Below are positions 1 to 64,000 of a stretch of DNA of 64,000 nucleotides, one piece after another. The DNA is taken from assembly GCA_000092065.1 (NCBI GenBank), contig CP000587.1. One strand, given 5' to 3'. Within the stretch, counting starts at the first letter, position 1; every line of letters starts with the position of its first letter. The position numbers were made by a program, and so were the translations under genes. The notes under the pieces are model-generated. The model worked only from the letters and a program-made list of their open reading frames with translations, searched no databases and was not told the DNA's origin. The DNA is from Ostreococcus lucimarinus. Lineage: Eukaryota.

Positions 1-385
1 GCCTCTTTTCGCGACCGTCTCCGCGATCGCTCGCGTCGCGTCGCCGTGCGCGCGCGCGTCTGTGTCGTGATACCGCCGCGGAATCAAATTTAATTAATCG
101 ATTCGATCGCTAACGGTCGCGCGCGATCTTCAGCGCGCGCCGTCGACGCGACGCGACGCGCGCCCGCGCGCGGGTCGCGGATTCGCGAAAAACAAAATCG
201 CCGCGGGCCGGCGCGCGATCCTCGGCGCGCGCGCCGTCACGCGCGATGTATCATCTTAGTCATTCTTAGCGCTTGGTTTAGCTCACTGTATAGTAGCGCG
301 TCTTTGTAGTCTCAGCTCGTCCGACGCTCGTCTCGCCGAAACGAAACAAACTGCCTCAAAACCCGATACAGGGATCGCCGCAAAG

Positions 386-3300
386 ATGGCCTCGCCGTTC
401 GCCGTCCCGCCGCTCCGGCGGCGCGCCGCCGTCCTCGCGGCGTGGGAAACCATCACAGACGTTATCGCGGACGAAGGTGCGCGCGCGCGCGCGCGGTGAC
501 GAGAAAACGACGTCGACGAAGACGAGCACGCGATGTGTCGGATGTGTCGAAAGCGACCTCGCGAGCGTGGACTGACGGACGCTGCGGCGCGACGAACAGG
601 ACTGGCGTCGACGCATGACGTGCAAACGTTGATAAAGTCAATATTTGCTCACGTGCGAGACGCGCGATGGCGGGTGAAGGAGGTGCGGGAGGCGATGGAG
701 ACGGCGACGAGCGCCGCGAGCGGGAGAGACGCGGGATTTCGAAGCGTCTTCGTCGCGGCGTGCGGGAAAGCGGTGGAAAAGGGAGGGTTTAGTGAACACG
801 AGTGTTACGTCGCGAGTCGATTGATGTGCGCCGTGATGAGCGCGATGACGTTGGAGAGCGAGGATGGGTTGTTGGCGAAGTCGCTGGAGACGCTCGCGAG
901 GCTGCGAGCGAAGGGCGCCAAGGCGTTCTCGGCTAAGGCGTTTAAACAGATGGTGCTCGCGCACGGGGGGGATGTGGTTTTGGATAGATACATCGAGCTT
1001 GTGCAAAGTAGTGGTGGGACGAATCCGGTTCTGTGCGCGTTGGCGCACGAAGCGTTCGCCGTGGCCAAAACGACTTCTCGGCGACCAGCCGAGATCCGCA
1101 AGGCGCTTTTGGAGGTGTTTTGTACCGTCGTGCTTGGCGCCGACGCGAAAGTCGCCAAAGTTGGAGTGTCGAGCGAGTCGTTTGCGTCCATTTTGACGAA
1201 TGCTACGAGCGAAGAACTCAACGAGACCTTGCTCCCAAAAGCCGTTCGACAGTTGCGTCGCAGTCCCGAAGCTGTCTTGCCCGCCGTTCTCGGCGCGTTG
1301 AAGACGTTGAGCGCGGACGTGAGCAACATGTGCGCGGAAATGGGGCCGGTAATACTGCCTCTGGCGAAGCACGCAAACGAAGATCGTCGCGCGATGGCTC
1401 TGGAGATCGTAAGCGCCCTCGTGAATGGTTCTGCCGATGCGAGCGTCGTCAAGGAGCACATTTTTGCGCCGTGCACGAGCGAGTTTTCTTCAGGACCTCG
1501 ACCGAAGGAGTGGACCGCTCGCACCGGTTTGTACGCTGTGATTGCGTCCTGTTCGCAGTTGAGCGACCGCAAAGCGAGAGAGTTGCTCAGCGCCGACGCC
1601 ATCGGTGTTCTCTCAGCGGAACTGACCGTGGAAAAGCAACTCGAAGCGAAAGCCGCAGCGCTCAGCGCTCTAACTGCATGGCTTCGTCATGCGAGTGAAT
1701 GCCCAGAATCGCTCGCTAGTCTGGTAAAGGAGGCTTCGAAGGACACGACGGAGCGCTGCTCGACATTTCAGTGCGTAGCACAGGCTTTGCGCGTAAACTC
1801 TGCGCTTCCGGCAGGGCTATCAGGCGTCGTCGCCAACTTGTCTCCGATTGCGGTGGCGGGCAGTGGTAAGCTAGCACTACGTGCCGAGGGCTTAAGCTCA
1901 CTATACATACTTCTGCGCGTTGCAGCAGAAGACCCATCTACTGCTGAAGCGCTGAAGACGAACAAGGTTTGGGATTCTGTCGCGGCGTACTTTGAGCCTG
2001 CGACCATGACACGCTTGGACGACGAGAGTACTGAAATTCTTGCCGCGACGGGTCAGTCCATCATGGCTTTCCACGCCTCACATGCGGCGAAGATGGGGTT
2101 GGTAGATTCGGTGATTCAAGCGATTGCTTTTTTGACTGTGCACGCTCACTCACGAACACGAGCGGCGGCGAGAGAGGCTGTGCGAGGCGCAATTTCTGTT
2201 GGACAACCATCCGTCAAAATGATCCAAGGGCTGCGACATTGGCTCGCTTGGGCCGAGGCTGGAAAGTGGGAGGGTATGATGGACGACACGTTCCCGTCGC
2301 AATACGCCGGTGCTTCACTGATAGCATATTGCGAGTTCAATGAAGACGAGCAAGCCCTGACACTTCCGAATGATTTGATCGGCGAAATGCTCTTACTTGC
2401 ACATCACCCGCTCGTCAAAGCGTCTGATGGCCGACGTGGAGGCGCGTGGTCCGCAATTTTATCGCTCGTGGGGGATAACATCGACGTCGAGGACGCTGCG
2501 ATCGTGTGTAGTACCATTATGGGTGACAAGGGGTTGCGCAGCGAGTCCAGCATGGAACGTTCGTCGGCGCGTAGAGCAATCGTGTCGTTTGCAAGACTGG
2601 GCACTGAGACTGGACGTGTTGTTCTGGACACTATCGTGCCCCGTGCGTTAGAGATGCTCGATACATCGATACACGACGCCCTGAGTGCGAAGGATGTACT
2701 CATCTACAACACAGCACCGGGCTCGCTCTCCACAGATCCCGCGAACAAGCCTGCGGTTTCGACATCGACGCAACAACCGAAGAAGGAATCGAATGTGGTC
2801 TCTTTACGACCGAGCCAGGCATCAGCTGGAGCAAAGAAGACAAGTTCAAAGCCTTCGACGAAAGCGATTGATCCACGAGAAGCAGCGCGACGCGCGCAGC
2901 TAGCCGAAGAAGACACTGTTCGATCGCGAGTCAAGGAAGTCGTCCGCAAGTTTGTTGATGGACTCGAGGTCTTGACTGCTACTTTAGAAGGTCTCGGGCA
3001 TAAAGCGCGTGCGTGTGTGTGCGATATTGCGTATTCGAACGTCTTTCCACTGTTAAAGTCGAAAATCATCCCACAGTCTACGGTTCTGAAAGCAGTAGAG
3101 GCACTCGTGTATTGCGCCGCGGCGAGAGGGGCAGCGATGATGCTTTCGTTTCCACGGGAACGACAAGCCGAAGCTTTAGCCATTCGGTTGGGGGCAATGA
3201 GCTTAAACGGGACGCCCGCACCCGTTGAGATCGGCTTGAACGGTAAACCTGTATCGGTGGACATGCATACGGTTGGATTCGAGAGTCGCATCTTGGGACA

Positions 3301-6300
3301 AGCAATTGAGCTTGCACAAGAAGCCTTGGAGGACAATGATCCAGATCCACTTCCGGTACCTATATTTGGCGTGATGTTCCCTGTCATCGCGCACGCTCTA
3401 CTTCTTCCTGAAGCTCCAAAGAGTTTGCGCGTTGATGCTCTCGGTTTACTTGCAGCACACGCCGGTGAAGATGAAGACGGTGTGCCAATCTTGCCGAGCG
3501 CCGCGGCCGCTGTACGACTGTTGTTGAACACGCTCGCGAATGCGACACCAGATCTAGTAAACATAGCAAAACCCATTCTGTCAGACGTGTCGCGATACTT
3601 GCGCACGAGCGATGACGTTCTCGCATTGGTCGACGGTGTCGAAAGTGAGTACAGAGCGGTTAGAGGTGCCTCTCTATCAGGTTTGCTGAACGCGCCGCTG
3701 AATTTTGCTTCCATGGAACAGCAAACGGCTAACATCGCGATTGCAAAGCTTTTTATTGCGCGTTTCGACGCCGACGAAGTAAATAAGCAGACGGCTGAAG
3801 AGGTTTGGGTATTGTGCGGACTTTCAGACACGATTCCGTCTCCTGTGGATGTCCTGCCGTTTCTCACACACGCAAGCGGTTCCGTTAGGGGGAGTGCCGT
3901 GGAAGCTTTTGCGGCGACGATTGCTGCGCAAGAAAACGGCATGTCGATTTCACTACCGAAGCTTTTCGGCGAATTCAACTCATGTGAGCATGGGTATGGG
4001 CGAGAAGCGCTCATCAAGGGACTCGGCGCTTGTACGCCAAGTCTTAGCGCCCGTGATCTCCCGCTCGTATCCACATTTCTCACAAAGGTTCTCTCTGATG
4101 TCGACGCTGGCGTGCGTTCCGCGACGGTAGAAACCGGACGCTTGATGATTGACGCACACGGTGCAGAGCACACGCAACAGCTACTTGCTGTTTACGAAGC
4201 ATACTTCGACCGAGGAGGAAGTAGAGGTAATCTATCGGAAGAAGCAGAGGATCACGTTCGACAAGGCGTCATCGTTTTTCTCGGCGCACTTGCGGTGCAC
4301 TTAGACAAAGAGGATGAGAAAGTTCGCGCAATCTTGACTCGCTTGCTCGAGGTTTTAAGCACACCATCCGAAGCTGTACAGCGTTCAGTGGCGGATTGTT
4401 TACCTCCTCTCATGAAGAAGCTCAGTGCTGAAGAGCAACAAGCTTTGGTTGATGCTCTGCTGCAGCAACTCACGACGAGCCATGCGTATGCCGATCGGCG
4501 AGGCGCGGCGTTTGGCCTGGCAGGTGCCGTCAAGGGCATCGGTATGAGCAGTCTCAAAGGCATGAACATCATGGACACTCTGAAGGTAGCGATCGAGGAC
4601 AAAAAGAATCCCGAATCGAGAGAAGGCGCGGTTATGGCTTTTGAATTATTCTGCACGAGGTTGGGCAGGCTTTTTGAGCCATACGTCGTGAACATTCTGC
4701 CCATGCTTCTAGTTTGTTTTGGCGACGTTACTGCCCCCGTTCGCGAAGCCACGCAAGCGGCAGCGCGCGTAATCATGGCAAATTTATCTGCGCAAGGCGT
4801 GAAGCTTGTTTTACCGGCACTTCTTTGCGGGGTCGATGACGACAAATGGCGTACGAAACAAGGTTCGGTTCAACTGCTCGGCGCGATGTCAAACTGTGCC
4901 CCGAAACAGCTTGGAGCGTGCTTACCTCAGATCGTGCCTCGTCTGAGCGAAACGTTGATTGATACCCATCCGAAAGTCGTAGAGGCTGCAACGCAAGCCC
5001 TCAAGGCAGTGGGTGACGTTATTCGCAACCCAGAGATTATCGCTTTGAGTAGCTATCTCCTCGGCGCTATTCAAGATCCCACAAGACGTACAAAAGCATG
5101 CTTGGACGTACTGCTCGAAACGACGTTCGTGAACGTGGTCGACGCGCCTTCGCTCGCACTCATCGTACCGGTCTTGGTTCGCGGTTTGCGCGAACAGAAA
5201 GCAGATATGAAGAAGAAAGCGGCTAAGATCGCTGGGAACATGAGTGCTCTCGTCGCCGATCCAAAAGACATGGCTCCGTACATCCCCATGCTCGTCCCCG
5301 AGCTCAAGAAGGCTCTGATGGACCCAATTCCAGAAGTACGCGGCGTTGCCGCGCAAGCACTCGCAGGACTGATTAACGGTCTAGGTGAAGAGTACTTTGA
5401 AGACTTACTCCCGTGGATGATGCGCGCCATGCAAAGCGACGGCACAAGCGTGGAGCGCTCTGGCGCCGCGCAAGGTTTGTCTGAGTGCTTGGCCGTACTT
5501 AGCACGGATCACTTCGACGCGCTCTTCCCAGAAATCCTTTCTGGTTGTGCCAACGCATCATCGGCCGTGAGAGAAGGTCACTTGACTCTACTGCGATTCC
5601 TACCGATATCACTTGGTGACGTCTTTGAGGCACATCTCGTCGACGCACTAGCGTGCGTTCTCCAGGGCTTGGCTGATGAAGACGAACCCGTTCGAGAAGC
5701 CGCGCTGAACGCGGGCAGAGTATTTGTCGAAGAATTTTCTCACAGTGGTAGTTCGCTAGATTTGATTTTGCCGGCGATCGAAGACGGTATCGTCTCCGAT
5801 AACTGGCGCATTCGCCAATCCTCTGTTGAGCTTCTCGGTTCGATGTTGTTCCGCATTATCGGCTCGAGTGGCAAGGTGCGCGTTGAGGGTGGTGATGATG
5901 CCGAAGGCATCTCCACCGAAGCACAAGGACAAATGCTCAGTAATACGTTGGGTGAAATTCGTCATCACAACTTGCTTGCCGCTGTTTACATTCTTAGATC
6001 GGACGGAACTTTGAGCGTGCGAAACGCTGCAGTTCACATTTGGAAAACCGTCGTCGCGAACACTCCGAAGACTCTCAGAGTCATATTACCTTTACTCATG
6101 CAGCGCGTGATTTCAACAATGTCTGGCGGTTCGGACGATCGTCAGCAGACTGCGAGTCGATGTCTTGGCGATGTCGTGCGAAAGCTGGGCGAACGCGTGC
6201 TCGTATCCGTCTTGCCAATCATGCGAGAAGGGTTAAAGAGCGAGCTCGCCGAGCATCGCGAAGGCGTCGCCTTGGGTTTGGCTGAAATATTATTTGCGGC

Positions 6301-8362
6301 GACAGATTCTCAACTCGAAAATCATTACGACGTCGTCATTCCTACCGTTCAAGACGCGCTGTGCGATGAAGATGAAAGGGTACGTAGCGCCGCTGGCGCG
6401 GCGTTCGACAAACTCTTTCAGCACGGCGGCGGACACGCCGCGGGTGAGATCGTCCCGGCACTCCTGGAACAGCTGGAGTCGAGCCCGACCGTACTCGAGG
6501 GCTTGAAGCAAGTGCTTAAGGCGCAGCCAAAGATTCTTGCCACCGTGCTTCCGAATTTGGCGCAACCGCCGCTGTCAATTTCAGGAGCTCGAACGCTCGG
6601 CGCGCTCGCAGAAGTCGCAGGCACCGCCTTGCCTCCCCACCTTCCTTTGTTGATCCCGCCTCTTCTCGAAGCCATGGCCGATGATGATGAAGAAAGCCGG
6701 TCGGCGGCGAGTTCTGCAGCGCTCGCGGTCATCAAGGCTGTTCCTGAGAATTCGTCGCACCTGTTGCTGACAGAAATAAAACGCGGAATGACGGATGAGT
6801 ACCCGGGTTGTCGAGCCGCGGCAGCGAAACTGGCGGGTGAATACGCCAAGAACGCGCCTGGCTACGACGGAGATTCAGAAACAGAGGTGTTGATAAAAAG
6901 GTTGTTCGAGCTCTTCACTGACACCGACGAGGCCGTGCTGCTCGCCGCATGGAGCGCCATGGGAGACGTCACCGCCACTATTTCACGACAGGAGCTTCCA
7001 GAATACGTCGAGTGTGTATCGAAGGCTTTGACTCTCGCGCGTGACAAAGTTCGTCGCGCTAACAAAGCATCACACGAATATCTTATCCCCGCACTCTGTC
7101 TTCCGAAAGGTCTTGCGCCCATCGTGCAAATCTTTCTCCAAGGTGTTCTCTCTGCAGAGAGCGCGGATGCTCGAGAAGACGCGACAAAGGGCCTGACGCT
7201 TGCCGTCTCAAGTACGACTTCCGCGGCTTTGAAAGCGCACATTATCGCGATTACCGGCCCTCTTATTCGTGTCGTTGGCGATAAGCACCCGAGCGCCGTG
7301 AAGAGTGCGATCCTGGAATCGCTTGGTGTGTTGATCAACAAGGGAGGCATCGCGTTGAAACCATTCGTTCCGCAGCTTCAAACGACGTTCGTGAAGTGCC
7401 TATCCGATGTGCAGATATCTGTGCGCATGAAAGCTGCGACCGCTATCGGTTTGTTGATGGCTCTGCAGACTCGTGTAGACGCACTGGTCAATGATTTGAT
7501 CAGTACGGTCGAGTCCGATGAGACTGAAGCCGGTATTCGCGAATCGACATATAAAGCCATCGCCGGCGTATTTGCGTACGGCGGGAAGAACATTGCAGCA
7601 CCCAATGTGACGCGCGCCGTTGACGCGGCATACGCCGCGCTCGCTTCATCGTCATCGGGCGAGCGAGCTTGCGCGAGTTTGGCGCTATCCCGCGCGTTTG
7701 TGTGGTGTCCAACAGAAGAGCGCACCGCCGTGTTGGAAAGACTCAACGCCGGCGATGGTCGCGCGGCCGAGCATCGTGAAGGTGTTGCGGACGCTTTATG
7801 CCAGATTTCACGAGCAAACGGGCAAGTCATCATGAATGATCACGCATCAATTACGCTTAATGCGCTCGTTCGCGCTGCGAGTGATGAACGTCCGCCGAGT
7901 CGAGCCGCAGCTGCTCGCGGACTTGGTGCGCTTGCAGCCATTTCCGCGACAACTTCGGGAGGTGCGTCACCGTATCTGAGTAAGCTCATGCCAGTGTTGA
8001 GTAAACTCTTGCGGGATGCAGTCATAGAAGTGCGCTACGCCGCGACACGAGCATTTCGCGTCATTATTCATGCGGCTGGTCCTTCGGAAATGTCCATTCA
8101 TTTTGAGAGTTTCATGAACGTCCTGGCCGAATGCGCCGTGGCCGATAAGTCTTCAGAAGTCCGACATCAAGCTGAGCGCGCCGTTTATCGAGCGTTTAAC
8201 TTGCAAAATGGTATGGATGAAGCATTAGAACATTTGCGCGCCGGTGGCACCGCCCATGGCGCGCGAGGTCGCCTGTCCGACATTGCGTTGCGAGCGCTCG
8301 CCGCTCTGCCCGAACAAAGCGACGATGAAGCCGATCCGCCCGTCGAGATGGATTTGCAATAA
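386..8362 (+). CDS. GCN1: Translational activator GCN1 (HEAT-repeat eIF2alpha-kinase co-activator). Preferred model is join(386..476,600..8362). The minimal intronless ORF is 533..8362.
   Basis: A 2609-aa ORF made of HEAT repeats. Its C-terminal region (LKPFVPQLQTTFVKCLSD, ITGPLIRVVGDK) matches conserved GCN1 blocks. The putative 5' exon at 386..476 is followed by a GTGCGCG donor at 477, a GGACTGACGG branch at about 568-577, and a CAG acceptor at 597-599. The join is in frame. Confidence 0.88.
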
Positions 8363-8409
8363 TCTAGAAGTAGTTAGAAACGTAATGGAATTCCATTCAC
8401 AAATAATCA

Positions 8410-9519
8410 TCAATCGCTATCGCTGTCGAATAACTGCAAGCTAATCTCTACATCTTTTAACGCGGCCTTGGCGCTGGAGTTTGCCGCATCAAGCTCGAGC
8501 GCTTTGTGAAGCATCTCTCGAGCTCGTTTCAATTTCCCGACGTTCTGCGTCGCATCACCGAGCGCCAAGAGAGCCTTCCCGCCTCGTACGTACCCTCGCA
8601 CGTAACTTTCATCTATCGCGATCGCGGATTCACACGCCGAAATGGCGATTTCAAGCACCTCCGCCTTTTGCGGCGACGCATCGCGAAGTTCGTTCGCGTA
8701 GAGAAGCGCCGCCGCCGCTGTGTTTCCTTGGTACGCAATCTTCCCAGGTTCCATACGCGCAGCTTCGACATACAGCGCCAGTGCGTCAGCGTATTTTTTC
8801 TTTGCGTACAGCGCCATGCCTTGGTCGTTCAATTCCTCCGCCGTCGAGAGCGACGCGACGGCATCTGACGCCTTCCACGACAAAGACTTTTTCGGCGCGA
8901 CCACGGACGCGTCGAACCCAACTCCACCCACTCGCTCCCACGGTCTCTCATCACTCGCCCCAGCTACAGCCTTTGCCGCCCACGCGAGCTCCATCTGCCG
9001 CGTCTCGTTTGCTCCCGAGCCGTCGCCCAGCGCTCGCGTCTTTGAGTACGCCGACGCCCCGCAATTAAAATCCGCCTCCGGCCGCTCCCCAGCCTCCCAC
9101 GGCACGCGCACGTCCACTCCAAAGTTCACATGCGGTCTATACTCTCCCCTCGCCCTCAACATCGCCTCGATCTCAAACGGATCCATCCCCGACAGCGCCA
9201 ACGCGAGCACGTCCTCCAACCGCTGCAGCGGCGGTATCTCGTACGTCCGCGCCCACCGTTCGTGATCAAAGTTCGCCGTCGTCAGCGTGTGATACGCGCA
9301 CGTTATCTCCGTGAACATCATCTTCGCCTTTTCCACGTCATCCGGATTCTTATCCGGGTGCCAACGCAAGCACAGCGCGCGATATTTCGCCCGGATGACT
9401 TTGGCCGCGTCCCCATCTTCCTCAGTCGACCCATCACCGCGTCGCGCGCGCGCGTCCGCGATCGACGATCCGAGCTCGAGCACTTCGAGCGCTTTTTCGC
9501 GCGTCATCGCGTCGCCCAT
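8410..9519 (-). CDS. DnaJ (J-domain) protein with C-terminal TPR repeats
   Basis: An N-terminal J domain carries an HPD motif (KYRALCLRWHPDKNPDDVEKAKMMF). The C-terminal half has TPR-like repeats. A true ATG lies at 9519. Confidence 0.8.
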   Translation of the reverse strand: MGDAMTREKALEVLELGSSIADARARRGDGSTEEDGDAAKVIRAKYRALCLRWHPDKNPDDVEKAKMMFTEITCAYHTLTTANFDHERWARTYEIPPLQRLEDVLALALSGMDPFEIEAMLRARGEYRPHVNFGVDVRVPWEAGERPEADFNCGASAYSKTRALGDGSGANETRQMELAWAAKAVAGASDERPWERVGGVGFDASVVAPKKSLSWKASDAVASLSTAEELNDQGMALYAKKKYADALALYVEAARMEPGKIAYQGNTAAAALLYANELRDASPQKAEVLEIAISACESAIAIDESYVRGYVRGGKALLALGDATQNVGKLKRAREMLHKALELDAANSSAKAALKDVEISLQLFDSDSD

Positions 9520-9673
9520 CGCCCTCGAGCGCGCGCGCGCGTCGGGGTGTGCGGCGACGCGCGCGTTCGCGCGAGCGTTTTTTCAGTTTGTTTAAATTTA
9601 ATGTCATGAACGTCGACGAACGATCGCGCGCGCCGGCGACACTTGACCGCGCGACGCGAGCGCGAGCGCTTCG

Positions 9674-10189
9674 ATGGTGAGCGCGGTGTTCGTCGCGTCG
9701 TCTGCGGCGCCCGCGATGCGAACGACGGCGGCGGTGACGCGCGCGACGCGCGCGAACGCGCGCGATGGGGCGCTGACGTGGCTGGGACGCGCGCCAACGC
9801 GACGCGCGCGCGTCGTCGTCCGCGCCGCGGGGCCGGCGGCGAGGAAGGAGCTGCTCGAGATCGAATCCCGAGAAGCGTTCGACGCGCTCGTGGGCGAAGA
9901 CCGCGTGACGGTGGTGGATTTCATGGCGCTGTGGTGTCGAAAGTGCGTGTTTCTCAAAGGCAAGCTCGAGAAGAAGGCTTCGTTCTTCGGCGACGACGTG
10001 CGATTCGCGTTCGTGGACGTCAATAAGGTGTCGCAGGAGCTCGTGCGTGGATGTGGCGTCGAGAGCATGCCGACGCTGCAGGTGTACAGGAATGGGGAGA
10101 AGCTTTGGGAACTCGTGGCGGGGGAGGACGGCGAAGCCGTGGTGAAGAAGCTTCACTACGCGATAGAGGACGCGCAAAAGGAGAAGTGA
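9674..10189 (+). CDS. Atypical thioredoxin-like protein with a WCRKC motif, probably plastid-targeted
   Basis: A thioredoxin fold carries the WCRKC redox motif (VVDFMALWCRKCVFLK...VESMPTLQVYRNG). The N-terminus is R/A/T-rich and looks like a transit peptide. Confidence 0.8.
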   Translation: MVSAVFVASSAAPAMRTTAAVTRATRANARDGALTWLGRAPTRRARVVVRAAGPAARKELLEIESREAFDALVGEDRVTVVDFMALWCRKCVFLKGKLEKKASFFGDDVRFAFVDVNKVSQELVRGCGVESMPTLQVYRNGEKLWELVAGEDGEAVVKKLHYAIEDAQKEK

Positions 10190-10247
10190 GGCGCGTTTTC
10201 GTTCGTCGTTGTGTACACGTGAAGTTTGTTGTATTACTGATCTACAT

Positions 10248-11897
10248 CTAGAAGCCGCATTTGCATTTCGGAATGTGCGAGATGGCTCGCTCGAGAACGT
10301 TCGTGGCGCGGACTCGGACGAGCGACCAGGCGTCTTCGAGTCTGGCCTGCGCGAGCGCGTCGACGTCGTCGTAAGAGTCTTCGAAACCGTGCACCGCAGC
10401 TAGTCGAAGCCAAAGCTGTGGTGCGCCGAATTTCGTTAGTTTGTGTGGTACCGTCGTCGGCGCGAGACATAAGCCATCACCCGAGGAATTCACGGCGCGG
10501 AGAAGATCGAGATTCATCGCGTTGAAATCGACGCCGTGCGACTCTTCCAATTCGGCGACTGTGAATCCGTTCGACGCCGCGCCGGTGAGACGAAATAATA
10601 TCATCGCGTCGTCCTCGTCTACCGAGTCGTCGATTTCGAATCTCAAGTCTTTCGCCATCGCGCGCGTCATCGCGCGCTTTACGCTCGGAATCGCGGCGAC
10701 GCACGACAGAGGTAAAGGTTGCTCGAGCGCTCGAATGTCTCGCATGATCTCTTCCTCGTTCAAGCCCACACCGATCACCACCAAACACGTGCTCGTCGCG
10801 CTCACGAGCTCACCCACGCTCGGCTCGAGCTCGAGTCGACGCTTGCCGGAAAAGTGGAAATCGTAGCTCTCTCGGTTTTCATCCTCGGCGAGAGTCAACA
10901 CGCCTTTGGCGCGAATCGTCGCCGCGGGCATCATCTTCGTCGCCCAATGCTGAAATCGCGCAAACACGAGCGGTGACGTGGTTTCGTGCGCCAGTGAGTT
11001 GCACGAGCTCTGCGAACCACCGGCAAAGTGCGTGGTCTTCCTCGACGGATCTAGTGATAGAGGACCGCGAACGACGATTTTTTGTTCCTCCGTCTTCGGT
11101 TTGCGTAATCGCCCGCCCGACGCCGAGAGCACGTAAGGAAGCGGCCCCGCGCCCCAATCGTGACCACTCTTTCCTTCCGGTTGCGGCACCATGTCGACGT
11201 CTAATATGCTCGTCAAAGGCACGTTGGCGTCGACGCATTCCAACACTCGAGCGCCTCGCGCCTTGTCCTCCACGACGGCTCGCGCGCGCGCCAATCTCTC
11301 TTCATCCCCCTCAAGTAAATCAATCTTATTCAGAAGCACGACGTCAGCGCACGCCAACTGCGCGTCCCACGCCTCTCGTTCGACCTCGGGTCCTCCTTCC
11401 GACGCAATCTCCGCGTCCACGACGCACACCACGCCGTCCAAACGCGCGCGCGTCAGCGCCCCAAAGTTCCTATCCAACCTCGAAACCACCTCCCCCGGAT
11501 CCACCAACCCGCTCGTTTCGATCAGCAGGTAATCAAACACCCCCAATTCCCCCCCGTTTTCGTCCGCGTTCAGCAGCTCGATCACCCCTCGCTCTAAATC
11601 GTCTCGCAGCGAGCAGCACACGCACCCGTTCGTCAGCTCCGTCACCCGCGCCGCCGCTCTCCCATCCTTTCCCTCGCCATCCCTCGCCCCGCTCGCGCGT
11701 CGAACCAACCGCGCGTCCACGTTCAGCGCCGCGAAATCGTTCACCGCCGCCGCGACGCGCAGCGTCTGTCGATTCTCCAGCGCGCGTCTCGCGAGCGTCG
11801 TCTTCCCCGCGCCCAGAAATCCAACCACCAGCGTGATCGGCAGCGTCCGCGACGCCGTCGCCGCGTACGCCGTGCGCAGTTCGTAGTTACGGAACAT
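10248..11897 (-). CDS. COG0523 / CobW-family G3E GTPase (putative zinc metallochaperone) with a long C-terminal extension
   Basis: A P-loop (GFLGAGKTT) sits right after the proposed start MFRNYEL. A CxCC motif (CVCCSL) and the LIETSGLVDP block follow. I chose the ATG at 11897 because it places the P-loop near the N-terminus. The ORF-track start at 12101 lies in low-complexity sequence. Confidence 0.8.
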   Translation of the reverse strand: MFRNYELRTAYAATASRTLPITLVVGFLGAGKTTLARRALENRQTLRVAAAVNDFAALNVDARLVRRASGARDGEGKDGRAAARVTELTNGCVCCSLRDDLERGVIELLNADENGGELGVFDYLLIETSGLVDPGEVVSRLDRNFGALTRARLDGVVCVVDAEIASEGGPEVEREAWDAQLACADVVLLNKIDLLEGDEERLARARAVVEDKARGARVLECVDANVPLTSILDVDMVPQPEGKSGHDWGAGPLPYVLSASGGRLRKPKTEEQKIVVRGPLSLDPSRKTTHFAGGSQSSCNSLAHETTSPLVFARFQHWATKMMPAATIRAKGVLTLAEDENRESYDFHFSGKRRLELEPSVGELVSATSTCLVVIGVGLNEEEIMRDIRALEQPLPLSCVAAIPSVKRAMTRAMAKDLRFEIDDSVDEDDAMILFRLTGAASNGFTVAELEESHGVDFNAMNLDLLRAVNSSGDGLCLAPTTVPHKLTKFGAPQLWLRLAAVHGFEDSYDDVDALAQARLEDAWSLVRVRATNVLERAISHIPKCKCGF

Positions 11898-12145
11898 GTT
11901 TATCGACGTCGATCGCGCCTCGCGTCGTCGTCGCGCGTCGTCGTCGTCGTCGTCGTCGTCGCGTCGTCCATCGCGTCTCTCGTCGTCATCCATCGCGTCG
12001 CGCGCGCGCGTCGCGCGGTCGACGCGTCGCGCCCCGACGCGTCGCGCGCCGTCGCGCGTCCCGTTCGGCGCGCGCTTCGCCGCGACGCGCGCGCCGAGCA
12101 TCCGCGCGCCGCGCGTCGCGGCGTCACACGCGCGCGCGCCGCGCG

Positions 12146-13990
12146 ATGCCGCCGACGCACCGTCGCGCGGCGTCGAGCGCGTCCCTCGACCTTCCCGCGG
12201 GCGACGCGGTGGAGCGCGACGCGCGGCGCGATCGCGCGCGCGCGCGGCGGCGCGCGCGCACGGCGATCGCGCGCGCGGCGGCGTTCGGCGCGGTCCTTCG
12301 CGGTGGGCTGAGCGTGGGGAAAATCGCGCTCGCGGCGACGAGGCGCGGAAGGCGCGGGACGACGGCGGGGAGGGCGCGGAAGGCGGTGCGAGACGTCGCG
12401 TCGTACGCGGCGTTCCTGGCGACGTTCGCGGGGACGTACGTGAGCGCGGACGAGGGCCTGCGAAGGCGGTACGGGGGAGAGGAGAGCAAGGCGTGGCGAT
12501 GCGCGTTGGCGGGCGCGTGCGCGGGGCCGTCGTTGATGCTCGCGGGGTCGGGCGCGACGCATTACGGGCTGGCGGGGTACATATGGGTGCGGTCGATCGT
12601 GCTGCTGACGCGCGTGGCGCAGAAGAGCGAGGATGAGACGATGAAGAGGTTGACGGCGGCGACGCGGATGGAACACGGGGACTGCGCGTTGATGGTGGGG
12701 AGCGCGGCGGTGATTTTGTCGTGCTTCATACTGAGGCCGGAGACGGTGGAACCGGCGTATAAACACTTTCTGGACGTGCACGGGGGGAAGACGAGGGAGG
12801 AGTACGCGGCGCTGCGGACGCTGTGCGAGGCGGGAGGGGATTCGGAGTTGCGCGCGCTGTGCGCGAGATTGGCGATTTCGAATACGTGGTCGGCGGGAAA
12901 GACGGCGCGGGAGATGGCGAATAAGACGGCGGTCGGCGCGATCGGTGCGGGAACCGGTGCGATCGATCGCGCGGAGTTGTATAGGATGATATTTTTCCGA
13001 GGCGCGTCCAACGCTGAGCACTTCTTGTCGCACGTGGTGAAGTCGTTTGCGGCTACGCTGAGCGTGTACGCGCCCGTGTACCTCGTTCCGGCGGCGTTGA
13101 TACACCGAGAGAAGCTTCTGTCGCGCGAGAAAGGGCCGGACTTGTTGTCTAGGATCGCCGTCGGTTCGGCGCGTTCGGCGTTGTTTCTATCGTCCTACGT
13201 CGGCGCGGCGTGGAGCGGAGTGGATTTAGCGAATCGAGCCTTCGGCGGAAGCTGCGACGGTCGTTCGTTAACGTTGGGCGTTTCCATGGCTGGTTTAGCG
13301 ACCTTCATCGAAAAGAAGTCTCGTCGGATGGAGTTAGCGATGTATTGCACGTCGCGCGCGATCGAAACCGCGGCGTTGATGGCGGTTTACCGCGGCTTTG
13401 TGCCGAATTGGATCCAGCGACGCCGCGGCGACATCTTCCTCTTCTCCATCGCCTCGGCGACGATCATGCACTGCTACAACACCGAACGCGACGTCTTCCG
13501 AAGTAAGTACCTTAGCGTGCTCGATTTCATATTCGGCTCGACCGGTCACGATTCGCAAAGCATCTCTCACGCCGCGAGTTATGAGATTTTATTCGAAGGC
13601 AACTTTGGCGAGAGCAAAAGAAAGCCGGCGGCTTCGCTGCCGCCCGGCGGCGAGCGAGAGATGCAACCGATTCGCACGTACGTCACCGAGGAACAATTCC
13701 ACGCCGCGAGTGCGGCGATGAAAGACACGCTGAGTGACGCTAGCGTGAGCGATATCCTCAAGATGTACGGCTTGTACAAACAAGCCACCGTCGGAGACGC
13801 GTGCAACCACCCGCGACCGAGCGTGATGGATCAAAGAGGTCGCGCCAAGTACTCGTCCTGGTCGCAATTCGAGGGCATGAGCGCCCAGCAAGCGATGACC
13901 GGGTATTGCATGCTCGTCGACGACTTGACGACCGCTGGGAAGTTTAAGACCGCCCCGGTCTCGCCCGCGTCATCGACCAACGCGGATTAG
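12146..13990 (+). CDS. TMEM135-like (PMP52/Tim17-family) membrane protein fused to a C-terminal acyl-CoA-binding (ACBP) domain
   Basis: The central region aligns to TMEM135 (LSVYAPVYLVPAALIHR..; FIEKKSRRMELAMYCTSRAIETAA resembles [22 protein letters not shown]). The C-terminal 90 aa form a canonical ACBP domain (LKMYGLYKQATVGDACNHPRPSVMDQRGRAKYSSWSQFEGMSAQQAM). The reading frame is continuous, so I call it a fusion. The N-terminal boundary is uncertain. Confidence 0.7.
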   Translation: MPPTHRRAASSASLDLPAGDAVERDARRDRARARRRARTAIARAAAFGAVLRGGLSVGKIALAATRRGRRGTTAGRARKAVRDVASYAAFLATFAGTYVSADEGLRRRYGGEESKAWRCALAGACAGPSLMLAGSGATHYGLAGYIWVRSIVLLTRVAQKSEDETMKRLTAATRMEHGDCALMVGSAAVILSCFILRPETVEPAYKHFLDVHGGKTREEYAALRTLCEAGGDSELRALCARLAISNTWSAGKTAREMANKTAVGAIGAGTGAIDRAELYRMIFFRGASNAEHFLSHVVKSFAATLSVYAPVYLVPAALIHREKLLSREKGPDLLSRIAVGSARSALFLSSYVGAAWSGVDLANRAFGGSCDGRSLTLGVSMAGLATFIEKKSRRMELAMYCTSRAIETAALMAVYRGFVPNWIQRRRGDIFLFSIASATIMHCYNTERDVFRSKYLSVLDFIFGSTGHDSQSISHAASYEILFEGNFGESKRKPAASLPPGGEREMQPIRTYVTEEQFHAASAAMKDTLSDASVSDILKMYGLYKQATVGDACNHPRPSVMDQRGRAKYSSWSQFEGMSAQQAMTGYCMLVDDLTTAGKFKTAPVSPASSTNAD

Positions 13991-14068
13991 ACGACTCGCG
14001 GCGATGGCGCCGCGAAGATATCTTTCGCCTCGTAATAACAACTCGCCGCACTTTGCATCGCACTCGAC

Positions 14069-14494
14069 ATGCTGGCCGCGCGCGCGACAACGACGACGCG
14101 CGCGACGGTGCAGACACCGCGCGCGCCCAGCGCGGGCGCGAGTCGCGCGCGCGTCGTCGCGCGCGCGTCGTTGAAACAATCCGCATCCAGCTTGGTCGCG
14201 CACGCCGCGGTCGCGCTCACCGTCGCCAATCCCGCCCTCGCCGACGCCCTCGCCGCCGTGGATGACGTTCCGCTGACGAAATCGCCCGCGTTCCTCGGAT
14301 TCGCGTGCGTCGCGGTGTGCTGGGGGATCCCACAAACGCTGGGAACGGCGATTTTGTCGCAAAAGGAAGCGAAGGGACGCGCGCTGTTGCAGAAGCGAGG
14401 CATCGACACGTCGGACATCGGGCAGGGTAATTGGGGGAAGGTGCAGCGTCGTTTGCAAGAGAACGACATAGATTGGAAGAACGAGGAAGCTTAG
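14069..14494 (+). CDS. Hypothetical small protein with a transit-peptide-like N-terminus and one hydrophobic segment
   Basis: A 141-aa ORF. The first 35 aa are rich in R, A, S and T. It contains a hydrophobic helix (FLGFACVAVCWGIPQTLGTAIL). Codon usage resembles that of neighbouring genes. I recognise no family. Confidence 0.4.
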   Translation: MLAARATTTTRATVQTPRAPSAGASRARVVARASLKQSASSLVAHAAVALTVANPALADALAAVDDVPLTKSPAFLGFACVAVCWGIPQTLGTAILSQKEAKGRALLQKRGIDTSDIGQGNWGKVQRRLQENDIDWKNEEA

Positions 14495-14652
14495 TTCGTT
14501 GTTATGATTTGAGAAACGTAGATTTTTATTATTGGTATCGGTAACCATTGACAACGTATTGGCGCTATCCTGTGATGAATAATAGAAGATGGAATGTGGA
14601 CGAGAATAAGACAAGAGTAAAACAAGGGTACAGCAAGGCGCGGTTTGCGCGG

Positions 14653-16260
14653 TTATCGAACCGGAGGCATCGGCGTGTAAGCCGTTTCGCCGTGCGAGTA
14701 CACATCCAAACCGAGCTCCTCCGCCTCGGCGGGGACGCGAATGCCTCCCGTGATCTTATCGGTGAGCTTGAGGCACGCCCATGACGCACCGGCGGTGTAC
14801 ACAGCCGTGGAGACGGCGGCGATAACTTGCACGATGGTTTGCTTCATCATGGGGACGTCGTTGAAGCCACCGAGCGCGGGGTGCGCGAGAACACCGAGCA
14901 GAATTGTGCCCAAGAATCCGCCGACGCCGTGGACGCCGAAGACGTCGAGGGCGTCATCGTAGCCAAACTTCTCCTTGACCGTGGTGGAGAAGAAACGGCA
15001 CACGATGGCGGACGCGAGGCCCATTAAACAAGCGCCAACGGGGCCGACGAAGCCGGCCGCCGGAGTGATGGCGGCGAGACCGGCGATGGACGCCGTGCAC
15101 GTGCCGAGAACGGAAACCTTGCCGTTCTCGATGACATCGAGCGCGGTCCAAACGATCGCGGCGACGGACGCGGAGAGTTGCGTCGCGAGGCACGCGAAGG
15201 CGGCACCCGCGGAAGCCGCACCGGCAGAGCCACCGTTGAAGCCGAACCAGCCGACCCACAACATGGCGGTACCGAGGAACGTCAGCACCAAGTTGCCTTG
15301 GTGCATCTTGTTCTCCTTGCGCTCGCCGAGGTACATGGCGGCGACGAGGGCACCGATGCCGGCGGTGATGTGCACGACGATACCGCCAGCGAAATCAAGG
15401 ACGCCCATGTCGGCGAAGAACGCGCCCGGGCCACCCCAAACCATGTGGCACGCCGGGAAGTACACGGCGAACATCCAGAGCGTGGAAAACCACATGACGG
15501 CGTTAAACTTCATGCGCTCGACGAGCGCACCGATCATGAGCGCCGGAGTGATGATAGCGAACGTCATTTGGTACAACACCCACAGCGCTTCGGGGATCGT
15601 CCCCGCGACCGACGCCGCGGTGACGCCCGCCAAGCCGACCTTGTCCCAACCGCCGATGAAGGACGCCAACGTCGTGACGCCCTCCTTCATGCCGACGTCG
15701 CTGAACGACAGCGAGTAACCGCACAGGAACCAAAGCACGCTCATGTGTGCCGTGAGTGCGAAGCACTGAATCAACACGCTCAGCGTGTTCGTGCGTCGCA
15801 CCAAACCGGCGTAAAACGCCGCCAAGCCCGGAATGGTCATAAACAGCACCAACGCGCTCGAAATCAAAATCCAGCACGTGTCCGCGCCGACGACCGCCGG
15901 CACCGCCGCCGCCGCCGCCGCCGCCGGACCGGCCAGCGTCAAACCCGCGACCGCGACCGCCGCCGCCGCGACCGGCGTCTTCGCCCGCGCGAACACCGAC
16001 CGCGCCGCGTTCGATTCCGCTTCCGCAAGCGTCGCCCGCGCGGCGTCCACCGACACCGCCCCCGCGACGCGCGCGCGTCGCCCCGCCGTCGCCCCGATCG
16101 CGCGTCCGAGGACGCGCGAATTTTTTTCCGCGCCGTTCGCGCGCGCCGCGCGCGCGCATCCGCTCGCGCGCGCCGCGCTCGCGCGCGCGCGCGCGTCGGT
16201 CGACAAGCGCGCCCCGCGCGTCGTCGTCGTCGTCGTCGTCGTCATCGTCATCGCGAACAT
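14653..16260 (-). CDS. AMT: Ammonium transporter (Amt/MEP/Rh family)
   Basis: The Amt signature D[FY]AGG.VVH is present (DFAGGIVVHITAGIGALVAAMYLG), plus several TM helices. I placed the start at MFAMTM (ATG at 16260). The ORF-track start at 16632 lies in the GC-rich upstream region. Confidence 0.9.
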   Translation of the reverse strand: MFAMTMTTTTTTTTRGARLSTDARARASAARASGCARAARANGAEKNSRVLGRAIGATAGRRARVAGAVSVDAARATLAEAESNAARSVFARAKTPVAAAAVAVAGLTLAGPAAAAAAAVPAVVGADTCWILISSALVLFMTIPGLAAFYAGLVRRTNTLSVLIQCFALTAHMSVLWFLCGYSLSFSDVGMKEGVTTLASFIGGWDKVGLAGVTAASVAGTIPEALWVLYQMTFAIITPALMIGALVERMKFNAVMWFSTLWMFAVYFPACHMVWGGPGAFFADMGVLDFAGGIVVHITAGIGALVAAMYLGERKENKMHQGNLVLTFLGTAMLWVGWFGFNGGSAGAASAGAAFACLATQLSASVAAIVWTALDVIENGKVSVLGTCTASIAGLAAITPAAGFVGPVGACLMGLASAIVCRFFSTTVKEKFGYDDALDVFGVHGVGGFLGTILLGVLAHPALGGFNDVPMMKQTIVQVIAAVSTAVYTAGASWACLKLTDKITGGIRVPAEAEELGLDVYSHGETAYTPMPPVR

Positions 16261-16517
16261 GTTCGCGAGCGCGTCGAGCGTGCGCGCGTGTCGTAAATTA
16301 TTTAGCGCGCGTCGAACCGCGCGGTCGCGTCGTCGCGATGTGTCGCGCGCCGCGCGCCGTCGGCCGGCGTCCAATCGGGTCGACGCGACCAACCGTCGCG
16401 CCCAAGAGTCGACAACGCCGACCGTCCCCGCGCGCCGTTCAGGACTCAACACGAGGGGGGGGGTCCGTCCGGGGGGGGTCGTCGACCGGTCTCGACCCGT
16501 CGTCCGACGTGGGGACG

Positions 16518-16625
16518 TTTTCGCCCTCGCGTGGCGACGCGACGTTTTCGCCCTCGCGTGGCGACGCGCCGTTTTCGCCCTCGCGTGGCGACGCGCCGTT
16601 TTCGCCCCCGCGTGGCGACGCGCGC
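16518..16625. repeat. 27-bp x4 tandem repeat in the shared upstream region of the AMT (minus) and CSL4 (plus) genes
   Basis: Four units of gttttcgccctcgcgtggcgacgcgac. The plus frame reads FSPSRGDA[TP] four times. It lies between the AMT ATG at 16260 and the CSL4 ATG at 16662. Confidence 0.8.
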
Positions 16626-16661
16626 GCGGCACGCCGCGACGCCGACGCCGGCGCGACGGCG

Positions 16662-17216
16662 ATGCCGGCGCCGACGCGCGCGGTGCCCGGGGACGTGATC
16701 GCCGAGCGCGGCGAGGCCGCGCGAGGCGCGCGCGTCGACGCGTGCGGACGCGTGCGAGCGACGACGTGCGGGGAGGTGTTTCTCGAGGACGGCGGCGCGC
16801 GCGCGGGCGTCGGCGCGCGCGCGCCGGTGGTGCCGCGCGGCGGGGACGTCGTGTTCGGACGCGTGACGCGCGTGCTCGAGAAGGCGGCGCACGTGGAGAT
16901 CGCGGCGGTGAACGGAAGGGCGCCGAGGGGAGGGGATTTCGCGGGCGTCGTGCGAAGGCAAGACGCGCGCGCGCACGCGGTGGACTCGGTGGAGCTGGAG
17001 AGGTGCTTCAGGGCGGGGGACGTCGTCAGAGCGAAGGTGCTGTCGCTGGGCGACGCGCGGTCGTTTTATCTGACGACGGCGGGTGACGATTTGGGGGTGG
17101 TGCGGGCGACGCACGGGACGTCGCGCGCGACGATGCTTCCGATCGGTTGGACCGAGGTGCAGTGCCCGGTGACGGGGGAGGTTGAGGATAGAAAGGTGGC
17201 GAGAGTGGATGAGTGA
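16662..17216 (+). CDS. CSL4: Exosome complex component CSL4 (EXOSC1-like, S1 domain plus Zn-ribbon)
   Basis: GDVVRAKVLSLGDARSFYLTTAGDDLGVVRATH...MLPIGWTEVQCPVTGEVEDRKVARV matches the CSL4 S1/Zn-ribbon region. At 184 aa the length is close to EXOSC1. The ATG is at 16662. Confidence 0.8.
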   Translation: MPAPTRAVPGDVIAERGEAARGARVDACGRVRATTCGEVFLEDGGARAGVGARAPVVPRGGDVVFGRVTRVLEKAAHVEIAAVNGRAPRGGDFAGVVRRQDARAHAVDSVELERCFRAGDVVRAKVLSLGDARSFYLTTAGDDLGVVRATHGTSRATMLPIGWTEVQCPVTGEVEDRKVARVDE

Positions 17217-17328
17217 GTGCGAATGCCGCTAGCGTGTAATGTACATATGAGTATAGCGTGTACGTGGCGTTCCGCCGAACCGCGGACGCGGCGTCGACGG
17301 CGTCTCGCGTCGACGCGGCGCGTCAAAG

Positions 17329-18219
17329 TCATGGGGTTCCATCTGTCGTGTTCGTCGTCGGTGAGCGCGCGAACCACGATGGTTCGGGTTGCGCGCGCGG
17401 AAGGCGAACGAAAGCCGCGTCTTCGACGGCGTCGAGGGACGACGCGTCGACGGCGTCGACGTAATCCGCAAACTCAGAAAATCTATACGGTTCAGCCATC
17501 AAGTCTTCGTAATCGTCGTCGCGCTCGTCGATGAGTGGCTCGCCCACGCCGTCGTCAACGTTGTCATCATCCGCCAGTTGGCGCTTGACCCAGCGAACGA
17601 ACGGGTTGGTGTCGGAAAGTCGTCTCCAGTCTTCGTCGCGTTCGCCGCTTTCTCCGTGCGTCAGGCGCTGCACGCGCACGATGGCCGCCCGCGCGCCCTC
17701 GGCCACGATCACTTTCGCTTGCTTCGCGAACTCTCTCAACTCGTCCCTCAGCGTCATCTCTTCTTCGGAGTCCGAGTCGTCCAACTGACGGGCGCCTCGC
17801 GCGTTTCGGCCGCTCGCGCCGCGGCGTCGCTCTCCGAGCGCCCGCGCGCCGCCCAACCCGATCCCCACGTACACCAGCCCCGACACCACGATCAGCGTCA
17901 GCGCGGTAAAAATCACCAACGCCGCCCCGTCCGCGGTTCGCGCGATCGTCGGCGGCGGCGGCGACGGCGGCGGCGGCGGCGACGGCGGCGACCTCGGCGT
18001 CGGCGACGGCGGCGACCTCGGCGGGTGCGGCGCGCGCGGCGCCGGCGGCGGTCGCGGCGGTCGCGGCGGCGCCGGCGCCGGCGGCGCCTCGGGATACTCC
18101 GGATACGGCGGGTACGGCGGCGCGTCGACGGCCGCGGCGCTCGCCATCATCGTCATCGCGATCGCCGCGCGCGCGAGCGCGACGCGACGCGCGCCGACGC
18201 GTCGCGCGCGCGCGCGCAT
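17329..18219 (-). CDS. Proline-rich (HRGP-like) type-I membrane protein with an acidic cytoplasmic tail
   Basis: Signal-peptide-like N-terminus (RVALARAAIAMTMMASAAAVDA). Then a 60-aa Pro-rich block (PPAPAPPRPPRPPPAP...SPPPPT), one TM helix (ALVIFTALTLIVVSGLVYVGIGL), and a D/E-rich tail. The start is chosen at the ATG at 18219. Confidence 0.5.
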   Translation of the reverse strand: MRARARRVGARRVALARAAIAMTMMASAAAVDAPPYPPYPEYPEAPPAPAPPRPPRPPPAPRAPHPPRSPPSPTPRSPPSPPPPPSPPPPTIARTADGAALVIFTALTLIVVSGLVYVGIGLGGARALGERRRGASGRNARGARQLDDSDSEEEMTLRDELREFAKQAKVIVAEGARAAIVRVQRLTHGESGERDEDWRRLSDTNPFVRWVKRQLADDDNVDDGVGEPLIDERDDDYEDLMAEPYRFSEFADYVDAVDASSLDAVEDAAFVRLPRAQPEPSWFARSPTTNTTDGTP

Positions 18220-18331
18220 GGCGCGCTCACGCCCGTCGCATCGCGCCCGCGCGATCGGAGCGCGGAGACGTGCGCGCGCGCGGCGGTGTGCCGCACATCG
18301 CGTCGCGCATCGACACCCATCATCGATCGTC

Positions 18332-18691
18332 ATGGCGACGCTCGAAGAGTTTAACGCCGCCGCGGAGGCGATCAAGGCCGTGAAAGAGGTGCGCCGATCG
18401 CGACGACGATCGCTCGCGCCGACGCGACGACGCGACGCGACGCGACGACGCGATGACTGAGCGAAAACCGCGAACGATGGATAGACGACGAACGAAGAGA
18501 TGCTCGAGCTGTACGCGCTGTTCAAGCAAGCGAACGTCGGAGACGTGAACACCGCGCGACCGGGGATGATGGATTTTAAGGGCAAGGCGAAGTGGGACGC
18601 GTGGAAAAAGCGCGAGGGGACGTCGAAGGAGGACGCCATGACGGCGTACGTCGCGTTGGTCGCCGAGCTAAAGTCAAAGTACGGGAAGTGA
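18332..18691 (+). CDS. ACBP: Acyl-CoA-binding protein (ACBP), two exons: join(18332..18388,18485..18691)
   Basis: Exon 1 encodes [19 protein letters not shown]. The intron at 18389..18484 is 96 nt. It starts GTGCGCC, has a GATGACTGAG branch, and ends ATAG. Exon 2 encodes [68 protein letters not shown]. Joined, this gives a full-length 87-aa ACBP. Confidence 0.85.
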
Positions 18692-18794
18692 GCGCGCGTC
18701 GCGCGAACCGTCGCGATAGTGCGCTCGCGTTGTGAATGAACGACGTTCATCGTCGCGTCGCCGACGGGCGTCGCGTCGAGATTTGAATTTGACG

Positions 18795-18865
18795 TCGACG
18801 CCGACGACGCGACTCGACTCGACGCCGACGACGCGACTCGACGCCGACGACGCGACTCGACGCCG
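18795..18865. repeat. About 20-bp x3-4 tandem repeat (cgacgccgacgacgcgactcga) between the ACBP 3' end and the PP2C 5' end
   Basis: The run cgacgccgacgacgcgactcgactcgacgccgacgacgcgactcgacgccgacgacgcgactcgacgcc is directly visible. Confidence 0.7.
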
Positions 18866-19089
18866 CACTGCGCGCCGCGGCGCGACGAACCAGCGCGCGA
18901 GCGCACGCGAAGAGACGCGCACGAGTGATACCGCGCGCGCGCGTCGACGACGATCGCGCGAGCGCGGCGCGCGCGACGACCACGCGCGCGCGTTGATTCG
19001 CATTCGACGCGGCGGCGCGTTCGACCGCGCGCGCGCGCGCGGCGCGCGTCTCCGCGCTCGACGCGCGCGCGAAAGACGCGAGAGACGTC

Positions 19090-20460
19090 ATGTCGCTCGC
19101 GCGTCAGGAGAGCGGCGAAAAGGTGCGCGGCCGGGCGTCGACGCGGTTGAAGTTGAATTCAAAACCGCGAATTGAATTGAATCGAGTCTCGTCGAGTCGC
19201 GCGCGGATGGACGATGGACGACTGACGACGCGTGTCGGCGCGCAGGATGCGAATGGCGAGGAAAAACTCGAGCGCGCGTACTCGCCGAGCCTGCGAAGCG
19301 GCGAACACGGCGAGGTGGGGTGCCGGGAAGCGATGGAAGACGCGACGGTGTTGGACGATAACGTCCCGGTGGAGGGCGCGCGGGACGTCGTGGCGTTTTA
19401 CGGCGTCTTCGATGGACACGGTGGACGGGCGGCGGCGGAGTTTTTACGAGATAATCTCATGAAAAATGTGGTTGAGAATGAAAATTTTATGCGCGATCCA
19501 GAGCTGGCGCTGAAGGAGGCGTTTTTGAGGACGGATGAGGATTTCTACGACAAGTCGGGACCGGGCGAGACGAGCGGGAGCACGGGGTTAGCGGCGTGCG
19601 TCATTGGAGGTAAGTTATATATCGCCAATGCCGGGGACTGTCGCGCGGTTTTGAGCCGGAAAGGTAAGGCGATCGATTTGTCCATCGATCAAAAACCGAG
19701 TTCAGTGGGTGAGATGGAACGCATCAAGAACGCGGGCGGTTTCGTGGAGGATGGGTACGTGAACGGGTTGCTTGGCGTCTCGCGAGCGTTCGGGGATTGG
19801 CACATCGAGGGTCTCAAAGGACGTGGGGGCAAAGCTGGACCTGTGACCGTCGATCCAGAGATAGAAAAGACACGCTTGACAGAGGACGACGAGTTCTTGA
19901 TCCTCGCGTGTGATGGTTTGTGGGACGTGTTTAGCTCACAAAACGCCGTCGACGTCGCGCGGGCAAGCCTGCGTCAACACAACGATCCGACGATTACAGC
20001 GAAAGAGCTCGCGGCAGAAGCTTTGAGGAGAGACAGTTCGGATAATATTTCGGTAGTATGCGTGTGTTTGACCCCTGAAGCGCCGAAAAAGGAGACATTT
20101 ATTCGCACTTCTCCGAGCTTGTTGCGTTCGCTCTCGGTCGAAGCAATGTCTATCGTATCAAAAGCCATGACGGATGACGCCAACTCGCCCGCAGTTCCCG
20201 AAGCGTTCGCGCCAAAACGCGTGCAAAGCATTCGGAACTTTGCAGGTCACGGACGAACTGGATCCGATTCCGATTCCATAGCCTCGGATGTCGCGTCGCA
20301 GCCATCCGCCGAACAAGTTTCGGAAGTTTTAGAAAGCATCGCGGCTCTCAACGTGGTGAATAAAGTATCGACTGGGGCGCTCGGTTTAGAGCGTCTGGAT
20401 AGCGCCGATACTTCGTCGGGAGTAGCTAATGAGTTAGACACGCTCGAAGAAGAAGATTGA
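19090..20460 (+). CDS. Protein phosphatase 2C (PPM family)
   Basis: PP2C motifs are present: FYGVFDGHGG, LYIANAGDCRAVL, GLLGVSRAFGDW, LILACDGLWDV, DNISVVCVCL. The start could alternatively be the ATG at 19204 (MDDGRL). Confidence 0.88.
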   Translation: MSLARQESGEKVRGRASTRLKLNSKPRIELNRVSSSRARMDDGRLTTRVGAQDANGEEKLERAYSPSLRSGEHGEVGCREAMEDATVLDDNVPVEGARDVVAFYGVFDGHGGRAAAEFLRDNLMKNVVENENFMRDPELALKEAFLRTDEDFYDKSGPGETSGSTGLAACVIGGKLYIANAGDCRAVLSRKGKAIDLSIDQKPSSVGEMERIKNAGGFVEDGYVNGLLGVSRAFGDWHIEGLKGRGGKAGPVTVDPEIEKTRLTEDDEFLILACDGLWDVFSSQNAVDVARASLRQHNDPTITAKELAAEALRRDSSDNISVVCVCLTPEAPKKETFIRTSPSLLRSLSVEAMSIVSKAMTDDANSPAVPEAFAPKRVQSIRNFAGHGRTGSDSDSIASDVASQPSAEQVSEVLESIAALNVVNKVSTGALGLERLDSADTSSGVANELDTLEEED

Positions 20461-20531
20461 GTGCGTAAGCTCTCACCGTTTGTATTAAAACACAGTACCA
20501 CTACAACTCGACGCCGAAACCGCTGAATCGC

Positions 20532-21560
20532 TCAGCCAACGTTCGCGTTCTCCATCACGACATCGCACATTTCATAGTAGATCTCCCCTAAACGAGTCAC
20601 CACCGGCGTGGACTCTTCACCTTCGCGAAGGAGACTCACTCGCAAATTAATCACGCTATCTATGAATCGGCCTGGGCGCAAATCTCTCGAGTCCAACCCA
20701 GCCGCCGTCGCAGCGGCTCGTTCGATGCGAGGTTGGAACCCGCGCGTCGTCTTCTTCAGTTTGACTTTACCGCTCGATCTATCGAAGTCTTGATCAAGCT
20801 TATCTCGCGTTTCGTCGAACATCTGCGCCAGCAACGCGCGCCGTTGGGCCACCGTGTTAACCACGACGAGTTCCTTGATGAGCGCGGATTCCGCCTTTGG
20901 AAGCTCTGAAGGCGCGAACGAACCGGAGACGACGACGTCGCTGTACACCCCACTGGCGTCCGCAGCTTTCGACAACTGTCGAGCGGTCTCTCGCACGACG
21001 ATAACTTGGTACAGGAGGTCCCAATTAGGAATCTGTTCCTGAAGTTCGAGCTCGTCGATGAGTTGCGCGGCGGCGCGTTCAATTTTTTCCACGCTCACCC
21101 CCGGAACGTCTACATCCCCCAACGCCCGACCGCCACCCGCGTGCGCGACGCGTATGACTTCAAACCGCTCTTCATTACTCTTCAGCCTCGCCACGAGCTG
21201 CACGACCTGCATCTCATCCGTCAACGAATCCGTCACCGTCGCCAGCGTCTCCTCCTTGATTGCGTTCAACAGCGACACCAATTGCAAATCCCCGCTCGCC
21301 TCACTCGCCCGCACGTACGCCCCCAGCGCGGCCAAAAACGATCCATCCAACTCTTCAAAGTGCGATCGCACCACCGCGCGCAGCACCGCGCGCTTATCCA
21401 CCGCGCTCTCCACCGCCTCTCGCTCGTTCGCCGCGCTCGCCTCGTTCAGCACCTCCGTCGCCGCCTCCTCCAAAAAGATTCCCTCCACCGTCTCTCGTAT
21501 GATCTTATCCAGCACCTCGCTCGCCGCGTCCACGCGCTTCGCCGTGTCGTCGTCTTCCAT
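20532..21560 (-). CDS. Conserved hypothetical protein, function unknown
   Basis: A 342-aa ORF from MEDDDTAK (ATG at 21560) with coding-like composition and no low-complexity bias. I recognise no domain. The ORF-track extension to 21950 runs through the tandem-repeat region and uses a non-ATG start. Confidence 0.5.
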   Translation of the reverse strand: MEDDDTAKRVDAASEVLDKIIRETVEGIFLEEAATEVLNEASAANEREAVESAVDKRAVLRAVVRSHFEELDGSFLAALGAYVRASEASGDLQLVSLLNAIKEETLATVTDSLTDEMQVVQLVARLKSNEERFEVIRVAHAGGGRALGDVDVPGVSVEKIERAAAQLIDELELQEQIPNWDLLYQVIVVRETARQLSKAADASGVYSDVVVSGSFAPSELPKAESALIKELVVVNTVAQRRALLAQMFDETRDKLDQDFDRSSGKVKLKKTTRGFQPRIERAAATAAGLDSRDLRPGRFIDSVINLRVSLLREGEESTPVVTRLGEIYYEMCDVVMENANVG

Positions 21561-21790
21561 CGCGCGCTCGTCCTCGATCGCGTCCGCGCGCGCGTCGCGT
21601 CGCCGCCGTCGCCGCCGTCCCAGAATTCGTCGCGCGCGAATCGACGCGTCGCGTCCCGCGCGGCGCGTCCCGAGCGTCGCGCGCGGCGCGATCGCGCGCG
21701 GCGACGCCGCGGCGAGCATCGCCGGTCGTCGACGCGCGCGCGCGTCGCGGTGTCGCGCGCGCGCCGCGCGGGACGCGACGCGTCGATTCG

Positions 21791-22052
21791 CGCGCGTATA
21801 CCACCGCGAAAACGCCCATCGAGGGTGGACGCGCGTATACCACCGCGAAAACGCCCATCGAGGGTGGTCGCGCGGACGCGCGTATATTACCGCGAAAACG
21901 CCCATCGAGGTGGCGAGCGGACGCGCGTATATTACCGCGAAAACGCCCATCGAGGGTGGCGAGCGGACGCGCGTATATCACCGCGAAAACGCCCATCGAG
22001 GGTGGCGAGCGGACGCGCGTATATTACCGCGAAAACGCCCATCGAGGGTGGC
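21791..22052. repeat. Six tandem copies of a 39-47-bp minisatellite (core CGCGTATAYYACCGCGAAAACGCCCATCGAGGGTGG) in the divergent intergenic region
   Basis: Six units with the same core and short variable spacers. Each carries a GTATATTACC or GTATACCACC element. The array lies between the gene starting at 21560 (minus) and the PI4K gene starting at 22383 (plus). Confidence 0.85.
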
Positions 22053-22320
22053 GACCGGCCGATCGACCGTCGCGGTCGATCGACGCGTGTCGAGGGCGCG
22101 TCGGCGCGCAGAGCGCGACGCGCACGGCGCGCGACGGCGGCGGCGGCGCGCGCGCGGAGCGCTCGCGAGGGATCGCGATCGCGCGAGAGACGCGCGCGAG
22201 AGACGCGAGAGACGCGCGCGCGAAGCGCGCTTAGGGGGGGGAATTCGATCGACGCCGACGCGGTGCCCAGCGCGTGGGACGCGAGGACGCGGGGCGTCGC
22301 GCGCGCGAGCGCGAAGGGAT

Positions 22321-22380
22321 AGAGAGCGAGAGGGGGAGAGGGAGAGAGAGAGGGATTGATTTGTTGATTGATTGATTGGA
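22321..22380. repeat. (GA)n plus (GATT)n simple repeats immediately upstream of the PI4K start codon
   Basis: The run agagagcgagagggggagagggagagagagagggattgatttgttgattgattgattgg is directly visible. Confidence 0.75.
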
Positions 22381-22382
22381 CG

Positions 22383-24647
22383 ATGGCGCTGGATGATCCG
22401 GTGCCCGTGCTGGTGACGCCGCGACGAGAGGCGCGGAACACGCCGGCGCGCGTGGCGTTGGGTTTCGACGTCAAGGACGTCGTCAAGGATGTCGCGGTGG
22501 GCGGATCGAGCGATGCGGGATCGCCGACGACGGTCGTGACGTCGCCGCTCGCGCGCGCGGGATCGGGGAGCGGGGAATTCGGTGAGAGTTTGTTGAACGC
22601 GGACGAGTTGGTCGCGCCGAAGCACGACATTAGAATCATGCTGAAGAATGGGTCGTCGAAACCGGTGGAAGTTTTGCGATCGCAAATGGTGACGTCGTTG
22701 ACGCTGAGCATGAAACCCGAGTGGTTCACGAAACATAGACATGTGTTCTCGCGCTCGAGTCGACTGTTGCTCGGCGAGTCGTCTTTACCGGCTGATATCA
22801 GTCGGGACGAATTGTACAACAAGCTCGACGATCCGAACGAGTACCGCGAAGTGGTGATGAAACTCGCCGATTTGCAGTATATTCGAGTCAAGGCGGTCGT
22901 GAACGTAAACGAGGCGGGAGACATCGACGAGCGCGAGTATTGGTTGCCTCTGAATAGATCGCAAACCGTCGGCGAGATAAAGCGCTTGGTCGCCACCGCG
23001 GACGACTTGGAATCGTCCAAGGAAAAGTTGCTAGACAACGTGGACTTATCGACGGGAATGAGCATGATTTTGCGTGGTAAAGAGTTGAATAATGATTCCA
23101 CGATCGAAAGCCAAGGTTTGGAGCACAACGCGTTGATACATTTGTTCGTCAAGCGCGACGCAAACGTCAACGTGTCGATGCGCGGAAACAGCGAGTTGGA
23201 GATTCGTCTCAACGTCAATAAGACTGCGGAGACGTTTCGCGATCAACTTCACATGGTCAAGCCTGGTTCAGTGGATAGCGCGCAGTACGCCCATCGTCGA
23301 AGTGGTAGCGTTTCCATCTACCCAGGACGCGGCTTGCGAAACGGTCCCTTGAGCTCGTACGGCGGACGCGAGGGTACATCGCTCGAGTTGCGTCCGCACG
23401 TGCCGCGAATATCGCCGCGACGAAGTTCGTACACGAATTCTATGGCGATTCCATCACCACATTCCGCGTCGTTTGGTGCCCACTCCTTCGGTGGCCGCAG
23501 TATGCCTATTGCTTCTTCTTGGGGAGCAAGAGCCGCGCTGAATTCTCATCGGCAGAGCGGTAGCGTGAACGCTGACTCCATATCGCCACCAAGCGCGCCG
23601 ATAACGCCTTTCGGTAGCCCTGGTACGCTTTCAGCGTCGTTTGACATGGCGCGAGAAGGTTTACTCATGGGTAACGCCCCTCAGCTTTCGCAAGGAGGCA
23701 ACGGTGGCGCATACTTTTTGAAGGGCATCGATGGCAAACCCGCCGCCGTGTTCAAACCGGCGGACGAAGAACCGTTCGCTCCGAACAATCCGAGAGGACA
23801 CCGAAGTAGCCATAATGGCGAGGGTATGCGCAAAGGGACGAAGGCGGGCGAAGGTGCCACGCGTGAAGTTGCGGCGTACTTGCTCGATCACGGTGGTTTC
23901 GCCGGCGTTCCCGCGACGTCTCTCGTCAACTTGACGGATGGGACCGAAGAGGATGATGGAAAGCTCGGCTCGCTTCAGGAATACGTCGAAAACACCGCTG
24001 AGGCAGAGGAGTATGGCCCAAGCATGTTTCCTACGGAAGAAGTGCACAAGATTACCGTTCTCGATATTCGCTTGGCGAACACCGACCGCAACGCTGGAAA
24101 CATTTTATGCCGTAGCGACGAGAATGGCAACATCGTGGCGTTGATTCCAATCGACCACGGGTACGCACTTCCGCACACACTCGAAGACGTCTGTTTCGAG
24201 TGGGAATTCTGGCCCCAAGCATCAATTCCATACAGCGACGACGTCAAGGAGTACGTCGCTATGCTCGACGCCGACGCCGACGTCGAGTACTTGCGAGAAA
24301 ACGACATCGAGCTTCAAGCCTCCTCAGAACGCGTTCTTCGCGTGTGTACTTTGGTTCTGAAAGAAGCTGTACGCCGCAACTTCACCGCAGCGAACATAGC
24401 CTCCATGCTCAGTCGAAAGATGTCCAACAGGAAGTCGGACATTGAAAAGATTGCCGCGCAAGCGGCGTCGACGGCCATCGCCGAGGGGCGTTCCGAACGT
24501 GGTCTTTTGGTGCATAAATCGCCAGAAAACGGTTCGTTTTGGAACGACTTGGCTGACGATGAAATCGCCGAAACGCGTTTCATCGCTCAATTCACCAATA
24601 TCCTCAACGATTTCCTCGACAATTACGAACCGGAAGCCGACGGATGA
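22383..24647 (+). CDS. Type-II phosphatidylinositol 4-kinase (plant PI4K-gamma-like) with N-terminal ubiquitin-like domain(s)
   Basis: UBL-like segments occur at the N-terminus (MILRGKELNNDSTIESQGLEHNALIHLFVKR). The PI4KII catalytic core follows (GGNGGAYFLKGIDGKPAAVFKPADEEPFAPNNPRG; DRNAGNILC; IPIDHGYALP). The true ATG is at 22383. The track start at 22368 is TTG. Confidence 0.8.
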   Translation: MALDDPVPVLVTPRREARNTPARVALGFDVKDVVKDVAVGGSSDAGSPTTVVTSPLARAGSGSGEFGESLLNADELVAPKHDIRIMLKNGSSKPVEVLRSQMVTSLTLSMKPEWFTKHRHVFSRSSRLLLGESSLPADISRDELYNKLDDPNEYREVVMKLADLQYIRVKAVVNVNEAGDIDEREYWLPLNRSQTVGEIKRLVATADDLESSKEKLLDNVDLSTGMSMILRGKELNNDSTIESQGLEHNALIHLFVKRDANVNVSMRGNSELEIRLNVNKTAETFRDQLHMVKPGSVDSAQYAHRRSGSVSIYPGRGLRNGPLSSYGGREGTSLELRPHVPRISPRRSSYTNSMAIPSPHSASFGAHSFGGRSMPIASSWGARAALNSHRQSGSVNADSISPPSAPITPFGSPGTLSASFDMAREGLLMGNAPQLSQGGNGGAYFLKGIDGKPAAVFKPADEEPFAPNNPRGHRSSHNGEGMRKGTKAGEGATREVAAYLLDHGGFAGVPATSLVNLTDGTEEDDGKLGSLQEYVENTAEAEEYGPSMFPTEEVHKITVLDIRLANTDRNAGNILCRSDENGNIVALIPIDHGYALPHTLEDVCFEWEFWPQASIPYSDDVKEYVAMLDADADVEYLRENDIELQASSERVLRVCTLVLKEAVRRNFTAANIASMLSRKMSNRKSDIEKIAAQAASTAIAEGRSERGLLVHKSPENGSFWNDLADDEIAETRFIAQFTNILNDFLDNYEPEADG

Positions 24648-24910
24648 TTCCGCGAGCCCGAGGCGCCGCCTCCTCGCGCAGCGTCCGTCGCGCGCCGACG
24701 TTCGTTGTACAAACAATCGAATCGCGCACAGCGTGCAGACATTAAAACATTTGTTCATCGTACTTGTAACACATACCCACCTATATTTTATCCAACGTCT
24801 CGCCTCCGGCTTTCGCGCGTTGCCGCGCGACGCGCTATCCAAATCCAGCCGCCTTTCGCGATCGACAAGATGTCTCCACATCGCGCCGTCGTCGGCCCGT
24901 GCCTCTCGCG

Positions 24911-26950
24911 ATGGCGCCCAAGTCGTTCGAAGACATGTTCGCGTGCTCGCCCGCGTCGCTGACCAAGCTCAGGGCGTCGCACGCACCGCACGCGTCGCCG
25001 GCGGCGTCGCACGCGCGTGACTACTCGCCCATCGCGTTCCCGTCGATGCGTCGAGACGACGAAGACGAACGCGCGCGCGCGGTCGCGGGCGCGTTCGATG
25101 ACATGTTCGCGTGTTCGCCGGCGTCGCTGAAGAAGATGCGAGGATCGGCAGTGGAGCGGGCGTCGGGAGGGGTCGGGACGCCGACGGGGACGCCGACGCG
25201 GCCGACGGCGAGTCGCGAGGATTTAGCGTCGGCGTTCGGCGATATGTTTTTAGCGTCTCCGGCATCGTTGAAGAAGATGCGCGCCACGAATACGGCGGTG
25301 ACGGGAACGAAGGCGCGCGAGCGTGGGGATGGATTCGGATCGCCCTTGCGTTACGACGGCGACGCGAACGCGGCGGAGCCGAAGAAGGAAGCGGTGAGTT
25401 TCAGTGAAATGTTCGCAAGTTCTCCCTCGGATTTGGCCAAGATGCGACGGTCGGACGTCGGTGGTGCCGCGCGCGGATCTAATGTGGAGGTTGCTAAGGT
25501 GGCAGTGGACGCGCGAGAGCGCACGAATGCGTTCGCAGGCATGTTTGCCAGTTCACCGGCGGATTTGGCCAAGATGCGCGGGAGGTCGCAGTCGTCGATT
25601 TCTTACGCCGAAGGGCGGCACGGCGCGAGCGATCGATTTCAGGTTATCGCGCCTGATTTTCAAGCCATGTTTTCTAGTTCGCCGAGCGATTTGAAAAACT
25701 TGAGAAGCGCGTCGTCGTCGTCGAGGAAGAGGCTCGGCGACGAAGCTGATAGATTTGAGGTGACGTACTTGCTCCTCGCCCCTTGCGAAGCGGCAGCTCG
25801 AGAGAAGGTTTTAGAAATTTGTTTGGAACAGACTGTGGAGTTACCAGCGTCGCTCGTGCCGGAAGGGACTTGGATTCGAGAGCATGTCGTCGGTCGATTG
25901 GAGTCTTTGACGAAGCCGAAGACCGGACCGCACGCCCGTCGTCCGGACGCGTGGAACGCGATTGTCAGCTACCACGCCGACACTGCGGGTGGGGAGTTAA
26001 CACAGCTTGTGAACGTCATCTTCGGCAACACGAGCATGAAGGAGAACGTGATGGTCGTCGATATCGAACTACCTCGCACCATGCTGCGCGAGTACCCTGG
26101 GCCACGATTCGGCGTTCACGGTCTTCGTCGTTTGCTCCGCGTACCCGAAGGGCCTCTGGTGATGACGGCACTCAAACCAATGGGATTGTCTAGCCAAGAA
26201 TTAGCAGAAATTGCGTACGGTTTCGCCAAGGGAGGGATCGACATCATCAAGGATGACCACGGACTCGCAGACCAGCCGTACAGCCCTTACGACGAGCGAG
26301 TTCGAATGTGCGCTGCCGCTGTAGCGCGCGCCAACGCAGAGACCGGTCGAAACGTTCTCTACGCCCCGTGTATCAACGCTCCCGCGCATTTAATCATTTC
26401 TCGAGCGCACGCTGCGAGACAGGCGGGCGCGGGCGCGGTGTTGATGATTCCCGGCATTACGGGTTTGGACGCCATGCGTGAGCTCGCTGCAGACCCGAGC
26501 TTCAACCTCCCCATCATCGCTCATCCCGCGTTGCTCGGGTGCATGCTAGGCGGAGGGAGCACAAATAGAATAGCGGGCTTTAGTCATGAAGTCCTTCTCG
26601 GGTTATTACCGCGGTTGGCCGGTGCGGACGCCACCGTCTTCCCGTCCTTTGGCGGGCGGTTTGGATTCAGCGTGGACGAATGCAAGGCCATCAACGTCGG
26701 GTGCACGCGGGTGATGGGAGATTTGCCCGCCATTTTACCCTCTCCGGGCGGTGGCATGACGCTCGAGCGCATCGCTCAGATGCGCGAGGTGTACGGCCCC
26801 GATTTATTACTTCTCATCGGCGGTTCTTTGTACTCGCACTCGGAAAATCTCGTCGACGGCGCTCGTCACTTCATGAAACTCGCCGGACGCAAAGAGCTCT
26901 ACGGTCCGCTCGAGTGCCCGCACGACGGTTACCGCGGACATACGATGTGA
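24911..26950 (+). CDS. RuBisCO large-subunit-like protein (form IV RLP) with a 260-aa N-terminal extension made of six motif repeats
   Basis: The C-terminal 400 aa align to the RuBisCO large-subunit fold (GGIDIIKDDHGLADQPY; LPAILPSPGGGMTLERIAQMREVYGPDLLLLIGGSLYSH resembles the RbcL block [35 protein letters not shown]). The sequence diverges from bona fide RbcL in ways typical of RLPs. The N-terminus repeats F-x-[DEA]-M-F-[AL]-[CS]-S-P-[AS]-[SD]-L-x-K-[ML]-R six times. Confidence 0.75.
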   Translation: MAPKSFEDMFACSPASLTKLRASHAPHASPAASHARDYSPIAFPSMRRDDEDERARAVAGAFDDMFACSPASLKKMRGSAVERASGGVGTPTGTPTRPTASREDLASAFGDMFLASPASLKKMRATNTAVTGTKARERGDGFGSPLRYDGDANAAEPKKEAVSFSEMFASSPSDLAKMRRSDVGGAARGSNVEVAKVAVDARERTNAFAGMFASSPADLAKMRGRSQSSISYAEGRHGASDRFQVIAPDFQAMFSSSPSDLKNLRSASSSSRKRLGDEADRFEVTYLLLAPCEAAAREKVLEICLEQTVELPASLVPEGTWIREHVVGRLESLTKPKTGPHARRPDAWNAIVSYHADTAGGELTQLVNVIFGNTSMKENVMVVDIELPRTMLREYPGPRFGVHGLRRLLRVPEGPLVMTALKPMGLSSQELAEIAYGFAKGGIDIIKDDHGLADQPYSPYDERVRMCAAAVARANAETGRNVLYAPCINAPAHLIISRAHAARQAGAGAVLMIPGITGLDAMRELAADPSFNLPIIAHPALLGCMLGGGSTNRIAGFSHEVLLGLLPRLAGADATVFPSFGGRFGFSVDECKAINVGCTRVMGDLPAILPSPGGGMTLERIAQMREVYGPDLLLLIGGSLYSHSENLVDGARHFMKLAGRKELYGPLECPHDGYRGHTM

Positions 26951-26984
26951 AGTTAAAGTATCGTGTAATAACAAAGGTATAATA

Positions 26985-27536
26985 CTACCGCCACGCGTCT
27001 TCAGATACGATGCCGCGTTTCGCCGCCCACCCCACCGCCGGCGACACCAGCGTCGCCAGCATGTGCACCCCGAGCAAAGGCTGAAACAAAAACGGCCACA
27101 AAAATAACCACGTCCCCAAAAACGGTTCATCGTACGACAGCCCGTTCCCTTTGCTCAACCGCACCCCGACGCCGACGACGAGCCACGCCAGGATGAACAA
27201 GATGACGAAAAAGTCATACAACAAAAACGTATCGATCGCCTCCTTCACGCCGTCCATCGCCCCCGGCGCGGCTTTCGCGCTCGACGACGCTTCCTCCGCG
27301 CTCGTCTCGCGCGCCTTGGCCTCGGCGTAGCGCGCTATGTCGGCCTCGAGCTCGCTCGACACGTCGAAATCCCTGCGCTTGGTGATGTCATCGTCGTCGC
27401 CGTTCTCTCTCGCGCGCGGCGCGTTTCGCGCGCGTCGGCGCCCCGGCGCGGCGCCCCGGCGCGCGGTGCGTCGCGCGGGCGTCGCGCGGGCGCGCGCGGA
27501 CGCCGCGACGGCCGTCGAGGACGCGATTGAATTCAT
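26985..27536 (-). CDS. Hypothetical membrane protein (transit-peptide-like N-terminus, two TM helices), possibly thylakoid
   Basis: A 183-aa ORF from MNSIASS (ATG at 27536). It has an acidic stretch, then hydrophobic helices (FLLYDFFVILFILAWLVVGVGV; LFLWPFLFQPLLGVHMLATLV). I recognise no family. Confidence 0.45.
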   Translation of the reverse strand: MNSIASSTAVAASARARATPARRTARRGAAPGRRRARNAPRARENGDDDDITKRRDFDVSSELEADIARYAEAKARETSAEEASSSAKAAPGAMDGVKEAIDTFLLYDFFVILFILAWLVVGVGVRLSKGNGLSYDEPFLGTWLFLWPFLFQPLLGVHMLATLVSPAVGWAAKRGIVSEDAWR

Positions 27537-27627
27537 CGTCGGGGCGTTATCGCGTCGCGAAGTGACGCGCGGCGCCGACACAACGCGACGCGTCGGCGCG
27601 GCGCCCGCGGCGCGCGAGGCGGCGGCG

Positions 27628-29007
27628 ATGGCGCGCGCGGTGACGACGGCGCGCGCGCGAGCGACGGCGCGCGCGCGCGCGGTGACGGTGCGACGAAAAG
27701 ATGTCGATTTCGCGACGGCGTCGACGTCGGGACGACGACGCGCGCGGCGCGCGGCGACGACGACGCGCGCGACGGCGACGACGCGCGGCGCGACGCGCGA
27801 TGGGATCGATGGTCGCGCGCGCGCGCGCGCGGCGTCGATCGAGAGACGGGGTGAACGCGCGGCGCGAACGCGCGCGGCGGACCCGACGTTCGCCGACGCG
27901 CTGGGGGTGACGGCGGCGACGTGGGAACAAGTCGAAGGCGGCCTGTTCGGCGCGTCGTTGTTCCCGTACCTTGGATTTCTGTATTTTTTGGCCAAGCCGG
28001 AGGCGAGGTGCCCGCGCGGGACGCTTTTCGGATTCAAATTCTTGCTCGCGTTTGTGTTCGGGACGATTCCGTTCGCGATTTACGCAAAGGTCGAGTACGA
28101 CGAGATATTGGCGAACGTCGACGTGCTGCACGGGGTGGCGGAGTCGCTCCTGACGATGACGAATGTTTTCATCGTGCTCGGGTTTCGGCAAGGCCTGCGC
28201 GACGCGAGCGAGGGGGGAGATGGAGACGGCAGGCGGCGGAGGAAGACGAGTTTGGGCGACATCGGCGCGGCGTTGTTTTGCACGCTCGCGACGTCGAGCG
28301 CTATTTTCGGCGCGACGGAGGCGTTTGCGGGAACGGAGATCGCTGAAACGGCAGCGATTTGGGATTCCACGTGGCCGCACGTCGAGCCTGCGAACGCGTT
28401 GAGCTTGCCCACGTGGGTGATTCACGTGTCGAGCTTGGTCGAGTGGTTGATCGCGATGGGATTGGCGTGGGAATACGCAGAGGTGACCAAGAGACCGGCG
28501 TGGAAGGGCTTGACACTCGGGATGATCCCGTGTCACGCCTCCGGCATCGCGGCGTGTACGTTTCACTTGTTCTACAACGCCCCGGCGCTAAACAGCGTCG
28601 TGGCGATGCAAGCGCTCTTGACCGTCGTCGGCAACACCACGTGCGCGCTCGCGTCGTATCGCATCGCCAAGGAGGGCGAACGAATGTTGGCGTCGCCGCC
28701 GACGACGACGGAGCCGGAGACGGACGTCAACGACGAAGTGGAAATCATCGAGATCTCCATCGGTAACGAGTCTTTGAAGGGTTGGGAAGATTTAAGCGCC
28801 GCGTGGGCCGCGGATTCCGACGCCGTGCTCTTGCTCAAGCTCGCCTTAGTCTCCGCCGTCGCCTCCGCAGGCGTCAAGTACGGCTCGCTCCTCGTCGATT
28901 TCCCGTTCGAACCAAACCTTTGGGTGGCGTATTCCATCATATTTGTCCCGACGCTGTTGAATTGCGCCAAGTGGAAGCAATTGAGCGACGAAGGCGCCGC
29001 CTTGTAA
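27628..29007 (+). CDS. Chloroplast-type membrane protein with DUF3593-like and DUF2499-like halves
   Basis: Transit-peptide-like N-terminus. Conserved blocks include FPYLGFLYFLAKP, PTWVIHVSSLVEWLIAMGLAWEY, and GMIPCHASGIAACTFHLFYN. These are reminiscent of a cyanobacterial/plant DUF3593+DUF2499 pair. I assign the family from memory only. Start is at the ATG at 27628. Confidence 0.55.
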   Translation: MARAVTTARARATARARAVTVRRKDVDFATASTSGRRRARRAATTTRATATTRGATRDGIDGRARARAASIERRGERAARTRAADPTFADALGVTAATWEQVEGGLFGASLFPYLGFLYFLAKPEARCPRGTLFGFKFLLAFVFGTIPFAIYAKVEYDEILANVDVLHGVAESLLTMTNVFIVLGFRQGLRDASEGGDGDGRRRRKTSLGDIGAALFCTLATSSAIFGATEAFAGTEIAETAAIWDSTWPHVEPANALSLPTWVIHVSSLVEWLIAMGLAWEYAEVTKRPAWKGLTLGMIPCHASGIAACTFHLFYNAPALNSVVAMQALLTVVGNTTCALASYRIAKEGERMLASPPTTTEPETDVNDEVEIIEISIGNESLKGWEDLSAAWAADSDAVLLLKLALVSAVASAGVKYGSLLVDFPFEPNLWVAYSIIFVPTLLNCAKWKQLSDEGAAL

Positions 29008-29057
29008 CAACAACGAATTGCTGTAGAGCGCGCCGCTCTCACCGGCGCGCCGTGACA

Positions 29058-29573
29058 ATGACGGACCGACCGTCCACGAGCGGCGCGAACGACGAAGACG
29101 AAGACGACACCGCGCGCGCGCTTCGCCGAGCCCTGGGCGCGACGAAACACGCGCCAGAACTGCGCGAGTTTTTGCTTTCGCTCGGCATTCGCGACCCTCC
29201 GTCCGACTCAAAAACTTTCGCCCCGAGCTGCGAGTACGTCAATTTCAGGCCGCACGGGTTATCGCTGTGCTTCGAGGGCGGGAAGCTGGACTGCGTGCAC
29301 TGCTACGCGGGGTGCGATGGGTTCGGGACGTACGCGGGCGGTTTGCCGACGGGCGTGGCGCTGACGAGCGCGGCGGCGGACGTCGTGCGGAAACTCGGCG
29401 AGCCGACGAGCAAGGGAGGGCAAGGCAGGATGATTTGGTTGTCGTACGATCATCTAGGGGTGAAATTCGACGTCGCGGCGAGTGGGTGGGACGAGCCGGA
29501 CGCGCGGCTGACGTCGGTGGCGATTTGGGACGCGAGCGGTTACGGCGAAGACGACGTAGCCGCGAAAAAGTAG
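29058..29573 (+). CDS. Hypothetical Cys-containing small protein
   Basis: A 171-aa ORF from MTDRPSTS (ATG at 29058) with cysteines in CVHC and CDGFG contexts. Function unknown. Confidence 0.45.
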   Translation: MTDRPSTSGANDEDEDDTARALRRALGATKHAPELREFLLSLGIRDPPSDSKTFAPSCEYVNFRPHGLSLCFEGGKLDCVHCYAGCDGFGTYAGGLPTGVALTSAAADVVRKLGEPTSKGGQGRMIWLSYDHLGVKFDVAASGWDEPDARLTSVAIWDASGYGEDDVAAKK

Positions 29574-29651
29574 ATGTAATGCGTAGTTTAGTACCGTAGA
29601 TAGCACAGAGTTCGACTAGTTTGCTATTTTGACGACGAAACGAGTCGTCGA

Positions 29652-30542
29652 TCATTTCTTGCGCCGCTTGCGACCACCCTCCGCGCGCGTGCGCTGTGGC
29701 TTGTTGCCATCCTTGCTCGCCTCCGCCTTGGCGCGTTCACTTCGCTCGACGAGTTTTTGAGCGTGATTCTTGATGTAAATCGGATCTTTAGTCACTGGAA
29801 GTTCTTTCTTTGGAATGTGCACGGGCGTGCGAGCTTTCTTTGAAGACGACGAACTCGACGAACTCGAACTCGAACTCGACGAACTCGAACTCGAACTCGA
29901 ACTCGAACTCGAATCACTATCGTTTCCATCGTCAGATTCATTCAAGAAGAAGTCGTCCTGCTCGGCATCTATCGCAGCATCGCCTTGCGCCGCCATGTCC
30001 GCGCCGCCCTCGTTCTCGTCTCCGAGCGCCGCCGACGCCGCCAAGTTCGCCTTGACCAATTTCCGGAGCCTCGCGCGTTCCTTCGTCGCGTGTTCTGTAT
30101 CTCCCTCCTTCACCAACACGCTCACATACTTCTCCCCTCTTGGAAAGTTCATCACGTACTCTAAATCTTCCTTCACTTGCGCCAATTCGTCTAATTCATC
30201 CGCGCCCAACGCCCCGTCGTCGTCTCGCTTCTTCTCGAGTTGCTCCTTTCGCCGCGTCAACTTTACCCGCTCGAAAAACTTCACCTTGTGATACTTGGTC
30301 GACAGTTTCTTCTCCCGTTCGATTCGAGCGTTCTCTTTCCCAGCATCTCGCAGCTTTTCCAGCTCGCGCGCTTTTTCCTCGCGCAGTTTCGGCGGTATTC
30401 CTTCGCGCTTGAGGAGGCGCTCGATGCTTCGAATTTGATTCTTCACGCTCGGACGCTTGGCGGCGGCGTGTTTACCGCCCGTGCGCTTGACCCATTTGCG
30501 CTTGACGCCACCCTCGGGCGCTCTTTCGTTTTGCGGGCGCAT
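29652..30542 (-). CDS. rRNA-processing protein EFG1-like (nucleolar, basic coiled-coil) with an internal poly-Ser tract
   Basis: The N-terminal block KNQIRSIERLLKREGIPPKLREEKARELEKL resembles the EFG1 family. The protein is K/R/E-rich and ends KRRKK. A poly-Ser run is encoded by the (GAACTC)n repeat. Confidence 0.45.
   Translation of the reverse strand: MRPQNERAPEGGVKRKWVKRTGGKHAAAKRPSVKNQIRSIERLLKREGIPPKLREEKARELEKLRDAGKENARIEREKKLSTKYHKVKFFERVKLTRRKEQLEKKRDDDGALGADELDELAQVKEDLEYVMNFPRGEKYVSVLVKEGDTEHATKERARLRKLVKANLAASAALGDENEGGADMAAQGDAAIDAEQDDFFLNESDDGNDSDSSSSSSSSSSSSSSSSSSSSSSSSKKARTPVHIPKKELPVTKDPIYIKNHAQKLVERSERAKAEASKDGNKPQRTRAEGGRKRRKK
29848..29915. repeat. (GAGTTC/GAACTC)n hexanucleotide microsatellite encoding poly-Ser inside the EFG1-like gene
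   Basis: The sequence is gacgaactcgacgaactcgaactcgaactc... . About 11 units are visible directly. Confidence 0.8.
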
Positions 30543-30752
30543 CGGCGACGGAACGGGGACCGAGCGCGCGAGACAGTGTCGGCGTGGCGTGTCGAAAAAA
30601 GTGGCGGCTGCGTTTGCTCGGGCGCAAAGAAGTGCATTTTAATTTTCGTTTACATTCGCGCCTTTCGGACGAGATAAGCTATACAATGAGCAGAGTTAAC
30701 AAGTAACAAGTAATGATCGCGCGCGCGCGCGCCGTCAAACGTGAAGCTCGCT

Positions 30753-31295
30753 CTACCCGAAGAGCGCGCGCCCGGTGAGCATTTGAGTCGACCGCGAAGA
30801 GCCTCTGCTCATGCGCGGCGAGGCGTTCATCTCCAAGTGCAACTTCATCGCCATCTGTTCGTCCGTCAACTCTTTCGGTTCCGCGTTAGAATCGTCGTCG
30901 TCATCTTCGTCAGATTTCAACGCCTGTGTCGTCGAGCGATCGCGTTTCGTCGACAGCTTCTTCTTCTTCTTCTCCGTCGTCGCCGTCGCCGTGTTGAGCG
31001 ACGAAGAGCTCATATTCCGCGGTCCCTTCTTACTCTTCGTCGACGCCGACGCGCCACCGTTTTCTCTATCGCTACTGCCTCCGTCCACATCGTATCGCTC
31101 CTCGCTCACGATCTCCAACGCCTTGCCCAACAACCGCGGGTCCCGCAGCGCCGTTCGCACGTACGCCTCCCCCGCGAGACGCGCCTTCTTACTCCCCAAA
31201 TCCGTCGGCGAGTGCGCCACGTCTCGCAGCACGCACGCCAAGCGTTTTCGCGGCGGCAGCGTGTGCACTTCCGCCGAAGCGTACAAGAAATCCAT
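30753..31295 (-). CDS. Hypothetical nuclear protein (basic/acidic low-complexity tail)
   Basis: A 180-aa ORF from MDFLYASAEVH (ATG at 31295). The ORF-track start at 31322 is TTG. It has a K-rich and D/E-rich C-terminal half. Confidence 0.4.
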   Translation of the reverse strand: MDFLYASAEVHTLPPRKRLACVLRDVAHSPTDLGSKKARLAGEAYVRTALRDPRLLGKALEIVSEERYDVDGGSSDRENGGASASTKSKKGPRNMSSSSLNTATATTEKKKKKLSTKRDRSTTQALKSDEDDDDDSNAEPKELTDEQMAMKLHLEMNASPRMSRGSSRSTQMLTGRALFG

Positions 31296-31669
31296 CGCGA
31301 TTCGGACGATTCGTCGGCGCAATTTCCGACGTCACCCGCGATTCAGCGCGCCGCCGTCGCGAACGAGTCGCGGCGTCGTCTCGGCGATTCTCGCGGCGTC
31401 GAGGGACGCAAAACGTGCGCGCCGCGTTCGAATCTCCCTCGGCGAGCGATCTCGCGTCGCGTCGAGCGTTTCGCGCGGCGACGGGGAATGCGGCGTCGGC
31501 GGCCCGATCGCCCGCCGGCGCCGCCAGCGCACGGCGGCGACCTGTAACAACGCGCTCGACGACGAACGCGAACGGACAGCTTCGAGTTTATGCGTTTATT
31601 ACATAGTCTTCGGAACTAGTAGCGTATGGGAAACCGTAAAAAGTTTCCGAAATCGCTTCATCTAGCCAC

Positions 31670-31740
31670 GCGCCAATGGTTTAGTGGTAGAATTCCTGTT
31701 TCCCAAACATGTGGCCCGGGTTCGATTCCCGGTTGGCGCA
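31670..31740 (+). tRNA. tRNA-Gly (anticodon CCC)
   Basis: A 71-nt cloverleaf. The 7-bp acceptor stem GCGCCAA/TTGGCGC is perfect. The D-arm is GTTT-AGTGGTA-GAAT. The anticodon loop is TT-CCC-AA. The T-arm is CCGGG-TTCGATT-CCCGG. The discriminator is A. The anticodon stem has one C.U mismatch. Overall it closely resembles eukaryotic tRNA-Gly. Confidence 0.75.
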
Positions 31741-31747
31741 CTGCAAC

Positions 31748-31753
31748 TTTTTT
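31748..31753 (+). terminator. Pol III T-run terminator (TTTTTT) 8 nt downstream of the tRNA
   Basis: A TTTTTT run follows immediately after the tRNA 3' end. Confidence 0.6.
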
Positions 31754-31766
31754 AGAGCTACGCGGT

Positions 31767-31850
31767 GCACTTTTCGTTCGCGTGCGATTCTGGGCTACGC
31801 TACGGCGCTTCTTTTGCGTTCGCGTGCGATTCTGGGTCACGCCACGGCGC
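31767..31850. repeat. Imperfect 42-bp tandem duplication downstream of the tRNA (core GTTCGCGTGCGATTCTGGG x2)
   Basis: Two 19-nt identical cores lie at 31776..31794 and 31818..31836, inside larger similar 42-bp units. Confidence 0.6.
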
Positions 31851-31861
31851 TAGAGCTACGT

Positions 31862-33262
31862 CTATTTTCTATCTTCTATTTTAGCGGGCCCGCCGCGCGC
31901 CCGCTCGCCGCGATATCGCACTTCCAACTCTTGCACGTCTTTGCACGACCCCAACGCGGTCTTCATGCCGCGCAACACGCGCTTTCTGATTTCCTCATCC
32001 ACCGGTCGCTCGCGCTCGGCGCGCGACGTTCGCAGGTAGAAGACGCCCGTGTCGAAACTCGACACGCGATGGCGCTCGTGACTCGGACGAGCGTGCTGGG
32101 CGCCGTCGCAAAAGCCGTGAGACTGCGCATCGATGATGTCTGGACCGTGCTGCAGATGTCGACTTTCCAAGAGCGCACTCCAGTAATGGCATTCCTTCCA
32201 CAGCGGTACGATGACTACGAAACTGAGCGCCTCGTTCGCGTTCGCGGCGCGATCGAGCAAATCGTTCGCCTTTTCGACCGCGCGCGACATCGTTTCCGGG
32301 ACGAAAGGCGGGTTCATCTCGAACGATCCGCGTTTTGGTGCAAAGTCGTCGCTAAAAAAGCTTCCGAGCGATCCGAAGAACGCGTCGACGTCTGGCGCGC
32401 GGTCCTCGTCAAAACCAAATTGCGAACAAAATTGCCCGTACCGAGCGTTGAGCGGCGACGCGAAACACTCGCACGACACGCCCAACTTTTCGTTCAAAAC
32501 ATCGAACGCATCCTCGGCGAGCGCGCTTTGGTATCCAGCCCCGCCCAGCGATTCGTATCGCATCAACAATGCGAACACGGCGCACGCGAACTTTTGGTAC
32601 TCGTCTGAATCGACGTCCTCCGTCAACGGTTCACAGCCTCGCACTGTTCTGCAATATAAAGCGCGCAGTTTACCGAGATGTGCTTTCGCACACTTCACGT
32701 ACGGTTTCTCTGTTCCCAATTGCATCGTCAAGAAAGCACCTTTGTCGCGAACGACGACGGCGTCGCGCGCCTCTCCGCCGTCGTCGCGCGCCTCGGCCCA
32801 TCGAGCCGCGCTCTCCTTGGCGACCGCGAGCGCCTCCGCCGCCCCTTCCGCACCGTCTCGCTCGCTCGCCCCGTGTCTAATCAAATCTTTCGCCAAACCG
32901 AGCCCCTGCGCCGGCAACACCGGCGCCGCGAGCGCGCCCGAGACGGCGCACCTCGCCAACCAACGCTCAAACAGCAGCAGCGGCGTCCCTCCCTCGTCGG
33001 TCCGCCCCGTCCTCGCCCGCGCGATGCGCTGCAGCGCGCTCCTCGCGCGCTTCACGCCGCGAAACAGCGCGAGCTCGCGCGCAGCCGCCCGACGCGCGTC
33101 GCCGACGTCGGCGCGCTCGCGCACGCCGCGCACGCGCACGCCCGTGGGGGTGTCCGAGCTCCTCCGGTCGTCCACGTCCAAGGCGCGCACGCGCGGGTCC
33201 CATATGCGCCGCTTGACGGCGTCGGTGGGCGCGCGATCCGCTCGACGCGCGCGCTTGGGCAT
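31862..33262 (-). CDS. PCIF1-like cap-specific adenosine-N6 methyltransferase (NPPF catalytic motif)
   Basis: FEMNPPFVPETM carries the NPPF motif of N6-adenine MTases. Surrounding blocks (ECFASPLNARYGQFCSQFGFD; VIVPLWKECHYWSALLESRHL) resemble the PCIF1 helical/MTase region. There is no WW domain. I assign this from memory. Confidence 0.5.
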   Translation of the reverse strand: MPKRARRADRAPTDAVKRRIWDPRVRALDVDDRRSSDTPTGVRVRGVRERADVGDARRAAARELALFRGVKRARSALQRIARARTGRTDEGGTPLLLFERWLARCAVSGALAAPVLPAQGLGLAKDLIRHGASERDGAEGAAEALAVAKESAARWAEARDDGGEARDAVVVRDKGAFLTMQLGTEKPYVKCAKAHLGKLRALYCRTVRGCEPLTEDVDSDEYQKFACAVFALLMRYESLGGAGYQSALAEDAFDVLNEKLGVSCECFASPLNARYGQFCSQFGFDEDRAPDVDAFFGSLGSFFSDDFAPKRGSFEMNPPFVPETMSRAVEKANDLLDRAANANEALSFVVIVPLWKECHYWSALLESRHLQHGPDIIDAQSHGFCDGAQHARPSHERHRVSSFDTGVFYLRTSRAERERPVDEEIRKRVLRGMKTALGSCKDVQELEVRYRGERARGGPAKIEDRK

Positions 33263-33423
33263 CGCGCCGGCGTCGGACGCGGTCGGGTGTGCGGGAGACG
33301 CGCTTTTGAAAGATTACTCATGTCCAGCCGCGAGGAGTGGGTGGTTGGCAGATATTTTTCTCGAGCGGACGCGTTCGATGTTGCTTGATTATATTACGAA
33401 CCGGCTGTTGCTGTTCTACGCGC

Positions 33424-36400
33424 TCAAAGGCCGCCGGCGATGATTCTTGGTAGGATTGCGGTGGCGACACCGAGGGCGTAGTACGCCCAGACCGGAATGT
33501 CGCGCACGTCGACGACGGTGTCGCCCTTGGCGCGACCGTCCATCATGGCTTGCATCTTTTCGCCGTCGTCTGCGGCGGCGAGTTGCTTTTCGACCTTGCT
33601 GGAGATTTCGTCGATGGTAGACTCGTCGATCTCCATGGACGTGGCGTATCGGCGCTTGATGCGGTCCAAATCATCCGCAATCTTGCGCGATTCCTCGAGA
33701 ACCTTGCGTTCTTCGCCGTAAAGCGCCAAGAAATCGGCGAGCTTTTTCTCCGTGGCGCCCAACTTTTCGCGAACGATGATGAGTTGCTTTTCGTTAGTCT
33801 CGATTTGTGACTTGTACGTGGCCACGTCCTTGGTTTCGCTGCGAAGTCTCTGGATTTCCGCTTCGGCCACGTCCGCTCTCTTCTCGGCGCTAGAGACGTC
33901 AACAAGCGCTTGACGCGAGAGCTCGTCGATTTCGGATTCGTGCTTTTGCTGCATGGAGGCATACTTGGATTCGAAATCCGCCGTCAAGCGCGCGATCTCC
34001 GAAGCTCGTTGATTCTGTGCGTTTGCGAGCGCTTTGGTAAGGTCCGCCTGCAATTGAGCGAGCTCATCCTTGAGCTTTTGCATTTCAGCAGCCTTGGAAG
34101 CGTCGACGCTGGAGAGCTTATTTGCCAGCACAGACTTCTCCTCCGCGATGGCGGCGAGCGACTTCTCGAGCTCGGCGACGCGCGCTTGAGCAGCGTCCCT
34201 GGCGGTGGCGAGCGTTGCCAGCTCCTTGGGATCGACGGCGTTCTTCGTGAGAGTCGCGACTTCCTTCTCCAGTTCGCTCGCGCGAGCCAAGGCGGCGTCT
34301 CGAGCGCTGGCGAGCGTTGCCAGCTCCTTGGGATCGACGGCGTTCTTCGTGAGAGTCGCGACTTCCTTCTCCAGTTCGCTCGCGCGAGCCAAGGCGGCGT
34401 CTCGAGCGCTGGCGAGCGCTGCCAGCTCCTTGGGATCGACGGCGTTCTTCGTGAGAGTCGCGACTTCCTTCTCCAGTTCGCTCGCGCGAGCCAAGGCCGC
34501 GTCTCGCGCGTTCGTGAGAGAGGCCACTTCCTGCTCGAGCTTTTCGAGAGCTGCCTTGGCCGAAGCCGCGTCGTTGGAAGCGGACTTCGCGTCAGCGCTC
34601 GCCTTCGTCAGCGCAGCGTTAGTGTCTGCGATCGCCTTCTCGAGCTTGGCCTTTTCAGCTTCGAGCGCGGTCACCTTACCGGCGCTCGTCGTGTCGACCT
34701 TGGCCAATGCTTGCGAGAGCTCGGACTTGTGTTGCGCAACAATACTGCTCAACTCGTCGGCGTGAGCCTTCTTCAAATCTGCAGTCGCTTGTTTGACGAG
34801 CTTTTCGTATTCGGCGACCTCAGCTTCGAAGGCGGCACGAGCCTTGGCGGACTCATCCAAGAACATTTGCTCCAACTTCTTTCGTTGATCCTCGGCTTGG
34901 GCGATGACTTGACTTCGCGCTCGCTCGAGCGCCGTCTTCGAAGACGCTTCGAGTTCCGCACGCTGCGCTTCAGCATCCGTCAACGACTTGGCGAGTTTAT
35001 CCTTTTCGCTTTGAAGTTGCGCTTCGAGGGCGCTAATTTGCGCTTTGAGGTCCGACGCGTCGCTGGCATCCTTCAACGCCGCCACATGATCCTTGTTCAA
35101 TTTATCAATCTCCGCGGCGTGATCCTGTTGCAACTTGTTCAAAGTGGATTCATACGACGCCTTGGAGCTCGTCAACGAATTAGTGAGCTCGTCGACTTGT
35201 TGTTGCAACCCGGGGATGAGAGCCGCTTTGGTGAGAGCATCGGCGAGTTCTTTTTCAGCTTGTGCGGCGTTCTGCTTCTCGGCATCCGCGAGTTTCGCCT
35301 TGAGTGCGTCAATTTCTGCTTGCGCTTTCGTCAACTTGGCTCCGTACTCCGCTTCCACTTGTTCCTTCGCCTTTTGTAATGCGCTCTTTTGCTCAGTCTC
35401 GAGCTTGGAAATCTTCGAAAGCAAAACCGCATCGGCACTCTCTGCGGCTTCCTTTGCCGCGGTGAGATCTCTAGCGTTTTGAGCCTTGAGCGCGGCGACG
35501 TCCGCCTCGTATTGAGCCTTGGCGTCTGCGAGTGCTTTGCTAGCTGCCGCAACATCCGCATCGGTACGTTTGCGAAGCTCTTCGATTTGAGCGGCTAATT
35601 TGGCGTCAAGTTCAGCCTTTTGCTCCGCGAGTCGCGCTGAAATTTGGGCGTCAACATCGGCGAGCGATTGAACAGCTGAAGCCTTCGCCTTTTCGGCATC
35701 AGCCTTGGCCAAGGACAAATTCTGATCATGTTCTGCTTCAAGAGCGGCGATGCGAGCGCTGAGTGCGTCGCGCTCCGACGAGACAGCGGCCACGCCTTCC
35801 TTCGCTTGCGCATCGAACGCGCTTCTGAGCTCGTGCATCTCATCAGCGAAGTGCTTCTCCAACTCGGCAACCTTGTTTGCCGCCGCACTCTTCGCCTCAC
35901 TGAGCTGCGATTCCAATTCCTTGATTTCCTCTTCAGCCTCCTTGAGTTTGGCGTTGAGCGTCGCGATTTCGGCTTCAAATTGTGCCTTGGCATCGGTGCC
36001 CGCCGCGGCCGCCTTCAGTTCAAGAGCCTTAATTTCAGCCTCAAGCTTTTGAACCGTCGACTTGTACTCGCTCTCCGTCGAGCTAAACTTGGCTGTCAGG
36101 GCGTCGAGCTCCTTCTTGGCCGCACTCCCATCTTCAGCCTGGATAGCCGCGGCTTGGATCGCCTCGGCAGTGCGCGACTTTTCCGCCGCTAGTTGGCGCG
36201 CAGCGTCTTCACGCGCCGCAGCAAGTTGGTCTTCAAGGGATTTGGTCGTCTTAGCGAGGTCTGTCTCGAGTTGCGCCATCTTCGCCTTGATGGCTTCAGC
36301 TTGCGCAGCTTCGGCAGACTTCAGCTTGGACTGCGATTCAGCGATTGCCTTCGCGTGATCAGCGTTGATTCTTTCGATCTGCACCTTATGCGCGCGTTCG

Positions 36401-38766
36401 AGTTCATCCATCTTCGTCAACCACGTCTTCTCGACCTCAGCCTCTCGAGAAGCGAGAGCAGATTCAAGCGAAATCTGCGATTGCTTCTTCAATGCGTCGA
36501 TTTCGGCATCGTACGCTTGCGCCTTTTCCTTGGCAGCTTTCTCGGCGATCTCTAACGCATTGATTCTAGACTCGTACGACGAGACGAGCTTTTGCGTCTT
36601 TGAAGTTTCGGAATCAAAGAGCGCTTTCAAGGCGCGGCGTTCCGCCGCCATCGAGCGTGTAGCGTTCGCCAACTGCTTCTCAAGTTCGGCTTCGGCCGCG
36701 ACACGAGTAGCCTTGGCCGTGAACTCGAGTTGCGCCGCGAGTTCTTGCTTGGCGTCTTCCTTCAGCTGACGTACTTTGCTCTTGGTATCCTTTTCCATCT
36801 TTTCAACTTTGACGGCGTGCGCCGCGCCGAGGCGCTCCATCTTGCCTGACCAGAACAAGTTCAGCCTTTCTTCGGCACTTTCAATCTCCTTCTTCAAGTT
36901 GTCGCCCGTGAACATCTTCATTTTTTCGGATTCGGACTTGAGAAGATCGAACACCGCTCGTCGCTCATTCTTGGACATCTTGAGTTGCTTTTGAAGCTCC
37001 GCGATGGCGGCATCCTTTTCAGCCAACAGCTCCGCCGTCATTTCGAGCTCTTCTTCCTTCATCTCGGCGACGAGCTGCATCTTTTCAATCTCGTTGAGGT
37101 GAATTTGTTCAGCCACGGCATCGATAATTTCTTGCTTGGCGGCTACGAGATCTTGCGCAGCTCCTTCTTTGACTAGTTCGAGGCTCCTCGCGTGCGCGGT
37201 TTGCGCGGCGGCAGCGGCGCTCTCGTACGTCGCCTTGAGGACAGCCATCTCGGCGCGAATGGCTTCGACATCCTTGGCGCTCGCCGCCTTGGTTTGCTCG
37301 AGGCTGTCAGCGTGCGCCTTTTGGGCTGCATCAGCGGCACTTCGGTACGTCGCCTCTAAGGTCGCCTTTTCGGCCGCAAAGGCGCTCGCGCCGCGCTTCT
37401 CGGCTTCGGATTCGACTTGCTGCATCTTGGCCTGGTGCTCGCGCATGAGTTGCGCGATGGCTTCGGTATGCCTGGCGTCGAGATCGGCGAGCTTCTTCTT
37501 GGCGTCTTCATTTATTTTCATCTCCGCCTCAGTGATCGCCGCGCGCATCTCAACCTTCCAAGCCGCTTCCTTATCGTTCATGAGAAGCTCGAGCGCTTGA
37601 CGCTCCGCGAGAGCCTCGGCAATGGCGCGCTGCAACTCGCGTTCGGCTTCGAACTGCACTTCAGCCACGGCGGCGACGAGTTCGGCGGCGGATGTTTCTG
37701 CATTCGCAGCCGCCTCTTCGAGCTTGGAAATAAGCGATAACTTCTCGGCTTCAATGGCCGTGACCTTGGCGTGCCAGTCCGCGGCTTGCGCCTCCTTGAC
37801 GGAGATGGCTTTTTGAAGCTTGGAAACTTCAGAGTACATCATCGCTCTTTGGGCCTGGTACAACGCCTTGGCGGCGCGCACTTTGGACAATAGATCCTTA
37901 CGCTCGTCCGCAAATTTGCCTTCCATGCCCGCGACCTCAGTCTCGAGCTTCGAGATCGTTTCCTTGAGCAAAGCCGTGTCGCGCTCGTGCGCCTCGCGCA
38001 TGCGTCGCTTTTCGGCTTCAAACTGCGCCTTGGCTTGTTCGAGAGCCTTGGCCTTGTCGGCGGCGTGTGAGTTATTTTGATCGCGCAACTTTGTGATGTC
38101 CATCTGCAAACGGGCGATTTCACGCTTGTGGCGCTCCTCCACGCGCGACATTTCCATCGCAAACTGAGATTGCTTCTGCTCGAGCTCAGCCATCTCGGCT
38201 TCAAACTCGCGCATCATCACCTCGCGAAGCGCCTCGAGGCGTTCGAAAGACTTGGCCCCCCGAGCCATCGCCTGCGCGTGAACTTGCGCGTCGTACGATC
38301 CTTCAAACATGGACGAATCGGCGAGCGTGCGAACCAACCACGCGGCCGCGCACGTCGCCGCGCACGCCGCGCCCGCGCTGAGCACGCACGTCGCGCTCAC
38401 CTTGTACGCTTGGACGACGACGATGGACAACAGAGACCCGAACGCATACGTCACGCACATCGCCAACGCCCCCGGCGCGCTCGCCATCCCGCCAAATTTA
38501 CTCCACACGTACGCCGACACCAGCGTCGCGAGCGTCGCCGCGGACGCACGAATCGCGCTCGCCCCCGGCGTCGCCGCCCACGTCAATCCGCCCGCCGTCA
38601 CAAACGCGTAATCCGCCGCGCACACCGCCCCTACCACCGCTCCCGCCGTGAGCAGCGCCCGCATCGCGGGCGGCGTCGAATTCGGTCCATCATTCGACGA
38701 TCCCGACGGGACTCCCATCGTCGTCGTCGTCGTCGTCGTCGTCGTTTCGTTCGCCTCGTACGTCAT
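33424..38766 (-). CDS. Giant coiled-coil protein (about 1780 aa) with N-terminal TM segments and a C-terminal tail-anchor TM
   Basis: About 1600 aa show A/E/K/L-rich heptad-like sequence with many internal repeats. N-terminal hydrophobic helices (LLTAGAVVGAVCAADYAFV..., ALAMCVTYAFGSLLSIVVV). C-terminal TM segment (VWAYYALGVATAILPRIIAGGL). The start at 38766 is tentative. The ATG at 39075 is also in frame. Confidence 0.7.
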   Translation of the reverse strand: MTYEANETTTTTTTTTMGVPSGSSNDGPNSTPPAMRALLTAGAVVGAVCAADYAFVTAGGLTWAATPGASAIRASAATLATLVSAYVWSKFGGMASAPGALAMCVTYAFGSLLSIVVVQAYKVSATCVLSAGAACAATCAAAWLVRTLADSSMFEGSYDAQVHAQAMARGAKSFERLEALREVMMREFEAEMAELEQKQSQFAMEMSRVEERHKREIARLQMDITKLRDQNNSHAADKAKALEQAKAQFEAEKRRMREAHERDTALLKETISKLETEVAGMEGKFADERKDLLSKVRAAKALYQAQRAMMYSEVSKLQKAISVKEAQAADWHAKVTAIEAEKLSLISKLEEAAANAETSAAELVAAVAEVQFEAERELQRAIAEALAERQALELLMNDKEAAWKVEMRAAITEAEMKINEDAKKKLADLDARHTEAIAQLMREHQAKMQQVESEAEKRGASAFAAEKATLEATYRSAADAAQKAHADSLEQTKAASAKDVEAIRAEMAVLKATYESAAAAAQTAHARSLELVKEGAAQDLVAAKQEIIDAVAEQIHLNEIEKMQLVAEMKEEELEMTAELLAEKDAAIAELQKQLKMSKNERRAVFDLLKSESEKMKMFTGDNLKKEIESAEERLNLFWSGKMERLGAAHAVKVEKMEKDTKSKVRQLKEDAKQELAAQLEFTAKATRVAAEAELEKQLANATRSMAAERRALKALFDSETSKTQKLVSSYESRINALEIAEKAAKEKAQAYDAEIDALKKQSQISLESALASREAEVEKTWLTKMDELERAHKVQIERINADHAKAIAESQSKLKSAEAAQAEAIKAKMAQLETDLAKTTKSLEDQLAAAREDAARQLAAEKSRTAEAIQAAAIQAEDGSAAKKELDALTAKFSSTESEYKSTVQKLEAEIKALELKAAAAGTDAKAQFEAEIATLNAKLKEAEEEIKELESQLSEAKSAAANKVAELEKHFADEMHELRSAFDAQAKEGVAAVSSERDALSARIAALEAEHDQNLSLAKADAEKAKASAVQSLADVDAQISARLAEQKAELDAKLAAQIEELRKRTDADVAAASKALADAKAQYEADVAALKAQNARDLTAAKEAAESADAVLLSKISKLETEQKSALQKAKEQVEAEYGAKLTKAQAEIDALKAKLADAEKQNAAQAEKELADALTKAALIPGLQQQVDELTNSLTSSKASYESTLNKLQQDHAAEIDKLNKDHVAALKDASDASDLKAQISALEAQLQSEKDKLAKSLTDAEAQRAELEASSKTALERARSQVIAQAEDQRKKLEQMFLDESAKARAAFEAEVAEYEKLVKQATADLKKAHADELSSIVAQHKSELSQALAKVDTTSAGKVTALEAEKAKLEKAIADTNAALTKASADAKSASNDAASAKAALEKLEQEVASLTNARDAALARASELEKEVATLTKNAVDPKELAALASARDAALARASELEKEVATLTKNAVDPKELATLASARDAALARASELEKEVATLTKNAVDPKELATLATARDAAQARVAELEKSLAAIAEEKSVLANKLSSVDASKAAEMQKLKDELAQLQADLTKALANAQNQRASEIARLTADFESKYASMQQKHESEIDELSRQALVDVSSAEKRADVAEAEIQRLRSETKDVATYKSQIETNEKQLIIVREKLGATEKKLADFLALYGEERKVLEESRKIADDLDRIKRRYATSMEIDESTIDEISSKVEKQLAAADDGEKMQAMMDGRAKGDTVVDVRDIPVWAYYALGVATAILPRIIAGGL
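34207..34512. repeat. Near-identical 102-bp x3 tandem duplication inside the coiled-coil gene (34-aa unit DAALARASELEKEVATLTKNAVDPKELAxLASAR)
   Basis: Three consecutive 102-nt units differ by only 1-2 nt. A fourth degenerate unit follows. Confidence 0.85.
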
Positions 38767-39169
38767 CCGCAGCGACCCGTCGCTCGACGCGCGCGTCTCC
38801 GCGCGTCGCCCTCGCGTCGCGCCTCCCCTCGCCCATCCGCCCTCGCCCGGCCTCGCGCGCGCCGCGCCCGCGCGCGCATCGCTCCCGAATCCCATCCCGC
38901 GCGCCGTCGCGCCTCCTCGCACCACGCGCGCGCGCGTCGTCCGTCCCGGCGTCGCCTCGATCGGTGACGTCGCGCGCGTCGTCCGTCGTCCCGCGCGTCC
39001 CGCGCCTCGCACCGCATCGCTCGCCGCGCGCGCGCCCGCGAGCGCGCGCATCGACGTCACACCGCGCGTCGGCATCGTTCACGCGTCGCGCACTCGCGCG
39101 CGTCGACGCCGACGGTCGCCGCGCGCGCGCGATCGCGATTGTCACCCATCGCGCCGCGCATCCAGCGTG

Positions 39170-39370
39170 GCCGCGGTCGGTCGCGGTCGGTCGATCGATC
39201 GCGCGCGATCGATCCGATCGATCGCGCGTCGATCGCGATCGCGATCGATCGATCGATCGCGCGATCGATCGCGCGCGATCCGATCGCGCGTCGCGCGCGA
39301 ACCCGCGAGAGATTTTTTCGATCGGTTTTATCGCGGCGATCGTCGACGATCGATGGCGATCTCGACGCGC
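39170..39370. promoter_or_regulatory. Dense CGATCG/GATCGC motif cluster in the divergent intergenic region
   Basis: About 20 copies of CGATCG or GATCGC lie within about 200 bp (cgatcgatcgcgcgcgatcgatccgatcgatcgcgcgtcgatcgcgatcgcgatcgatcgatcg...). The cluster sits between the coiled-coil gene start (minus) and the 39543 gene (plus). Confidence 0.5.
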
Positions 39371-39542
39371 GAAACGCGCGGTCGCGCGCGCCGGCGACCG
39401 ACCGTGCACGGTGGCGCGTGGCGCGTGGCGACGCGCCGAAAACCCGAAAATCCGGAGACGCGACGAGAGATCGCGGCGCGCGCGAGGGCGGCGACGCGAG
39501 ACGACCGACCGAACGACCGACCGAGAGAACGAAAAACGCGGG

Positions 39543-40347
39543 ATGGCGAGCCTGTTCGCGCGATGCACGCCGGGGACGTACGACGCGCTCGAAACGGCGG
39601 CGAAAGGGATGATGCACGCGCAGCTCGCGTGCGCGCTGCTCGGGACGTGCGGGTGGCAAGGGACGGGCTACCTCGCGGGAGTGGCGGCGATGTCGTGCTT
39701 CGGGTTGGTGGCCATCGAAACCGGCAAGAGTGGGCTGCTGAAGGTGCGCGAACGGCGAGGCGAACGGCGAAGCGGGTTTGAACTGAATTGACGCCGCGAG
39801 GCGACGCGACGCGACGCGAACGGGAGACTGACGGCGGCGGATTTCGACGCGCGACGCGCAGTACACGGCGGCGAGCTGCTGGTACACGCTCTGGCTCGAC
39901 ATCATATGGATGGCGTCGTACGCGACGGATAACATCAACAAAAACAACAACTGGAACTCTGGACATAGGCGAGGGAACGAGCTTTGCGTCGGGATGGTCG
40001 TGTTGATTTTCATGCTCAGGTTCCCGCAGTTTTTCGTGTGGCAAAAGCTGTGGCACTTAGGATTCAAGGCGAGTGGCGGTGCCGGGGCTCAACCCTCGAG
40101 ATACGTCGACTTCGCCACGAACCCGGTGGCGCGAGGTCAAGAGATGGGTTCGCCGAGGCCTCAAGGCGACGCGTTCGCGCAACCGCCTCGAGCGACGACA
40201 GCGACGCCGTCGTCCGCCCTCGCGACGGCCCCGGTGTCGCCCTCGCCCGCGCCGCCCGCCCCCGTGGTGAGCGCGCCTTCACCGCCGGCCCCAATCTCCG
40301 CCCCGGCCGTCGTCTCGTTCACTCCGAGTGGACCTGGCAACGTGTAG
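39543..40347 (+). CDS. Small membrane protein with a Pro/Ala-rich C-terminus, two exons: join(39543..39743,39862..40347)
   Basis: Exon 1 encodes MASLFARC...GKSGLLK. The intron at 39744..39861 is 118 nt. It starts GTGCGCG, has a GAGACTGACGG branch, and ends CGCAG. Exon 2 continues in frame (YTAASCWYTLWLDIIWMASYATDNINKNNNW..., hydrophobic). Codon usage in exon 2 is less GC-extreme, as in real genes. Function unknown. Confidence 0.45.
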
Positions 40348-41377
40348 GCGACGAGACGTGCCACGCTTACCCACGCGTGTGCGTGAGTATAATCATCCCG
40401 TTTGTGATAATCCAACGGAATAATACAATATATTTTCGAGCGAACGATTCTCTGATCCCGCGTCTGCGTTGCGCCATAAATTGGTTCGCTATAAATTGGT
40501 CTAATTACAATCACGTTTCGTCAAAACGTTCCGCGTCGCCGGCGCTCAACCGCCGCAGTTCAATTCTTCGTCTTCCGCGGTCGGATTCTACGCCGTGGTC
40601 TCTTTAGGTCTGCGATAAAGCATGATGTGCGGCTCCGGGCGATGGCTGCGCACGCGCGGTGTAAAACAAAGTCAGTCGGCGTCGCGCGTCGCGTCCGCGG
40701 CGCCGGCCTCGCGCGTCGAATCGAAACGACAGCCATCGCTCAAACGCATCCAAAATCACCCGCGCGCGCACTCGATACGTACATCGCGTAGTGTACCCAA
40801 CCTCGGGATTGTTGCACGCCCAATCCGCGCCATTCGGTCTGCGCGCGCGTCTTCGTCAGTCCTCCTTCGTCTCGCGGGGGAAAGAATCCCTCCTTCGCGC
40901 GCGCGTCGTCGACCCGTCGCGTCCTCCCCCGTCTCCATCCCTCGCGCGCACCTCGGTCAACAACCGATTCTTCGGCAACAACTTCGCGATATCCGGCGGC
41001 AACACCACGTGTCTGCGGTCGCGCGCGCGCGCCGTCGTCTCGTCAGTCTCGCAACGTTCGTTTCGTCGCGTCTCGTTTCGATCGTTTCCCGCGTCGCCCG
41101 TCGTCGTCGTCGCCGTCGCGCGCGGCGCCGCACCTGTACTCGTACACGTCGTCGTAGTATTTTTCGCTGTACTGAATCTGCGGCATCGCGCGCGCGGCGT
41201 TCGATCGCGCGGGTCGGTGTGCGGGACGTCCGACAGCTCGCTTTGAATTTTCCTTTCCGCCGCTCCGCTTCCGGGTGTGCGACATGGTCGACGTCGGCGC
41301 GTCGTGGTGCCCGGTTTCGTCGCCGCGAACGAGGCACCACCGCGCGACCGGCGTCGCCGGCACTCGCCCGCGCGACG

Positions 41378-42907
41378 ATGGCGACGGCGTCGACGACGCG
41401 GACGCGCGCGACGCGGCGCGCGCCCTGGACGACGACGCTCGCGTGCGTCGCGGTCGCGGTCGCGCGCGCGGCGCGCGCGCGAGCGGCGACGGGACGATCG
41501 CTGGCGATCGCGATGCGACGGCGGACGACGACCGCGACGGCGGGACGGCGACTGTCGCGGGCGGACGCGATCGAGATTCGGTCGTACGGCGCGCGCCTGG
41601 GGAATGGATACGGCTCCGGGCACGAGTTTTCGCTGACGGTGACGCTGCCGGGCGCGCAAAGTTTTGACCTCATCGTCGACACCGGGTCGCCGCTCACGTA
41701 TTTTCCGTGCGTCGGGTGCGACGCGGAGTTGTGCGGGTATCACGAGCATCAATACTACGATTGGCGGTTGTCGAACGATTTTCGGCTGTTGAACGCGTCG
41801 ATGAACGCCGCGGATGCCGCGTTTTGCGACGCGATGCCCGTCGCGCACAACGTCAGCGCCGACGGCGAGTGTTTATTCGGGCTGGGGTACCTGGACGGTG
41901 CGCGAGGAGGCGGGTCCATGATCGAAGATGTGGTCAGCGTCGGGGATGAATTGTCCCCGGCCAAGATGATTTTCGGGTGCGGTGGTGTCGTAGAAGCTGA
42001 TGGGGGGTTTGATCGACAAGACGGCATGGCTGGTTTCAGTCGAGGTAACACCGCGTTTCACACGCAGTTGGCGAAAGCCGGAGTTATCAACGCGCACGTT
42101 TTTGGATTCTGTTCAGAGGGAAGCGGCACGGATACGGCGATGTTATCGCTCGGTCGGTATGATTTCGGTCGAGATCTTGCGCCTCTATCGTATACACGGA
42201 TACTTGGGGCTGATGATCTCGCCGTTCGCACGATGTCGTGGAAACTCGGCGAAGCCATCATCGCGAGCTCGTCGAACGTCTACACCGTTCTTGATAGCGG
42301 CACCACGCTTGTTCTTCTACCCCCCGCTATGCGAGATGATTTTATCACAAAGTTAGTGGCACAAATGGCGGCTACCCATCCAGAACTTGAACTTTTTGAC
42401 GACGAAGATTTGGGGCAAATGTGTTTCTCCTCTGCCACGCCGGTGCTGACGGCGAAGCTTCGCGACGAGTGGTTTCCAAAACTAGCCATCACGTACGACC
42501 CAGATATCACGTTGATCCTTCCATCAGAGAACTACTTGAACAGTCATTTATACATACCACACACTTACTGCTTGGGAATCGACGAATCAGATGACGGGAC
42601 GATTTTACTCGGCCAACAAGCGCTGAGAAACACGTTCATTGAATACGACCTTGAGAATGATCGCGTCGGTGTGGTCGTCGCGCAGTGCGAAAATCTCCGG
42701 AAGAAGTTCGCGCCTGATACTCCTCATAATCCATGGAGGTTTGTCGCCACCATTTTCATCTTGTTATTCACGGCATGCGTTGTTAGCGCGGTGTCGTTCT
42801 GTTTGTACGCCAAGTTTGGGGGGCAAAAGCCGTTCAAGTACCGAGTGTTCCAAGTCTCCGATATACTCGATGAAGAGATAGAGATGGGTAACGTAGTGGA
42901 CACGTAA
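41378..42907 (+). CDS. Pepsin-like (A1) aspartic protease with a signal peptide and a C-terminal TM anchor
   Basis: Catalytic motifs LIVDTGSPLTYFPC and VLDSGTTLVLLP are present. There is a C-terminal hydrophobic helix (FVATIFILLFTACVVSAVSFCLYA). The start is chosen at the ATG at 41378 (MATASTT, signal-like). The upstream in-frame ORF is GC-rich low-complexity sequence. Confidence 0.85.
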   Translation: MATASTTRTRATRRAPWTTTLACVAVAVARAARARAATGRSLAIAMRRRTTTATAGRRLSRADAIEIRSYGARLGNGYGSGHEFSLTVTLPGAQSFDLIVDTGSPLTYFPCVGCDAELCGYHEHQYYDWRLSNDFRLLNASMNAADAAFCDAMPVAHNVSADGECLFGLGYLDGARGGGSMIEDVVSVGDELSPAKMIFGCGGVVEADGGFDRQDGMAGFSRGNTAFHTQLAKAGVINAHVFGFCSEGSGTDTAMLSLGRYDFGRDLAPLSYTRILGADDLAVRTMSWKLGEAIIASSSNVYTVLDSGTTLVLLPPAMRDDFITKLVAQMAATHPELELFDDEDLGQMCFSSATPVLTAKLRDEWFPKLAITYDPDITLILPSENYLNSHLYIPHTYCLGIDESDDGTILLGQQALRNTFIEYDLENDRVGVVVAQCENLRKKFAPDTPHNPWRFVATIFILLFTACVVSAVSFCLYAKFGGQKPFKYRVFQVSDILDEEIEMGNVVDT

Positions 42908-43062
42908 TATGTCACTTTAGTTAGCGCATACTTACCGCAGTAATAATGAACCGCCGCGTTCTCTCGAAAGCTATTCATCGCCTCTAGTCTCGAGAACTGA
43001 TCACGACAGAACGCGAGCGTAGCTAGGATGAATAGAAATTTATTACACGCGGTGACGTTGGT

Positions 43063-46029
43063 TTACTTTGGCGATAAAGCGGCGGTGACTGTGGTGAGAG
43101 CTTCGTCTAAGGCGGCGTCGAGTTGCGTGGCGTCGCGACCGCCGGCTTGGGCAAATCCCGGTTTCCCACCGCCGCCGCCGCCGCACTTCTTCGCCGCGGC
43201 GCCAAGGACTTGACCGGCTTTAAGACCGCCATCCTTTTGAACTTTGTCGTCAAACAGGGCGACGAGACCGACATTTGCACCATTTGCACTGCCGAGCACG
43301 ATGGCGGCGCCGTCACCGAGCTGCGCCGCGAGGTTTTCGGCGGCGACTTTGAGCGCGGCGGGATCGACGCCGTCGAGACGCGCCACGAGCACCTTCGCCT
43401 CGCCAACTTCGCGAGCTTGAGACACCAAAGCACCAGCCTTGGCGACGGCTAATTCCCCTCTCAGAGACTCTGCGAGCTTCTGCGTCGCGCGCAAGTCTTC
43501 TTGCAAACTCGACACGCGACCCGTGATTTCCTCCGGCGGCACGCGCAATGCGCTGGCGAGCTGCTTCACCACGGCGTCGCGTTGCTGCAAAAGCTCAACC
43601 ACGCCCGCACCCGCGACAGCTTCGATGCGTCGGATGCCGCTCGCGATGCCAGCTTCGCTCAATATTTTGAAGCCTCCGATTTCAGCTGTGTTAGACACGT
43701 GCGTGCCACCGCAAAGTTCCATGGAGATGCCCGGCACGTCGACGACGCGCACGACGTCACCGTACTTTTCGCCAAACATCATCGTCGCTCCTTTGTCCTT
43801 TGCGGCGGCGATGGGCATCTCTTCCGCGGTCAAAGCCGCGCTTTGCGAAATCCATCCGTTAACTAAGTTTTCGACCTCCAAAAGTTGAGCCTCGGTCGGC
43901 GCCTTGGGAGAATTGAAATCAAATCGAAGGCGGTCGAAACCGCACAGCGAACCGGCTTGGGAGACGTCTTCTCCGAGAACCTTCTTGAGCGCGGATTGAA
44001 GCAAGTGCGTGGCGGTGTGATTGCTCTTCGCGCGTCGGCGAGAGTTTTCGTCCACGTTCGCGGTTACCTGGCTGCCCTTCTTGATCGAGCCCTTCGTCAC
44101 GGTGGCCGTGTGTACGATGATGCGACCGCCGCCGGCCTTTTGCACATCCGACACCTCCAGCGTCGCGCCGTCGGCGGTGTGAAGCACGCCGTTATCACCC
44201 ACTTGACCACCACTTTCGGCGTAGAACGGCGTGACATCTAAGACTATATCCACTTTGGCACCCTCCGGCGCTTCCTCCACGGATTCTCCCCCGCAAACGA
44301 TGGCCAACACGTTGGAAACATCGCTCGACGTGCTTTCATACCCAATGAAGGTGCTCTTCGCCCCGAGCTCATCCGCGACTCGCGCCAACGCATTCCCAGC
44401 GGTGACGTCTACAGTTTGATGTGCGGCTTGACTCATCGAACGCTGCTCGGCCATCGCACTCTCAAAACCTTCCAAGTCCACCGTGATACCAGCTTCAGTG
44501 GCGACATCCGCGGTGATGTCAAGCGGGAAGCCATACGTATCGTACAGCGTAAAGGCATCCTTGCCGCTCAACCCCGTCTTTGTCTTCTTCGCCGTCTCGA
44601 TGAGCTCAGCGAGCATCTCTTCGCCACGACCGAGTGTCTTCTGGAAGCTCAATTCCTCGCGCTCGAGCTCGGCGAGAATGCGCGCCGAGTTCTTAGCGAC
44701 TTGCGGATCGCAACCTTCCGACATGGAAATCGCGACTTCGGCGATGGCCGGCGTGAACGCGCTCGCCCCTTCTTCGGGCTTGATCCCGAGCAAACGCCCG
44801 TTTCGCACAACTCGGCGAAGCAATCGTCTAACGATGTACCCACGCCCGATATTCGAGGCGAAAACGCCGTCGGAAATCATGTAACTCACCGCTCGCGTGT
44901 GGTCGCCGATGACTTTGAGCTGCTGCTTTTGCACGTCGTTGCACGCGTTGTAATCGATCCCAGCCATCGACGCCGCTTTATTAATGATGGGCATTATCAA
45001 ATCTGTTTCGTAATTGTTCGGCACGCCTTGAAGAATCTGCGCCATGCGCTCGAGACCCATGCCGGTGTCGATATTCTTATTCTTCAACGGCGTCACGCCG
45101 CCGTCGGCGTCGCGATTGAGTTCCATGAAGACCAAGTTGTAAAACTCGATGAATCGTGAATCATCATCCAAATCCGCACCCTCGAGCCCACGTTCTGGGT
45201 AAAAATCGTAGTACAGCTCCGAGCACGGCCCACACGGGCCCGTGGGACCGGCGGCCCAAAAGTTATCCTTCTCGTCCATGCGCTTAATGCGAGACTCGGG
45301 AACGCCCACGACGTCGCGCCAAATCGCAAACGCCTCGTCATCCTCGCGAAACACGCTCACCCAAACCCGCTCGGGGTTCAACCCAAACTCCCCAGTCGCC
45401 AACTCCCACGCCCACTGGCACGCGTCCTTCTTAAAATAATCCCCGAAACTGAAATTCCCCAACATTTCAAAAAACGTATGATGCCTCGCCGTGACGCCGA
45501 CGTTTTCAATGTCATTCGTCCGCACGCACTTTTGCGTCGTCGTCGCCCTCTCGTGCGCGCGCTCCCGCTGTCCCATGAACACCGGTTTGAATTGCAACAT
45601 TCCCGCAATCGTGAGCAACACCGTGGGATCCTCCGGGACTAACGAACTCGACGGCAGCACCGCGTGTCCGCGCGTCTCGTAAAATTTCAGAAACCTCTGT
45701 CGAATCGCCGCGCCGGAGTTATCCTTCCCTCGCGCGTTCGGGTTCGCGTTCGTCAACCGTTCGCGCTCGGTCGCCGCGCTCATGACGCGCACGGCGATCC
45801 CGCGTCCGTTGGCGCGTTGCGAGCGCGCGCGATGGATCGACGGCGACGCGACGGCGCTCGACGTCGTCGCGAACGCGGGTCGACCGAGCGTCATGGCGAC
45901 GAGGGATCGTCCGATGCGGCTCGGTGCGGCCGCGCCGAGGGACGCCGGGGGGGCGGAAGACGTCGCGCGAGTGCGGGTGACGCGCGTGATCGCCACCGCG
46001 GAGTCTCGGAGCAGGCCGAGACGCGTCAT
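43063..46029 (-). CDS. AARS: Alanyl-tRNA synthetase (class II), probably organelle dual-targeted
   Basis: The hallmark AlaRS motif HTFFEMLGNFSFGDYFK is present, with the editing and C-Ala domains and a C-terminal GGGG-K motif. The N-terminus looks like a presequence. The start at 46029 (MTRLGLLR) is chosen to avoid overlap with the upstream gene. Confidence 0.92.
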   Translation of the reverse strand: MTRLGLLRDSAVAITRVTRTRATSSAPPASLGAAAPSRIGRSLVAMTLGRPAFATTSSAVASPSIHRARSQRANGRGIAVRVMSAATERERLTNANPNARGKDNSGAAIRQRFLKFYETRGHAVLPSSSLVPEDPTVLLTIAGMLQFKPVFMGQRERAHERATTTQKCVRTNDIENVGVTARHHTFFEMLGNFSFGDYFKKDACQWAWELATGEFGLNPERVWVSVFREDDEAFAIWRDVVGVPESRIKRMDEKDNFWAAGPTGPCGPCSELYYDFYPERGLEGADLDDDSRFIEFYNLVFMELNRDADGGVTPLKNKNIDTGMGLERMAQILQGVPNNYETDLIMPIINKAASMAGIDYNACNDVQKQQLKVIGDHTRAVSYMISDGVFASNIGRGYIVRRLLRRVVRNGRLLGIKPEEGASAFTPAIAEVAISMSEGCDPQVAKNSARILAELEREELSFQKTLGRGEEMLAELIETAKKTKTGLSGKDAFTLYDTYGFPLDITADVATEAGITVDLEGFESAMAEQRSMSQAAHQTVDVTAGNALARVADELGAKSTFIGYESTSSDVSNVLAIVCGGESVEEAPEGAKVDIVLDVTPFYAESGGQVGDNGVLHTADGATLEVSDVQKAGGGRIIVHTATVTKGSIKKGSQVTANVDENSRRRAKSNHTATHLLQSALKKVLGEDVSQAGSLCGFDRLRFDFNSPKAPTEAQLLEVENLVNGWISQSAALTAEEMPIAAAKDKGATMMFGEKYGDVVRVVDVPGISMELCGGTHVSNTAEIGGFKILSEAGIASGIRRIEAVAGAGVVELLQQRDAVVKQLASALRVPPEEITGRVSSLQEDLRATQKLAESLRGELAVAKAGALVSQAREVGEAKVLVARLDGVDPAALKVAAENLAAQLGDGAAIVLGSANGANVGLVALFDDKVQKDGGLKAGQVLGAAAKKCGGGGGGKPGFAQAGGRDATQLDAALDEALTTVTAALSPK

Positions 46030-46136
46030 GGTGTGCGAACGCGCGCGATGACGTGTGCGCTTTATGCGAAGGTTTTGGGACGAGGGACGACGCTCGTCGC
46101 GATTGGTCGACGTGAAATCGATTGCAATACGGCTAG

Positions 46137-47300
46137 TTAATCTGAGAAGTGCGCGATGATGAGCTGTTTTAAAGTCTTCATTCTCTCCACGATCGCGGGA
46201 CTCATCATCGCCGCCGCGTCGCCGCGTAAATTCTTCTTGCCGGCGCTCTGGTGGAAATTCTCCACGATGACGTCGATGAGCTTGAGCAGGGCGGCGGGCT
46301 CGCACCAGAGTAAATCGGTGTTCGAGCCGATTTCCTCGAGCTCGGGACCGGGAGTGAAGGCTTCTTCTAACGCATTTCTTTGATCCTGGGGATCCTCTAA
46401 GGATAGAATGTACTTTAAGATGCGGACTTCCTTCGGTTGCTGGCGAGACGTCGTGTCCTTCATCTTGAAGTACAGGTGCGCCATGACGTCTTTGACTTCC
46501 TCGCTCGTGTACGGGCTCTCCTTCACGCTCATGTGTGCCTTAGAAGCGGTGAGGATTAAGGCGGGCGAAATTTGATTCGCCATCGCCAACTCATCGATTT
46601 TCGCATCCATGGCATCTAAAGAATCACACTGTAAAATATCTTGCAGCGTCTGCGTCGCCTCTTCGATCACCGCTTGGTCCTTCGAAGCCTCATCGTAGGC
46701 CTCACACAAACTCAGCAACAGCGCCGCATCCTTCGCCATCGACTCTTTCGCGTTGTCATCTTCACCTTGCGCCACGGCTTCCAGCTTAAACGTCAAATAC
46801 GTAAAGAATTCTGGCGAAAACTCCGCGCGTCTCGTCGCCACGAACCCTTCCCACATGTCCACCTCCTTCGCCCGCACTTCTTCTAACAGCGCGTGATACC
46901 CATCGACGCGCTCATCCAGCGCCATGAGTTTCCTTCGCAATTTACTCAATCGCATCTCATCGTCCGGATCCTCGCACTGCTGTGCGCGCGTTTTCACGCG
47001 TTCGAACAACCCGTCCCGAAGCTCGCGCCACTTGCCCGAAAACGCCAAGAGCCCAATCCAATCCTTCTCCTCTCTCTTATCGAACACGTCCGTGAGTTTG
47101 TCGTACATCGCGGGCGAGCGGTCGATGATTTGCTCGTTTTCGCCGTAGTATCGCTCGGGCTTGGCGCGAGGCGCGCGAGGCGTCGCGCGGCGACCGCGGT
47201 GAAGCGGCGGCGGCGGTCGGCGCGTCGTGGACGAAGACGTCGACTGCGGCGCGAGAGAGGCGCGCGCATCGCGCGTGAGCGAGGTGGACATCGCGCGCAT
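46137..47300 (-). CDS. Conserved hypothetical protein (transit-peptide-like N-terminus)
   Basis: A 387-aa ORF from the ATG at 47300. It has normal amino-acid complexity and no recognisable domain. The track start at 47453 is TTG. Confidence 0.45.
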   Translation of the reverse strand: MRAMSTSLTRDARASLAPQSTSSSTTRRPPPPLHRGRRATPRAPRAKPERYYGENEQIIDRSPAMYDKLTDVFDKREEKDWIGLLAFSGKWRELRDGLFERVKTRAQQCEDPDDEMRLSKLRRKLMALDERVDGYHALLEEVRAKEVDMWEGFVATRRAEFSPEFFTYLTFKLEAVAQGEDDNAKESMAKDAALLLSLCEAYDEASKDQAVIEEATQTLQDILQCDSLDAMDAKIDELAMANQISPALILTASKAHMSVKESPYTSEEVKDVMAHLYFKMKDTTSRQQPKEVRILKYILSLEDPQDQRNALEEAFTPGPELEEIGSNTDLLWCEPAALLKLIDVIVENFHQSAGKKNLRGDAAAMMSPAIVERMKTLKQLIIAHFSD

Positions 47301-47468
47301 GGAGCGCGCGCGCGTGTAGGGGCGTGCGCGGGCGCGGTGGGCGTCTGCGACGCGCGGTGATGTGACGTCCCGAGGCGCGCGGGCGCTCGAGCGCGCCGGT
47401 TCGACGAATGTCCGTCGAGCGCGTGGAAAAGTCATCGAAGATATCGCTATCAAATCACAAGAATCGAA

Positions 47469-48287
47469 TCATAAATAATGCGCGCGATTACCCGAGCGCT
47501 GCTCGGCCGCGCGCCGCGCGGCGTACCTGGCGCCGACGGAATTTTTCCGATGATGCCACTGGAGCGCGAGAGGCAGCGCGCGCGTGAACAAAACGTAAAT
47601 CAAACCCACGCCGCCTCCTGCGAGCATGGCGACGCGTCCCGCATCTATTTTCGAACCTTTGGAAGCTTTACGCGATTTCTTGCCGCGCTTCTTCGACGGT
47701 TTCGACGTTTTCGCCTTGTCGGCCGATCCGCTTCGCCGCGCCGCGCGTTCGCTCGACTTGGCCGCCGCACCATCGAAACACCATCGCTCGCCCGGGGCGA
47801 CGTAATCCCATCCCGCGGCTTCACACATCTCTTTTCCCTTATCCCTCACGTCCCCGATCCACTCCGACAGTTTGGTGCAGATCGTATCGCTCGGTCGACA
47901 CGGCACCAACCGCCGCGACCCGTCCTCCGCGAAGAACTCATCCGCGCACGCCCTGTACACCCCATCGCACGCCGCCGCGCACACCGGCACGCCTTCGCTC
48001 ACCCCTACTCTCGCATCGCACACGCTGCACTCCAGCGCGCCCCACGCGTCTCGGCATCGCTCGCCGAACCCGTTCAGCTGCATGTGCACCGCGCGCACGC
48101 GCGCCGCGTCCGTCTGTTCCTTCCCGCAGCACGTCGACCCGCGATGGGCGTCGCAGAACGTCATCCCCGACCCCTTCGCGGGTTTTTGTCCGTGACGCGC
48201 GAACGGGGCGTGGCGCTCCTTGCTCGCGCACGTCGCGCCGTCCGCGGCGCTCGCGGTTTTCGCCGTCAGCATCACCAACGAAGCCAT
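47469..48287 (-). CDS. Cysteine-rich secreted or membrane-anchored protein (signal peptide, about 16 Cys, K-rich linker, C-terminal TM)
   Basis: N-terminus MASLVMLTAKTASAADGATCA. Spaced cysteines occur (CDAHRGSTCCGKEQ..C..C..C...CAAACDGVYRAC...). The C-terminal helix is VAMLAGGGVGLIYVLF. It may have a folate-receptor-like fold. That is a guess. Confidence 0.4.
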   Translation of the reverse strand: MASLVMLTAKTASAADGATCASKERHAPFARHGQKPAKGSGMTFCDAHRGSTCCGKEQTDAARVRAVHMQLNGFGERCRDAWGALECSVCDARVGVSEGVPVCAAACDGVYRACADEFFAEDGSRRLVPCRPSDTICTKLSEWIGDVRDKGKEMCEAAGWDYVAPGERWCFDGAAAKSSERAARRSGSADKAKTSKPSKKRGKKSRKASKGSKIDAGRVAMLAGGGVGLIYVLFTRALPLALQWHHRKNSVGARYAARRAAEQRSGNRAHYL

Positions 48288-48607
48288 CGCGATCGCGACG
48301 CGCGCGCGCGGCGAGGCTCGACGCGCGCGCGAGGCGCGCATCGCGCGCGAGACGCGCGCGCGTCGACGCGCGCGCGCGCGAGACCGCGCGTCACGACGCG
48401 ACGCGCGCGCGGCGTCGGTGAGTGCGGTCGGACCGACGCGCGGCACACGAGCGCGCGCGCGCGAACGACGGCGTCGCGCGCGGTCGCGAGCGCGCGAACG
48501 CGCGGACGCGAACGCGCGCGAACGCGCGGCGGGCGCGAAGGGCGCGCGCGCGGTCGCGCGCGCGACGGGGAGACGCGAAGGGGGACGACGTCACGAAGGC
48601 GAGGAAG

Positions 48608-49378
48608 ATGCGCGCGGTCGACGCGCGCGCGGTGACGACGACGAAGGCGACGACGACGCGCGAGCGCGCGTCACGCGCGTCGCGCGCGTGGTCGACGCGA
48701 GGGAGGGCGACGAAACCGGCGCGGGACGAGAGAGGAGGGAGGCGAGGACGCGGCGGCGCGCTCGAGGCGGCGGCGGAACGCGCGGAGCGAAGCGAAAACG
48801 AAATCTTTAGCGTCGCTCGAGCGCCGGCGTGCGAACTGCTGTCGAATGAGAATGGGGCGTACACGGTGCGGGGGGAGATGACGCTGCGCGGCGTCGCGGC
48901 GTCGAGCGTGTATAATCTATTGACGGATTACGAGGCTTCGCCGCGGGCGTTTCGAGCGGTGCGGAGCGTGAGGGTGATCGAGTGCGAGGGTGATGCGTGC
49001 GTGGCGAGTAATATTTACATCGAGCAGGAGTGTGAATGGAAGTTTTTTGTTTTCGGAGGGGCGTTTCCGTGCGCGTTTGAGGTTGAGGAACGCGACGAAG
49101 AGATGAAGATGAAGTGTTCGCTCGCGCGGGGTCGGCGAGGCACGGGGTTTTTAAAACAGTTTGAGGGGTCGTGGTCGGTGGAGAATACGAGCGAAGGGGT
49201 GCTAATCGAACACACCCTGATGGTGAAGCCGAAACTGACCCCGCCGTACGCGAGTAAAATTTTTGTACAGCAAGTGGAGCAGATTCTCGAAGACGTGGTG
49301 AACGAAATCGAGACGTGGAACGGCGTCGTCTACGGCAAGCCTCCGCATCGCCAGGGCGTGGACGCCTCGATTATTTAA
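48608..49378 (+). CDS. SRPBCC (START/polyketide-cyclase-like) domain protein
   Basis: The C-terminal 200 aa (YTVRGEMTLRGVAASSVYNLLTDYEASPRAFRAVRSV...FLKQFEGSWSVENTSEGVLIEHTLMVKP) fit the Bet v1/SRPBCC fold pattern. The start is taken at the ATG at 48608. Confidence 0.5.
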   Translation: MRAVDARAVTTTKATTTRERASRASRAWSTRGRATKPARDERGGRRGRGGALEAAAERAERSENEIFSVARAPACELLSNENGAYTVRGEMTLRGVAASSVYNLLTDYEASPRAFRAVRSVRVIECEGDACVASNIYIEQECEWKFFVFGGAFPCAFEVEERDEEMKMKCSLARGRRGTGFLKQFEGSWSVENTSEGVLIEHTLMVKPKLTPPYASKIFVQQVEQILEDVVNEIETWNGVVYGKPPHRQGVDASII

Positions 49379-49520
49379 TATTTAATATTCTTGAGTGTTT
49401 GTATCGTTAGTTTCGTCGTCATTGTTTGCTAGAACAATTTATATGTAATTTTTGAGTGCAGCTATACTCTGAGCATCTGGAGCTGGTGTCGTTTACAAGT
49501 ACAGTGCGCGGGGACGGAAT

Positions 49521-51424
49521 CTAAGCGGCGGACGTCAGCACTTCGCTCGCGAAGTACCGCACATCCGCATCGGGGTCGCTTTGAAGACCGACTAGAATAG
49601 GTCTGATTTCGCTCTGGAATTTTGCCACATCAATCGCCTTGATGAGCGGAGAGAGCGCCTTGGCGGCGTTGAAGCGCACGTTGGGCACGGTGTCCGTCGT
49701 AGCATGCTTGATGATTGGCAAGATTTCCCCAAGAATCACTTCTTCGCCGACCGCTGGGGCGAGAAGCGACACCGCTCGTAACACAGTCAAGCGATAGAGG
49801 TAGTGGTGTGACGACATGAGTTCCTTGATGCGTGGAAAAATGTATTCGAGCGCCCAGTCGGCTCCGAAAATCTCCGTCAAGCGGAACAAGTTATTCGCCG
49901 CAGCTTCGCGAATGGAATAAACTGAGTCTTGCAACCATTGCAGACAGAGCGAGTTTAGTAAATCATCACCGCTGTCTGATCCTTCGTCCTTTTGGAACAA
50001 GAAGGTCGTGCCGATCTGTTGCGCTAACACCGGAATGTATTCGATGATAGCTAATCGAACTCGCCAGTGCTTGTCTTCTGCTAATTCTTTGATCGCCGGA
50101 AGAAGCTCAGTAGAAAGCATCTCCACCCCGATTACCGTGTTCACTTGCTCGAGTTTGCTGATGATGTTCAGTCGCACATCCGGAAACTCATCCTTGAGCA
50201 AAATGAAAAACACCGGGAGCAGCTTTTCCACCGTCGTGTCTTTACCCATGGTTGGGGCCAAACCCAATACAGCCTCCGCAAGCGCGGCTCGCACGTGCTG
50301 AGACGAATCATTCGCCAGTTCGTGTACTTTCGGTAAGATCTTTTCCGCGGAGTACACCGCACCCGCGAGTGAGCAAAACTCTGAAATCTTACCGGCGGCG
50401 GAAATTCTAACTTCTCCCTCTGAGTCGCCGAGCAAGGCTACGTACGCGTCAAATAATCCCTTTGCCGCAACCTCTGCGCCTACTACGTCGCACATCTCAT
50501 ATATTTGCTGCGCCACCGCGTATCGAACGCGCCAACTCTTGTCGGCGGCGAGCTTGAGCACTATAGGGACGATCTTGTTCGCACAATCCGTCGCAGAGAG
50601 CAACTTGCCTAAAACCACGCAGTCCTCGACGACGAGCAACCGAACCGAATCTTGATCATCACTCGTGAGCGCCGCGAACATCGTCAGCAACTCGTTCACG
50701 ATGAAATCTCCCGAGCTCACTATGGCAATTTTTCCCAAGTTCTGCGCCGCCGCGCGTCGAACCATGGGCGTCTCGTCGGCGCACAAATCTCTAAACATCC
50801 CGGTCAACGTGTTACGCAACTCCAACTGCGACTCCTCCGAGCGTTCAAACGCGGTCGCGAACAACCCACACGCGCTCACTCGCGCCGTAAACCAATCACC
50901 TTGCGCTAATCTTTCGATCAAAGGCACAAAATATTTCCCAATCCCTCCCGGCGTCATCGCTCGACCCACCGCGCACGCCGTCTCCACCGCCTTGGCCCGC
51001 ACCACCGTCTCCTCTACCGTTATCAGCGTCTCCAACGGCGCCAGGATCACGTGCACGTGTTCCTCCCCGCCGACCGCATCGATCAACGTCGCCAATTCTC
51101 CCGCGATCGCCAGCAGGCACTCATCATCCTCGTCGTCCCGCTCCGCCAAAAACGGCACGAGTTCGCTCCGCGCCCGCTCCGCCCCCAGCGCCTTGGCGAT
51201 CGTCCCCAGCTTCGCGATCGACTTCAATCGCAGCTCCACGTCCTCGCTCTGCGTCGAGCGCGACGAAACGCGTCCTCACCATCGTCAGTCCTCGCGCGCT
51301 TGCCCCGCGCCGCATCGCCGCGTCACCGCGCCGCACTTTAAATCAAATCATCGCCTCGTCCCGATCGCGCGCGCGCCCTCGCGTTATCGCCGCCCGCGCT
51401 CGCGTTCGCGCACCTTGAGGTCAT
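49521..51424 (-). CDS. PP2AA: PP2A scaffold (A/PR65) subunit, HEAT repeats; proposed join(49521..51246,51414..51424)
   Basis: Matches PR65 throughout ([19 protein letters not shown]...[14 protein letters not shown]...). The main ORF has no in-frame ATG at its 5' end. The track's M is GTG. An 11-nt micro-exon ATGACCTCAAG at 51424..51414 is followed by a GTGCGCG donor, a GGACTGACG branch at about 51278, and a CAGAG acceptor. Joined, this gives [11 protein letters not shown] in frame. The exon 1 placement is inferred. Confidence 0.85.
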
Positions 51425-51591
51425 CGATCAGCGCCCCGACGGAGATGGCGTCGTCCTCTTCCGCGTGCGCGGTCGTGGACGGCGCGTCGTGCGACATCGT
51501 GCGAGCGTCGCGCGTCGTCGTGTGCGTCGCGCGACCGCCGATCGGTCGATCGGCACTTCACCGCGCGCGCTCGCGGTCGTCGCGCCGCGCG

Positions 51592-52070
51592 ATGAATCAA
51601 CCGAGCCGCGCCGATCGGTTCGTCCTGCCCGAGGGCGAGCGCAAGCTGTCGTACGAGCGCGACACCAAGGTGGAGAACGCGGGGACGTTCGTGCTGCAGC
51701 GCGAGGACCACACGATTGGAAATTTGTTGCGAATGTGCGTGCGAGCGCGCGCGCGAAGCGAAAGACGCGGCGGGATGACGCGCGAATCGCGCGCGAAATG
51801 ACGCGCGGGATGATGCGAGCGCGAACGACTGACGATGACGACGACGGACGGCGCGAGAACTGTAGGGAGCTGCACAAGAACCCCGACGTGGTGTTCGCCG
51901 GGTACAAGAACCCTCACCCGACGGATCATAGAATCGTGCTCAAGGTGCACACGAACGCGAATACGACGCCGGTGCAGGCGCTGAGGGATGCGGTGACTAA
52001 TTTGCGAGCGGAGGTGGGCGATTTGTCGCAACAGTTTGCGGATGAGATTAACGCGCTTCGACGCGAATAA
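51592..52070 (+). CDS. RPB11: RNA polymerase II subunit RPB11 (POLR2J-like), two exons: join(51592..51734,51866..52070)
   Basis: The spliced 115-aa product ([48 protein letters not shown]|[30 protein letters not shown]...) aligns to POLR2J over its full length. The intron at 51735..51865 is 131 nt. It starts GTGCGTG, has a CGACTGACG branch, and ends TGTAG. It splits a Met codon (AT|G). Confidence 0.88.
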
Positions 52071-52172
52071 GATTTGGTCGCGACGTCGCGAAAGCGTTTT
52101 GTAAATAGATTTTAGAGTCAAAGAAAGAGTCGGATTACAACATTATTACTCCACCATCGTATTGGTGGATGT

Positions 52173-52173
52173 G

Positions 52174-52205
<32 letters not shown>

Positions 52206-52206
52206 T
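52173..52206. repeat. (TGCG)n microsatellite, about 9 units, in the convergent 3' intergenic region
   Basis: The run gtgcgtgcgtgcgtgcgtgcgtgcgtgcgtgcgtc is directly visible. Confidence 0.85.
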
Positions 52207-52380
52207 CAATTCGTAAATAGTTGAAAAGTACATAGAAAACAGGAGCGACCAGCGTCTTGTCGTCGCCAAATATACATGTAAATCACGCCGCGTTCCGGTG
52301 AATCCGCGGCGACCTTATTATTCGTTATCATACTTGTTTTGATCGTCATACTTTGTTCGACGACGTTTTCTTCCGAAAAC

Positions 52381-52402
52381 ATCAATCAATCAATCAATCA
52401 AT
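52381..52402. repeat. (ATCA)n microsatellite, about 5-6 units
   Basis: The run atcaatcaatcaatcaatcaatt is directly visible. Confidence 0.8.
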
Positions 52403-52414
52403 TCATAATCCTCA

Positions 52415-54526
52415 CTAGTAAATTGAGGGATGGGAGCTCGAGGAAGATACCGGCGGAGGACGGCCTTTCCAATTCTCAGAGAGTCGCTTGCCCGAGGTCA
52501 ACATCGATCCAGACGACGTCCTGGACAGAGGTGTATCACCCGATCCGTCGTGTGACATTCTCGAGCTTACGTTGAACTGTGATCTCTTTGAAAGCGATGG
52601 TTGACGCATCATGCTTTGCGGTAAAACCACAGGCGACCCACGTTCGCCGATGAACGACGCCACCGTGCCGTCGAACACTCGATTCACAGCTTCGTCCGTG
52701 ACGCAGAAAGACTTGATTCGCTCCATTTGCAACGTTTCGACCTTTGACAAAAGATCGGTGTGACGGAATAACATGATGTCAAACAACGCGCTCTCTTCGG
52801 ATCCGCGCTGGATACCGAGTTCAGCGAGCGTCGCGTCGCGCTCAAATTTCAGAGTGGAGCGTACGCCTTGCAATTCGTCGGCGACAGTCACGAGCCCGGC
52901 GCTCAAGCACGCGCTGATGAGCTCATCCAAGCTAATCATTCCACGATCGTGTGCCAACCCCATGAAACTTCTTGGCGCGGTTTCGTTTAAGAATTCAGAA
53001 AGCGAGCGAGAAGAATCCGAATTCGCCGTCAGATCCTCGTAACCGGGCGACATGGCGGTGTCATCGATACCGGGCGATCCCTCGGGAGAGTTCTGTGCGG
53101 ACTTGAGTAAGACCGCGCGATCATACTCTGTCTCGTCTACGTCCGCGGGAATGTTAAATCGTTCGAACGCGTCGGCGAGCTTGTTGAAAGATTCGCGCCT
53201 TTCTCTAGAACCGTCGGTAAAACTCCCTTCCTGGTGAGCCTCTCGCGCGTGCAACTCTCGGTACAACTTGTCGAGAACATCATGCGTTTGCGTCGCCTCT
53301 GCGTATCCCCTCGCGCCTCTTATCGTGGAATCTGAGCCAGACGTCGAGCCTCCAGCGTCGGAGTATCGCACCTTGTAAACCTTACCTCGCCGTACCGACA
53401 CGTCGGCGCGCATACCCAGCCATCGTCTCAGCACTTTCACATCCTGCGGTCGCAGCAACTCGGCTAACAACACTGCGGTGTGCTTTTCTAAACTTGCGTG
53501 CATAGTCAGCGCCGATAGTTGCCGTCTCGCTTCCCGTAACATGTGTTTCGGGACTTGAAGTTGCTCCGCTTGCGCCGCTCGCCTGTGCGCGGCATTTTTC
53601 TTTTGCTTGAGGCACGGATGCGCCGCCGCTTGCGCGGCGTTCATGCGATTCACGGGATTCAACCTGAGAAGCGAATGGACTAAATCACGAGTCAACGCAC
53701 TGATGGATTCATCCAAACTGTCGTACTCCGCACGAAGGACTTGAAATACCCCCTCGACTGAGTTCTGAAACGGCATCTTCCCCGAGCTCAACCAGTACAT
53801 AAATATCCCCACGGACCACATGTCCGACGCTTGCGAGTACTCACCACGCTCTTCGACTTCGGGCGCCTGAAACGAAGCCGCTCCCATGGGCGATGCCGAT
53901 GGTAAGCGCATTCCGGTTTCCGGACGAAGCTTTCGCACTCGGCCGAAATCAATGATTTTCAGCGTCACGTTTGCCGTCGCGTCGTCTGGCGCGTGTCGCA
54001 CCATGACGTTTTCCAGCGCCAAGTCTCGAAATACGTAGTCTTTCGCGTGCACGTACGCCACCGCGTTCGCGAGCTGTCTCATCAGATCCAACCGCACCTC
54101 GTGTTTCTTGTCTTCATTCGCGTCTTCGTAATCATTCAGCATCGTCAAATACTCCAACAACGACGTCCCGTCGACGAGCTCCATCACCAAGTGCACCTCT
54201 GCCGACGTTTGATACGCGCCGACGAACGCGACGACGTTCGGATGCGACATCGCGCTCAACGCCTCCACCTCCGCGTACGCCGCGATGCGATGCTCGTCCT
54301 CTCCGAACGCTCCCACGTGCGTTTCCTTCATCGCGCGTCGCGTCCCGTCGCTCGCCTCGACCTCGAACACCGTCCCCTGCTTCCCTCCCCCGATTTTCCT
54401 CCGCGCGACGTAATTCGCGTCCCATCGCTCGTCGATCCGCACCGCGCTCGGCGCCGACGTCGACGCTCGCGCGTCGCCCGCCTCCGCCGTCCCTCGCGCG
54501 CCCGTCGTCGACGCCGCGCACCCCAT
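52415..54526 (-). CDS. N-myristoylated Ser/Thr protein kinase (CAMK-like) with a long C-terminal non-catalytic region
   Basis: The N-terminus MGCAAS is a consensus N-myristoylation site. Kinase subdomains are present (VAIK-like RAMKE, HRDLALENVM, DFG as IIDFGRV, APE as APEVEE). The start is at the ATG at 54526. The upstream ORF extension is low-complexity. Confidence 0.8.
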   Translation of the reverse strand: MGCAASTTGARGTAEAGDARASTSAPSAVRIDERWDANYVARRKIGGGKQGTVFEVEASDGTRRAMKETHVGAFGEDEHRIAAYAEVEALSAMSHPNVVAFVGAYQTSAEVHLVMELVDGTSLLEYLTMLNDYEDANEDKKHEVRLDLMRQLANAVAYVHAKDYVFRDLALENVMVRHAPDDATANVTLKIIDFGRVRKLRPETGMRLPSASPMGAASFQAPEVEERGEYSQASDMWSVGIFMYWLSSGKMPFQNSVEGVFQVLRAEYDSLDESISALTRDLVHSLLRLNPVNRMNAAQAAAHPCLKQKKNAAHRRAAQAEQLQVPKHMLREARRQLSALTMHASLEKHTAVLLAELLRPQDVKVLRRWLGMRADVSVRRGKVYKVRYSDAGGSTSGSDSTIRGARGYAEATQTHDVLDKLYRELHAREAHQEGSFTDGSRERRESFNKLADAFERFNIPADVDETEYDRAVLLKSAQNSPEGSPGIDDTAMSPGYEDLTANSDSSRSLSEFLNETAPRSFMGLAHDRGMISLDELISACLSAGLVTVADELQGVRSTLKFERDATLAELGIQRGSEESALFDIMLFRHTDLLSKVETLQMERIKSFCVTDEAVNRVFDGTVASFIGERGSPVVLPQSMMRQPSLSKRSQFNVSSRMSHDGSGDTPLSRTSSGSMLTSGKRLSENWKGRPPPVSSSSSHPSIY

Positions 54527-55041
54527 CTCCGCGCCGTTCGATGGATTCGCGCGTCGGTCGCTTCGCGCCTCGGTCGCTTCGCGCGCGCGTCCCGTCGCGC
54601 GTCGTCGCGCGCCCTCGCGCGTCGTCGCGCGTCGTCGCGCGCCCTCGCGCGTCGTCGCGCGTCGTCGCGCGCCGTTCGCCGCCGCCCGCGCGCGCGTCCC
54701 CGACCGCGCGCCGCGCGCTGACGCCTCGCGACGCTTCGGCATCGCGCGACGCTTCGCTTCGCGCGAATCTCGCGCGGGCGTGGGTTCGGGCATGCGGCGC
54801 GCGTGGGTTCGGACATTCGGCGTTTATCTCTGTATGCACATACAGTCATACACCGTATACGATCACACACGCGCGCGCATCGCCTTTTCAGCGATCACAC
54901 CGCGGGATCGCGGCCGTTTGAAATCTCGCCGTTTGAAATCTCGCGCACGATGCCCGCGACGACGGATGCGCGCGCGCCGGCGACGGCGGCACACGCCGAC
55001 GCGATCGCTCGCGACGCCGCGCGACGCGGACGCGCGGCGAA

Positions 55042-58000
55042 ATGTCCGCGCCGCGCGCGGGGGTCGCGCGCGGCGCGCGAAACGCCGTGGGCGCGCCGCG
55101 ATGGACGCGCGGACGCGACGGCGACCGGCGAAAACCTCTGGCGACGCGCGCGCGCGCGCGCGACGACGGCCGGCGACGACGCGCGACGGGGACGCGATCG
55201 GCGCTGACGCGCGGGAGCGAGGGCGTTGAGGTGGCGAAACTGCAGCAGCGGCTCGCGGACGAGGGAATCGAGGACGGGGGCGCGGTCGATGGGTGCGTGA
55301 CGGCGATGAGCCGTTTATTTGAATTCGCGGCGCGCGCGCGGGACGCGGGACGCGAGGGCGCGAACGGGGAGGGCGGACGCGCGATCGAGCGGACGAGGAT
55401 GGAGAGGAGGGCGTTTGTGGACGATGGGGGGCGTTCGATGGGGAGACGCGACGCGGGATGACTGACGAGACGACGAGACGCGCGCGCGGCGATAGGACGT
55501 TTGACGAGGCGACGGAGCTGGCGGTGAAGACTATGCAGACGCGATACGGATTGCCGGCGAACGGGCAGTGGGGGGCGCTGGAAAGAATGATGTTTGAGGA
55601 GGTTGGGATTCATACCGATACGCCGAGGTTGGAGGCGTTGGCGCCGGCGAAGATGGGGACGCTGGCGGCGCGCGTGAGCGCGAGCGGCGGCGCGAGAGAG
55701 ACGCTGGCGCCGACGCTCGGCGCGAGAGACGGGGTGATGAGCACGTTCGGTTCCGCGGTCGCCGGCGCGGCGCTCGGTTTATCCGCGGCGTTTGTGATCG
55801 GTGCGGCGGATAACGCGCGTCGAGGGGGAGGCGTGCACGATTTCGTCGAAGACGCGCGAGTCAACTTGCTCGGGTTGGCGGGACTGTTTAAACCGTCGAA
55901 TTTCAAACGCCCGACGCGCGCGACCGCGGCGTACGATGACGACGTGGGTGGCGAGCAATACGAGGACAGACGTGATACGCGACGAAACGATGGTTGGGCG
56001 GACGATGACTGGCGCGGAAACGATCCCAGGCGCGGACCGGACGGCGGCATGCCGCCGGGCGCGAGCGAGGAGTACTACGGATACGACGCCCAGTACCACA
56101 CCTCGCGCACTCGCCGCTTGATGGCGGGCGCCGTATCCGCGGTGGTGGAGAGCGAACGACCGAAGCAGCGTCAAGGAACGTCGCGGCGACCGGGTGGAGG
56201 CGGTGCCAGGGCGCAGCGCGCACTCGCGGGCATGGATTTACAGCGCAAGCAGCAAGAGTTGGTAAACTCTCCCGAGCTCGAAGTTGAAGTCGAAGTCGAA
56301 GTCGGGGCGTCTTCGCGACCGATGGCGACGATGATGCAGCGCGTGCGACAAGGCTGGGATGCGAGCTTAGATGCGGTAGGCAACGTCATTCCGGATGCTA
56401 TCCCGCTCATCGGCAACGGGAGCGATTTCACCGCGCGAGCGCAACGCGAGCGCGACTTGAACGCTCGGCTCGCCGAGGCGCGTTACTACGCCGAGCTGGA
56501 ACAGCAAAAGCGCCTTAAGGCTGAAAAGGCGTTCAAGCAAAGTCATCAAAAGTGGCTCGATGCGCAGGCGGCGACGCGCGAGGTGCGCGCCCAGGCAGCG
56601 GCCACGGCGGCAAAATTGGGCGAACTCGAGGAGCGTCTGTTTAGCGAAGACATCTTCGACGACCACCCGGTGATGAACAAGGTGACGCAGTTGGAGAATT
56701 TGCTCAAGCAAGAAGCCAGAGAAGACAAAACGGCGGAACAACTGAAGAGTGAGCTCACTCAACTCGAAATGAACACCACGAGTCGCGTGAAGGATCTCGA
56801 GGAACAGGTCGCCGAGTTGCAACTCGAGCTCGAGACGCGCCCGGATTTACCGCGAGACATCTCCGCTCGCTTGGAAGCTCTGGAAAGCGCGATGACGAGC
56901 GGCACGTCTTACGATGCGGAATCGGCCACGGCGCGCGCAACTGGCTTGCAACAAAGCATTTCAGACGTGGGGGATGCGCTCGTGGAACTTCGCGACGGCA
57001 TGCGAGACGAGATGTACAAGGTGCAGAGCGAGCTCAACAACATCCATCCGCTCATGGATCACGGCGCTGGAAGAATTGATATTCTCTTCGCTAAACTTAC
57101 CGCGTTGGAGCACTCTGTGGATGCCATCAGCGACGGTGCGGCTTCGCAAATCGGACGCTTGTCTGCACAAATCGAACGACTGGAGAAGGCCCTCGCGGCG
57201 AGCTCGGGCGTCGTCTTCGAACCGTTCCCTGAGATCGAAGATATTGCCATCGAAGATCCGGCTCCGATGGTGGAGGAATTCGTCGAGAAAGAAGACGAAG
57301 TCACCACCGACATGTTTGCCCCGGTCGAGGAAGAACTCGCGGTTGAGGAAGACGTCGCGAGCAGCGTCGACAGCGCCGCGACGGATTTCTTTAGTTTGTT
57401 CCAAGACTCGGCGCAAATCACGCAAGCTATGCCGACGGCTGAACCGCCCCTCGAAATCGCGCCGATGCAAAAGGAAATCGTCAAAGAATCCGGCGTTTTA
57501 CCGCGCATCGCGACTGGGCGCGAGATCATGATCCAAGGTTTCCACTGGGAAAGCCACAACTTGGATTGGTACAAAATTGTGCAAGACAGACTTGGCGAAA
57601 TGAATCAAGCGGGATTTACTCAAGTTTGGTTGCCGCCTCCGGCGGATTCTCTCGCACCGCAAGGCTACTTGCCGCGCAATATGTATTCGTTGAATAGTGC
57701 GTACGGCTCTGAACAGGCTTTGCGAAACCTCATCGCGAACTGCAAGGAGCACGACGTTTTGCCCGTGCTCGACGCCGTGTTGAACCATCGCTGCGCCACG
57801 CACCAGGGCGCTGGGGGCAAGTGGAACCGTTGGGAAGGAACTGGTATGGACTGGGGTGAGTGGGCCATCGATAATAGGAATCCTGACTTCGCAGGTCAGG
57901 GTAACCACCCGACGGGCGATGAGTTCTCGGGGGCGCCCAACATCGATCATACGAATGAACGCGTTCGCAGCGACTTGGCCAAGTGGTTCCAATGGTTGCG

Positions 58001-58697
58001 AAACGACATCGGCTTTGGAGGAGTGCGCTTTGACTTCTCGAAGGGTTACGGCGGACAATTCGCCGGAGAGTACATCAAGGCGATGGATCCCGAGTTCGCG
58101 GTCGGAGAATACTGGGACACGCTCGCGTACGGCGCGGGATTGGAGTACAATCAAGACGCTCATCGTCAACGGATTGTTGACTGGATTGACGCGGCAGGCG
58201 GGAACTGCACCGCGTTTGATTTCACCACAAAAGGTATCCTTCAAGAGGCGTGTGGACGCTCCGAGTTCTGGCGTCTCATCGATAGTGAAGGACGCGCTCC
58301 AGGTGTGATTGGCTTGTGGCCGGCGCGCGCCGTGACGTTCATCGACAACCACGACACCGGCTCCACGCAAGGTCACTGGCCGTTCCCGAACGACAAAGTC
58401 GCCATGGGCTATGCCTACATCCTGACTCACCCCGGCACGCCGTGCGTGATGTGGGATCACTACTTCGATTGGGGTGAAAAGTTGTCGAACAACATCAAGA
58501 CGCTGATGGAAGCGCGTCAAAGTTGCGGCATTCACAGTCGAAGCAAACTTCAAATCATCGCCGCCAACGACGGTTTATACGCCGCTATCGTCGACAACAG
58601 GATGGCAGTCAAGCTTGGCCGCGACCACTGGTCGCCCGCCGGCGACGACTGGACCCACATTTGCGGAGATAATGACTGGAGCGTGTGGCGTCGTTAG
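55042..58697 (+). CDS. AMY: Plastid-type alpha-amylase (GH13) with an N-terminal PG-binding-like domain and a long coiled-coil region; join(55042..55292,55496..58697)
   Basis: The C-terminus has plant alpha-amylase motifs (GFHWES; LDAVLNHR; GVRFDFSKGYGG; GEYWD; FIDNHDTGSTQ). Exon 1 (transit-peptide-like, ...GVEVAKLQQRLADEGIEDGGAVDG) and exon 2 (G|TFDEATELAVKTMQTRYGLPANGQWGAL) together rebuild a PG_binding_1-like motif (DGxFxxxTxxAV..GL..DG.VG). The intron at 55293..55495 is 203 nt. It starts GTGCGTG, has a GATGACTGACG branch, and ends GATAG. Confidence 0.85.
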
Positions 58698-58995
58698 CGA
58701 GCGCTCCGTCTCGACTCAAACAAGAATCGCCGTCCACCGCGGCGCTGTATTTATTGAACATTAGCCGTACGCATCAGCTTTGCGTCACCACATCTCTCGC
58801 GCTGCGAAGCGTCGAGTTTAGCTCACGAGCTGTTGTATCACACTCACACACTCTCCCAACATCCATCCCCTCGAGCGTTCGCCATCCGCCGTCGCGTCTC
58901 GCCGGCGTCGAGCCGTCAACCGAATCGAACTATCGCCACACAACCGCGCGCGCGCGTTCGAGATCGTCCCGAACGCGCATCGGAACAGAGACACG

Positions 58996-60129
58996 ATGCG
59001 CGCCATCGCTTTCGCACCGTCCGCGCGCGCGCGCGCGCCCGCGCGCGCGCGCATTCCCGCTCGACGTCGCGGCAGGGACGAAAATAGCACCGCGCCGAGA
59101 CGCGTTCAAACGACGCTCGTGACGCCGCGGACGCGCGCGCTCGAGCGCGGACGCGTCGCGCGCACCGTCGCGGATGAGTACGCGATGACATCCGAGCGCG
59201 AGGGCGCGAACGAGGGTTTCGGAACGAACGAGGAGATGTCAGACGACGTGCGCGCGTTGACGACGCTCGTCGCCGATAGCGACGGCGGCGCGGCGTTGGG
59301 GGCTGACGCGCGGAAGGACGCGGATGCGATGATAGGGAAACTCGAGAGCGTGGGTGCCGACGCGATGGTGAAGCCGAACGACGATCCGAAGATCTTCGGG
59401 TATTACGATGTGAGTTACGTATCCGTCGGAGAGAAGCAAGTGGGAAATCCCGCGGGCGGACGGTTTCGGTCGCCGTTGGGACGGTTTTTGTTCAAGACGA
59501 TCGGGCTCGAGCAAAATTTGTTCGCACCTAATAAGATTGAGAATCGCGTGGCGTTCACGTTGTTTGGGTGCTTGCCGGGGGAGGTGACACTGGAAGGAAC
59601 GTTTGCGCCGGCGGAGGGCGTCGACGACGGACGTACGGTGAAGGCTTCGTTCGGACCACCGGGAATCTCCGTCGCGGGCGGGCCGAAGTTGCGAATCGGC
59701 CCAAAGTCTAGCGTCGTACTCAGCACGACGTATTTGGACGATCACGTCCGTTTGGGGAAAGGATCGCGCGGGAGCTTGTTCGTGTTCACGAGAAAGTCTG
59801 AGGAGAAGGCGGAGCGTGATCACAGACGGTGGGGCATCGGAGGATTGGCGATCGCCATCATGCTCTTAACCGCGCTCGGTCTCGGTATTTTCGGCGTGCA
59901 CGAGCTTAGAACGACGAGTCATACGCTGTATTCGGTAACGGTCGTGCTTGCGTCGGCGATTTCTCTCGCCATGGCGTACATTTTGCGCGACGGCGGAATC
60001 GTCGCCGAGGACGCCGACCTCGACGACGACGTTGGCGAGTTGAGCGAACAGCAAAAGGCGTTCCTCTCCAGAGGACGCGGCGACGGCGAGAATAAAGGCG
60101 AAAACGTGTTCAGTTCGCAAAAGGCGTAG
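58996..60129 (+). CDS. Plastid-lipid-associated protein / fibrillin (PAP_fibrillin) with a C-terminal TM helix
   Basis: Transit-peptide-like N-terminus. The fibrillin C-terminal signature is present (TTYLDDHVRLGKGSRGSLFVF resembles TYLDE.LRISRGD.G..FVL). An extra C-terminal hydrophobic segment (GGLAIAIMLLTALGLGIFGV) follows. Confidence 0.7.
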   Translation: MRAIAFAPSARARAPARARIPARRRGRDENSTAPRRVQTTLVTPRTRALERGRVARTVADEYAMTSEREGANEGFGTNEEMSDDVRALTTLVADSDGGAALGADARKDADAMIGKLESVGADAMVKPNDDPKIFGYYDVSYVSVGEKQVGNPAGGRFRSPLGRFLFKTIGLEQNLFAPNKIENRVAFTLFGCLPGEVTLEGTFAPAEGVDDGRTVKASFGPPGISVAGGPKLRIGPKSSVVLSTTYLDDHVRLGKGSRGSLFVFTRKSEEKAERDHRRWGIGGLAIAIMLLTALGLGIFGVHELRTTSHTLYSVTVVLASAISLAMAYILRDGGIVAEDADLDDDVGELSEQQKAFLSRGRGDGENKGENVFSSQKA

Positions 60130-60202
60130 CTTCCTGGCGATCACGACAACTTTTAATTTTAAATTTAGTTTTGTCGCGCGAGCTGTGCTATTACATTCTT
60201 CA

Positions 60203-61057
60203 TCACTTCGGCTTGATAATATCAAGCGTGTCGCCATCTTCTAATCCGTACGTCTCCGGGGTCTCGTTCCCCCTGACCACGTCACCGTCACATACCACCG
60301 TGAGTTGTTCCGAACCGAGCAAACACGTCATCTCGCACCACTCCGCGCACTCGCGCCAAGCGCCGACGATTTTCGCAAACGTCCACGTCTCACCCACGCG
60401 CCGCTCAAACTTGTCACCATTCGGCAACTGAAAACTCACAGTTATCATATTTCCAGTCTCTTCATTCAAATTCCCCTCGATCACGTCTACGCCACCGTCC
60501 TTGTCGCCGTTATTCACCACCTCTCGCACGTCCTCGTCGTCCTCGTCGTCCTCGTCGTCGTCCACCGCGTGCGCCTCAACCGCTCGCGGCACGTACGCCG
60601 GCGGCGGTCGTTGCGCCAGCGCATCGCAGGCGCTTTTCAACGCTTGCACGCTCTCCAGCGTCGCATCGCTCGACCCCACGCCTCCATCGTCGCTCTTATT
60701 CTTTTTACTCCGCGGAAGCGACGCCGTCGCCTCGGCGAACCGCGCGTCCGCCGCCCTCCTCTTCGTCTCCCTCTTCTTCGCCGACGACGGCGAACCGCGC
60801 GGCGACCCGTCGGTGGCCGTGGCGATCATTTCGCTGATTTTCGCATCGAACGCGCGCGCGTCGTCGTCGTCGTCGTCGTCCGAGGACGCTTTTCCCGAAG
60901 TCAACTTGAGCGCTCCGCGCAACGGTGTCGATTTCTTCGTCCCTGGCGCGCGCGCGCCGGCGAGCGCGTCGTCGTCGTCGCTCCACGACACCTCTAAAGT
61001 CGTGTTCCTTCGCCCGAATAATCCATCGTCGTCGGAGTCGTCGTCGGATTCCGGCAT
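60203..61057 (-). CDS. Acidic protein with a C-terminal ubiquitin-like (SUMO-like/Rad60-SLD-type) domain
   Basis: D/E- and Ser-rich N-terminus. The C-terminal 80 aa (MITVSFQLPNGDKFERRVGETWTFAKIVGAWRE....VVRGNETPETYGLEDGDTLDIIKP) fit a beta-grasp UBL pattern. There is no GG terminus. Confidence 0.5.
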   Translation of the reverse strand: MPESDDDSDDDGLFGRRNTTLEVSWSDDDDALAGARAPGTKKSTPLRGALKLTSGKASSDDDDDDDARAFDAKISEMIATATDGSPRGSPSSAKKRETKRRAADARFAEATASLPRSKKNKSDDGGVGSSDATLESVQALKSACDALAQRPPPAYVPRAVEAHAVDDDEDDEDDEDVREVVNNGDKDGGVDVIEGNLNEETGNMITVSFQLPNGDKFERRVGETWTFAKIVGAWRECAEWCEMTCLLGSEQLTVVCDGDVVRGNETPETYGLEDGDTLDIIKPK

Positions 61058-61173
61058 GCCGAGGCGCGACGTGCGGCGCGAAGCGAGCGTCGACGTCGTA
61101 CGCTTACATTCATTTACAATGACTCTACTTCGACAGTTGTGACAAAACGGTTTTCGCGATCGTTACTAGCGCT

Positions 61174-61653
61174 CTACGACGTCGCCGCGCTCGCGGCGGA
61201 CGACAGAATGATCCCGACGATCATGCCGTACAGCGCCAACGCCTCGGCGAAGATCAAAATCAAAATCACCCCGACGAACAATTTCGGCTGTTGCGCGTTC
61301 GCCCTGACGCCCGCGTCGCCCACGATCCCGATGCACATCCCCGCCGACAGTCCGCTCAGGCCGCACGCCAACCCAGAGCCGAGATGCGCGTATCCCTGGA
61401 ACAGCGTGTACGACGACGCGTCGATGTTCGTGCTGATCACCACCGCGATGATCAACCCGTATATCCCGAGCACGCCCGCCATGACCACCGGGACGATGGA
61501 TTTCATCACCAACTCCGGCCGCATCACCCCCATGGACGCGATGCCGACGCCGGACTTCGCCGTGCCGTACGCCGCGCCCATGCAACTGAACACGAGCGCG
61601 CTCGTCGCGCCCATGAACCCAAAGAACGGCGCGACTTCATCGCTCGTCGACAT
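61174..61653 (-). CDS. VHA-c: V-type H+-ATPase 16-kDa proteolipid subunit c
   Basis: [74 protein letters not shown]...[15 protein letters not shown] is a near-canonical V-ATPase c subunit (four TM helices with the conserved Glu). Start is at the ATG at 61653. Confidence 0.93.
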
Positions 61654-61817
61654 CGCGCGTCGGATGTCGCGTCCCGCCGTTCGCCGCTCGCCCGGTCGTC
61701 GCGTTCGCGCCGTTCGTTCGCGCCGTTCGCCGCGCGTCGAGGTGCGCCGTCGCGCCGTCGCGCCGATCGCCGATCTCGAGATCTTCGCGTCGATCGAGGG
61801 CGTCCACGATGGTACAT

Positions 61818-61844
61818 CTAGGGTTGTGCGACGCACAACCCTAG
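61818..61844. promoter_or_regulatory. Perfect 27-nt palindrome CTAGGGTTGTGCG-a-CGCACAACCCTAG in the divergent promoter region
   Basis: A 13-bp inverted repeat with a 1-nt spacer. It lies 165 bp upstream of the V-ATPase c ATG (minus strand) and 87 bp upstream of the 61931 ATG (plus strand). Confidence 0.6.
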
Positions 61845-61930
61845 ACATCGCCGATTTTTCGCCCGCGCGCGTCCGACGGTTGGCGCGATGGACGCCATCG
61901 CGTCGCGCGTCGCGTCGACGCGCGCGCGCG

Positions 61931-64000
61931 ATGCGCGCCGACGGCACCGCCGGCGACGGCGCGGTCGTCCTCGCGCGGCGCGACGTCCGCGCGCCCCACG
62001 TCGGCGACGACGACGACGACGGCGCGCGCATCGACGTCGCGTTCGCGACGCGCGACGACGCGGCGGACGGCGACGACGACGGCGCGACGACGCGAACGTC
62101 GCGCGGCGTCGTCGTGAGCTACGCGACGAGCGCGCGCGCGTGCGCGTCGACGCGCGCGGACGCGCGCGGGAGGTTCGAAGCGCGCGCGCTGCGCGTGGAG
62201 GGCGCGACGGGCGAACGCGCGGCGTGGGCGAGCGGGACGCGCGCGACGGGGACGCGGCGACTCGCGGCGGCGTTCGGACGAGAGGCGCGCGTCGCGACGG
62301 ACGACGACGAGGAGGCGGTGGTGTTCGAGGCGAACGTGCTCGCGATGTGCTTCACGCGAGAAGGGGCGATGGCGTGCGCGATGGACGACGGACGCGTGGC
62401 GACGCGAAGCGCGAGCGGCGGCGACGCGGGGACGCGGCGCGCGCGCGAAGGCGAGGCGAAGCGCGCGATCGTGAGCGCGGAGGACGGTGAGGACGGCGCG
62501 TGCGGGGCGGTGGCGGTGTGCTTCGACGGCGAGAGCGTGGTGTACGTCGCGCGGGCGGCGGTGGACGAAGCGGTGGACGCGCTGAGACATCCGGCGCGAG
62601 CGCGCGCGACGAGCTGGCGCGGCGGGACGTTGGCGACGCTGTGCGCGGACGGCGCGCTCAGGCTTTGGATGCGCGCGAACGGGCGGACGGAGTTGACGTG
62701 CACGATTCAAACGCCCAGGGGTGGGCTGGTTCCGGTCGTCGCGTTCGATTGGTTGGAGACGAGCGAGACGAGCGATAGTTTGTACGATCACGCCATCATC
62801 GGCGCCGACGGCGCGAGCGGGATTCACGTGTGGACGCTCTCCGACGTGGACGCCGCGCATCCGCTCAGCGCGCGTCGACCGGTGGTTTCCCATCGTGGAT
62901 CGATGACGTTTGAACGCGCGATGGATTTGACGCTGGCGGATGGAGTGGTGATTCGAGGCAGTTTGACGCAAAGCGACGACGACGTTCGCGTGCTCTTGGC
63001 GTCGAGGAGACTGGGCGTCGTCGTCGCGCGCGCGGCGCGAGATCGCCCGAACGTTTTAGAGAAGTTGTACGGCGTGTCTCTCCGTGGACACGCGACCACG
63101 ATCGTGGACGCGCGCGTGCACCCGACGACGGGCGTGCTCACGACGAAGGACGCGTCCGGAGTGTGTCGAGCGTGGAGACGCGACGCGCGCGGCGAAGTCG
63201 AAATCGCCGACGAAACGACGGACGCCGACGCGGCTGAGGCGATCGAATGCGCGCGAATGGAAAGATGTGGATCCGGCGCATCGGTCGCGGCGCGCGCTCA
63301 CGTCGGAGGTCGCGACGTGGAAGCGTCGAGCGATGGAAAGAGGTTTGCGTTCGTGGATGACGAAGGACGGCGCGTCGTCGGCGCCGTCGCCGGCGATTCG
63401 AAAGTCATCTTGGAACGCGTCGACGCGACTGCGTCAGTTCCGCGAGCTTCAGCCATATTTCGTTGGTTCGACATCGGGGGCGGTGCACACGCGCTCGCGA
63501 CCGCGATGGGGACGGTTTTAGAGGTATACGCGCCGTCACCATCGCTCTACGCGTCCAAGAAGACTCCGTGGCGGCGAATATTGCGCGTCGACGTCGCCGA
63601 ATTCGCCGGGCCGACGCAGAGCGCGATTTCGACTTTGACCTGGAGTCTTCTCGGAGATGTCGTGTACGTCGCCATCGATTGCGTGATACTCACCGTTGGT
63701 TTTGAGGGCGACGACTCGAAGTGTGGCGTCGCGCGGCGCGCCATTAGAGAATCGAAGAATCTACCCTCGTATCATCCGCGCGTGCTCATCGACTGGCTCA
63801 AGCGCGGGGAGCTGGATCGAGCGCGAAAGTCTCTGCGCGCGGTGATGAAGTACCTCGCCGCGAATGATTTTGACTCGCCGTGTCCATCGATTCCCCCGAG
63901 TGAGTTATGGGTCATGGATGACGACGTCGAAGACGTCACGGTGGCGTCGCCGGCACCGACGGCATCGACGGTGGACGTGCCCGAATTCGACATGTCTGCG
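61931..64000 (+). CDS. Open-ended CDS with no stop before the window end. A large protein (at least 690 aa), possibly with a beta-propeller/WD-like region. Absent from the supplied ORF track.
   Basis: A continuous frame runs from the ATG at 61931 ([14 protein letters not shown]...) to position 64000 with no stop. Composition becomes coding-like from about 62340 (...[36 protein letters not shown]...[11 protein letters not shown]...). I cannot assign an identity. The start is uncertain. Confidence 0.5.

Follow-up and report, generated by a model that had tools for sequence, protein, structure and literature searches.

Do the GTGCG, GACTGAC and YAG motifs that recur in several genes of an Ostreococcus lucimarinus locus mark genuine introns, and is their combination a signal set of the lineage? 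The stretch analysed, here called the window, comprises 64,000 nucleotides of nuclear DNA of O. lucimarinus CCE9901 from a 783-kb chromosome, with 61% GC throughout. The organism was recognised because spliced products are identical to RefSeq proteins of CCE9901, the contig of which measures 783,246 bp. The shared pattern holds up, and the elements it marks are true spliceosomal introns with lineage-typical signals; the splice-signal consensus has been known since 2008, and the finding is correct and ordinary. Seven introns were announced in the original prediction and only six were listed. All six are real and 96-203 nt long, with GTGCGCG, GTGCGCC or GTGCGTG as donor and ACTGAC (ACTGAG in ACBP) 24-36 nt before CAG or TAG; the coordinates were exact for five of them. 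Four further introns, one in a PP2C gene and three in CKS1, bring the census to ten introns in seven genes.

The GCN1 intron (477..599, plus strand; 123 nt, phase 1) has the donor GTGCGCGC, the branch motif GGACTGACG 24 nt from the 3′ end and the acceptor ACAG. Without splicing, the frame that opens with the ATG at 386 would end after 37 aa; removal of the intron connects a first exon of 30 aa with a frame of 2586 codons, the identity of which was confirmed by Pfam. RNA evidence was looked for at this intron and none was found. A divergent relative (L014) carries a 116-nt GCN1 intron at the same codon and in the same phase, with GTGCGGC, CGACTGACG, 21 nt and then TAG. The ACBP intron (18389..18484, plus strand; 96 nt, phase 0) consists of donor GTGCGCCG, branch motif TGACTGAGC 24 nt from the 3′ end and acceptor ATAG. 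The unspliced ACBP frame stops after 42 aa, and the spliced product of 87 aa equals XP_001418675.1 exactly, with a Pfam match (5e-32, residues 5-78) that crosses the junction. In the gene for an uncharacterised membrane protein, the intron (39744..39861, plus strand; 118 nt, phase 0) runs from the donor GTGCGCGA to the acceptor GCAG, has its branch motif AGACTGACG 30 nt from the 3′ end and links two open frames by a frame shift. Translation from the ATG at 39612 gives a 205-aa spliced product that equals XP_001418681.1; Pfam gave no match for this protein, and a search for RNA and comparative evidence found none.

The alpha-amylase intron (55293..55495, plus strand; 203 nt, phase 2) has the donor GTGCGTGA, the branch motif TGACTGACG 30 nt from the 3′ end and the acceptor ATAG. 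It separates an 84-codon first exon (ATG at 55042) from a frame of 1066 codons, and the Pfam domain PG_binding_1 (1.3e-12, profile positions 2-51 of 57) crosses the junction. The RefSeq model, XP_001418685.1, is a partial protein of 632 aa. Compared with a strain contig that is 98.7% identical to the window (L012), the intron shows 16 differences, with indels of net +8 nt, which is not a multiple of three; its divergence is 7.9% versus 1.35% overall, and the splice signals are intact.

Two introns are exactly missing from public assemblies. The RPB11 intron (51735..51865, plus strand; 131 nt, phase 2) begins with the donor GTGCGTGC, ends with the acceptor GTAG and has the branch motif CGACTGACG 33 nt from the 3′ end. 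Its removal yields a 115-aa product that equals XP_001418684.1 and contains the Pfam domain RNA_pol_L_2 (1e-27) across the junction. The 90%-identity cluster of this product includes an MMETSP transcript product and, from O. tauri, the 115-aa protein XP_022839410.1. Exactly 131 nt are missing at this site from four Logan contigs (L006-L009). An intron also occupies this site in the orthologue of a related species (L011), where the signals are GTACGTG, GTGACTGACG and GTAG. The PP2C intron (19123..19245, plus strand; 123 nt) is absent from the original list and is probably its seventh member. It has the donor GTGCGCGG, the acceptor GCAG and, 20 nt from the 3′ end, the branch motif CGACTGACG; its length is a multiple of three, and it contains no in-frame stop. 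The two exons are joined exactly at this junction in five Logan contigs (L001-L005) with 99.9% identity to the window, and both the spliced product of 415 aa and the read-through product of 456 aa are present in the protein collection. We take the junction-bearing Logan contigs to be RNA-derived because the introns are missing from them. Alternatively, they could come from strains that lost these introns; against this, two different introns are missing within one run series, and the unspliced 456-aa PP2C ORF is carried by 326 other contigs. A search for intron junctions in metagenome contigs found none.

For the PP2A-A gene, the acceptor originally proposed was 2 nt off. An intron spanning 51413..51247 would end in GAG and, from the real start codon at 51497, would lead to a stop after 68 aa; only the acceptor at 51249 gives an open product of 603 aa from this ATG. 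The corrected intron (51249..51413, minus strand; 165 nt, phase 0) has the donor GTGCGCGA, the branch motif GGACTGACG 36 nt from the 3′ end and the acceptor CGCAG. Two contigs from related species (L010, L011) encode the junction sequence with the intron precisely absent at that point, and no model in the protein collection matches the spliced N-terminus. The intron is retained in L006-L009, the same four contigs that lack the RPB11 intron, so that its splicing is predicted from homology only. The claim that the joins restore homology holds: domains span the junctions in ACBP, RPB11 and the amylase, and the PP2A junction equals an intron-less orthologue.

All three CKS1 introns lie on the minus strand and end in CGCAG. 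Intron 1 (41013..41133; 121 nt) has the donor GTGCGGCG, with G at +6, and the branch motif AGACTGACG 30 nt from the 3′ end; intron 2 (40839..40951; 113 nt) has the donor GTGCGCGC and the branch motif GGACTGACG 17 nt from the 3′ end. The donor of intron 3 (40646..40782; 137 nt) is GTACGTAT and not GTGCG, with the branch motif CGACTGACT 26 nt from the 3′ end. These assignments are based on the four-exon product of 75 aa, which equals XP_001418912.1 and matches the Pfam CKS domain end to end (8e-37). Only the GTACGT donor of intron 3 yields WVHYAIHRPEPHIM as in XP_001418912.1; a nearby GTGCGCG at 40771 was rejected as donor, the resulting product being without homology. The donor had been described as rigid, which does not hold within this window, as CKS1 intron 1 uses GTGCGGC and CKS1 intron 3 GTACGTA.

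All ten introns of the census begin with GT and end with AG, as expected for U2-type introns, and spliced products match RefSeq proteins in the case of ACBP, RPB11, CKS1 and the membrane protein; Pfam domains extend across junctions in ACBP, RPB11, the amylase and CKS1. GTGCG is the donor in nine of the ten, and all have C at +4 and G at +5, followed by a pyrimidine at +6 in nine (C in six, T in three) and G at +7 in seven, in agreement with the consensus GTGCGTG. GACTGA[CG] is found in all ten, and thus CTGA[CG], corresponding to the CTRAY branch consensus expected 10-50 nt upstream of the acceptor; ACTGAC occurs in nine and GACTGACG in eight. The distance from branch to AG is 17-36 nt, the GC content 62-72% and the length 96-203 nt; six acceptors are CGCAG. 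The U12-type (minor) donor [AG]TATCCTT and branch TCCTTAAC occur in none of the ten.

This signal set was described for the same species by Irimia and Roy (2008; PLoS Genet 4:e1000148, "The Peculiar Case of Ostreococcus"; PMC2483917). They reported the donor GTGCGTG (4.8 bits) for introns outside chromosome 2 and, among 319 EST-confirmed introns of this class, ACTGAC in 87.2% and GACTGACG in 66.5%, with the branch 20-35 nt from the AG and a preference for CGCAG; the median length of all 2148 predicted O. lucimarinus introns is 111 nt. The window belongs to this genome (CCE9901) and, judged by its 61% GC, lies outside the low-GC chromosome-2 region. Donors of the form GTGCG[C/T]G (seven of ten), the proportion of GACTGACG, the frequent CGCAG and the lengths all agree, whereas +6 is here more often C than T and two introns (17 and 36 nt) fall just beyond the published distance range. 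Nothing substantive separates the window introns from this class. The same genomes also contain the introns of the outlier chromosome (chromosome 2, BOC1), which are presumably handled by the same spliceosome but are 40-65 bp long, AT-rich and without detectable conserved donor or branch motifs; the length, GC content and strong motifs of the window introns rule out that they belong there. Roy and Bowser (2022; bioRxiv 10.1101/2022.06.08.495308) described the GTGCGY preference in Mamiellales, sharing with our data both the donor class and its interpretation at the level of the lineage. The original suggestion of a lineage signature therefore agrees with both studies. The relatives represented by L011 and L014 also use ACTGAC branch sites, with the donors GTACGTG and GTGCGGC.

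The invariant C at +4 mismatches the canonical U1 sequence ACUUAC, and a U1 snRNA that has co-evolved to carry G opposite +4C, or a second dedicated spliceosome, might read GTGCGY. Irimia and Roy (2008) raised this possibility, and compensated U1 snRNAs are known from Entamoeba and Mastigamoeba. Roy and Bowser (2022) searched five Mamiellales genomes, including that of O. lucimarinus, with a U1 model agnostic to the pairing region, and every candidate had the standard pairing region. GTACGT donors moreover coexist with GTGCGY in CKS1 itself and in an orthologue. We consider a co-evolved U1 or a dedicated spliceosome very unlikely; snRNA genes were not found within the window.

Slightly less probable still is that the introns are mobile, introner-like copies as in Micromonas pusilla, the motifs reflecting common descent and not splicing constraint. 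Introner elements are present in this sister genus, the window introns have similar lengths, common ends and similar low-complexity GACGCG and CGCG tracts, and the PP2A intron is missing from a relative. All-against-all BLAST of the ten introns of the window, however, gave only CG-rich low-complexity or motif matches of 10-29 nt and no family-wide alignment, and the GCN1 and RPB11 introns occupy the same codon in divergent relatives with interiors that cannot be aligned.

Motif frequencies were compared with dinucleotide-preserving shuffles of the window on both strands. GTGCG[CT]G occurs 96 times (80.7±8.8 in shuffles), GTGCG[CT][GC] 137 times (128.9±10.7), with eight of the 137 at real donor sites, and ACTGAC 15 times (19.7±4.6); none is enriched. 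On the coding sense strand the donor heptamer occurs 26 times in 31 kb (0.83 per kb). The full grammar, defined as GTGCG[CT][GC] followed by GACTGA[CG] 30-250 nt downstream and YAG 10-40 nt further, was found 10 times in the window versus 1.15±1.09 times in shuffles (maximum 5 in 300 shuffles); one of these, at +53757, is a false positive. Of the ten GACTGAC copies present in the window, nine precede, by 17-36 nt, an acceptor at which reading frames are joined. Taken by itself, the donor heptamer does not discriminate and appears in exons at chance frequency; branch motif and spacing carry most of the discriminating information. The notion that GC-rich DNA produced the shared motifs by chance and that the introns arose artificially from stitched open frames, which the background frequency of single motifs, the many long spurious frames created by high GC and the false match might favour, is refuted by this enrichment and by the two introns precisely missing from assembled contigs, and has practically no probability given also the exact RefSeq matches, the completed Pfam domains and the identical consensus of the EST-confirmed introns.

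Almost certainly, these are U2-type (GT-AG) spliceosomal introns of an ordinary kind, belonging to the normal, high-GC chromosomes of O. lucimarinus, with unusually constrained signals in an intron-poor genome. The signals comprise the 5′ splice site GTGCGY(G) and the branch site GACTGACG, the branch A lying about 17-36 nt from a (CG)CAG or TAG acceptor; there is no polypyrimidine tract. From general knowledge of the spliceosome, we infer that positions +1, +2, +5 and +6 of the donor would pair with U1, that +3 would form a G·U wobble and that the mismatch at +4C would be tolerated. GUAGUA of U2 would pair with ACUGAC through one G·U wobble, leaving the branch A bulged, and whichever suitable AG comes first within a fixed distance downstream would serve as acceptor. 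The sense strand of the introns is G-rich and T-poor (42% G and 11.6% T versus 32% and 19% in coding sequence), and outside introns ACTGAC is about three times rarer than expected (6 copies versus 20±4.5). Because of this composition, the missing polypyrimidine tract and the ACTGAC depletion, a further layer of recognition beyond the three published motifs is conceivable, although we regard it as rather improbable. The acceptor could be chosen by branch site and distance without a conventional U2AF65/poly-Y step, and there could be genome-wide selection against cryptic branch sites.

Similar constraints are known from intron-poor yeasts (Saccharomyces cerevisiae with GTATGT and TACTAAC; Yarrowia lipolytica), which share the near-invariant branch site, a strong atypical donor, the pyrimidine at +4 and the constrained branch-to-AG distance. 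Ostreococcus differs in its motifs, GTGCGY and GACTGACG, and in GC-rich introns with a G-rich, T-poor sense strand. As a discovery the grammar carries little weight and is not new: the consensus and its meaning, splice signals that tightened convergently where genomes are poor in introns, have been in print since 2008, and the proposed follow-up on U1 complementarity since 2022, with a negative result. Its value lies in annotation. The composite grammar recovers all ten introns found in the window with one false positive, and weak gene models are corrected or extended, such as the PP2A N-terminus and the partial RefSeq amylase, for which an exon missing from the model is recovered that adds 84 aa at the N-terminus and completes the peptidoglycan-binding domain. 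Where prokaryote-style gene callers are applied to marine metagenomes, read-through products from Ostreococcus such as the PP2C ORF are routine.

The original prediction, that introns of the window share a GTGCG[C/T]G donor, a GACTGAC branch motif and a YAG acceptor, is correct as an observation and statistically solid, and its interpretation is right save for small errors. Each site was read and measured. The prediction announced seven introns in its title and listed six in its text, and these six are borne out: all start with GTGCGCG, GTGCGCC or GTGCGTG, measure 96-203 nt as claimed, and carry ACTGAC (ACTGAG in ACBP) 24-36 nt upstream of a CAG or TAG. The joins had been described as in frame. 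Splicing indeed opens the frame in GCN1 (477..599), ACBP (18389..18484) and RPB11 (51735..51865), where, without splicing, translation would end after 37, 42 and 69 residues, respectively; in the membrane protein gene (39744..39861) and the amylase gene (55293..55495) it bridges a frame shift between long open frames. The PP2A-A intron, placed at 51413..51247 on the minus strand, is real, but its acceptor is not: the intron would end in GAG, and translation from the true ATG at 51497 would yield only 68 residues. With the CAG at 51249 as acceptor, the intron is 165 nt long and the protein has 603 aa. The donor had also been called rigid. Since introns 1 and 3 of CKS1 carry GTGCGGC and GTACGTA, it is strong, not rigid.

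Motif frequencies were compared with background, as had been proposed, using dinucleotide-preserving shuffles of the window as the null model. The single motifs did not stand out: GTGCG[CT][GC] is present in 137 copies (128.9±10.7 in shuffles) and ACTGAC in 15 copies (19.7±4.6 in shuffles). In 31 kb of solid coding sequence, the donor heptamer has a sense-strand density of 0.83 per kb; judged by the refuting condition attached to the prediction, the donor motif on its own does not hold up. The composite grammar, however, withstands it; this combination, defined as the donor, GACTGA[CG] 30-250 nt 3′ of it and YAG another 10-40 nt on, was found 10 times versus 1.15±1.09 in shuffles, with a maximum of 5 among 300. 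A composite match at +53757 lies antisense inside a kinase gene, joins no meaningful frames and was attributed to chance. The introns hold nine of the ten GACTGAC copies of the window, though they make up only about 1% of the two strands. Outside the introns, ACTGAC occurs 6 times on both strands of the whole window versus 20.2±4.5 expected (none of 500 shuffles was so low), a depletion that, against a null model which is not codon-preserving, hints that cryptic branch sites are avoided.

Listing all ACTGA[CG] copies in the window exposed four more introns, one in PP2C and three in CKS1. The PP2C intron (19123..19245) is 123 nt long, and its exact junction is found in five Logan contigs. Its length is a multiple of three and it contains no in-frame stop; read-through yields a 456-aa ORF. 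The CKS1 gene (41186..40590, minus strand) consists of four exons and three introns, and its spliced product covers the whole Pfam CKS model from end to end. A GTGCGCG located 11 nt 3′ of the intron 3 donor GTACGTA was rejected as an alternative donor, because its use destroys the homology. Neither a relaxed scan of the window (GT[AG]NG donor, YTRAY branch, any AG, coding-potential filter) nor a codon-usage map of it revealed an additional credible intron. The codon-usage map suggested a two-frame gene at 17332..18226 (minus strand), which turned out to be one proline-rich ORF without an intron. The single-exon gene there (17332..18156, minus strand) encodes a proline-rich N-terminal region with PPxP repeats, one hydrophobic segment and an acidic tail. 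At 22368, 14039 and 29049, where N-termini looked truncated, ordinary ATG starts are present.

All ten introns have C at +4 and G at +5 of the donor and a GACTGA[CG] branch; nine begin with GTGCG, and a pyrimidine occupies +6 in 9/10. The extended branch GACTGACG is present in eight introns and a CGCAG acceptor in six, with 17-36 nt from the branch A to the 3′ end. Lengths are 96-203 nt and GC contents 62-72%; the window as a whole has 61% GC. On the sense strand, whole introns contain 42% G and 11.6% T, compared with 32% and 19% in coding sequence. From branch to AG, purines predominate in 9/10 introns (pyrimidine fraction 0.30-0.47), and these nine lack a classical polypyrimidine tract between branch and acceptor. 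An all-against-all comparison of the ten introns yielded low-complexity matches only, and an introner-like repeat family was therefore rejected.

Several spliced products are known proteins of O. lucimarinus CCE9901. The predicted ACBP and RPB11 products are identical in every residue to XP_001418675.1 and XP_001418684.1, whose RefSeq models are both on one 783,246-bp contig; the membrane protein corresponds to XP_001418681.1 and CKS1 to XP_001418912.1. The introns are thus nuclear and belong to a picoeukaryotic green alga (order Mamiellales) whose genome has been sequenced. The ACBP and RPB11 junctions are each spanned by a Pfam domain (5e-32 and 1e-27), and 51735..51865 is exactly absent from the RPB11 gene in four public Logan contigs (L006-L009; 99.7-100% identity to the window). 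Two further contigs, L010 and L011, represent a related Mamiellales species with 52-56% GC and about 77% nucleotide identity. Their PP2A peptide is uninterrupted, without an intron at this position, and equals the 51413/51249 join exactly. In L011, from a TARA metagenome, the same RPB11 codon is interrupted by an intron that carries GTACGTG, GTGACTGACG and GTAG. This species has thus kept the RPB11 intron, with a GTACGTG donor, and lacks that of PP2A, which represents presence/absence variation among relatives. For GCN1, an intron of 116 nt occupies the same codon and phase in L014, a divergent relative (66% nucleotide identity), and reads GTGCGGC, CGACTGACG, 21 nt, TAG; the first exon in L014 equals that of the window in length and shares an AWE motif with it. 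The amylase junction is crossed by PG_binding_1 (1.3e-12). In a strain contig that is 98.7% identical (L012), the amylase intron shows 16 differences including indels, with a net change of +8 nt, which is not a multiple of three; divergence is 7.9% in the intron versus 1.35% overall, with no change to donor, branch or acceptor. The spliced amylase model (55042..58697) encodes 1150 aa, with exon 1 adding an 84-aa N-terminal extension that completes the junction-spanning peptidoglycan-binding domain. The RefSeq model XP_001418685.1 is a 632-aa partial, so that exon 1 and the intron lie outside public annotation. The membrane-protein intron is supported by its RefSeq match, frame logic and splice signals only; two close strains (L015, L016) differ too little from the window to bear on this intron or those of CKS1.

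In the four contigs from which the RPB11 intron is precisely removed, the PP2A intron, which lies at a distance of about 300 nt on the opposite strand, is retained. This pattern could reflect inefficient PP2A splicing or intron retention, or antisense or unspliced RNA mixed into the assembly. It could also arise from DNA of strains without the RPB11 intron (intron polymorphism), yet an RNA origin of the intron-less contigs is favoured, because two different introns are missing in one run series (SRR28369xxx) and because the unspliced 456-aa form of PP2C is found on 326 contigs from many sources versus seven Logan contigs with the 415-aa spliced form. No JGI metagenome contig matched the 26-nt exon-exon junction of GCN1 or that of amylase exactly. 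Homology searches with the two spliced N-termini retrieved no transcripts, only ORFs entering or starting within the intron on genomic contigs. In the homology search with PP2A, not even the exon-2 product of O. lucimarinus came up, which makes absence from that index uninformative. Exact look-ups of spliced GCN1 (2617 aa), PP2A (603 aa, and the 578-aa product implied by 51247) and amylase (1150 aa) were likewise without a match. A Logan homologue of the PP2A N-terminus (P0041) shows many systematic Ala-to-Val and similar substitutions relative to the PP2A of the window, a pattern expected of C-to-T converted (bisulfite-type) reads and not of genuine divergence.

The window also contains several repeats. 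At 21827..22058, five copies of a 46-nt unit (95% match) lie within a larger 92-138-nt periodic array beginning at 21791; they overlap the minus-strand ORF 20532..21950 at its 5′ end and are located upstream of a plus-strand gene starting at 22394. Every unit carries CAT, a potential minus-strand ATG. The 1883-aa minus-strand gene 33424..39075 includes three copies of a 102-nt unit (34202..34510; 98% identity), which encode 34-aa repeats. Several public contigs terminate at or near an extended low-complexity array rich in CG (48294..48564) and a perfect (GTGC)8.5 microsatellite (52173..52206) directly 3′ of the RPB11 stop codon. A tRNA-Gly(CCC) at 31670..31741 was called by Rfam and ARAGORN; a 92-nt tRNA-Gly(CCC) call at 12160..12251, made by ARAGORN alone in a CG-rich repeat, is probably spurious.

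The splice-signal phenomenon is already published. Irimia and Roy (2008, PLoS Genet 4:e1000148) devote a section, "The Peculiar Case of Ostreococcus," to these signals, and the predicted grammar is their consensus, for the identical species. [quoted passage not shown] Mamiellales favour GTGCGY donors over most of the genome (Roy and Bowser, 2022, bioRxiv 10.1101/2022.06.08.495308). The comparison of U1 complementarity that had been proposed as a check is likewise published: U1 candidates in the Mamiellales genomes searched, O. lucimarinus included, keep the standard pairing region (10.1101/2022.06.08.495308). Rfam detected no snRNA in the window. From general spliceosome knowledge, U1 (ACUUAC) would pair with positions +1, +2, +5 and +6 of GUGCGY, wobble at +3 and be mismatched at +4; U2 GUAGUA would pair with ACUGAC via one G·U wobble, leaving the branch A bulged, and the AG would be chosen within a narrow distance 3′ of the branch. 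The ten introns are of the standard U2 type, and their signals are highly constrained. In contrast, the chromosome-2/BOC1 introns of the same genomes, a separate class that does not occur in the window, are 40-65 bp long and AT-rich, with no conserved motifs. In public gene calls, which give the PP2C read-through ORF, Ostreococcus genes from metagenomes are systematically mis-annotated.

What the first reader, a model, noticed from the sequence alone, without database searches (positions are those of the whole stretch)
12146..13990. TMEM135-like membrane protein fused in frame to a C-terminal ACBP domain, with a second stand-alone ACBP gene 4.5 kb away
The central part of this ORF aligns well to TMEM135 (PMP52), a peroxisome/mitochondria membrane protein linked to lipid handling. 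The last 90 aa form a canonical acyl-CoA-binding domain (YKQATVGD...GKAKW-type motifs). There is no stop and no intron signal between the two parts. A fusion would tie TMEM135 function directly to acyl-CoA binding. A separate conventional 87-aa ACBP with one intron sits at 18332..18691.
Basis: partly seen in the sequence, partly recalled or inferred. Interest (0 to 1): 0.55.

Follow-up and report, generated by a model that had tools for sequence, protein, structure and literature searches.

The report
TMEM135–acyl-CoA-binding fusion gene in Ostreococcus
In the tiny marine green alga Ostreococcus, one intron-less gene joins a TMEM135-type organelle membrane protein, whose molecular job is still unknown, to a working-looking acyl-CoA-binding domain, which hints that TMEM135 proteins handle activated fatty acids.

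Summary
Window 12146..13990 (+) is one uninterrupted 614-aa ORF.

- **TMEM135 body:** residues 24-483 are homologous to green-lineage "transmembrane protein 135 homologs" (E about 1e-65 to 1e-78). The body consists of two mutually homologous Tim17-like halves.
- **ACBP domain:** residues 515-591 form a canonical ACBP domain (Pfam 72 bits). All five classical ligand-contact residues are conserved.
- **Linker:** a roughly 25-residue disordered stretch that varies in length and sequence joins the two parts.
- **Organism:** the window is Ostreococcus lucimarinus, because a neighbouring ORF is identical to XP_001418673.1.
- **Conservation:** the fusion is kept, in conserved synteny, in at least 7 Ostreococcus lineages at 59-66% identity. 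These include O. tauri XP_022839417.1, which is annotated only as an acyl-CoA-binding protein.
- **Transcript:** an MMETSP transcript ORF spans the junction.
- **Distribution:** Micromonas pusilla and a Bathycoccus-like orthologue lack the ACBP domain. No other TMEM135–ACBP fusion appeared among the 150 best hits of a search of 1.84 billion representative proteins.
- **Second gene:** the 87-aa ACBP gene with one conserved intron (18332..18691) is also real.

Most likely function: a membrane-tethered acyl-CoA capture module hard-wired to TMEM135, working like peroxisomal ACBD5. Localisation and topology were not tested. I found no paper that describes the fusion. It is a new variant of known kinds and of moderate interest.

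The parts
12146..13990 (+). Complete single-exon CDS of the TMEM135-ACBP fusion protein (614 aa plus stop)
   Evidence: ORF list and sequence. A 99%-identical protein, P0001, and orthologues at 59-66% identity have the same architecture.
12146..12214 (+). Variable N-terminal extension (residues 1-23), poorly conserved and predicted disordered
   Evidence: Mean amino-acid identity 0.26 and dN about 1.0 between lineages. pLDDT is below 50 for residues 1-14.
12233..12745 (+). First Tim17-like helical half of the TMEM135 body (residues 30-200; helices at about 38-65, 73-109, 118-133, 140-160, 178-196)
12746..13009 (+). Helical, non-hydrophobic insert between the two halves (residues 201-288)
   Evidence: AF2 helices 203-284. 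No hydrophobic 19-residue window lies in this stretch.
13010..13543 (+). Second Tim17-like half (residues 289-466), containing the most conserved motif of the family (IEKKSRRMEL, residues 388-397) and the Pfam TMEM135_C_rich match (299-414)
   Evidence: Pfam PF15982 at 24.3 bits. Invariant columns E389, R393, R394, E396 and Y400. hhalign repeat.
13544..13681 (+). Tether (residues 467-512). A conserved GHDSQSISHAASYEILF segment (467-483) is followed by a disordered linker that varies in length and sequence (484-512).
   Evidence: pLDDT below 50 for residues 468-508. Linker length and sequence vary between lineages (alignment). dN is 0.54.
13682..13945 (+). Acyl-CoA-binding (ACB) four-helix domain (residues 513-600; Pfam match 515-591 = nt 13688-13918). 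The ligand-contact residues are Y541, Y544, K545, K568 and Y587.
13946..13990 (+). Variable C-terminal tail (residues 601-614) and stop codon. There is no PTS1-like tripeptide.
   Evidence: pLDDT below 50 for residues 602-614. C-termini differ between lineages (NAD, DTF, STR, TGE, TKS, SST).
18332..18388 (+). Exon 1 of the stand-alone small ACBP gene ([19 protein letters not shown])
   Evidence: Sequence. Conserved exon 1 followed by a GT donor in L003 and L016.
18389..18484 (+). Intron of the stand-alone ACBP gene (96 nt, GTGCGC...GATAG, phase 0)
   Evidence: Sequence. Same position, with different length and sequence, in two other Ostreococcus lineages.
18485..18691 (+). Exon 2 of the stand-alone ACBP gene ([20 protein letters not shown]...KYGK plus stop). 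The spliced product is 87 aa.
   Evidence: Pfam ACBP at 92-100 bits. The exon-2 ORF is an exact match to a protein seen on 611 contigs.

Best explanation
This is a genuine fusion gene that is conserved in, and specific to, the genus Ostreococcus; the window is O. lucimarinus. It encodes one polypeptide with three parts. The first is a TMEM135/PMP52-type polytopic organelle membrane protein made of two homologous Tim17-like halves. The second is a flexible tether. The third is a small-ACBP-type acyl-CoA-binding four-helix domain that keeps its ligand-contact residues.

Proposed mechanism (inferred): the ACB domain sits on the same side of the membrane as the N-terminus, most likely the cytosolic face of the peroxisome. 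There it captures long-chain or very-long-chain acyl-CoA esters. On its roughly 25-45-residue leash it holds them at the TMEM135 body, so that acyl groups are handed to or taken from whatever TMEM135 or its partners move or process. This is the job that the separate tail-anchored proteins ACBD5 and ACBD4 do at animal peroxisomes.

Shown here: the ORF, homology of both parts, the fold, conservation of binding residues, conservation of the fusion, and a transcript across the junction. Inferred only: ligand binding, organelle, topology, and functional coupling between the two parts.
For: - **ORF and domains:**
- **TMEM135 homology:** (named plant and algal TMEM135 homologues, E=1e-65 to 1e-78; 43 of 46 homologues hit PF15982, 12 of 46 hit Tim17).
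- **Internal duplication of a Tim17-like unit:** (hhalign 96.4%, E=1.4e-9).
- **Ligand residues:** Y541, Y544, K545, K568 and Y587, equivalent to bovine/human ACBP Y28, Y31, K32, K54 and Y73, are conserved in all 10 fusion sequences apart from one Y-to-F change.
- **Conservation of the fusion:** it is present in at least 7 lineages at 59-66% identity in the same gene neighbourhood, GCN1-DnaJ-Trx-CobW-[fusion]-small ORF-Amt-EXOSC1-x-ACBP-PP2C. This includes O. tauri XP_022839417.1.
- **Constraint:** dN is 0.28 for the membrane body and 0.48 for the ACB domain, against about 1.0 for the termini, with synonymous sites saturated.
- **Transcript:** ORF P0069 equals residues 131-614.
- **Literature context:** TMEM135 is a double-Tim17 peroxisomal protein of unknown function that is linked to fatty-acid metabolism (PMC5072337, PMC7829553). 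It has been proposed to export DHA from peroxisomes (PMC10993500).
Against: - No localisation or topology data exist for any green-lineage TMEM135 homologue. Hydropathy and charge counts did not settle the orientation.
- There is no PTS1 and no FFAT-like motif.
- The fusion is confined to one genus. M. pusilla and a Bathycoccus-like orthologue do without it, so the linkage is not required for TMEM135 function.
- ACB domains are promiscuous fusion partners: STIMATE, FAD-oxidase and tandem arrays were seen. This weakens the Rosetta-stone logic.
- The ACB domain evolves faster than the membrane body.
- The transcript evidence does not cover the first 130 codons.
Confidence: 0.6

Rival explanations
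1. The fusion is an artefact. Under this reading, two adjacent genes (a TMEM135 homologue and an ACBP) appear joined because of an assembly or sequencing error, chance loss of a stop codon in one strain, or read-through.
For: Many of the homologue sequences come from prokaryote-style gene calling on metagenome contigs. The MMETSP ORF covers only residues 131-614.
Against: The same uninterrupted ORF occurs in hundreds of independent assemblies: clusters of 99 and 194 members. It occurs in at least 7 lineages that have diverged to synonymous saturation. It occurs in the curated O. tauri annotation as a 611-aa protein. A transcriptome ORF crosses the junction. No stop codon or GT..AG pair interrupts the linker.
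Confidence: 0.03
2. The fusion is real but functionally uncoupled. Under this reading, TMEM135 merely serves as a convenient membrane anchor that places an ACBP at some organelle surface, as the N-terminal helix does for Arabidopsis ACBP1/2. The fusion would then say nothing specific about what TMEM135 does.
For: The fusion is restricted to one genus and is absent from sister genera. ACB domains are found fused to many unrelated partners. The long, disordered, variable linker imposes no fixed geometry between the two parts.
Against: TMEM135 in animals is independently linked to fatty-acid, DHA and peroxisomal lipid handling (PMC7829553, PMC10993500). The partner is therefore not random with respect to acyl-CoA biology. 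The fusion has been retained throughout the radiation of the genus, with constraint on both parts.
Confidence: 0.22
3. The ACB-like domain no longer binds acyl-CoA and has been repurposed. It might act as a protein-protein interaction module or as a sensor of another ligand.
For: It is more divergent than typical small ACBPs: 42% identity to the neighbouring ACBP and mean 53% identity between lineages. The GKAKW motif has become GRAKY/F.
Against: All five classical ligand-contact residues are conserved across lineages. The Pfam score is far above threshold over the full model length 1-76. The predicted fold superposes on ACBD5 at 1.6 A.
Confidence: 0.12

Closest known systems
TMEM135 / PMP52 (Tim17 superfamily; animal peroxisomal and mitochondria-associated membrane protein)
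   Same: Residues 24-483 are homologous to proteins named TMEM135 homologues. The body is built from two mutually homologous Tim17-like helical halves, as described for the family (PMC5072337).
   Different: This protein carries a C-terminal ACB domain, which was not found on any other TMEM135 homologue among the 150 best hits of a search of 1.84e9 representatives. In this protein the Pfam 'N-terminal cysteine-rich' model matches the second half and Tim17 matches the first half. Localisation in the green lineage is unknown.
ACBD5 / ACBD4 (animal peroxisomal tail-anchored ACB-domain proteins)
   Different: It is not a homologue beyond the ACB domain. By sequence, the ACB domain is closer to small cytosolic ACBPs (E=5e-13) than to ACBD4 or ACBD5 (E=4e-9 and 4e-7). 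Here the domain is C-terminal, the anchor is a polytopic double-Tim17 protein rather than a single tail anchor, and no FFAT-like motif is present.
Plant membrane-associated or large ACBPs (Arabidopsis ACBP1/2, class II; ACBP3, class III)
   Same: They belong to the green lineage and are membrane-associated, with an ACB domain plus extra sequence. A domain-count survey reports four ACBP genes in O. lucimarinus (PMC7883581), and this gene is presumably one of them.
   Different: No ankyrin or kelch repeats were detected. The membrane part here is a full TMEM135 protein and not a single N-terminal helix.
Small cytosolic ACBP / DBI (including the neighbouring gene at 18332..18691)
   Same: The fold and ligand-contact residues are the same. 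The best non-fusion sequence relatives found are stand-alone ACBPs of 84-87 aa. Identity to the neighbouring gene is 42%.
   Different: The fused copy has no intron at the position where the stand-alone gene has a conserved one. It is more divergent, and it is covalently tied to a membrane protein.

Membership tests
ACBP (Pfam PF00887) | Profile match above the curated threshold over the whole domain | tested here: met
   72.4 bits against a cut-off of 28.3, with model positions 1-76 of 76 matched to residues 515-591.
ACBP (Pfam PF00887) | Four-helix up-down-down-up bundle | tested here: met
ACBP (Pfam PF00887) | Conserved acyl-CoA contact residues (bovine Y28, Y31, K32, K54, Y73) | tested here: met
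   Y541, Y544, K545, K568 and Y587 are present in the window protein and in 9 further fusion sequences (a 99%-identical copy and 8 orthologues), with one Y544F exception.
ACBP (Pfam PF00887) | Binds long-chain acyl-CoA esters | not testable with these tools
   This needs ITC or a Lipidex assay on the recombinant domain.
TMEM135 / PMP52 | Sequence homology to recognised TMEM135 proteins | tested here: met
   phmmer E=1e-65 to 1e-78 to proteins named 'transmembrane protein 135 homolog' or 'TMEM135 N-terminal domain-containing' in land plants and algae, covering 70-78% of the query. 43 of 46 aligned homologues hit PF15982.
TMEM135 / PMP52 | Pfam PF15982 (TMEM135_C_rich) above the gathering threshold in this protein itself | tested here: inconclusive
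   24.3 bits against a cut-off of 27 (E=5e-5) for the window protein, and 22.8 bits for O. tauri P0476. The orthologues P0013 (33.8 bits) and P0017 (31.7 bits) pass. This is a threshold issue and not a sign of missing homology.
TMEM135 / PMP52 | Two linked Tim17-family domains (PMC5072337) | tested here: met
TMEM135 / PMP52 | Peroxisomal (and mitochondria-associated) membrane localisation | not testable with these tools
   No targeting predictor or experimental data are available. There is no PTS1. No paper on a green-lineage TMEM135 was found.
ACBD4 / ACBD5 type | N-terminal ACB domain with a C-terminal single-pass tail anchor | tested here: not met
   The ACB domain is C-terminal, and the membrane part is an N-terminal polytopic body of about 10 helices.
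ACBD4 / ACBD5 type | FFAT-like motif for VAP binding | tested here: not met
   A permissive 7-position FFAT pattern found no match in any of the 10 fusion sequences. This was a simple pattern scan and not a validated scorer.
Plant class II / IV ACBPs | Ankyrin or kelch repeats accompanying the ACB domain | tested here: not met
   Pfam reports only ACBP and TMEM135_C_rich at E<=0.1.

The most novel reading that the evidence does not exclude
The Ostreococcus fusion is a true Rosetta stone. On this reading, TMEM135 proteins in general are acyl-CoA or fatty-acyl conduits, or acceptors, in the peroxisomal membrane, and they normally depend on a separate ACB-domain protein (ACBD5, ACBD4 or ACBP) for substrate delivery or removal. 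In Ostreococcus the substrate-handling module has been hard-wired onto the channel. That would name the long-sought substrate class of TMEM135. It would fit the proposed role of mammalian TMEM135 in DHA export from peroxisomes. It would also fit the acyl-CoA-based PUFA metabolism of this DHA-rich alga; that last point rests on my own background knowledge and was not tested here.
Probability: 0.2. Interest if true: 0.75.

Novelty: new variant of a known kind. Interest (0 to 1): 0.45.

Why it matters
TMEM135/PMP52 is conserved across eukaryotes. In mice it is linked to retinal ageing, mitochondrial fission, fat storage and DHA homeostasis, yet reviews still list its molecular activity as unknown (PMC5072337, PMC7829553, PMC10993500). 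A natural fusion to an acyl-CoA-binding domain, kept under selection, is independent comparative evidence that its business is activated fatty acids.

The fusion also offers a tractable system. O. tauri is genetically manipulable, and one polypeptide carries both modules. This allows tests of ligand, topology and coupling.

There is a practical point for annotation as well. The TMEM135 half scores just below Pfam's threshold in both O. lucimarinus and O. tauri. Public annotation therefore calls the protein only an ACBP-domain protein, and the architecture is effectively hidden. For plant and algal ACBP classification, it adds an architecture outside classes I-IV.

Tried and rejected
- **Sequence search of the membrane body against PDB chains:** no hit at E<=1, so no TMEM135 relative with a solved structure was found by sequence.
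- **Literature:** no paper contains both TMEM135 and Ostreococcus. Papers with TMEM135 and 'acyl-CoA binding' mention them separately. WGS prefixes and O. tauri accessions gave nothing. TMEM135 with Arabidopsis or Chlamydomonas returned only evolutionary surveys.
- **Topology from Kyte-Doolittle hydropathy and loop K+R counts:** inconclusive. The helices are only weakly hydrophobic, as is usual for Tim17-type proteins, and both flanks of helix 1 are basic.
- **dN/dS:** synonymous sites are saturated (pS 0.62-0.75), so I report only relative dN between regions.
- **Origin of the fused ACB domain:** the last word-indexed search returned only 22 candidates, all small stand-alone ACBPs at 46-59% identity over part of the domain. 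The donor gene cannot be named. The neighbouring ACBP, at 42% identity, is no closer than others.
- **A pre-fusion state with an ACBP gene just downstream of TMEM135:** not seen in the M. pusilla-like or other non-fusion loci.
- **Other TMEM135–ACBP fusions:** I checked 20 multi-stretch or long hits from the exhaustive search and none has both domains.
- **First organism-identification attempt with a PP2C search:** it returned no named close relatives. An exact-match look-up of the neighbouring 141-aa ORF solved it.
Full report
**1. The observation**

Window 12146..13990 (+) is a single ORF of 614 codons from ATG to TAG, and nothing interrupts it.

Pfam finds a full-length ACBP domain at residues 515-591: PF00887, 72.4 bits against a cut-off of 28.3, E=3.5e-20. 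It also finds a sub-threshold match to the TMEM135 model PF15982 at residues 299-414: 24.3 bits against a cut-off of 27, E=5e-5.

Exon 1 is at 18332-18388 ([19 protein letters not shown]). A 96-nt GT..AG intron lies at 18389-18484. Exon 2 is at 18485-18691. The spliced product is an 87-aa canonical ACBP. The same phase-0 intron position, with different intron sequence and length, is found in two other lineages, L003 and L016. Coordinates and content are therefore confirmed.

**2. Organism**

The 141-aa ORF just downstream of the fusion (14069..14491) is identical, residue for residue, to XP_001418673.1/ABO96966.1, 'predicted protein [Ostreococcus lucimarinus CCE9901]'. The window has 61% G+C and about one gene per 1.4 kb, which fits that genome. 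I treat the window as O. lucimarinus or a near-identical strain.

**3. The TMEM135 part**

A search of 5.8 billion proteins gives full-length relatives.
- Below the fusion group come proteins of 526-564 aa at 37-46% identity without ACBP. One cluster contains Micromonas pusilla CCMP1545 XP_003058192.1, which UniRef names 'Transmembrane protein 135 N-terminal domain-containing protein'.
- Further down come chlorophyte and land-plant proteins named 'transmembrane protein 135 homolog' and similar, at 33-38% identity and E=1e-61 to 1e-77, covering about 70-78% of the query.

Of 46 aligned family members, 43 hit PF15982 and 12 hit Tim17 PF02466 at E<0.001.

The two halves of the body are homologous to each other. 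In hhalign of the residue 30-200 profile against the 285-466 profile, residues 76-199 align with 333-449 at probability 96.4% and E=1.4e-9.

An AlphaFold2 model built on the 46-sequence alignment is confident, with mean pLDDT 85 and pTM 0.71. It shows about ten long helices in two sets of five, with a helical non-hydrophobic insert (about 201-288) between them.

**4. The ACB part**

- **Sequence.** The domain matches solved ACBPs from rice, human and cattle at E=5e-13 to 2e-11.
- **Ligand contacts.** Mapping through the alignment to human ACBP (2cb8), the classical contacts Y28, Y31, K32, K54 and Y73 correspond to Y541, Y544, K545, K568 and Y587. All are conserved in the ten fusion sequences examined, apart from one Y-to-F change.
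- **Relatives.** By sequence the domain resembles small cytosolic ACBPs more than ACBD4 or ACBD5. The only non-fusion relatives returned by a last, shallow search are stand-alone ACBPs of 84-87 aa. Identity to the neighbouring stand-alone ACBP is 42%, so the donor gene cannot be identified.

**5. The junction**

After the last helix and a conserved motif (GHDSQSISHAASYEILF, residues 467-483), the model is disordered up to residue 508 (pLDDT below 50). This stretch varies in length and sequence between lineages (alignment). It looks like a flexible tether.

**6. Is the fusion real and selected?**

- **Conservation.** Proteins with the same architecture form at least seven lineages at 59-66% identity to the window protein: P0002, P0003/4, P0005, P0006, P0007 and P0008/9. 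The P0006 cluster contains the curated O. tauri protein XP_022839417.1/CEF98698.1 (611 aa), named 'FERM/acyl-CoA-binding protein, 3-helical bundle'.
- **Synteny.** Every locus fetched shows the same neighbourhood: GCN1, DnaJ, thioredoxin, CobW-like, fusion, small ORF, ammonium transporter, EXOSC1-like, x, small ACBP, PP2C. These are therefore orthologues.
- **Constraint.** Between six lineages synonymous sites are saturated (pS 0.62-0.75). Non-synonymous divergence is 0.28 in the membrane body, 0.48 in the ACB domain and 0.54 in the linker region, against about 1.0 in the N- and C-terminal tails. Both domains are constrained, and the reading frame has stayed open through all that divergence.
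- **Transcript.** A transcriptome-derived ORF from MMETSP (P0069, 484 aa) equals residues 131-614 with one substitution. An mRNA therefore runs from the first half of TMEM135 through the ACB domain. It does not cover the first 130 codons.

The artefact explanation is not tenable.

**7. Distribution**

- M. pusilla lacks the ACB domain. Its locus has different neighbours and no ACBP gene downstream.
- A very abundant 532-546-aa orthologue cluster, P0164, sits on a contig with 50% G+C. That is the composition expected of Bathycoccus; this assignment is an inference. It shares the SYEILF motif but ends without an ACB domain.
- An exhaustive HMMER search of 1.84 billion representatives found 2398 relatives. 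The fusion is represented by one 50%-identity cluster (P0003) plus fragments.
- I scanned the ten hits whose best match lay in the ACB region. All are tandem-ACBP or other ACBP fusions without TMEM135. I also scanned ten long, multi-stretch TMEM135 hits, and none has ACBP.

Within the reach of these searches, the fusion arose once, in the Ostreococcus lineage.

**8. Mechanism**

*What is shown.* One polypeptide carries a double-Tim17 membrane body, a flexible leash, and an ACB domain with an intact binding signature.

*What is known from the literature.*
- TMEM135/PMP52 is a peroxisomal membrane protein in animals, also reported at mitochondria, with unknown molecular function. It is grouped with 'uncharacterized putative transporters' (PMC7829553, PMC5072337).
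- Mouse mutants lose DHA-containing lipids, which led to the proposal that it exports DHA from peroxisomes (PMC10993500).
- ACBD5 and ACBD4 are ACB-domain proteins anchored at the peroxisome. These names appear together with TMEM135 only in reviews.

*Inference.* The Ostreococcus protein places an acyl-CoA-binding head within a few nanometres of TMEM135. It would concentrate acyl-CoA there, or accept it there, which is the arrangement animals achieve with separate proteins. An even number of helices (5+5, or 4+4) puts the ACB domain on the same side as the basic N-terminus. I could not establish which side that is. No PTS1 or FFAT-like motif is present.

*My estimates.*
| Claim | Probability |
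|---|---|
| The fusion gene is real | about 0.95 |
| The ACB domain binds acyl-CoA | about 0.75 |
| It acts as a peroxisomal acyl-CoA hand-off device | about 0.35-0.4 |

**9. Rivals**

- **Artefact:** about 0.03.
- **Real fusion, but TMEM135 is only an anchor:** about 0.2. This is supported by the narrow distribution, the promiscuity of ACB domains and the floppy linker.
- **Repurposed, non-binding ACB domain:** about 0.1. The conserved contact residues argue against it.

**10. Comparison and novelty**

The protein is a member of the ACBP family and of the TMEM135 family; see the membership table. The one caveat is that its own PF15982 score is below Pfam's cut-off. It works like ACBD5 but is not a member of that group, because the ACB domain is C-terminal, the anchor is polytopic, and there is no FFAT motif. 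It fits none of plant ACBP classes II or IV.

I found no paper that mentions the architecture. The TMEM135 half is below curated thresholds in both O. lucimarinus and O. tauri, so public annotation presents it simply as an ACBP-domain protein. I rate it a new variant of known kinds: a new domain architecture, specific to one genus.

Interest is moderate at 0.45. It gives the open question of TMEM135's molecular function a concrete, testable lead. However, a link between TMEM135 and fatty-acid metabolism is already suspected, and inference from a gene fusion in one genus is weak evidence on its own.

Noticed in passing
P0182 (protein; not in the window): A 722-aa TMEM135 homologue carries TMEM135_C_rich at residues 204-318 and an Mpv17/PMP22 domain (PF04117, 71.5 bits) at residues 568-627. 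This would be a second peroxisomal-membrane family fused to TMEM135. It could also be a merged gene model. The source organism is unknown.
   Followed up: no
P0162, P0163, P0174, P0187, P0247 (proteins; not in the window): Other unusual ACBP architectures turned up: 9x, 7x and 5x tandem ACBP arrays; 5x ACBP with FAD_binding_4/FAD-oxidase_C; and a STIMATE membrane domain with 3x ACBP. They show how freely ACB domains are recombined.
   Followed up: partly
window 13040-13387 (residues 299-414) and homologues P0017, P0044: In green-lineage TMEM135 homologues, the Pfam model called 'N-terminal cysteine-rich region of TMEM135' matches the C-terminal half, and Tim17 PF02466 matches the N-terminal half. 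This fits the remark in PMC5072337 that the two Tim17 domains were swapped during evolution.
   Followed up: partly
window 16516-16623: A near-perfect tandem repeat of 27 nt x 4 copies (97% matches; unit CGTTTTCGCCCTCGCGTGGCGACGCGC) lies in the short divergent intergenic region between the ammonium-transporter gene (minus strand) and the EXOSC1-like gene (plus strand). It may be a cis-regulatory element.
   Followed up: no
window 12102-12145: The longest ORFs of the divergently transcribed CobW-like gene (10248..12101, minus strand) and the fusion gene (start 12146) leave only 44 bp between their start codons. Gene callers elsewhere prefer a CobW start about 100 bp further in. Either way the shared promoter region is extremely short.
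   Followed up: no
window 17329-18906 (minus strand): A 525-aa ORF on the minus strand overlaps the stand-alone ACBP gene on the plus strand. Only its 3' portion (about 17333-18223, 296 aa) is called as a gene in the near-identical contig L001. That portion is a proline-rich protein containing PPRPPRPPPAP...PPPPPSPPPP. The remainder is probably a spurious high-GC ORF.
   Followed up: partly
window 14069-14494: The 141-aa ORF between the fusion gene and the ammonium transporter has no Pfam domain on record. It is conserved in position in all Ostreococcus lineages examined (141-157 aa) and is identical to O. lucimarinus XP_001418673.1. Its function is unknown.
   Followed up: partly

What the first reader, a model, noticed from the sequence alone, without database searches (positions are those of the whole stretch)
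21791..22052. Six-copy TATA-containing minisatellite between two divergently transcribed genes
The 820-bp spacer between the gene starting at 21560 (minus) and the PI4K gene starting at 22383 (plus) is unusually long for this compact locus. It contains six tandem 39-47-bp units with an invariant core CGCGTATA(TT/CC)ACCGCGAAAACGCCCATCGAGGGTGG. Each unit carries a TATA-like GTATATTA element in an otherwise 65% GC context. It could be a reiterated core-promoter or TF-binding module, an origin-like element, or a satellite. (GA)n and (GATT)n tracts lie just downstream, before the PI4K ATG.
Basis: seen in the sequence. Interest (0 to 1): 0.5.

Follow-up and report, generated by a model that had tools for sequence, protein, structure and literature searches.

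The report
Hypervariable promoter-region minisatellite in Ostreococcus
This is a real tandem repeat of a 39-47-base unit between two back-to-back genes of the marine picoalga Ostreococcus lucimarinus; wild genomes carry 3 to 15 copies, only a 14-16-base core is conserved and the TATA-like part is not, so it is an ordinary hypervariable minisatellite that may carry a reiterated protein-binding site.

Summary
The six-unit array at 21791-22058 is real and far beyond chance. The window is Ostreococcus lucimarinus. The same spacer was recovered from about 40 independent metagenome or culture contigs. Its flanks are nearly identical, but the array holds 3-15 units in about 15 different unit orders, so it is a classic VNTR. 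Unit lengths (39/45/46/47) are mostly not multiples of three, so it is non-coding. Other Ostreococcus species keep the gene order but lack the array and its core.

A sister lineage (about 89% identical in the non-repeat spacer) has a different array at the same place. It shares only the 16-nt core CGCGAAAACGCCCATC. Its linker is about 50% different, and GTATAT there reads GTACAC. Within the window's lineage, CGAAAACGCCCATC is invariant in 114 units, while the two bases after TATA occur in three common forms. No unit matches TATAWAWR.

So the TATA/core-promoter reading is not supported. "Satellite" is supported. A reiterated binding site (the core) remains possible but untested.

The minus gene probably starts at 21719, not 21560, which puts the array 72 nt upstream of it. 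Whether the core occurs elsewhere in the genome could not be tested. The spacer also carries a palindrome, a 228-nt deletion allele, an optional 829-nt segment and a rearrangement junction.

The parts
20532..21719 (-). Left-hand gene (uncharacterised protein, no Pfam family). It is annotated as 342 aa from ATG 21560 (XP_001418906.1). The real start is probably ATG 21719, giving 395 aa with an R/A/S-rich N-terminal extension.
   Evidence: Translation. Exact match to the O. lucimarinus CCE9901 protein. 395-aa gene calls in other assemblies. Met-21560 is replaced in lineage B and in sister species while ATG 21719 is kept. Pfam and PDB sequence searches gave nothing significant.
21631..21796 (.). 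Imperfect palindrome with perfect 37-nt arms (21631-21667 and 21760-21796), centre at 21713.5. It encloses the probable start codon at 21719, and its right arm abuts or overlaps the first repeat unit.
   Evidence: the repeat finder I1, 37 nt, 100% complementary. The fold of 21600-21830 gives -168.8 kcal/mol, z = -4.7. Self-alignment. Absent from lineage B.
21791..22058 (+). The minisatellite: 6 head-to-tail units. Phased on GCGTATA, they start at 21794, 21833, 21880, 21925, 21971 and 22017, with lengths 39, 47, 45, 46 and 46; the last unit runs into unique flank.
21805..21820 (+). Conserved 16-nt core CGCGAAAACGCCCATC, copy 1. Copies 2-6 lie at 21844-21859, 21891-21906, 21936-21951, 21982-21997 and 22028-22043.
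   Evidence: Exact matches. The core is identical in the lineage-B array. Its last 14 nt are invariant in 114 units.
22263..22271 (+). GGTGCCCAG block. It is followed by a GA-rich tract, and this arrangement is shared with the upstream regions of PI4K in other Ostreococcus species. It is a candidate core-promoter or TSS region for PI4K (inference).
   Evidence: Read by eye in the orthologous spacers and in lineage B. The MAFFT alignment of distant species is poor.
22321..22378 (+). (AG)16 and (GATT)6 microsatellites just before the PI4K ATG.
   Evidence: TRF. The GATT tract is replaced by GATC in lineage B.
22383..24647 (+). Right-hand gene: type II phosphatidylinositol 4-kinase, 754 aa.
   Evidence: Translation. 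PF00454 in the gene tables. Homologues named PI4K type 2 / gamma.

Best explanation
The array is a young, lineage-restricted, non-coding hypervariable minisatellite (VNTR). It lies in the shared upstream region of a divergent gene pair of Ostreococcus lucimarinus, 72 nt upstream of the probable start codon of the left gene and 325 nt upstream of the PI4K start codon.

Shown:
- It is real and tandem, and it was found at only one locus in all the sequence available here.
- Copy number (3-15) and the order of variant units differ among wild genomes, while the flanks are almost identical.
- It is absent from other Ostreococcus species.
- Its unit consists of a conserved 14-16-nt core (CG)CGAAAACGCCCATC plus a fast-changing linker, and the linker contains the TATA-like bases.

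Inferred:
- It grows and shrinks by replication slippage and/or unequal exchange between units. The units are homogenised within a lineage (concerted evolution).
- The TATA-like bases are incidental and do not act as a TATA box.
- Most copy-number variation is probably neutral or nearly so. The conservation of the core in a fast-turning-over array suggests the core is a sequence-specific protein-binding site. I put about one chance in three on this. If so, the array would be a homotypic cluster of sites whose number varies between strains.
For: - Reality and uniqueness: (6 copies, 0 expected). The core was not found elsewhere in the window or in relatives' loci at up to 3 mismatches and not in viral contigs.
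- Organism.
- VNTR: 17 gap-free spanning contigs show about 15 different unit maps with 3-15 units. The first unit is nearly always CC39, CC45 or CC46 and the last is of the 42-43-nt type. Flanks are 99% or more identical. Many short-read contigs end inside the array.
- Non-coding: most unit lengths (46 and 47 nt) are not multiples of 3. The minus strand has stop codons in TT units. No Rfam match reached a gathering score. The unit fold is unremarkable, z from -1.75 to +0.44.
- Young and lineage-restricted: synteny is kept in four other Ostreococcus lineages (PI4K 72-80% identical), but there is no array and no significant match to the unit; 2-28 of 200 shuffles score as well.
- Core versus linker: lineage B (three independent assemblies) has 46-47-nt units with an identical 16-nt core, but 16/30 ungapped linker mismatches (Fisher p = 2e-4), against 88-90% identity in the non-repeat spacer.
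- Within lineage A the last 14 nt of the core are invariant in 114 of 114 units, whereas the YY pair and the linker are highly polymorphic.
- TATA: no TATAWAWR in the array.
- Background: in O. lucimarinus, tandem repeats with units longer than 6 bp are denser than microsatellites (PMC3152781).
Against: - No transcription data were available, so the position of either TSS relative to the units is unknown.
- The whole genome could not be scanned, so dispersed copies elsewhere are not excluded.
- Short-read assemblies can collapse or mis-order repeats. Three long-read-style assemblies show irregular units that may be consensus errors, so individual copy numbers are uncertain even though the polymorphism as a whole is not.
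- The identity of the 16-nt core between lineages is not in itself unusual at 89% background identity (0.89^16 is about 0.15). What is unusual is the contrast with the linker, and the core boundaries were chosen after seeing the data.
- The two array types may come from amplification of different ancestral units rather than from linker turnover.
Confidence: 0.7

Rival explanations
1. Copy-number-tunable regulatory module. The conserved core is the binding site of a transcription factor, the array is a homotypic site cluster serving one or both divergent genes, and strain-to-strain copy number sets expression level. This overlaps the best explanation but claims function and selection.
For: The core is identical between two otherwise diverged array types, and its last 14 nt are invariant in 114 units. 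Both lineages keep 4 or more cores at about 46-nt spacing. The array sits 72 nt upstream of the left gene's probable ATG. In the 228-nt deletion allele the array directly abuts the left gene's ATG at 21560, so any promoter for that allele must lie in or beyond the array.
Against: The core is absent upstream of the orthologous genes in four other Ostreococcus lineages. No known site family fits: the E2F-like octamer TTTCGCGG is at chance frequency in the window (11 observed, 11.6 expected), and it is changed to TTTCGCGT in one lineage-B contig. GCGAAAACG outside the two arrays occurs 6 times against about 4.7 expected. Alleles with 3 units and with 15 units coexist, so any dosage constraint is loose.
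Confidence: 0.3
2. Reiterated TATA-box core promoters. Each unit would be a mini core promoter able to start transcription.
For: All six units contain the tetranucleotide TATA in a GC-rich context. GCGTATAY is over-represented in the window only because of the array: 7 observed, 6 of them in the array, against 1.7 expected.
Against: There is no TATAWAWR match in any unit. The bases after TATA are the most variable of the unit. Lineage B has GTACAC instead. The gene-proximal units are of the TATACC type. In the direction of the left gene each unit would add an upstream ATG (CCCATC read on the minus strand), which is unfavourable for a 5' UTR.
Confidence: 0.05
3. Recombination-prone or fragile site. 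The array and the adjacent palindrome mark a hotspot of breakage and exchange, and the core could act as a recombination signal. This is compatible with the VNTR reading.
For: Five kinds of structural variation fall within about 500 nt. (1) The VNTR itself. (2) A 228-nt deletion bounded by the 8-nt repeat TCGCGCGC, seen in two independent assemblies. (3) An 829/590/406-nt optional segment inside the array. (4) A junction to a different neighbour (GatB) at 21704/21705, 9 nt from the palindrome centre, seen in three assemblies. (5) A contig that is 3-7% diverged from the window left of the array but at most 0.4% diverged to the right of it.
Against: The mosaic contig could be a chimeric metagenome assembly. 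The GatB junction could be a paralogous copy rather than an allele. No recombination-rate data exist. One locus cannot show a hotspot. Meiotic recombination in this species is known only indirectly.
Confidence: 0.2
4. Part of a dispersed repeat or a mobile-element remnant.
For: Some strains carry an extra 829-nt segment after the first core, flanked on both sides by core-containing sequence. The whole genome could not be searched.
Against: The core is found only at this locus in the 64-kb window and in all fetched loci. It has no match in viral contigs. The 829-nt segment has a single shared left junction and three different right ends, which fits one old event followed by deletions rather than repeated insertion. 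No terminal inverted repeats or target-site duplications, ORF, tRNA or Rfam match were found.
Confidence: 0.07
5. Coding or uORF repeat: an N-terminal repeat of the left gene. A 472-aa ORF runs from ATG 21950, inside the array, into the gene.
For: The ORF 20532..21950 is open and in frame. The plus strand is open in all three frames across the array.
Against: Units of 46 and 47 nt shift the frame at each unit. Copy-number alleles would change the frame. TT-type units give TAA on the minus strand. Open frames are expected in DNA with 65-80% GC. The translated array found no protein among 5.8 billion sequences.
Confidence: 0.02

Closest known systems
Hypervariable minisatellites / VNTRs of vertebrates (Jeffreys-type loci; promoter-proximal examples such as the INS and HRAS1 VNTRs) - from my own knowledge
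   Same: Tandem GC-rich units of tens of bases. Large copy-number polymorphism between individuals. Interspersed variant units that give allele 'maps'. End units more stable than the interior. A short core shared by otherwise different units. A location upstream of genes.
   Different: The organism is a 13-Mb picoalga. The core sequence is unrelated to the vertebrate GGGCAGGANG-type core. No mutation-rate, meiotic or expression data exist here.
Unstable tandem repeats in yeast promoters (Vinces et al. 2009, 'Unstable tandem repeats in promoters confer transcriptional evolvability'; cited from my own knowledge, and the title is present in 150 held papers)
   Same: A repeat inside a promoter or intergenic region whose unit number varies between natural strains and could tune expression.
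   Different: As I recall, the yeast repeats are mostly short and AT-rich and act through nucleosome exclusion. This one has 46-nt GC-rich units, and no effect on expression has been shown.
Tandem-repeat landscape of O. lucimarinus (Mayer et al. 2010, PMC3152781)
   Same: That survey reports that in this genome repeats with units longer than 6 bp are denser than microsatellites and that CpG-rich repeats are exceptionally common. The present array, and the 27-nt array at 16516-16623, fit that picture.
   Different: The survey is genome-wide statistics on one reference genome. It does not address population polymorphism, this locus or the conserved core.
Homotypic clusters of binding sites / reiterated enhancer repeats (for example the 60/81-bp repeats of the Xenopus rDNA spacer) - from my own knowledge
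   Same: One short sequence repeated in the same orientation at regular spacing upstream of a promoter.
   Different: Binding of any factor to the core is untested, and the element is not conserved beyond the O. lucimarinus complex.

Membership tests
Minisatellite / VNTR | Head-to-tail tandem units of about 10-100 bp | tested here: met
   6 units of 39-47 nt, TRF 95% matches.
Minisatellite / VNTR | Copy number differs between individuals of the species while the flanks are the same | tested here: met
   3-15 units in about 15 structures among 17 gap-free spanning contigs, with flanks 99% or more identical. Caveat: most are short-read metagenome assemblies.
Minisatellite / VNTR | Variant units interspersed along the array (allele maps) | tested here: met
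   CC/TC/TT types and 39/45/46/47-nt units occur in different orders; the end units are stable.
Minisatellite / VNTR | Non-coding | tested here: met
   Most unit lengths (46 and 47 nt) are not multiples of 3; stop codons on the minus strand; no protein or Rfam match.
TATA-box core promoter | Match to TATAWAWR | tested here: not met
   No match in the array; one match in the whole 64 kb, as expected by chance.
TATA-box core promoter | TATA bases conserved among alleles and related lineages | tested here: not met
   TATA(CC/TC/TT) occur 44/51/19 times within the lineage; the sister lineage has GTACAC.
TATA-box core promoter | Located about 25-35 nt upstream of a mapped transcription start | not testable with these tools
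   No 5'-end or RNA data were available.
Dispersed repeat / transposable element | Copies at several unrelated loci | tested here: inconclusive
   A single locus in the 64-kb window, in all fetched loci and in viral contigs.
Dispersed repeat / transposable element | Terminal inverted repeats, target-site duplication or a transposase | tested here: not met
   None at the array ends. The nearby 37-nt inverted repeat has no target duplication, and its left arm lies in the probable coding N-terminus.
E2F-type site cluster (consensus recalled from memory: TTTSSCGC / WTTSSCSS) | Sequence match that is more than chance, kept in relatives | tested here: not met
   Each unit has TTTCGCGG on the minus strand, but the octamer occurs 11 times against 11.6 expected. 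It becomes TTTCGCGT in L174.
Plant snRNA promoter (USE RTCCCACATCG plus TATA; recalled from memory) | USE consensus, and an snRNA gene downstream | tested here: not met
   The core reads CGCCCATCG and lacks the CA of the USE. No snRNA or other Rfam family reached threshold in 21000-23000.
Replication origin | Origin activity or origin-recognition binding | not testable with these tools
   There is only a GC-skew sign change, which is what divergent genes give.

The most novel reading that the evidence does not exclude
The 14-16-nt core (CG)CGAAAACGCCCATC is a functional sequence-specific site. It is either a transcription-factor site whose copy number acts as a natural expression rheostat for the divergent gene pair, or a recombination or breakage signal. 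Selection or drive keeps it reiterated while the rest of the unit turns over. Together with the adjacent palindrome it would make this spacer a structural-variation hotspot in wild Ostreococcus populations.
Probability: 0.25. Interest if true: 0.55.

Novelty: new member of a known kind. Interest (0 to 1): 0.3.

Why it matters
The finding mostly shows that the eye-catching 'TATA' is incidental and that the feature is an ordinary VNTR.

It still has three uses:
1. The array is a highly informative strain marker for a globally abundant picoalga. Its unit maps can be read directly from metagenomes.
2. The conserved core is a concrete, testable candidate cis-element in a group where very few promoter elements are known.
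3. The cluster of structural variants around it is a defined place to look for recombination or fragility in an organism whose sexual cycle has never been seen.

It also corrects the likely start codon of the neighbouring gene.

Tried and rejected
1. Metagenome-wide scan with the 16-mer core.
2. Translating the array in both strands and searching 5.8 billion proteins for spurious ORFs that would reveal other loci. There were no hits, so this was uninformative.
3. Viral contigs with the type-A 26-mer, the type-B 28-mer and a 52-mer of the optional segment. All gave 0 matches. The phage collection also gave no match.
4. Rfam on 21000-23000 and on the optional segment. Only sub-threshold chance hits appeared: GlsR26 at 24.7 bits against a gathering score of 100, and mir-9456 at 22.5 against 80. 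No tRNAs were found.
5. Hairpin or slippage-prone structure of the unit. The folds are no better than shuffles.
6. E2F-like site. Not enriched.
7. A link between this array and the 27-nt array at 16516-16623 through the shared GCGAAAACG. Outside the two arrays the 9-mer is at chance level, and the second array is absent from lineage B, so there is no evidence of a common element.
8. A progenitor of the unit in sister species. The best local matches are within the shuffle range.
9. Coding-repeat reading. Rejected on frame arguments.
10. Function of the left gene. Pfam and PDB sequence searches found nothing significant.
11. Literature. No paper holds the core sequence, and none on Ostreococcus minisatellites deals with this locus.

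Full report
**Observation**

The region 21791-22058 holds one tandem array. TRF reports period 46, 5.0 copies, 95% matches and a score of 413; the rows with periods 92 and 138 describe the same array. The repeat finder places six copies with start-to-start spacings of 39, 47, 45, 46 and 46 nt. The 26-mer ACCGCGAAAACGCCCATCGAGGGTGG occurs six times and nowhere else in the 64 kb, against 0 expected in 100 dinucleotide-preserving shuffles. The (AG)n and (GATT)n tracts before the PI4K ATG are present.

Some details need correcting. Unit 3 lacks one G (GAGGTGG). Unit 5 reads TATATC. Only three units carry GTATATTA. The array is the least GC-rich part (64.6%) of a 72% GC, CpG-rich spacer. It is the strongest non-coding tandem array in the window.

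**Organism and genes**

The left gene's 342-aa product is identical to XP_001418906.1 of Ostreococcus lucimarinus CCE9901. The right gene is a type II PI 4-kinase.

The annotated Met at 21560 is probably not the start of the left gene:
- In a closely related lineage the codon is changed (CAT to CCT on the plus strand).
- In other Ostreococcus species the reading frame also continues upstream into an R/A/S-rich extension.
- The ATG at 21719 is conserved, and other gene callers use it to give 395 aa.

The array therefore begins 72 nt upstream of that start codon and ends 325 nt upstream of the PI4K start codon. Even at 663 nt the spacer is long for the locus, where the median neighbouring gap is 136 nt.

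**Population evidence**

Exact-protein look-ups returned this locus from Tara and other marine metagenomes and from three JGI assemblies with contigs of about 760 kb. The flanks are 99% or more identical to the window, but the array differs:
- It holds 3, 4, 5, 6, 7, 8, 9, 12 or 15 units.
- About 15 different orders of variant units occur among 17 gap-free spanning contigs.
- The gene-proximal first unit is almost always of the TATACC type.
- The last unit is always the 42-43-nt type that runs into unique sequence.
- Eleven further contigs simply end inside the array.

This is the behaviour of a VNTR. There are caveats. Short-read assemblies can collapse repeats, and three long-read-style assemblies show irregular units that may be consensus errors. 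Single copy numbers are therefore soft, but the polymorphism as a whole is not.

**Not coding, not an RNA**

- Most unit lengths (46 and 47 nt) are not multiples of three. The reading frame therefore rotates from unit to unit and would change with copy number.
- TT-type units give TAA on the minus strand.
- The 472-aa ORF that starts inside the array is the kind of open frame expected in 65-80% GC DNA.
- Rfam finds nothing near threshold.
- Single-strand folds of the units are no better than shuffles.

**Comparative evidence**

Four other Ostreococcus lineages (PI4K 72-80% identical) keep the order PP2C / left gene / PI4K / RuBisCO-like protein. Their spacers hold neither the array nor the core, and the unit has no better-than-chance match in them. 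They carry other, species-specific repeats. The only shared block I could see is GGTGCC(C/T)AG followed by a GA-rich tract, 70-120 nt before the PI4K ATG. This is a candidate PI4K core-promoter region (inference).

A much closer 'lineage B' was more informative. Its left-gene protein is 92-97% identical, its non-repeat spacer is 88-90% identical, and it was recovered in three independent assemblies. It has an array at the same position with units of the same length (46-47 nt) but a different sequence: CGCGAAAACGCCCATC(G/A)ATCGCGACGTCCGACGCGCCGTACACGAC.
- The 16-nt core is identical to the window's.
- The 30-nt linker differs at 16 positions without gaps, or about 12 of 31 columns with gaps (Fisher p = 2e-4 for the ungapped comparison).
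- The TATA-like GTATAT reads GTACAC.

Within the window's own lineage the picture is the same. CGAAAACGCCCATC is invariant in 114 of 114 internal units from 27 short-read contigs. The two bases after TATA occur as TC, CC or TT (51, 44, 19), and the linker has at least 15 forms.

The last unit of both array types is clearly orthologous: CCCATCG(A/C)GGGT(C)GGCGACCGACCGATC. The ancestor therefore probably already had more than one core, and the two lineages amplified different units.

One caution applies. At 89% background identity a 16-nt identical block is not rare (about 0.15). The signal is the contrast with the linker, and the core boundaries were chosen after the fact.

**What it is and how it works**

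The shown facts fit an ordinary hypervariable minisatellite that arose within the O. lucimarinus complex. I infer that it changes by replication slippage and unequal exchange, with homogenisation of units within lineages.

The TATA reading fails on three tests:
- No unit matches TATAWAWR, and the 64 kb has only one match in total.
- The TATA-adjacent bases are the most polymorphic in the unit.
- They are not kept in lineage B.

The core is the only constrained-looking part. A reiterated protein-binding site is a reasonable but untested reading, at roughly one chance in three. I could not assign it to a known site family. The E2F-like octamer on the minus strand is at chance frequency and is altered in one lineage-B contig. 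The resemblance to the plant snRNA USE is imperfect and no snRNA gene follows.

Read towards the left gene, each core contains an ATG. A transcript of the left gene that started beyond the array would therefore carry 3-15 upstream ATGs. This argues that the left gene's start site lies between the array and 21719 in ordinary alleles (inference).

**Structural instability around the array**

Four further structural variants lie within a few hundred bases. They were noticed in passing and only partly followed.
- An imperfect palindrome with perfect 37-nt arms (21631-21667 / 21760-21796, centre 21713.5) encloses the probable start codon and touches the first unit. It is absent from lineage B.
- Two independent assemblies lack 228 nt (21566-21793) between two copies of TCGCGCGC. 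This leaves the array directly against ATG 21560.
- Three assemblies are identical to the window from 18050 up to 21704 and then continue into a GatB gene instead of the array and PI4K.
- Three assemblies, from both lineages, carry an extra 829-, about 590- or 406-nt unique segment after the first core. They share one left junction and have three different right ends. The segment has no ORF, tRNA, Rfam or viral match.

In addition, one 640-kb contig is 3-7% diverged from the window to the left of the array and at most 0.4% diverged to the right. This is either a recombinant haplotype or an assembly chimera.

Together these suggest, but do not prove, that the spacer is a fragile or recombination-prone site.

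**Limits**

- My single metagenome scan was wasted on a 16-mer that finds chance matches.
- The protein-space trick found nothing.
- No RNA or 5'-end data could be reached.

**Verdict**

This is a real feature and a new example of a known kind, a promoter-region VNTR. It occurs in a genome already reported to be rich in such repeats (PMC3152781). Interest is low to moderate. The most useful leads are the conserved core, the value of the array as a strain marker, and the cluster of structural variants.

Noticed in passing
window 21631-21796: Imperfect palindrome with perfect 37-nt arms (21631-21667 / 21760-21796), centre 21713.5. It encloses the probable start codon (21719) of the left gene and folds as one long hairpin (z = -4.7). 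It is present in the window's lineage and absent from lineage B (L175, L176).
   Followed up: partly
L015, L017, L020 (window 18050-21704 equivalent): Three independent assemblies are 99.3-99.8% identical to the window up to 21704. They then diverge into a different neighbour (GatB, glycine decarboxylase P) instead of the array and PI4K. The junction is 9 nt from the palindrome centre and removes ATG 21719. This is either a rearranged allele or a paralogous copy; it was not resolved.
   Followed up: partly
L008/L013 and L014 (window 21566-21793 missing): A 228-nt (in-frame) deletion allele bounded by the 8-nt repeat TCGCGCGC. It removes the palindrome and the probable N-terminal extension, and it leaves the array 5 nt from ATG 21560.
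   Followed up: partly
L157 1799-2627; L154 2050-2451; L173 3505-3993: An optional unique segment of 829 nt (406 nt in L154, about 590 nt in L173) lies inside the array directly after the first core (junction CCCATCGAGGGT|CAAA). It is present in both lineages at 92-97% identity. No ORF, tRNA, Rfam or viral match was found, so its nature is unknown.
   Followed up: partly
L156 / L175 versus window 19397-27647: There is a sharp change in divergence at the spacer: 3-7% mismatches to the left of the array and 0-0.4% to the right, with the switch at about window 22107-22135. This is either a recombinant haplotype or a chimeric long-read metagenome contig.
   Followed up: partly
window 16516-16623: A second minisatellite, 27 nt x 4 (CGTTTTCGCCCTCGCGTGGCGACGCGC, 97% matches). 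It lies in the divergent spacer between an ammonium transporter gene (minus strand) and the CSL4/EXOSC1 gene (plus strand). Other contigs have 3 or 4 units, and it is absent from lineage B. It shares only GCGAAAACG (reverse strand) with the main array.
   Followed up: partly
window 21560 versus 21719: The reference annotation of the left gene (342 aa, XP_001418906.1) probably starts at the wrong Met. The conserved start is 159 nt further upstream, giving 395 aa.
   Followed up: yes
L150 3380-3690; L141 3560-3575; L144 3560-3600: The orthologous spacers of other Ostreococcus species each carry their own unrelated repeats: a GGTC/ATTC-based array of about 300 nt in L150, GTTCC x3 in L141, and GCGTTGAATC-type repeats in L144. 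The spacer is therefore repeat-prone across the genus.
   Followed up: no
window 34202-34510: A 102-nt x 3 tandem repeat at 98% identity (TRF score 590). It is probably inside a coding region. Not examined.
   Followed up: no
whole window: Only one strict TATAWAWR match (42545-42552) occurs in 64 kb, which holds roughly 30-40 genes. This is chance level, so canonical TATA boxes seem rare in this genome region.
   Followed up: no

What the first reader, a model, noticed from the sequence alone, without database searches (positions are those of the whole stretch)
24926..25705. RuBisCO-like protein carries a 260-aa N-terminal array of six copies of a novel FxxMFxSSPxxLxKMR motif
The C-terminal 400 aa form a form-IV-type RuBisCO large-subunit-like fold. 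RLPs normally stand alone at about 400 aa. Here the same ORF starts with six copies of a conserved 16-aa motif spaced 42-56 aa apart in otherwise low-complexity linkers. The copies are FEDMFACSPASLTKLR, FDDMFACSPASLKKMR, FGDMFLASPASLKKMR, FSEMFASSPSDLAKMR, FAGMFASSPADLAKMR and FQAMFSSSPSDLKNLR. The spacing and conservation resemble multivalent linker proteins such as Rubisco-binding repeat proteins, but this motif does not match any I know. It could be a multivalent interaction or oligomerisation module attached to an RLP.
Basis: partly seen in the sequence, partly recalled or inferred. Interest (0 to 1): 0.75.

Follow-up and report, generated by a model that had tools for sequence, protein, structure and literature searches.

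The report
RuBisCO-like enzyme with a sticker-motif tail
A marine picoalga (Ostreococcus lucimarinus) encodes a RuBisCO-like sulfur-salvage-type enzyme with a disordered N-terminal tail carrying six copies of a short helical motif that I found only in this enzyme family; the tail looks like a multivalent docking module, but its binding partner is unknown.

Summary
One ORF (24911..26950, +, 679 aa) is identical to O. lucimarinus XP_001418678.1. It carries six copies of F-x-[DE]-M-F-x-[AS]-S-P-x-x-L-x-K-[ML]-R at the stated coordinates, followed by a RuBisCO-like (form IV) domain.

- **C-terminal domain.** It is closest to the R. palustris RLP structure 3QFW. It fails the thresholds for true RuBisCO and for MtnW enolase. 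It is probably a 5-methylthioribulose-1-P isomerase-type enzyme.
- **Array conservation.** Ostreococcus, Micromonas and Bathycoccus orthologues carry 4-7 copies. Motifs are 76% identical against 34% for linkers, and codons differ between copies, which points to purifying selection.
- **Motif distribution.** A motif profile searched against 1.84 billion proteins hit only this RLP family. That includes one copy in the linker of the Bathycoccus RLP-cupin paralogue.
- **Predicted structure.** AlphaFold predicts helix-break-helix stickers (pLDDT 65-79 for copies 3-6) joined by disordered linkers. It gives no sign of docking in cis.
- **Origin.** The gene arose by duplication of an RLP-cupin fusion in the Mamiellales ancestor.

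Best reading: a private, multivalent protein-binding array on an active RLP enzyme, partner unknown. A Rubisco or pyrenoid linker role is unlikely. I found no description of it in the searchable literature. It is a new variant of a known kind.

The parts
24911..26950 (+). Complete CDS, 679 aa plus stop: N-terminal motif array followed by an RLP domain. Identical to O. lucimarinus CCE9901 XP_001418678.1 / UniRef A4S040 ('predicted protein').
24926..24973 (+). Motif copy 1, FEDMFACSPASLTKLR. It starts at residue 6 of the protein.
   Evidence: AF2 helix 14-22, pLDDT about 53
25094..25141 (+). Motif copy 2, FDDMFACSPASLKKMR.
   Evidence: this unit is absent from one orthologue, P0006
25235..25282 (+). 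Motif copy 3, FGDMFLASPASLKKMR. This is the most conserved copy. The Leu at position 6 is shared with Bathycoccus copies.
   Evidence: pLDDT 65-70; best sub-threshold Ddi2_HDD stretch
25400..25447 (+). Motif copy 4, FSEMFASSPSDLAKMR.
   Evidence: AF2 H164-169 and H172-182, pLDDT 75-79
25532..25579 (+). Motif copy 5, FAGMFASSPADLAKMR. This unit is exactly duplicated in the 7-copy variant P0001.
25658..25705 (+). Motif copy 6, FQAMFSSSPSDLKNLR. It lies about 15 aa upstream of the RLP fold.
   Evidence: pLDDT 64-71
25445..25477 (+). Secondary conserved island, RRSDVGGAARG, directly after copy 4 (an RRxS pattern). It is conserved in Ostreococcus orthologues.
25019..25039 (+). Secondary conserved island DYSPIAF in linker 1. 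A similar FGSP island lies at 25334-25348 and DRFQVIAPD at 25631-25657.
25751..26947 (+). RuBisCO-like (form IV, DeepYkr-type) domain, aa 281-679. It has K-P-M (26165-26185) where RuBisCO has K-P-K. It keeps the carbamyl-lysine block as IIKDDHGL (26243-26266) where RuBisCO has KDDE.

Best explanation
The gene encodes a probably cytosolic enzyme of the DeepYkr branch of RuBisCO-like proteins. By homology its likely activity is isomerisation of 5-methylthioribulose-1-phosphate, the RLP step of the MTA-isoprenoid shunt. Its N-terminus is an intrinsically disordered, basic (pI 9.4) tail. The tail carries six copies of a 16-residue helix-break-helix motif: an F-x-x-M-F turn, then a Ser N-cap and Pro, then an amphipathic x-x-L-x-K-M-R helix. 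The copies are separated by 26-40 residue flexible linkers. The motifs most likely act as stickers that fold on binding and dock onto a folded protein surface. RLPs are dimers, so each enzyme would present about 12 stickers. That would let it cluster with, or be tethered to, a partner. The motif is found only in cis with this RLP lineage, in both paralogues in Bathycoccus. The favoured partner is therefore an RLP-family surface or the RLP-cupin paralogue that performs the next pathway step. The invariant Ser/Thr-Pro at the helix cap is a plausible phospho-switch. Shown: the anatomy, the conservation, the restriction to this family, the RLP clade and the intact catalytic core. Inferred: binding, partner identity, clustering, phospho-control, cytosolic location and the enzymatic reaction.
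For: - **The motif array is real and selected.** There are six copies, against 4 of 200,000 shuffles giving even one. Synonymous codon differences separate copies. Motif identity is 76% against 34% for linkers among Ostreococcus orthologues. Ninety-four non-redundant copies from Ostreococcus-, Micromonas- and Bathycoccus-type proteins share F1, M4, F5, S8, P9 and L12 at 93-100%.
- **Copy number varies.** It ranges from 4 to 7, including an exact 44-aa unit duplication in P0001.
- **The motif is private to this family.** A motif profile searched against 1.84e9 representative proteins gave 22 hits at E<=1e-3. All are this RLP family or its fragments, except one junk repeat. Single copies score 35-44 bits, so a good copy elsewhere would have been detectable. 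The Bathycoccus RLP-cupin paralogue has one copy in its interdomain linker.
- **Predicted structure.** AF2 gives each motif as helix-break-helix (pLDDT 65-79 for copies 3-6, lower for 1-2), linkers below 50 and the RLP domain above 90.
- **RLP clade.** The best PDB sequence hit is 3QFW at 234 bits, against 165 bits for 4NAS and 131-136 bits for the characterised MtnW enolases (2ZVI, 2OEK). Foldseek gives TM 0.92 and rmsd 1.9 A to 3QFW, 'Rubisco-like protein from R. palustris'. R. palustris RLP1 is a DeepYkr methylthioribulose-1-P isomerase (PMC5893883).
- **Link to the shunt.** The sister paralogue is fused to a cupin that matches Rru_A2000 (3JZV, 4e-20). [quoted passage not shown]
- **Intact catalytic core.** Only 5 clade-discriminating sites separate the two paralogues' RLP domains. 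K422, K447, D448, D449 and H538 are invariant across 76 sequences.
- **One coding unit.** The MMETSP-derived ORF P0008 spans four motif copies plus the RLP domain.
- **N-terminus.** The first motif starts at residue 5-8 in Ostreococcus and Micromonas orthologues and has acidic residues at positions 7-8. This is unlike the Arg/Ala/Ser-rich transit-peptide-like start of the neighbouring gene.
Against: - No binding partner was identified.
- AF2 monomer models give no high-confidence docking of any motif onto the RLP domain. They also give none for the single Bathycoccus motif onto RLP or cupin, where pLDDT is 57-60.
- Ostreococcus and Micromonas RLP-cupin paralogues lack the motif, so a general RLP-cupin connection is not required.
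- No phosphopeptide from this protein was found in the (truncated) O. tauri phosphoproteome tables.
- Localisation was not computed with a dedicated predictor.
- Enzyme activity is inferred from homology only.
Confidence: 0.55

Rival explanations
1. Phospho-regulatory or turnover domain. The conserved S/T-P sites (with the nearby RRxS island) would be targets of proline-directed and basophilic kinases. The array would tune activity or stability, for example over the diel or cell cycle. It would not scaffold an assembly.
For: Ser/Thr at position 8 (91 S, 3 T) and Pro at position 9 (94/94) are essentially invariant. An RRSDVGG island is conserved after copy 4. Two-thirds of O. tauri phosphoproteins are rhythmic (PMC10540734 abstract).
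Against: A kinase site does not explain invariant F1, M4, F5 and L12 spread over 16 residues, nor 4-7 copies. S-P followed by a helix is also a classic helix N-cap. No phosphopeptide was found (those files were truncated). This reading is compatible with the main explanation and does not exclude it.
Confidence: 0.18
2. Rubisco-binding linker. The array would bind plastid form I Rubisco as EPYC1, PYCO1 or CsoS2 do, making the protein a pyrenoid or Rubisco-clustering factor built on an RLP.
For: The architecture is similar: 42-56 aa periodicity, a short helix per repeat, disordered basic linkers and pI 9.4. Micromonas has a pyrenoid (PMC4815162).
Against: The N-terminus is not transit-peptide-like; the motif starts at residue 5-8 and has acidic residues. 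There is no [D/N]W[R/K]xx[LIVA] or KWSP-type motif. The array is equally conserved in Ostreococcus and Bathycoccus, which to my knowledge lack pyrenoids (memory, not tested). The motif is absent from every other protein, whereas Chlamydomonas pyrenoid proteins share their motif.
Confidence: 0.06
3. The copies are not independent stickers. They would be helix-turn-helix units that pack with each other, within one chain or between chains, into an HDD/STI1-like helical bundle. The array would then be a self-oligomerisation domain.
For: The only database resemblance is a sub-threshold match of the motif to the first ~25 positions of Pfam Ddi2_HDD, a helical bundle. Whole arrays score 24-30 bits, E 4e-7 to 3e-5. 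Seven of 73 single copies hit it and no other family.
Against: All scores are below the gathering cut-off of 32.8. The motif profile finds no HDD structure in the PDB and no DDI protein in 1.84e9 sequences. Disordered linkers of 26-40 aa and variable copy number argue against a fixed fold. AF2 does not build a bundle; overall pTM is 0.65 and motif pLDDT is 53-79.
Confidence: 0.1
4. Amphipathic helices that anchor the enzyme to a membrane, lipid droplet or starch-granule surface.
For: Each motif combines F, M, F, L and M with K and R and is predicted helical.
Against: The helices are short (6 and 9-11 residues) and broken by S-P, so they are poor membrane amphipathic helices. The strict sequence conservation, including small residues at positions 7 and 10, points to stereospecific protein recognition. 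Nothing was tested directly.
Confidence: 0.06
5. Annotation artefact or non-functional low-complexity expansion. The real protein would start near the RLP domain.
For: Some prokaryote-style gene calls in metagenomes start at internal Met codons.
Against: The frame and the motif are conserved across three genera, with in-frame indels only. The transcript-derived ORF P0008 includes the array. Synonymous divergence accompanies amino-acid conservation.
Confidence: 0.02

Closest known systems
DeepYkr-clade RuBisCO-like proteins (R. rubrum / R. palustris RLP1, PDB 3QFW), the 5-methylthioribulose-1-P 1,3-isomerase of the MTA-isoprenoid shunt
   Same: The ~385-400 aa catalytic domain has the same fold (TM 0.92, rmsd 1.9 A). 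This is the best sequence match among solved structures. It shares the KDDH and KPM active-site signature. The lineage is associated with an Rru_A2000-type cupin, fused in the sister paralogue.
   Different: This protein is eukaryotic and nuclear-encoded. It carries a 280-aa disordered N-terminal array that no bacterial homologue has; those are 373-396 aa. The cupin is not in this protein. Activity is untested.
Mamiellales RLP-cupin fusion paralogue (O. lucimarinus XP_001419378.1; Micromonas commoda XP_002508354.1; Bathycoccus prasinos)
   Same: It is the sister clade in an NJ tree. RLP-domain identity is 57-67% and only 5 sites discriminate the two clades. The Bathycoccus version carries one copy of the same motif.
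   Different: The fusion has no N-terminal array. Instead it has a coiled-coil linker, a C-terminal cupin and a duplicated GSACEW-type tail motif.
CcmM of beta-carboxysomes (a gamma-carbonic-anhydrase-like domain plus 3-5 SSUL modules)
   Same: The design principle is shared: an oligomeric enzyme-type domain fused to several binding modules joined by flexible linkers, with variable copy number. This is an analogy from general knowledge.
   Different: CcmM modules are folded ~90-aa SSUL domains that bind Rubisco. Here the modules are 16-aa linear motifs with an unknown partner. There is no sequence relationship.
Pyrenoid linker proteins (EPYC1, PYCO1, Chlorella linker)
   Same: Shared features are repeats every ~40-60 aa, one short helix per repeat, disordered basic spacers and valency of 4-7.
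   Different: The motif is different and has no Trp. There is no transit peptide. A large folded enzyme domain is attached. The protein is present in genera reported to lack pyrenoids. Rubisco binding is untested.
Pfam PF24669 Ddi2 HDD (helical domain of DDI1/DDI2)
   Same: The first ~25 profile positions share the motif's pattern: hydrophobic-x-D-M-hydrophobic ... N/S-P-x-x-L ... L-K/R.
   Different: The match is sub-threshold (24-30 bits against 32.8). Only one helix-turn-helix of a 66-position domain is matched. The rest of the domain is absent.

Membership tests
RuBisCO large-subunit superfamily (fold) | Pfam RuBisCO_large catalytic domain above the gathering score, and a RbcL-like alpha/beta barrel fold | tested here: met
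   PF00016 scores 81.6 bits against a cut-off of 30.1. Foldseek probability is 1.00 to many RLP and RuBisCO chains.
Bona fide RuBisCO (forms I, II, III) | Scores above the curated family cut-offs, and a complete RuBP-binding and catalytic set (K175-P-K177, K201-D-D203-E204, H294-R295) | tested here: not met
   NCBIfam scores are form III 124 against 497, form I 118 against 438, and form II 69 against 489. The sequence shows KPM, KDDH and HP at the corresponding blocks. The residue correspondence rests on textbook knowledge.
YkrW/MtnW DK-MTP-1-P enolase RLPs | Equivalog-level match to the MtnW models | tested here: not met
   PRK09549 scores 205 against 409 and TIGR03332 scores 147 against 513.6. 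PDB MtnW chains score 131-165 bits, against 234 for 3QFW.
DeepYkr RLP (methylthioribulose-1-P isomerase) | Closest sequence and structure relative is a characterised DeepYkr RLP | tested here: met
   3QFW (R. palustris RLP, not rlp2) is the best hit by sequence (4.5e-68) and by fold (TM 0.92). RLP1 of R. palustris is the DeepYkr isomerase (PMC5893883). No formal tree with named reference clades was built.
DeepYkr RLP (methylthioribulose-1-P isomerase) | Genomic or functional link to an Rru_A2000-type cupin methylsulfurylase | tested here: inconclusive
   No cupin is present in this protein or in the 64-kb window. The sister paralogue in the same genome is fused to a cupin that matches 3JZV Rru_A2000 at 4e-20.
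DeepYkr RLP (methylthioribulose-1-P isomerase) | Catalyses the 1,3-isomerisation of 5-methylthioribulose-1-P | not testable with these tools
   This needs an enzyme assay.
Pyrenoid / Rubisco linker proteins (EPYC1-like) | Known Rubisco-binding motif ([D/N]W[R/K]xx[LIVA]) or demonstrated Rubisco binding | tested here: not met
   Position frequencies over 94 copies show no Trp and no such pattern. Binding itself is not testable here.
Pyrenoid / Rubisco linker proteins (EPYC1-like) | Plastid targeting | tested here: inconclusive
   The motif starts at residue 5-8 and has acidic residues, which is not transit-peptide-like on inspection. No predictor was available.
Pyrenoid / Rubisco linker proteins (EPYC1-like) | Disordered, basic, regularly spaced repeats | tested here: met
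   Spacing is 42-56 aa, linker pLDDT is below 50 and pI is 9.4.
Pfam PF24669 Ddi2_HDD | Score at or above the gathering cut-off, covering the domain | tested here: not met
   Scores are 17.6-30.5 bits against 32.8. Only profile positions 2-26 of 66 are matched.
AP-2 alpha-ear FxDxF motif | F-x-D-x-F in a disordered region of an endocytic accessory protein | tested here: inconclusive
   Copies 1-3 read F-x-D-M-F. Copies 4-6 have E, G and A at position 3. Over all copies D is 46% and E 18%. The conserved core is far longer than FxDxF and the context is a metabolic enzyme. I treat this as a chance overlap.

The most novel reading that the evidence does not exclude
The array would turn a metabolic enzyme into its own scaffold. 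RLP dimers displaying ~8-14 stickers would self-associate, or co-assemble with the RLP-cupin paralogue. The result would be a cytosolic condensate or metabolon that channels methylthio-sugar phosphates (MTA to DXP plus methanethiol) in the ocean's most abundant picoeukaryotes. This would be a eukaryotic counterpart of the CcmM / pyrenoid-linker principle that arose independently, built on a Rubisco homologue and tunable through the Ser-Pro helix cap.
Probability: 0.15. Interest if true: 0.8.

Novelty: new variant of a known kind. Interest (0 to 1): 0.6.

Why it matters
RuBisCO-like proteins are studied almost only in bacteria, where they are bare ~380-430 aa enzymes. Here the dominant marine picoeukaryotes (Ostreococcus, Micromonas, Bathycoccus) keep two nuclear RLP paralogues. 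One is fused to the next enzyme of the MTA-isoprenoid shunt. The other is fused to a conserved multivalent motif array that occurs nowhere else among the 1.84 billion representative proteins searched.

If the array is a docking or assembly module, it would be a compact, genetically tractable case of how a linear-motif scaffold is born on an enzyme. Homologous recombination works in O. tauri (from memory). It would also point to an organised methylthio-sugar and methanethiol metabolism in organisms that matter for marine sulfur cycling.

If the array is only a regulatory tail, the finding is still a useful annotation of a 'predicted protein'. It also records an undescribed eukaryotic RLP-cupin fusion.

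Tried and rejected
- **Word-indexed homologue search with the 280-aa N-terminus.** It returned only frameshifted or partial copies of the same gene.
- **Motif profile against 1.84e9 proteins.** No other family carries the motif. One hit, P0128, is a junk repeat matching only 'LLASPADLEK'.
- **N-terminus and motif profile against PDB sequences.** Nothing meaningful: NUP145N at E 0.13, and Cse2 and FCPI fragments at E above 0.6.
- **Pfam on the arrays.** The only hit is the sub-threshold Ddi2_HDD resemblance. I did not accept it as membership.
- **AF2 of the full protein and of the Bathycoccus RLP-cupin paralogue.** This tested for cis-docking of motifs. There was no confident docking.
- **Cupin gene near the RLP in the window.** None was found.
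- **Literature.** I found no paper describing the array or the algal RLP-cupin fusion. The Tabita 2007 and 2008 RLP reviews, which I recall list Ostreococcus RLPs, are not held.
- **O. tauri phosphoproteome supplements.** There was no peptide from this protein, but the tables are truncated.
- **Considered and set aside.** These were the AP-2 FxDxF motif, G3BP FGDF, 14-3-3, NES, calmodulin-binding and Cu-binding Met motifs. The pattern fits none of them beyond 3-5 residues.
Full report
**1. What is in the sequence**

The region holds one long ORF on the + strand. It runs from 24899 (GTG), or 24911 (first ATG), to 26950 and is 679 aa from the ATG. The translation is identical to Ostreococcus lucimarinus CCE9901 XP_001418678.1 / UniRef A4S040, which is annotated only as 'predicted protein'. 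The index lists the exact protein in 549 blocks of public assemblies, and the four loci fetched came from ENA metagenome assemblies. It is called there as a single 679-aa gene, flanked by a ubiquitin-like/PI3_PI4-kinase gene and a DUF3593/DUF2499 gene.

Start-to-start spacings are 56, 47, 55, 44 and 42 aa. Chance is excluded. Of 200,000 shuffles of the N-terminal 280 aa, only 4 gave even one loose match. The motif occurs nowhere else in the six-frame translation of the window.

**2. The array is old and under selection**

- Tandem Repeats Finder finds no DNA repeat with the unit period.
- Between copies, identical amino acids are frequently encoded by different codons. Copies 1 and 6, for example, share 1 of 7 codons at identical residues.
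- Orthologues with the same architecture were recovered from Ostreococcus-type, Micromonas-type (including M. pusilla XP_003058265.1) and Bathycoccus prasinos sequences. They carry 4-7 motif copies.
- Over 94 non-redundant copies the consensus is F(97%)-x-[D/E/A]-M(96%)-F(93%)-x-[A/S/G/C]-S/T(100%)-P(100%)-[A/S]-x-L(100%)-x-K(80%)-[M/L/I]-R(80%).
- Among Ostreococcus-type orthologues, motif residues are 76% identical to the window protein. Linker residues are 34% identical and full of indels.
- Whole units are gained and lost. P0006 lacks unit 2. P0001, an environmental variant 93% identical to the window protein, carries an exact 44-aa duplication of unit 5 and so has seven copies.
- A transcriptome-derived ORF from a related strain (MMETSP, P0008, 'type:complete') spans four motif copies and the RLP domain.

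**3. The C-terminal domain**

- Pfam RuBisCO_large matches aa 402-652 at 7.8e-23.
- The protein fails every curated RuBisCO model: form III 124 bits against 497, form I 118 against 438, form II 69 against 489. It also fails the MtnW enolase equivalogs, at 205 against 409 and 147 against 513.6.
- The closest solved structure is 3QFW, 'Rubisco-like protein from Rhodopseudomonas palustris'. By sequence it scores 234 bits, against 131-165 bits for MtnW-type RLPs and 104-122 bits for Photo-type RLPs. By fold, the AlphaFold model gives TM 0.92 and rmsd 1.9 A. 3QFW is distinct from 2QYG (rlp2).
- R. palustris RLP1 is the DeepYkr-clade 5-methylthioribulose-1-P 1,3-isomerase of the MTA-isoprenoid shunt (PMC5893883).
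- The carbamyl-lysine block reads IIKDDHGL and the K-P-K block reads K-P-M. These positions are invariant across 76 aligned eukaryotic and bacterial relatives.

The domain is therefore a form-IV RLP, not a RuBisCO. It is most probably an isomerase of the DeepYkr type. The activity is inferred, not tested.

**4. An unexpected relative explains the origin**

The same search returned a second group of 700-780 aa proteins in which the RLP domain comes first. It is followed by a coiled-coil linker and a cupin domain. Cluster look-ups place these in O. lucimarinus itself (XP_001419378.1), Micromonas commoda and Bathycoccus prasinos. More distant versions occur in Pycnococcus and Cymbomonas.

The cupin matches PDB 3JZV, 'uncharacterized protein Rru_A2000', at 4e-20, and 3IBM at 9e-29. 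Rru_A2000 is, to my recollection, the R. rubrum 1-methylthioxylulose-5-P methylsulfurylase. PMC5893883 confirms that a DeepYkr RLP plus a cupin methylsulfurylase are the signature pair of the shunt.

In a neighbour-joining tree of the RLP domain, the eukaryotic sequences form one group apart from the bacterial ones. The Mamiellales motif-array RLPs and the Mamiellales RLP-cupin fusions are sister clades, and each contains Bathycoccus, Ostreococcus and Micromonas branches. The window gene therefore arose by duplication of an RLP-cupin fusion in the Mamiellales ancestor, losing the cupin and acquiring the array.

Only five sites discriminate the two clades in the RLP domain. At three of them the array-bearing paralogue keeps the bacterial residue. 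There is no sign of pseudo-enzyme decay.

**5. How private is the motif?**

A 30-column profile of 73 copies was searched with HMMER against 1.84 billion representative proteins. It gave 22 hits at E<=1e-3. All were members or fragments of this RLP family, apart from one repetitive junk ORF that matches only half the motif. Single copies score 35-44 bits (E 6e-4 to 9e-7), so one good copy in any other protein should have surfaced.

The only occurrence outside the array is a single copy, RFE[ST]IF[AQ]ASPAHLK. It lies in the RLP-cupin interdomain linker of Bathycoccus-type fusions and is absent from the Ostreococcus and Micromonas fusions. This differs from the Chlamydomonas Rubisco-binding motif, which is shared by many pyrenoid proteins. 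Here the motif travels only with this RLP lineage.

**6. Structure of the array**

AlphaFold2, run with a 76-sequence alignment, gives the RLP domain above pLDDT 90 and the linkers below 50. Each motif is predicted as a short helix over F-x-x-M-F-A, a break at the two small residues, and a second helix starting at Pro: H164-169 and H172-182 for copy 4. pLDDT is 65-79 for copies 3-6 and lower for copies 1-2.

S/T-P-x-x-hydrophobic is a textbook helix N-cap. Intermediate pLDDT on short helices inside disordered regions is typical of segments that fold on binding (general knowledge). The tail is basic (pI 9.4) and the enzyme domain is mildly acidic (pI 6.4).

I could not access coordinates, so docking was judged from confidence alone. 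Motif 6, next to the fold, has pLDDT 64-71. The Bathycoccus linker motif has pLDDT 57-60. Neither looks confidently docked in cis. A site formed only in the RLP dimer would be invisible to these monomer runs.

**7. The only database resemblance**

Pfam Ddi2_HDD (PF24669) matches the arrays at 24-30 bits, E 4e-7 to 3e-5, always to profile positions ~2-26 of 66. Its gathering score is 32.8. Seven of 73 isolated copies hit it at E<1, and no copy hits any other family.

As I recall it, the start of the DDI2 helical domain reads ...LRDMLLANPHELSLLK.... That is the same hydrophobic-x-D-M-hydrophobic ... N/S-P-x-x-L ... pattern. The motif profile, however, finds no HDD chain in the PDB and no DDI protein in the big search. 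I read this as a shared helix-cap-helix sequence pattern. It supports the predicted secondary structure and is not evidence of homology.

**8. Mechanism**

The anatomy is that of a multivalent linear-motif scaffold attached to a dimeric enzyme:
- short conserved helices that probably fold on binding;
- long divergent disordered spacers;
- copy number that drifts between 4 and 7;
- conservation over the whole order.

I commit to the reading that the motifs are protein-binding stickers. Because the motif is confined to this RLP lineage, and occurs in both paralogues in Bathycoccus, the most economical partner is a surface of the RLP family or of the RLP-cupin paralogue. That would cluster consecutive steps of a methylthio-sugar salvage route. 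The invariant S/T-P cap could serve as a phospho-switch. Only the anatomy, conservation and restriction are shown. Binding, partner and consequence are inference (confidence 0.55 for the sticker-array reading, much lower for any named partner).

The rivals are:
- a purely regulatory phospho-tail;
- units that pack together into a helical bundle;
- membrane- or granule-anchoring amphipathic helices;
- a Rubisco linker.

The last is disfavoured. The protein starts with the motif at residue 5-8, with acidic residues, and has no transit-peptide-like leader. It lacks the known Rubisco-binding patterns. It is equally conserved in Micromonas, which has a pyrenoid (PMC4815162), and in Ostreococcus and Bathycoccus, which I recall have none.

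**9. Novelty and verdict**

Text searches for Ostreococcus RLPs, for RLP-cupin fusions in algae, for Mamiellales linker proteins and for the peptide strings themselves found no description of the array or of the fusion paralogue. The older RLP reviews, which I recall list Ostreococcus RLPs, were not available to check.

The enzyme domain is a member of a known kind. The appended array is an undescribed, lineage-private module. Overall this is a new variant of a known kind. It is of moderate-to-good interest because the partner question is directly testable in a tractable alga.

Noticed in passing
Related proteins P0029, P0031 (O. lucimarinus XP_001419378.1) and P0049; not in the window: Mamiellales carry a second RLP paralogue fused to a coiled-coil linker and an Rru_A2000-type cupin. 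[quoted passage not shown] Its C-terminal tail carries two copies of a conserved G/P-SACEW-x-P motif followed by lysines.
   Followed up: partly
P0001 (environmental variant, 93% identical overall) compared with window 25448-25579: There is copy-number polymorphism. An exact 44-aa tandem duplication (RSDVGGAARGSNVEVAKVAVDARERTNAFAGMFASSPADLAKM) gives seven motif copies in one metagenomic O. lucimarinus-like contig.
   Followed up: partly
window 25235-25290 and the other motif copies: The motif shows a sub-threshold but specific resemblance to the first ~25 positions of Pfam Ddi2_HDD (PF24669). Scores are 24-30 bits against a cut-off of 32.8. It is the only Pfam family hit by any copy.
   Followed up: yes
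window 25019-25039, 25334-25348, 25445-25477, 25631-25657: Four small islands in the linkers are also conserved among Ostreococcus orthologues: DYSPIAF, FGSP, RRSDVGGxxRG (an RRxS pattern) and DRFQVIAPD. They may be extra phosphosites or secondary contacts.
   Followed up: no
window 27385-29007 (+), overlapped by ORF 26985-28037 (-): The downstream neighbour encodes a DUF3593 + DUF2499 membrane protein with an Arg/Ala/Ser-rich, transit-peptide-like N-terminus. A 350-aa antisense ORF overlaps it and is probably a GC-rich artefact.
   Followed up: partly
window 22368-24647 (+): The upstream neighbour combines a weak ubiquitin-like match with a PI3/PI4-kinase catalytic domain. Some metagenome gene calls split it in two.
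   Followed up: partly
window 2001-6000, 42001-44000, 52001-54000: These stretches have lower GC (0.53-0.55) than the 0.59-0.71 of the rest of the window.
   Followed up: no
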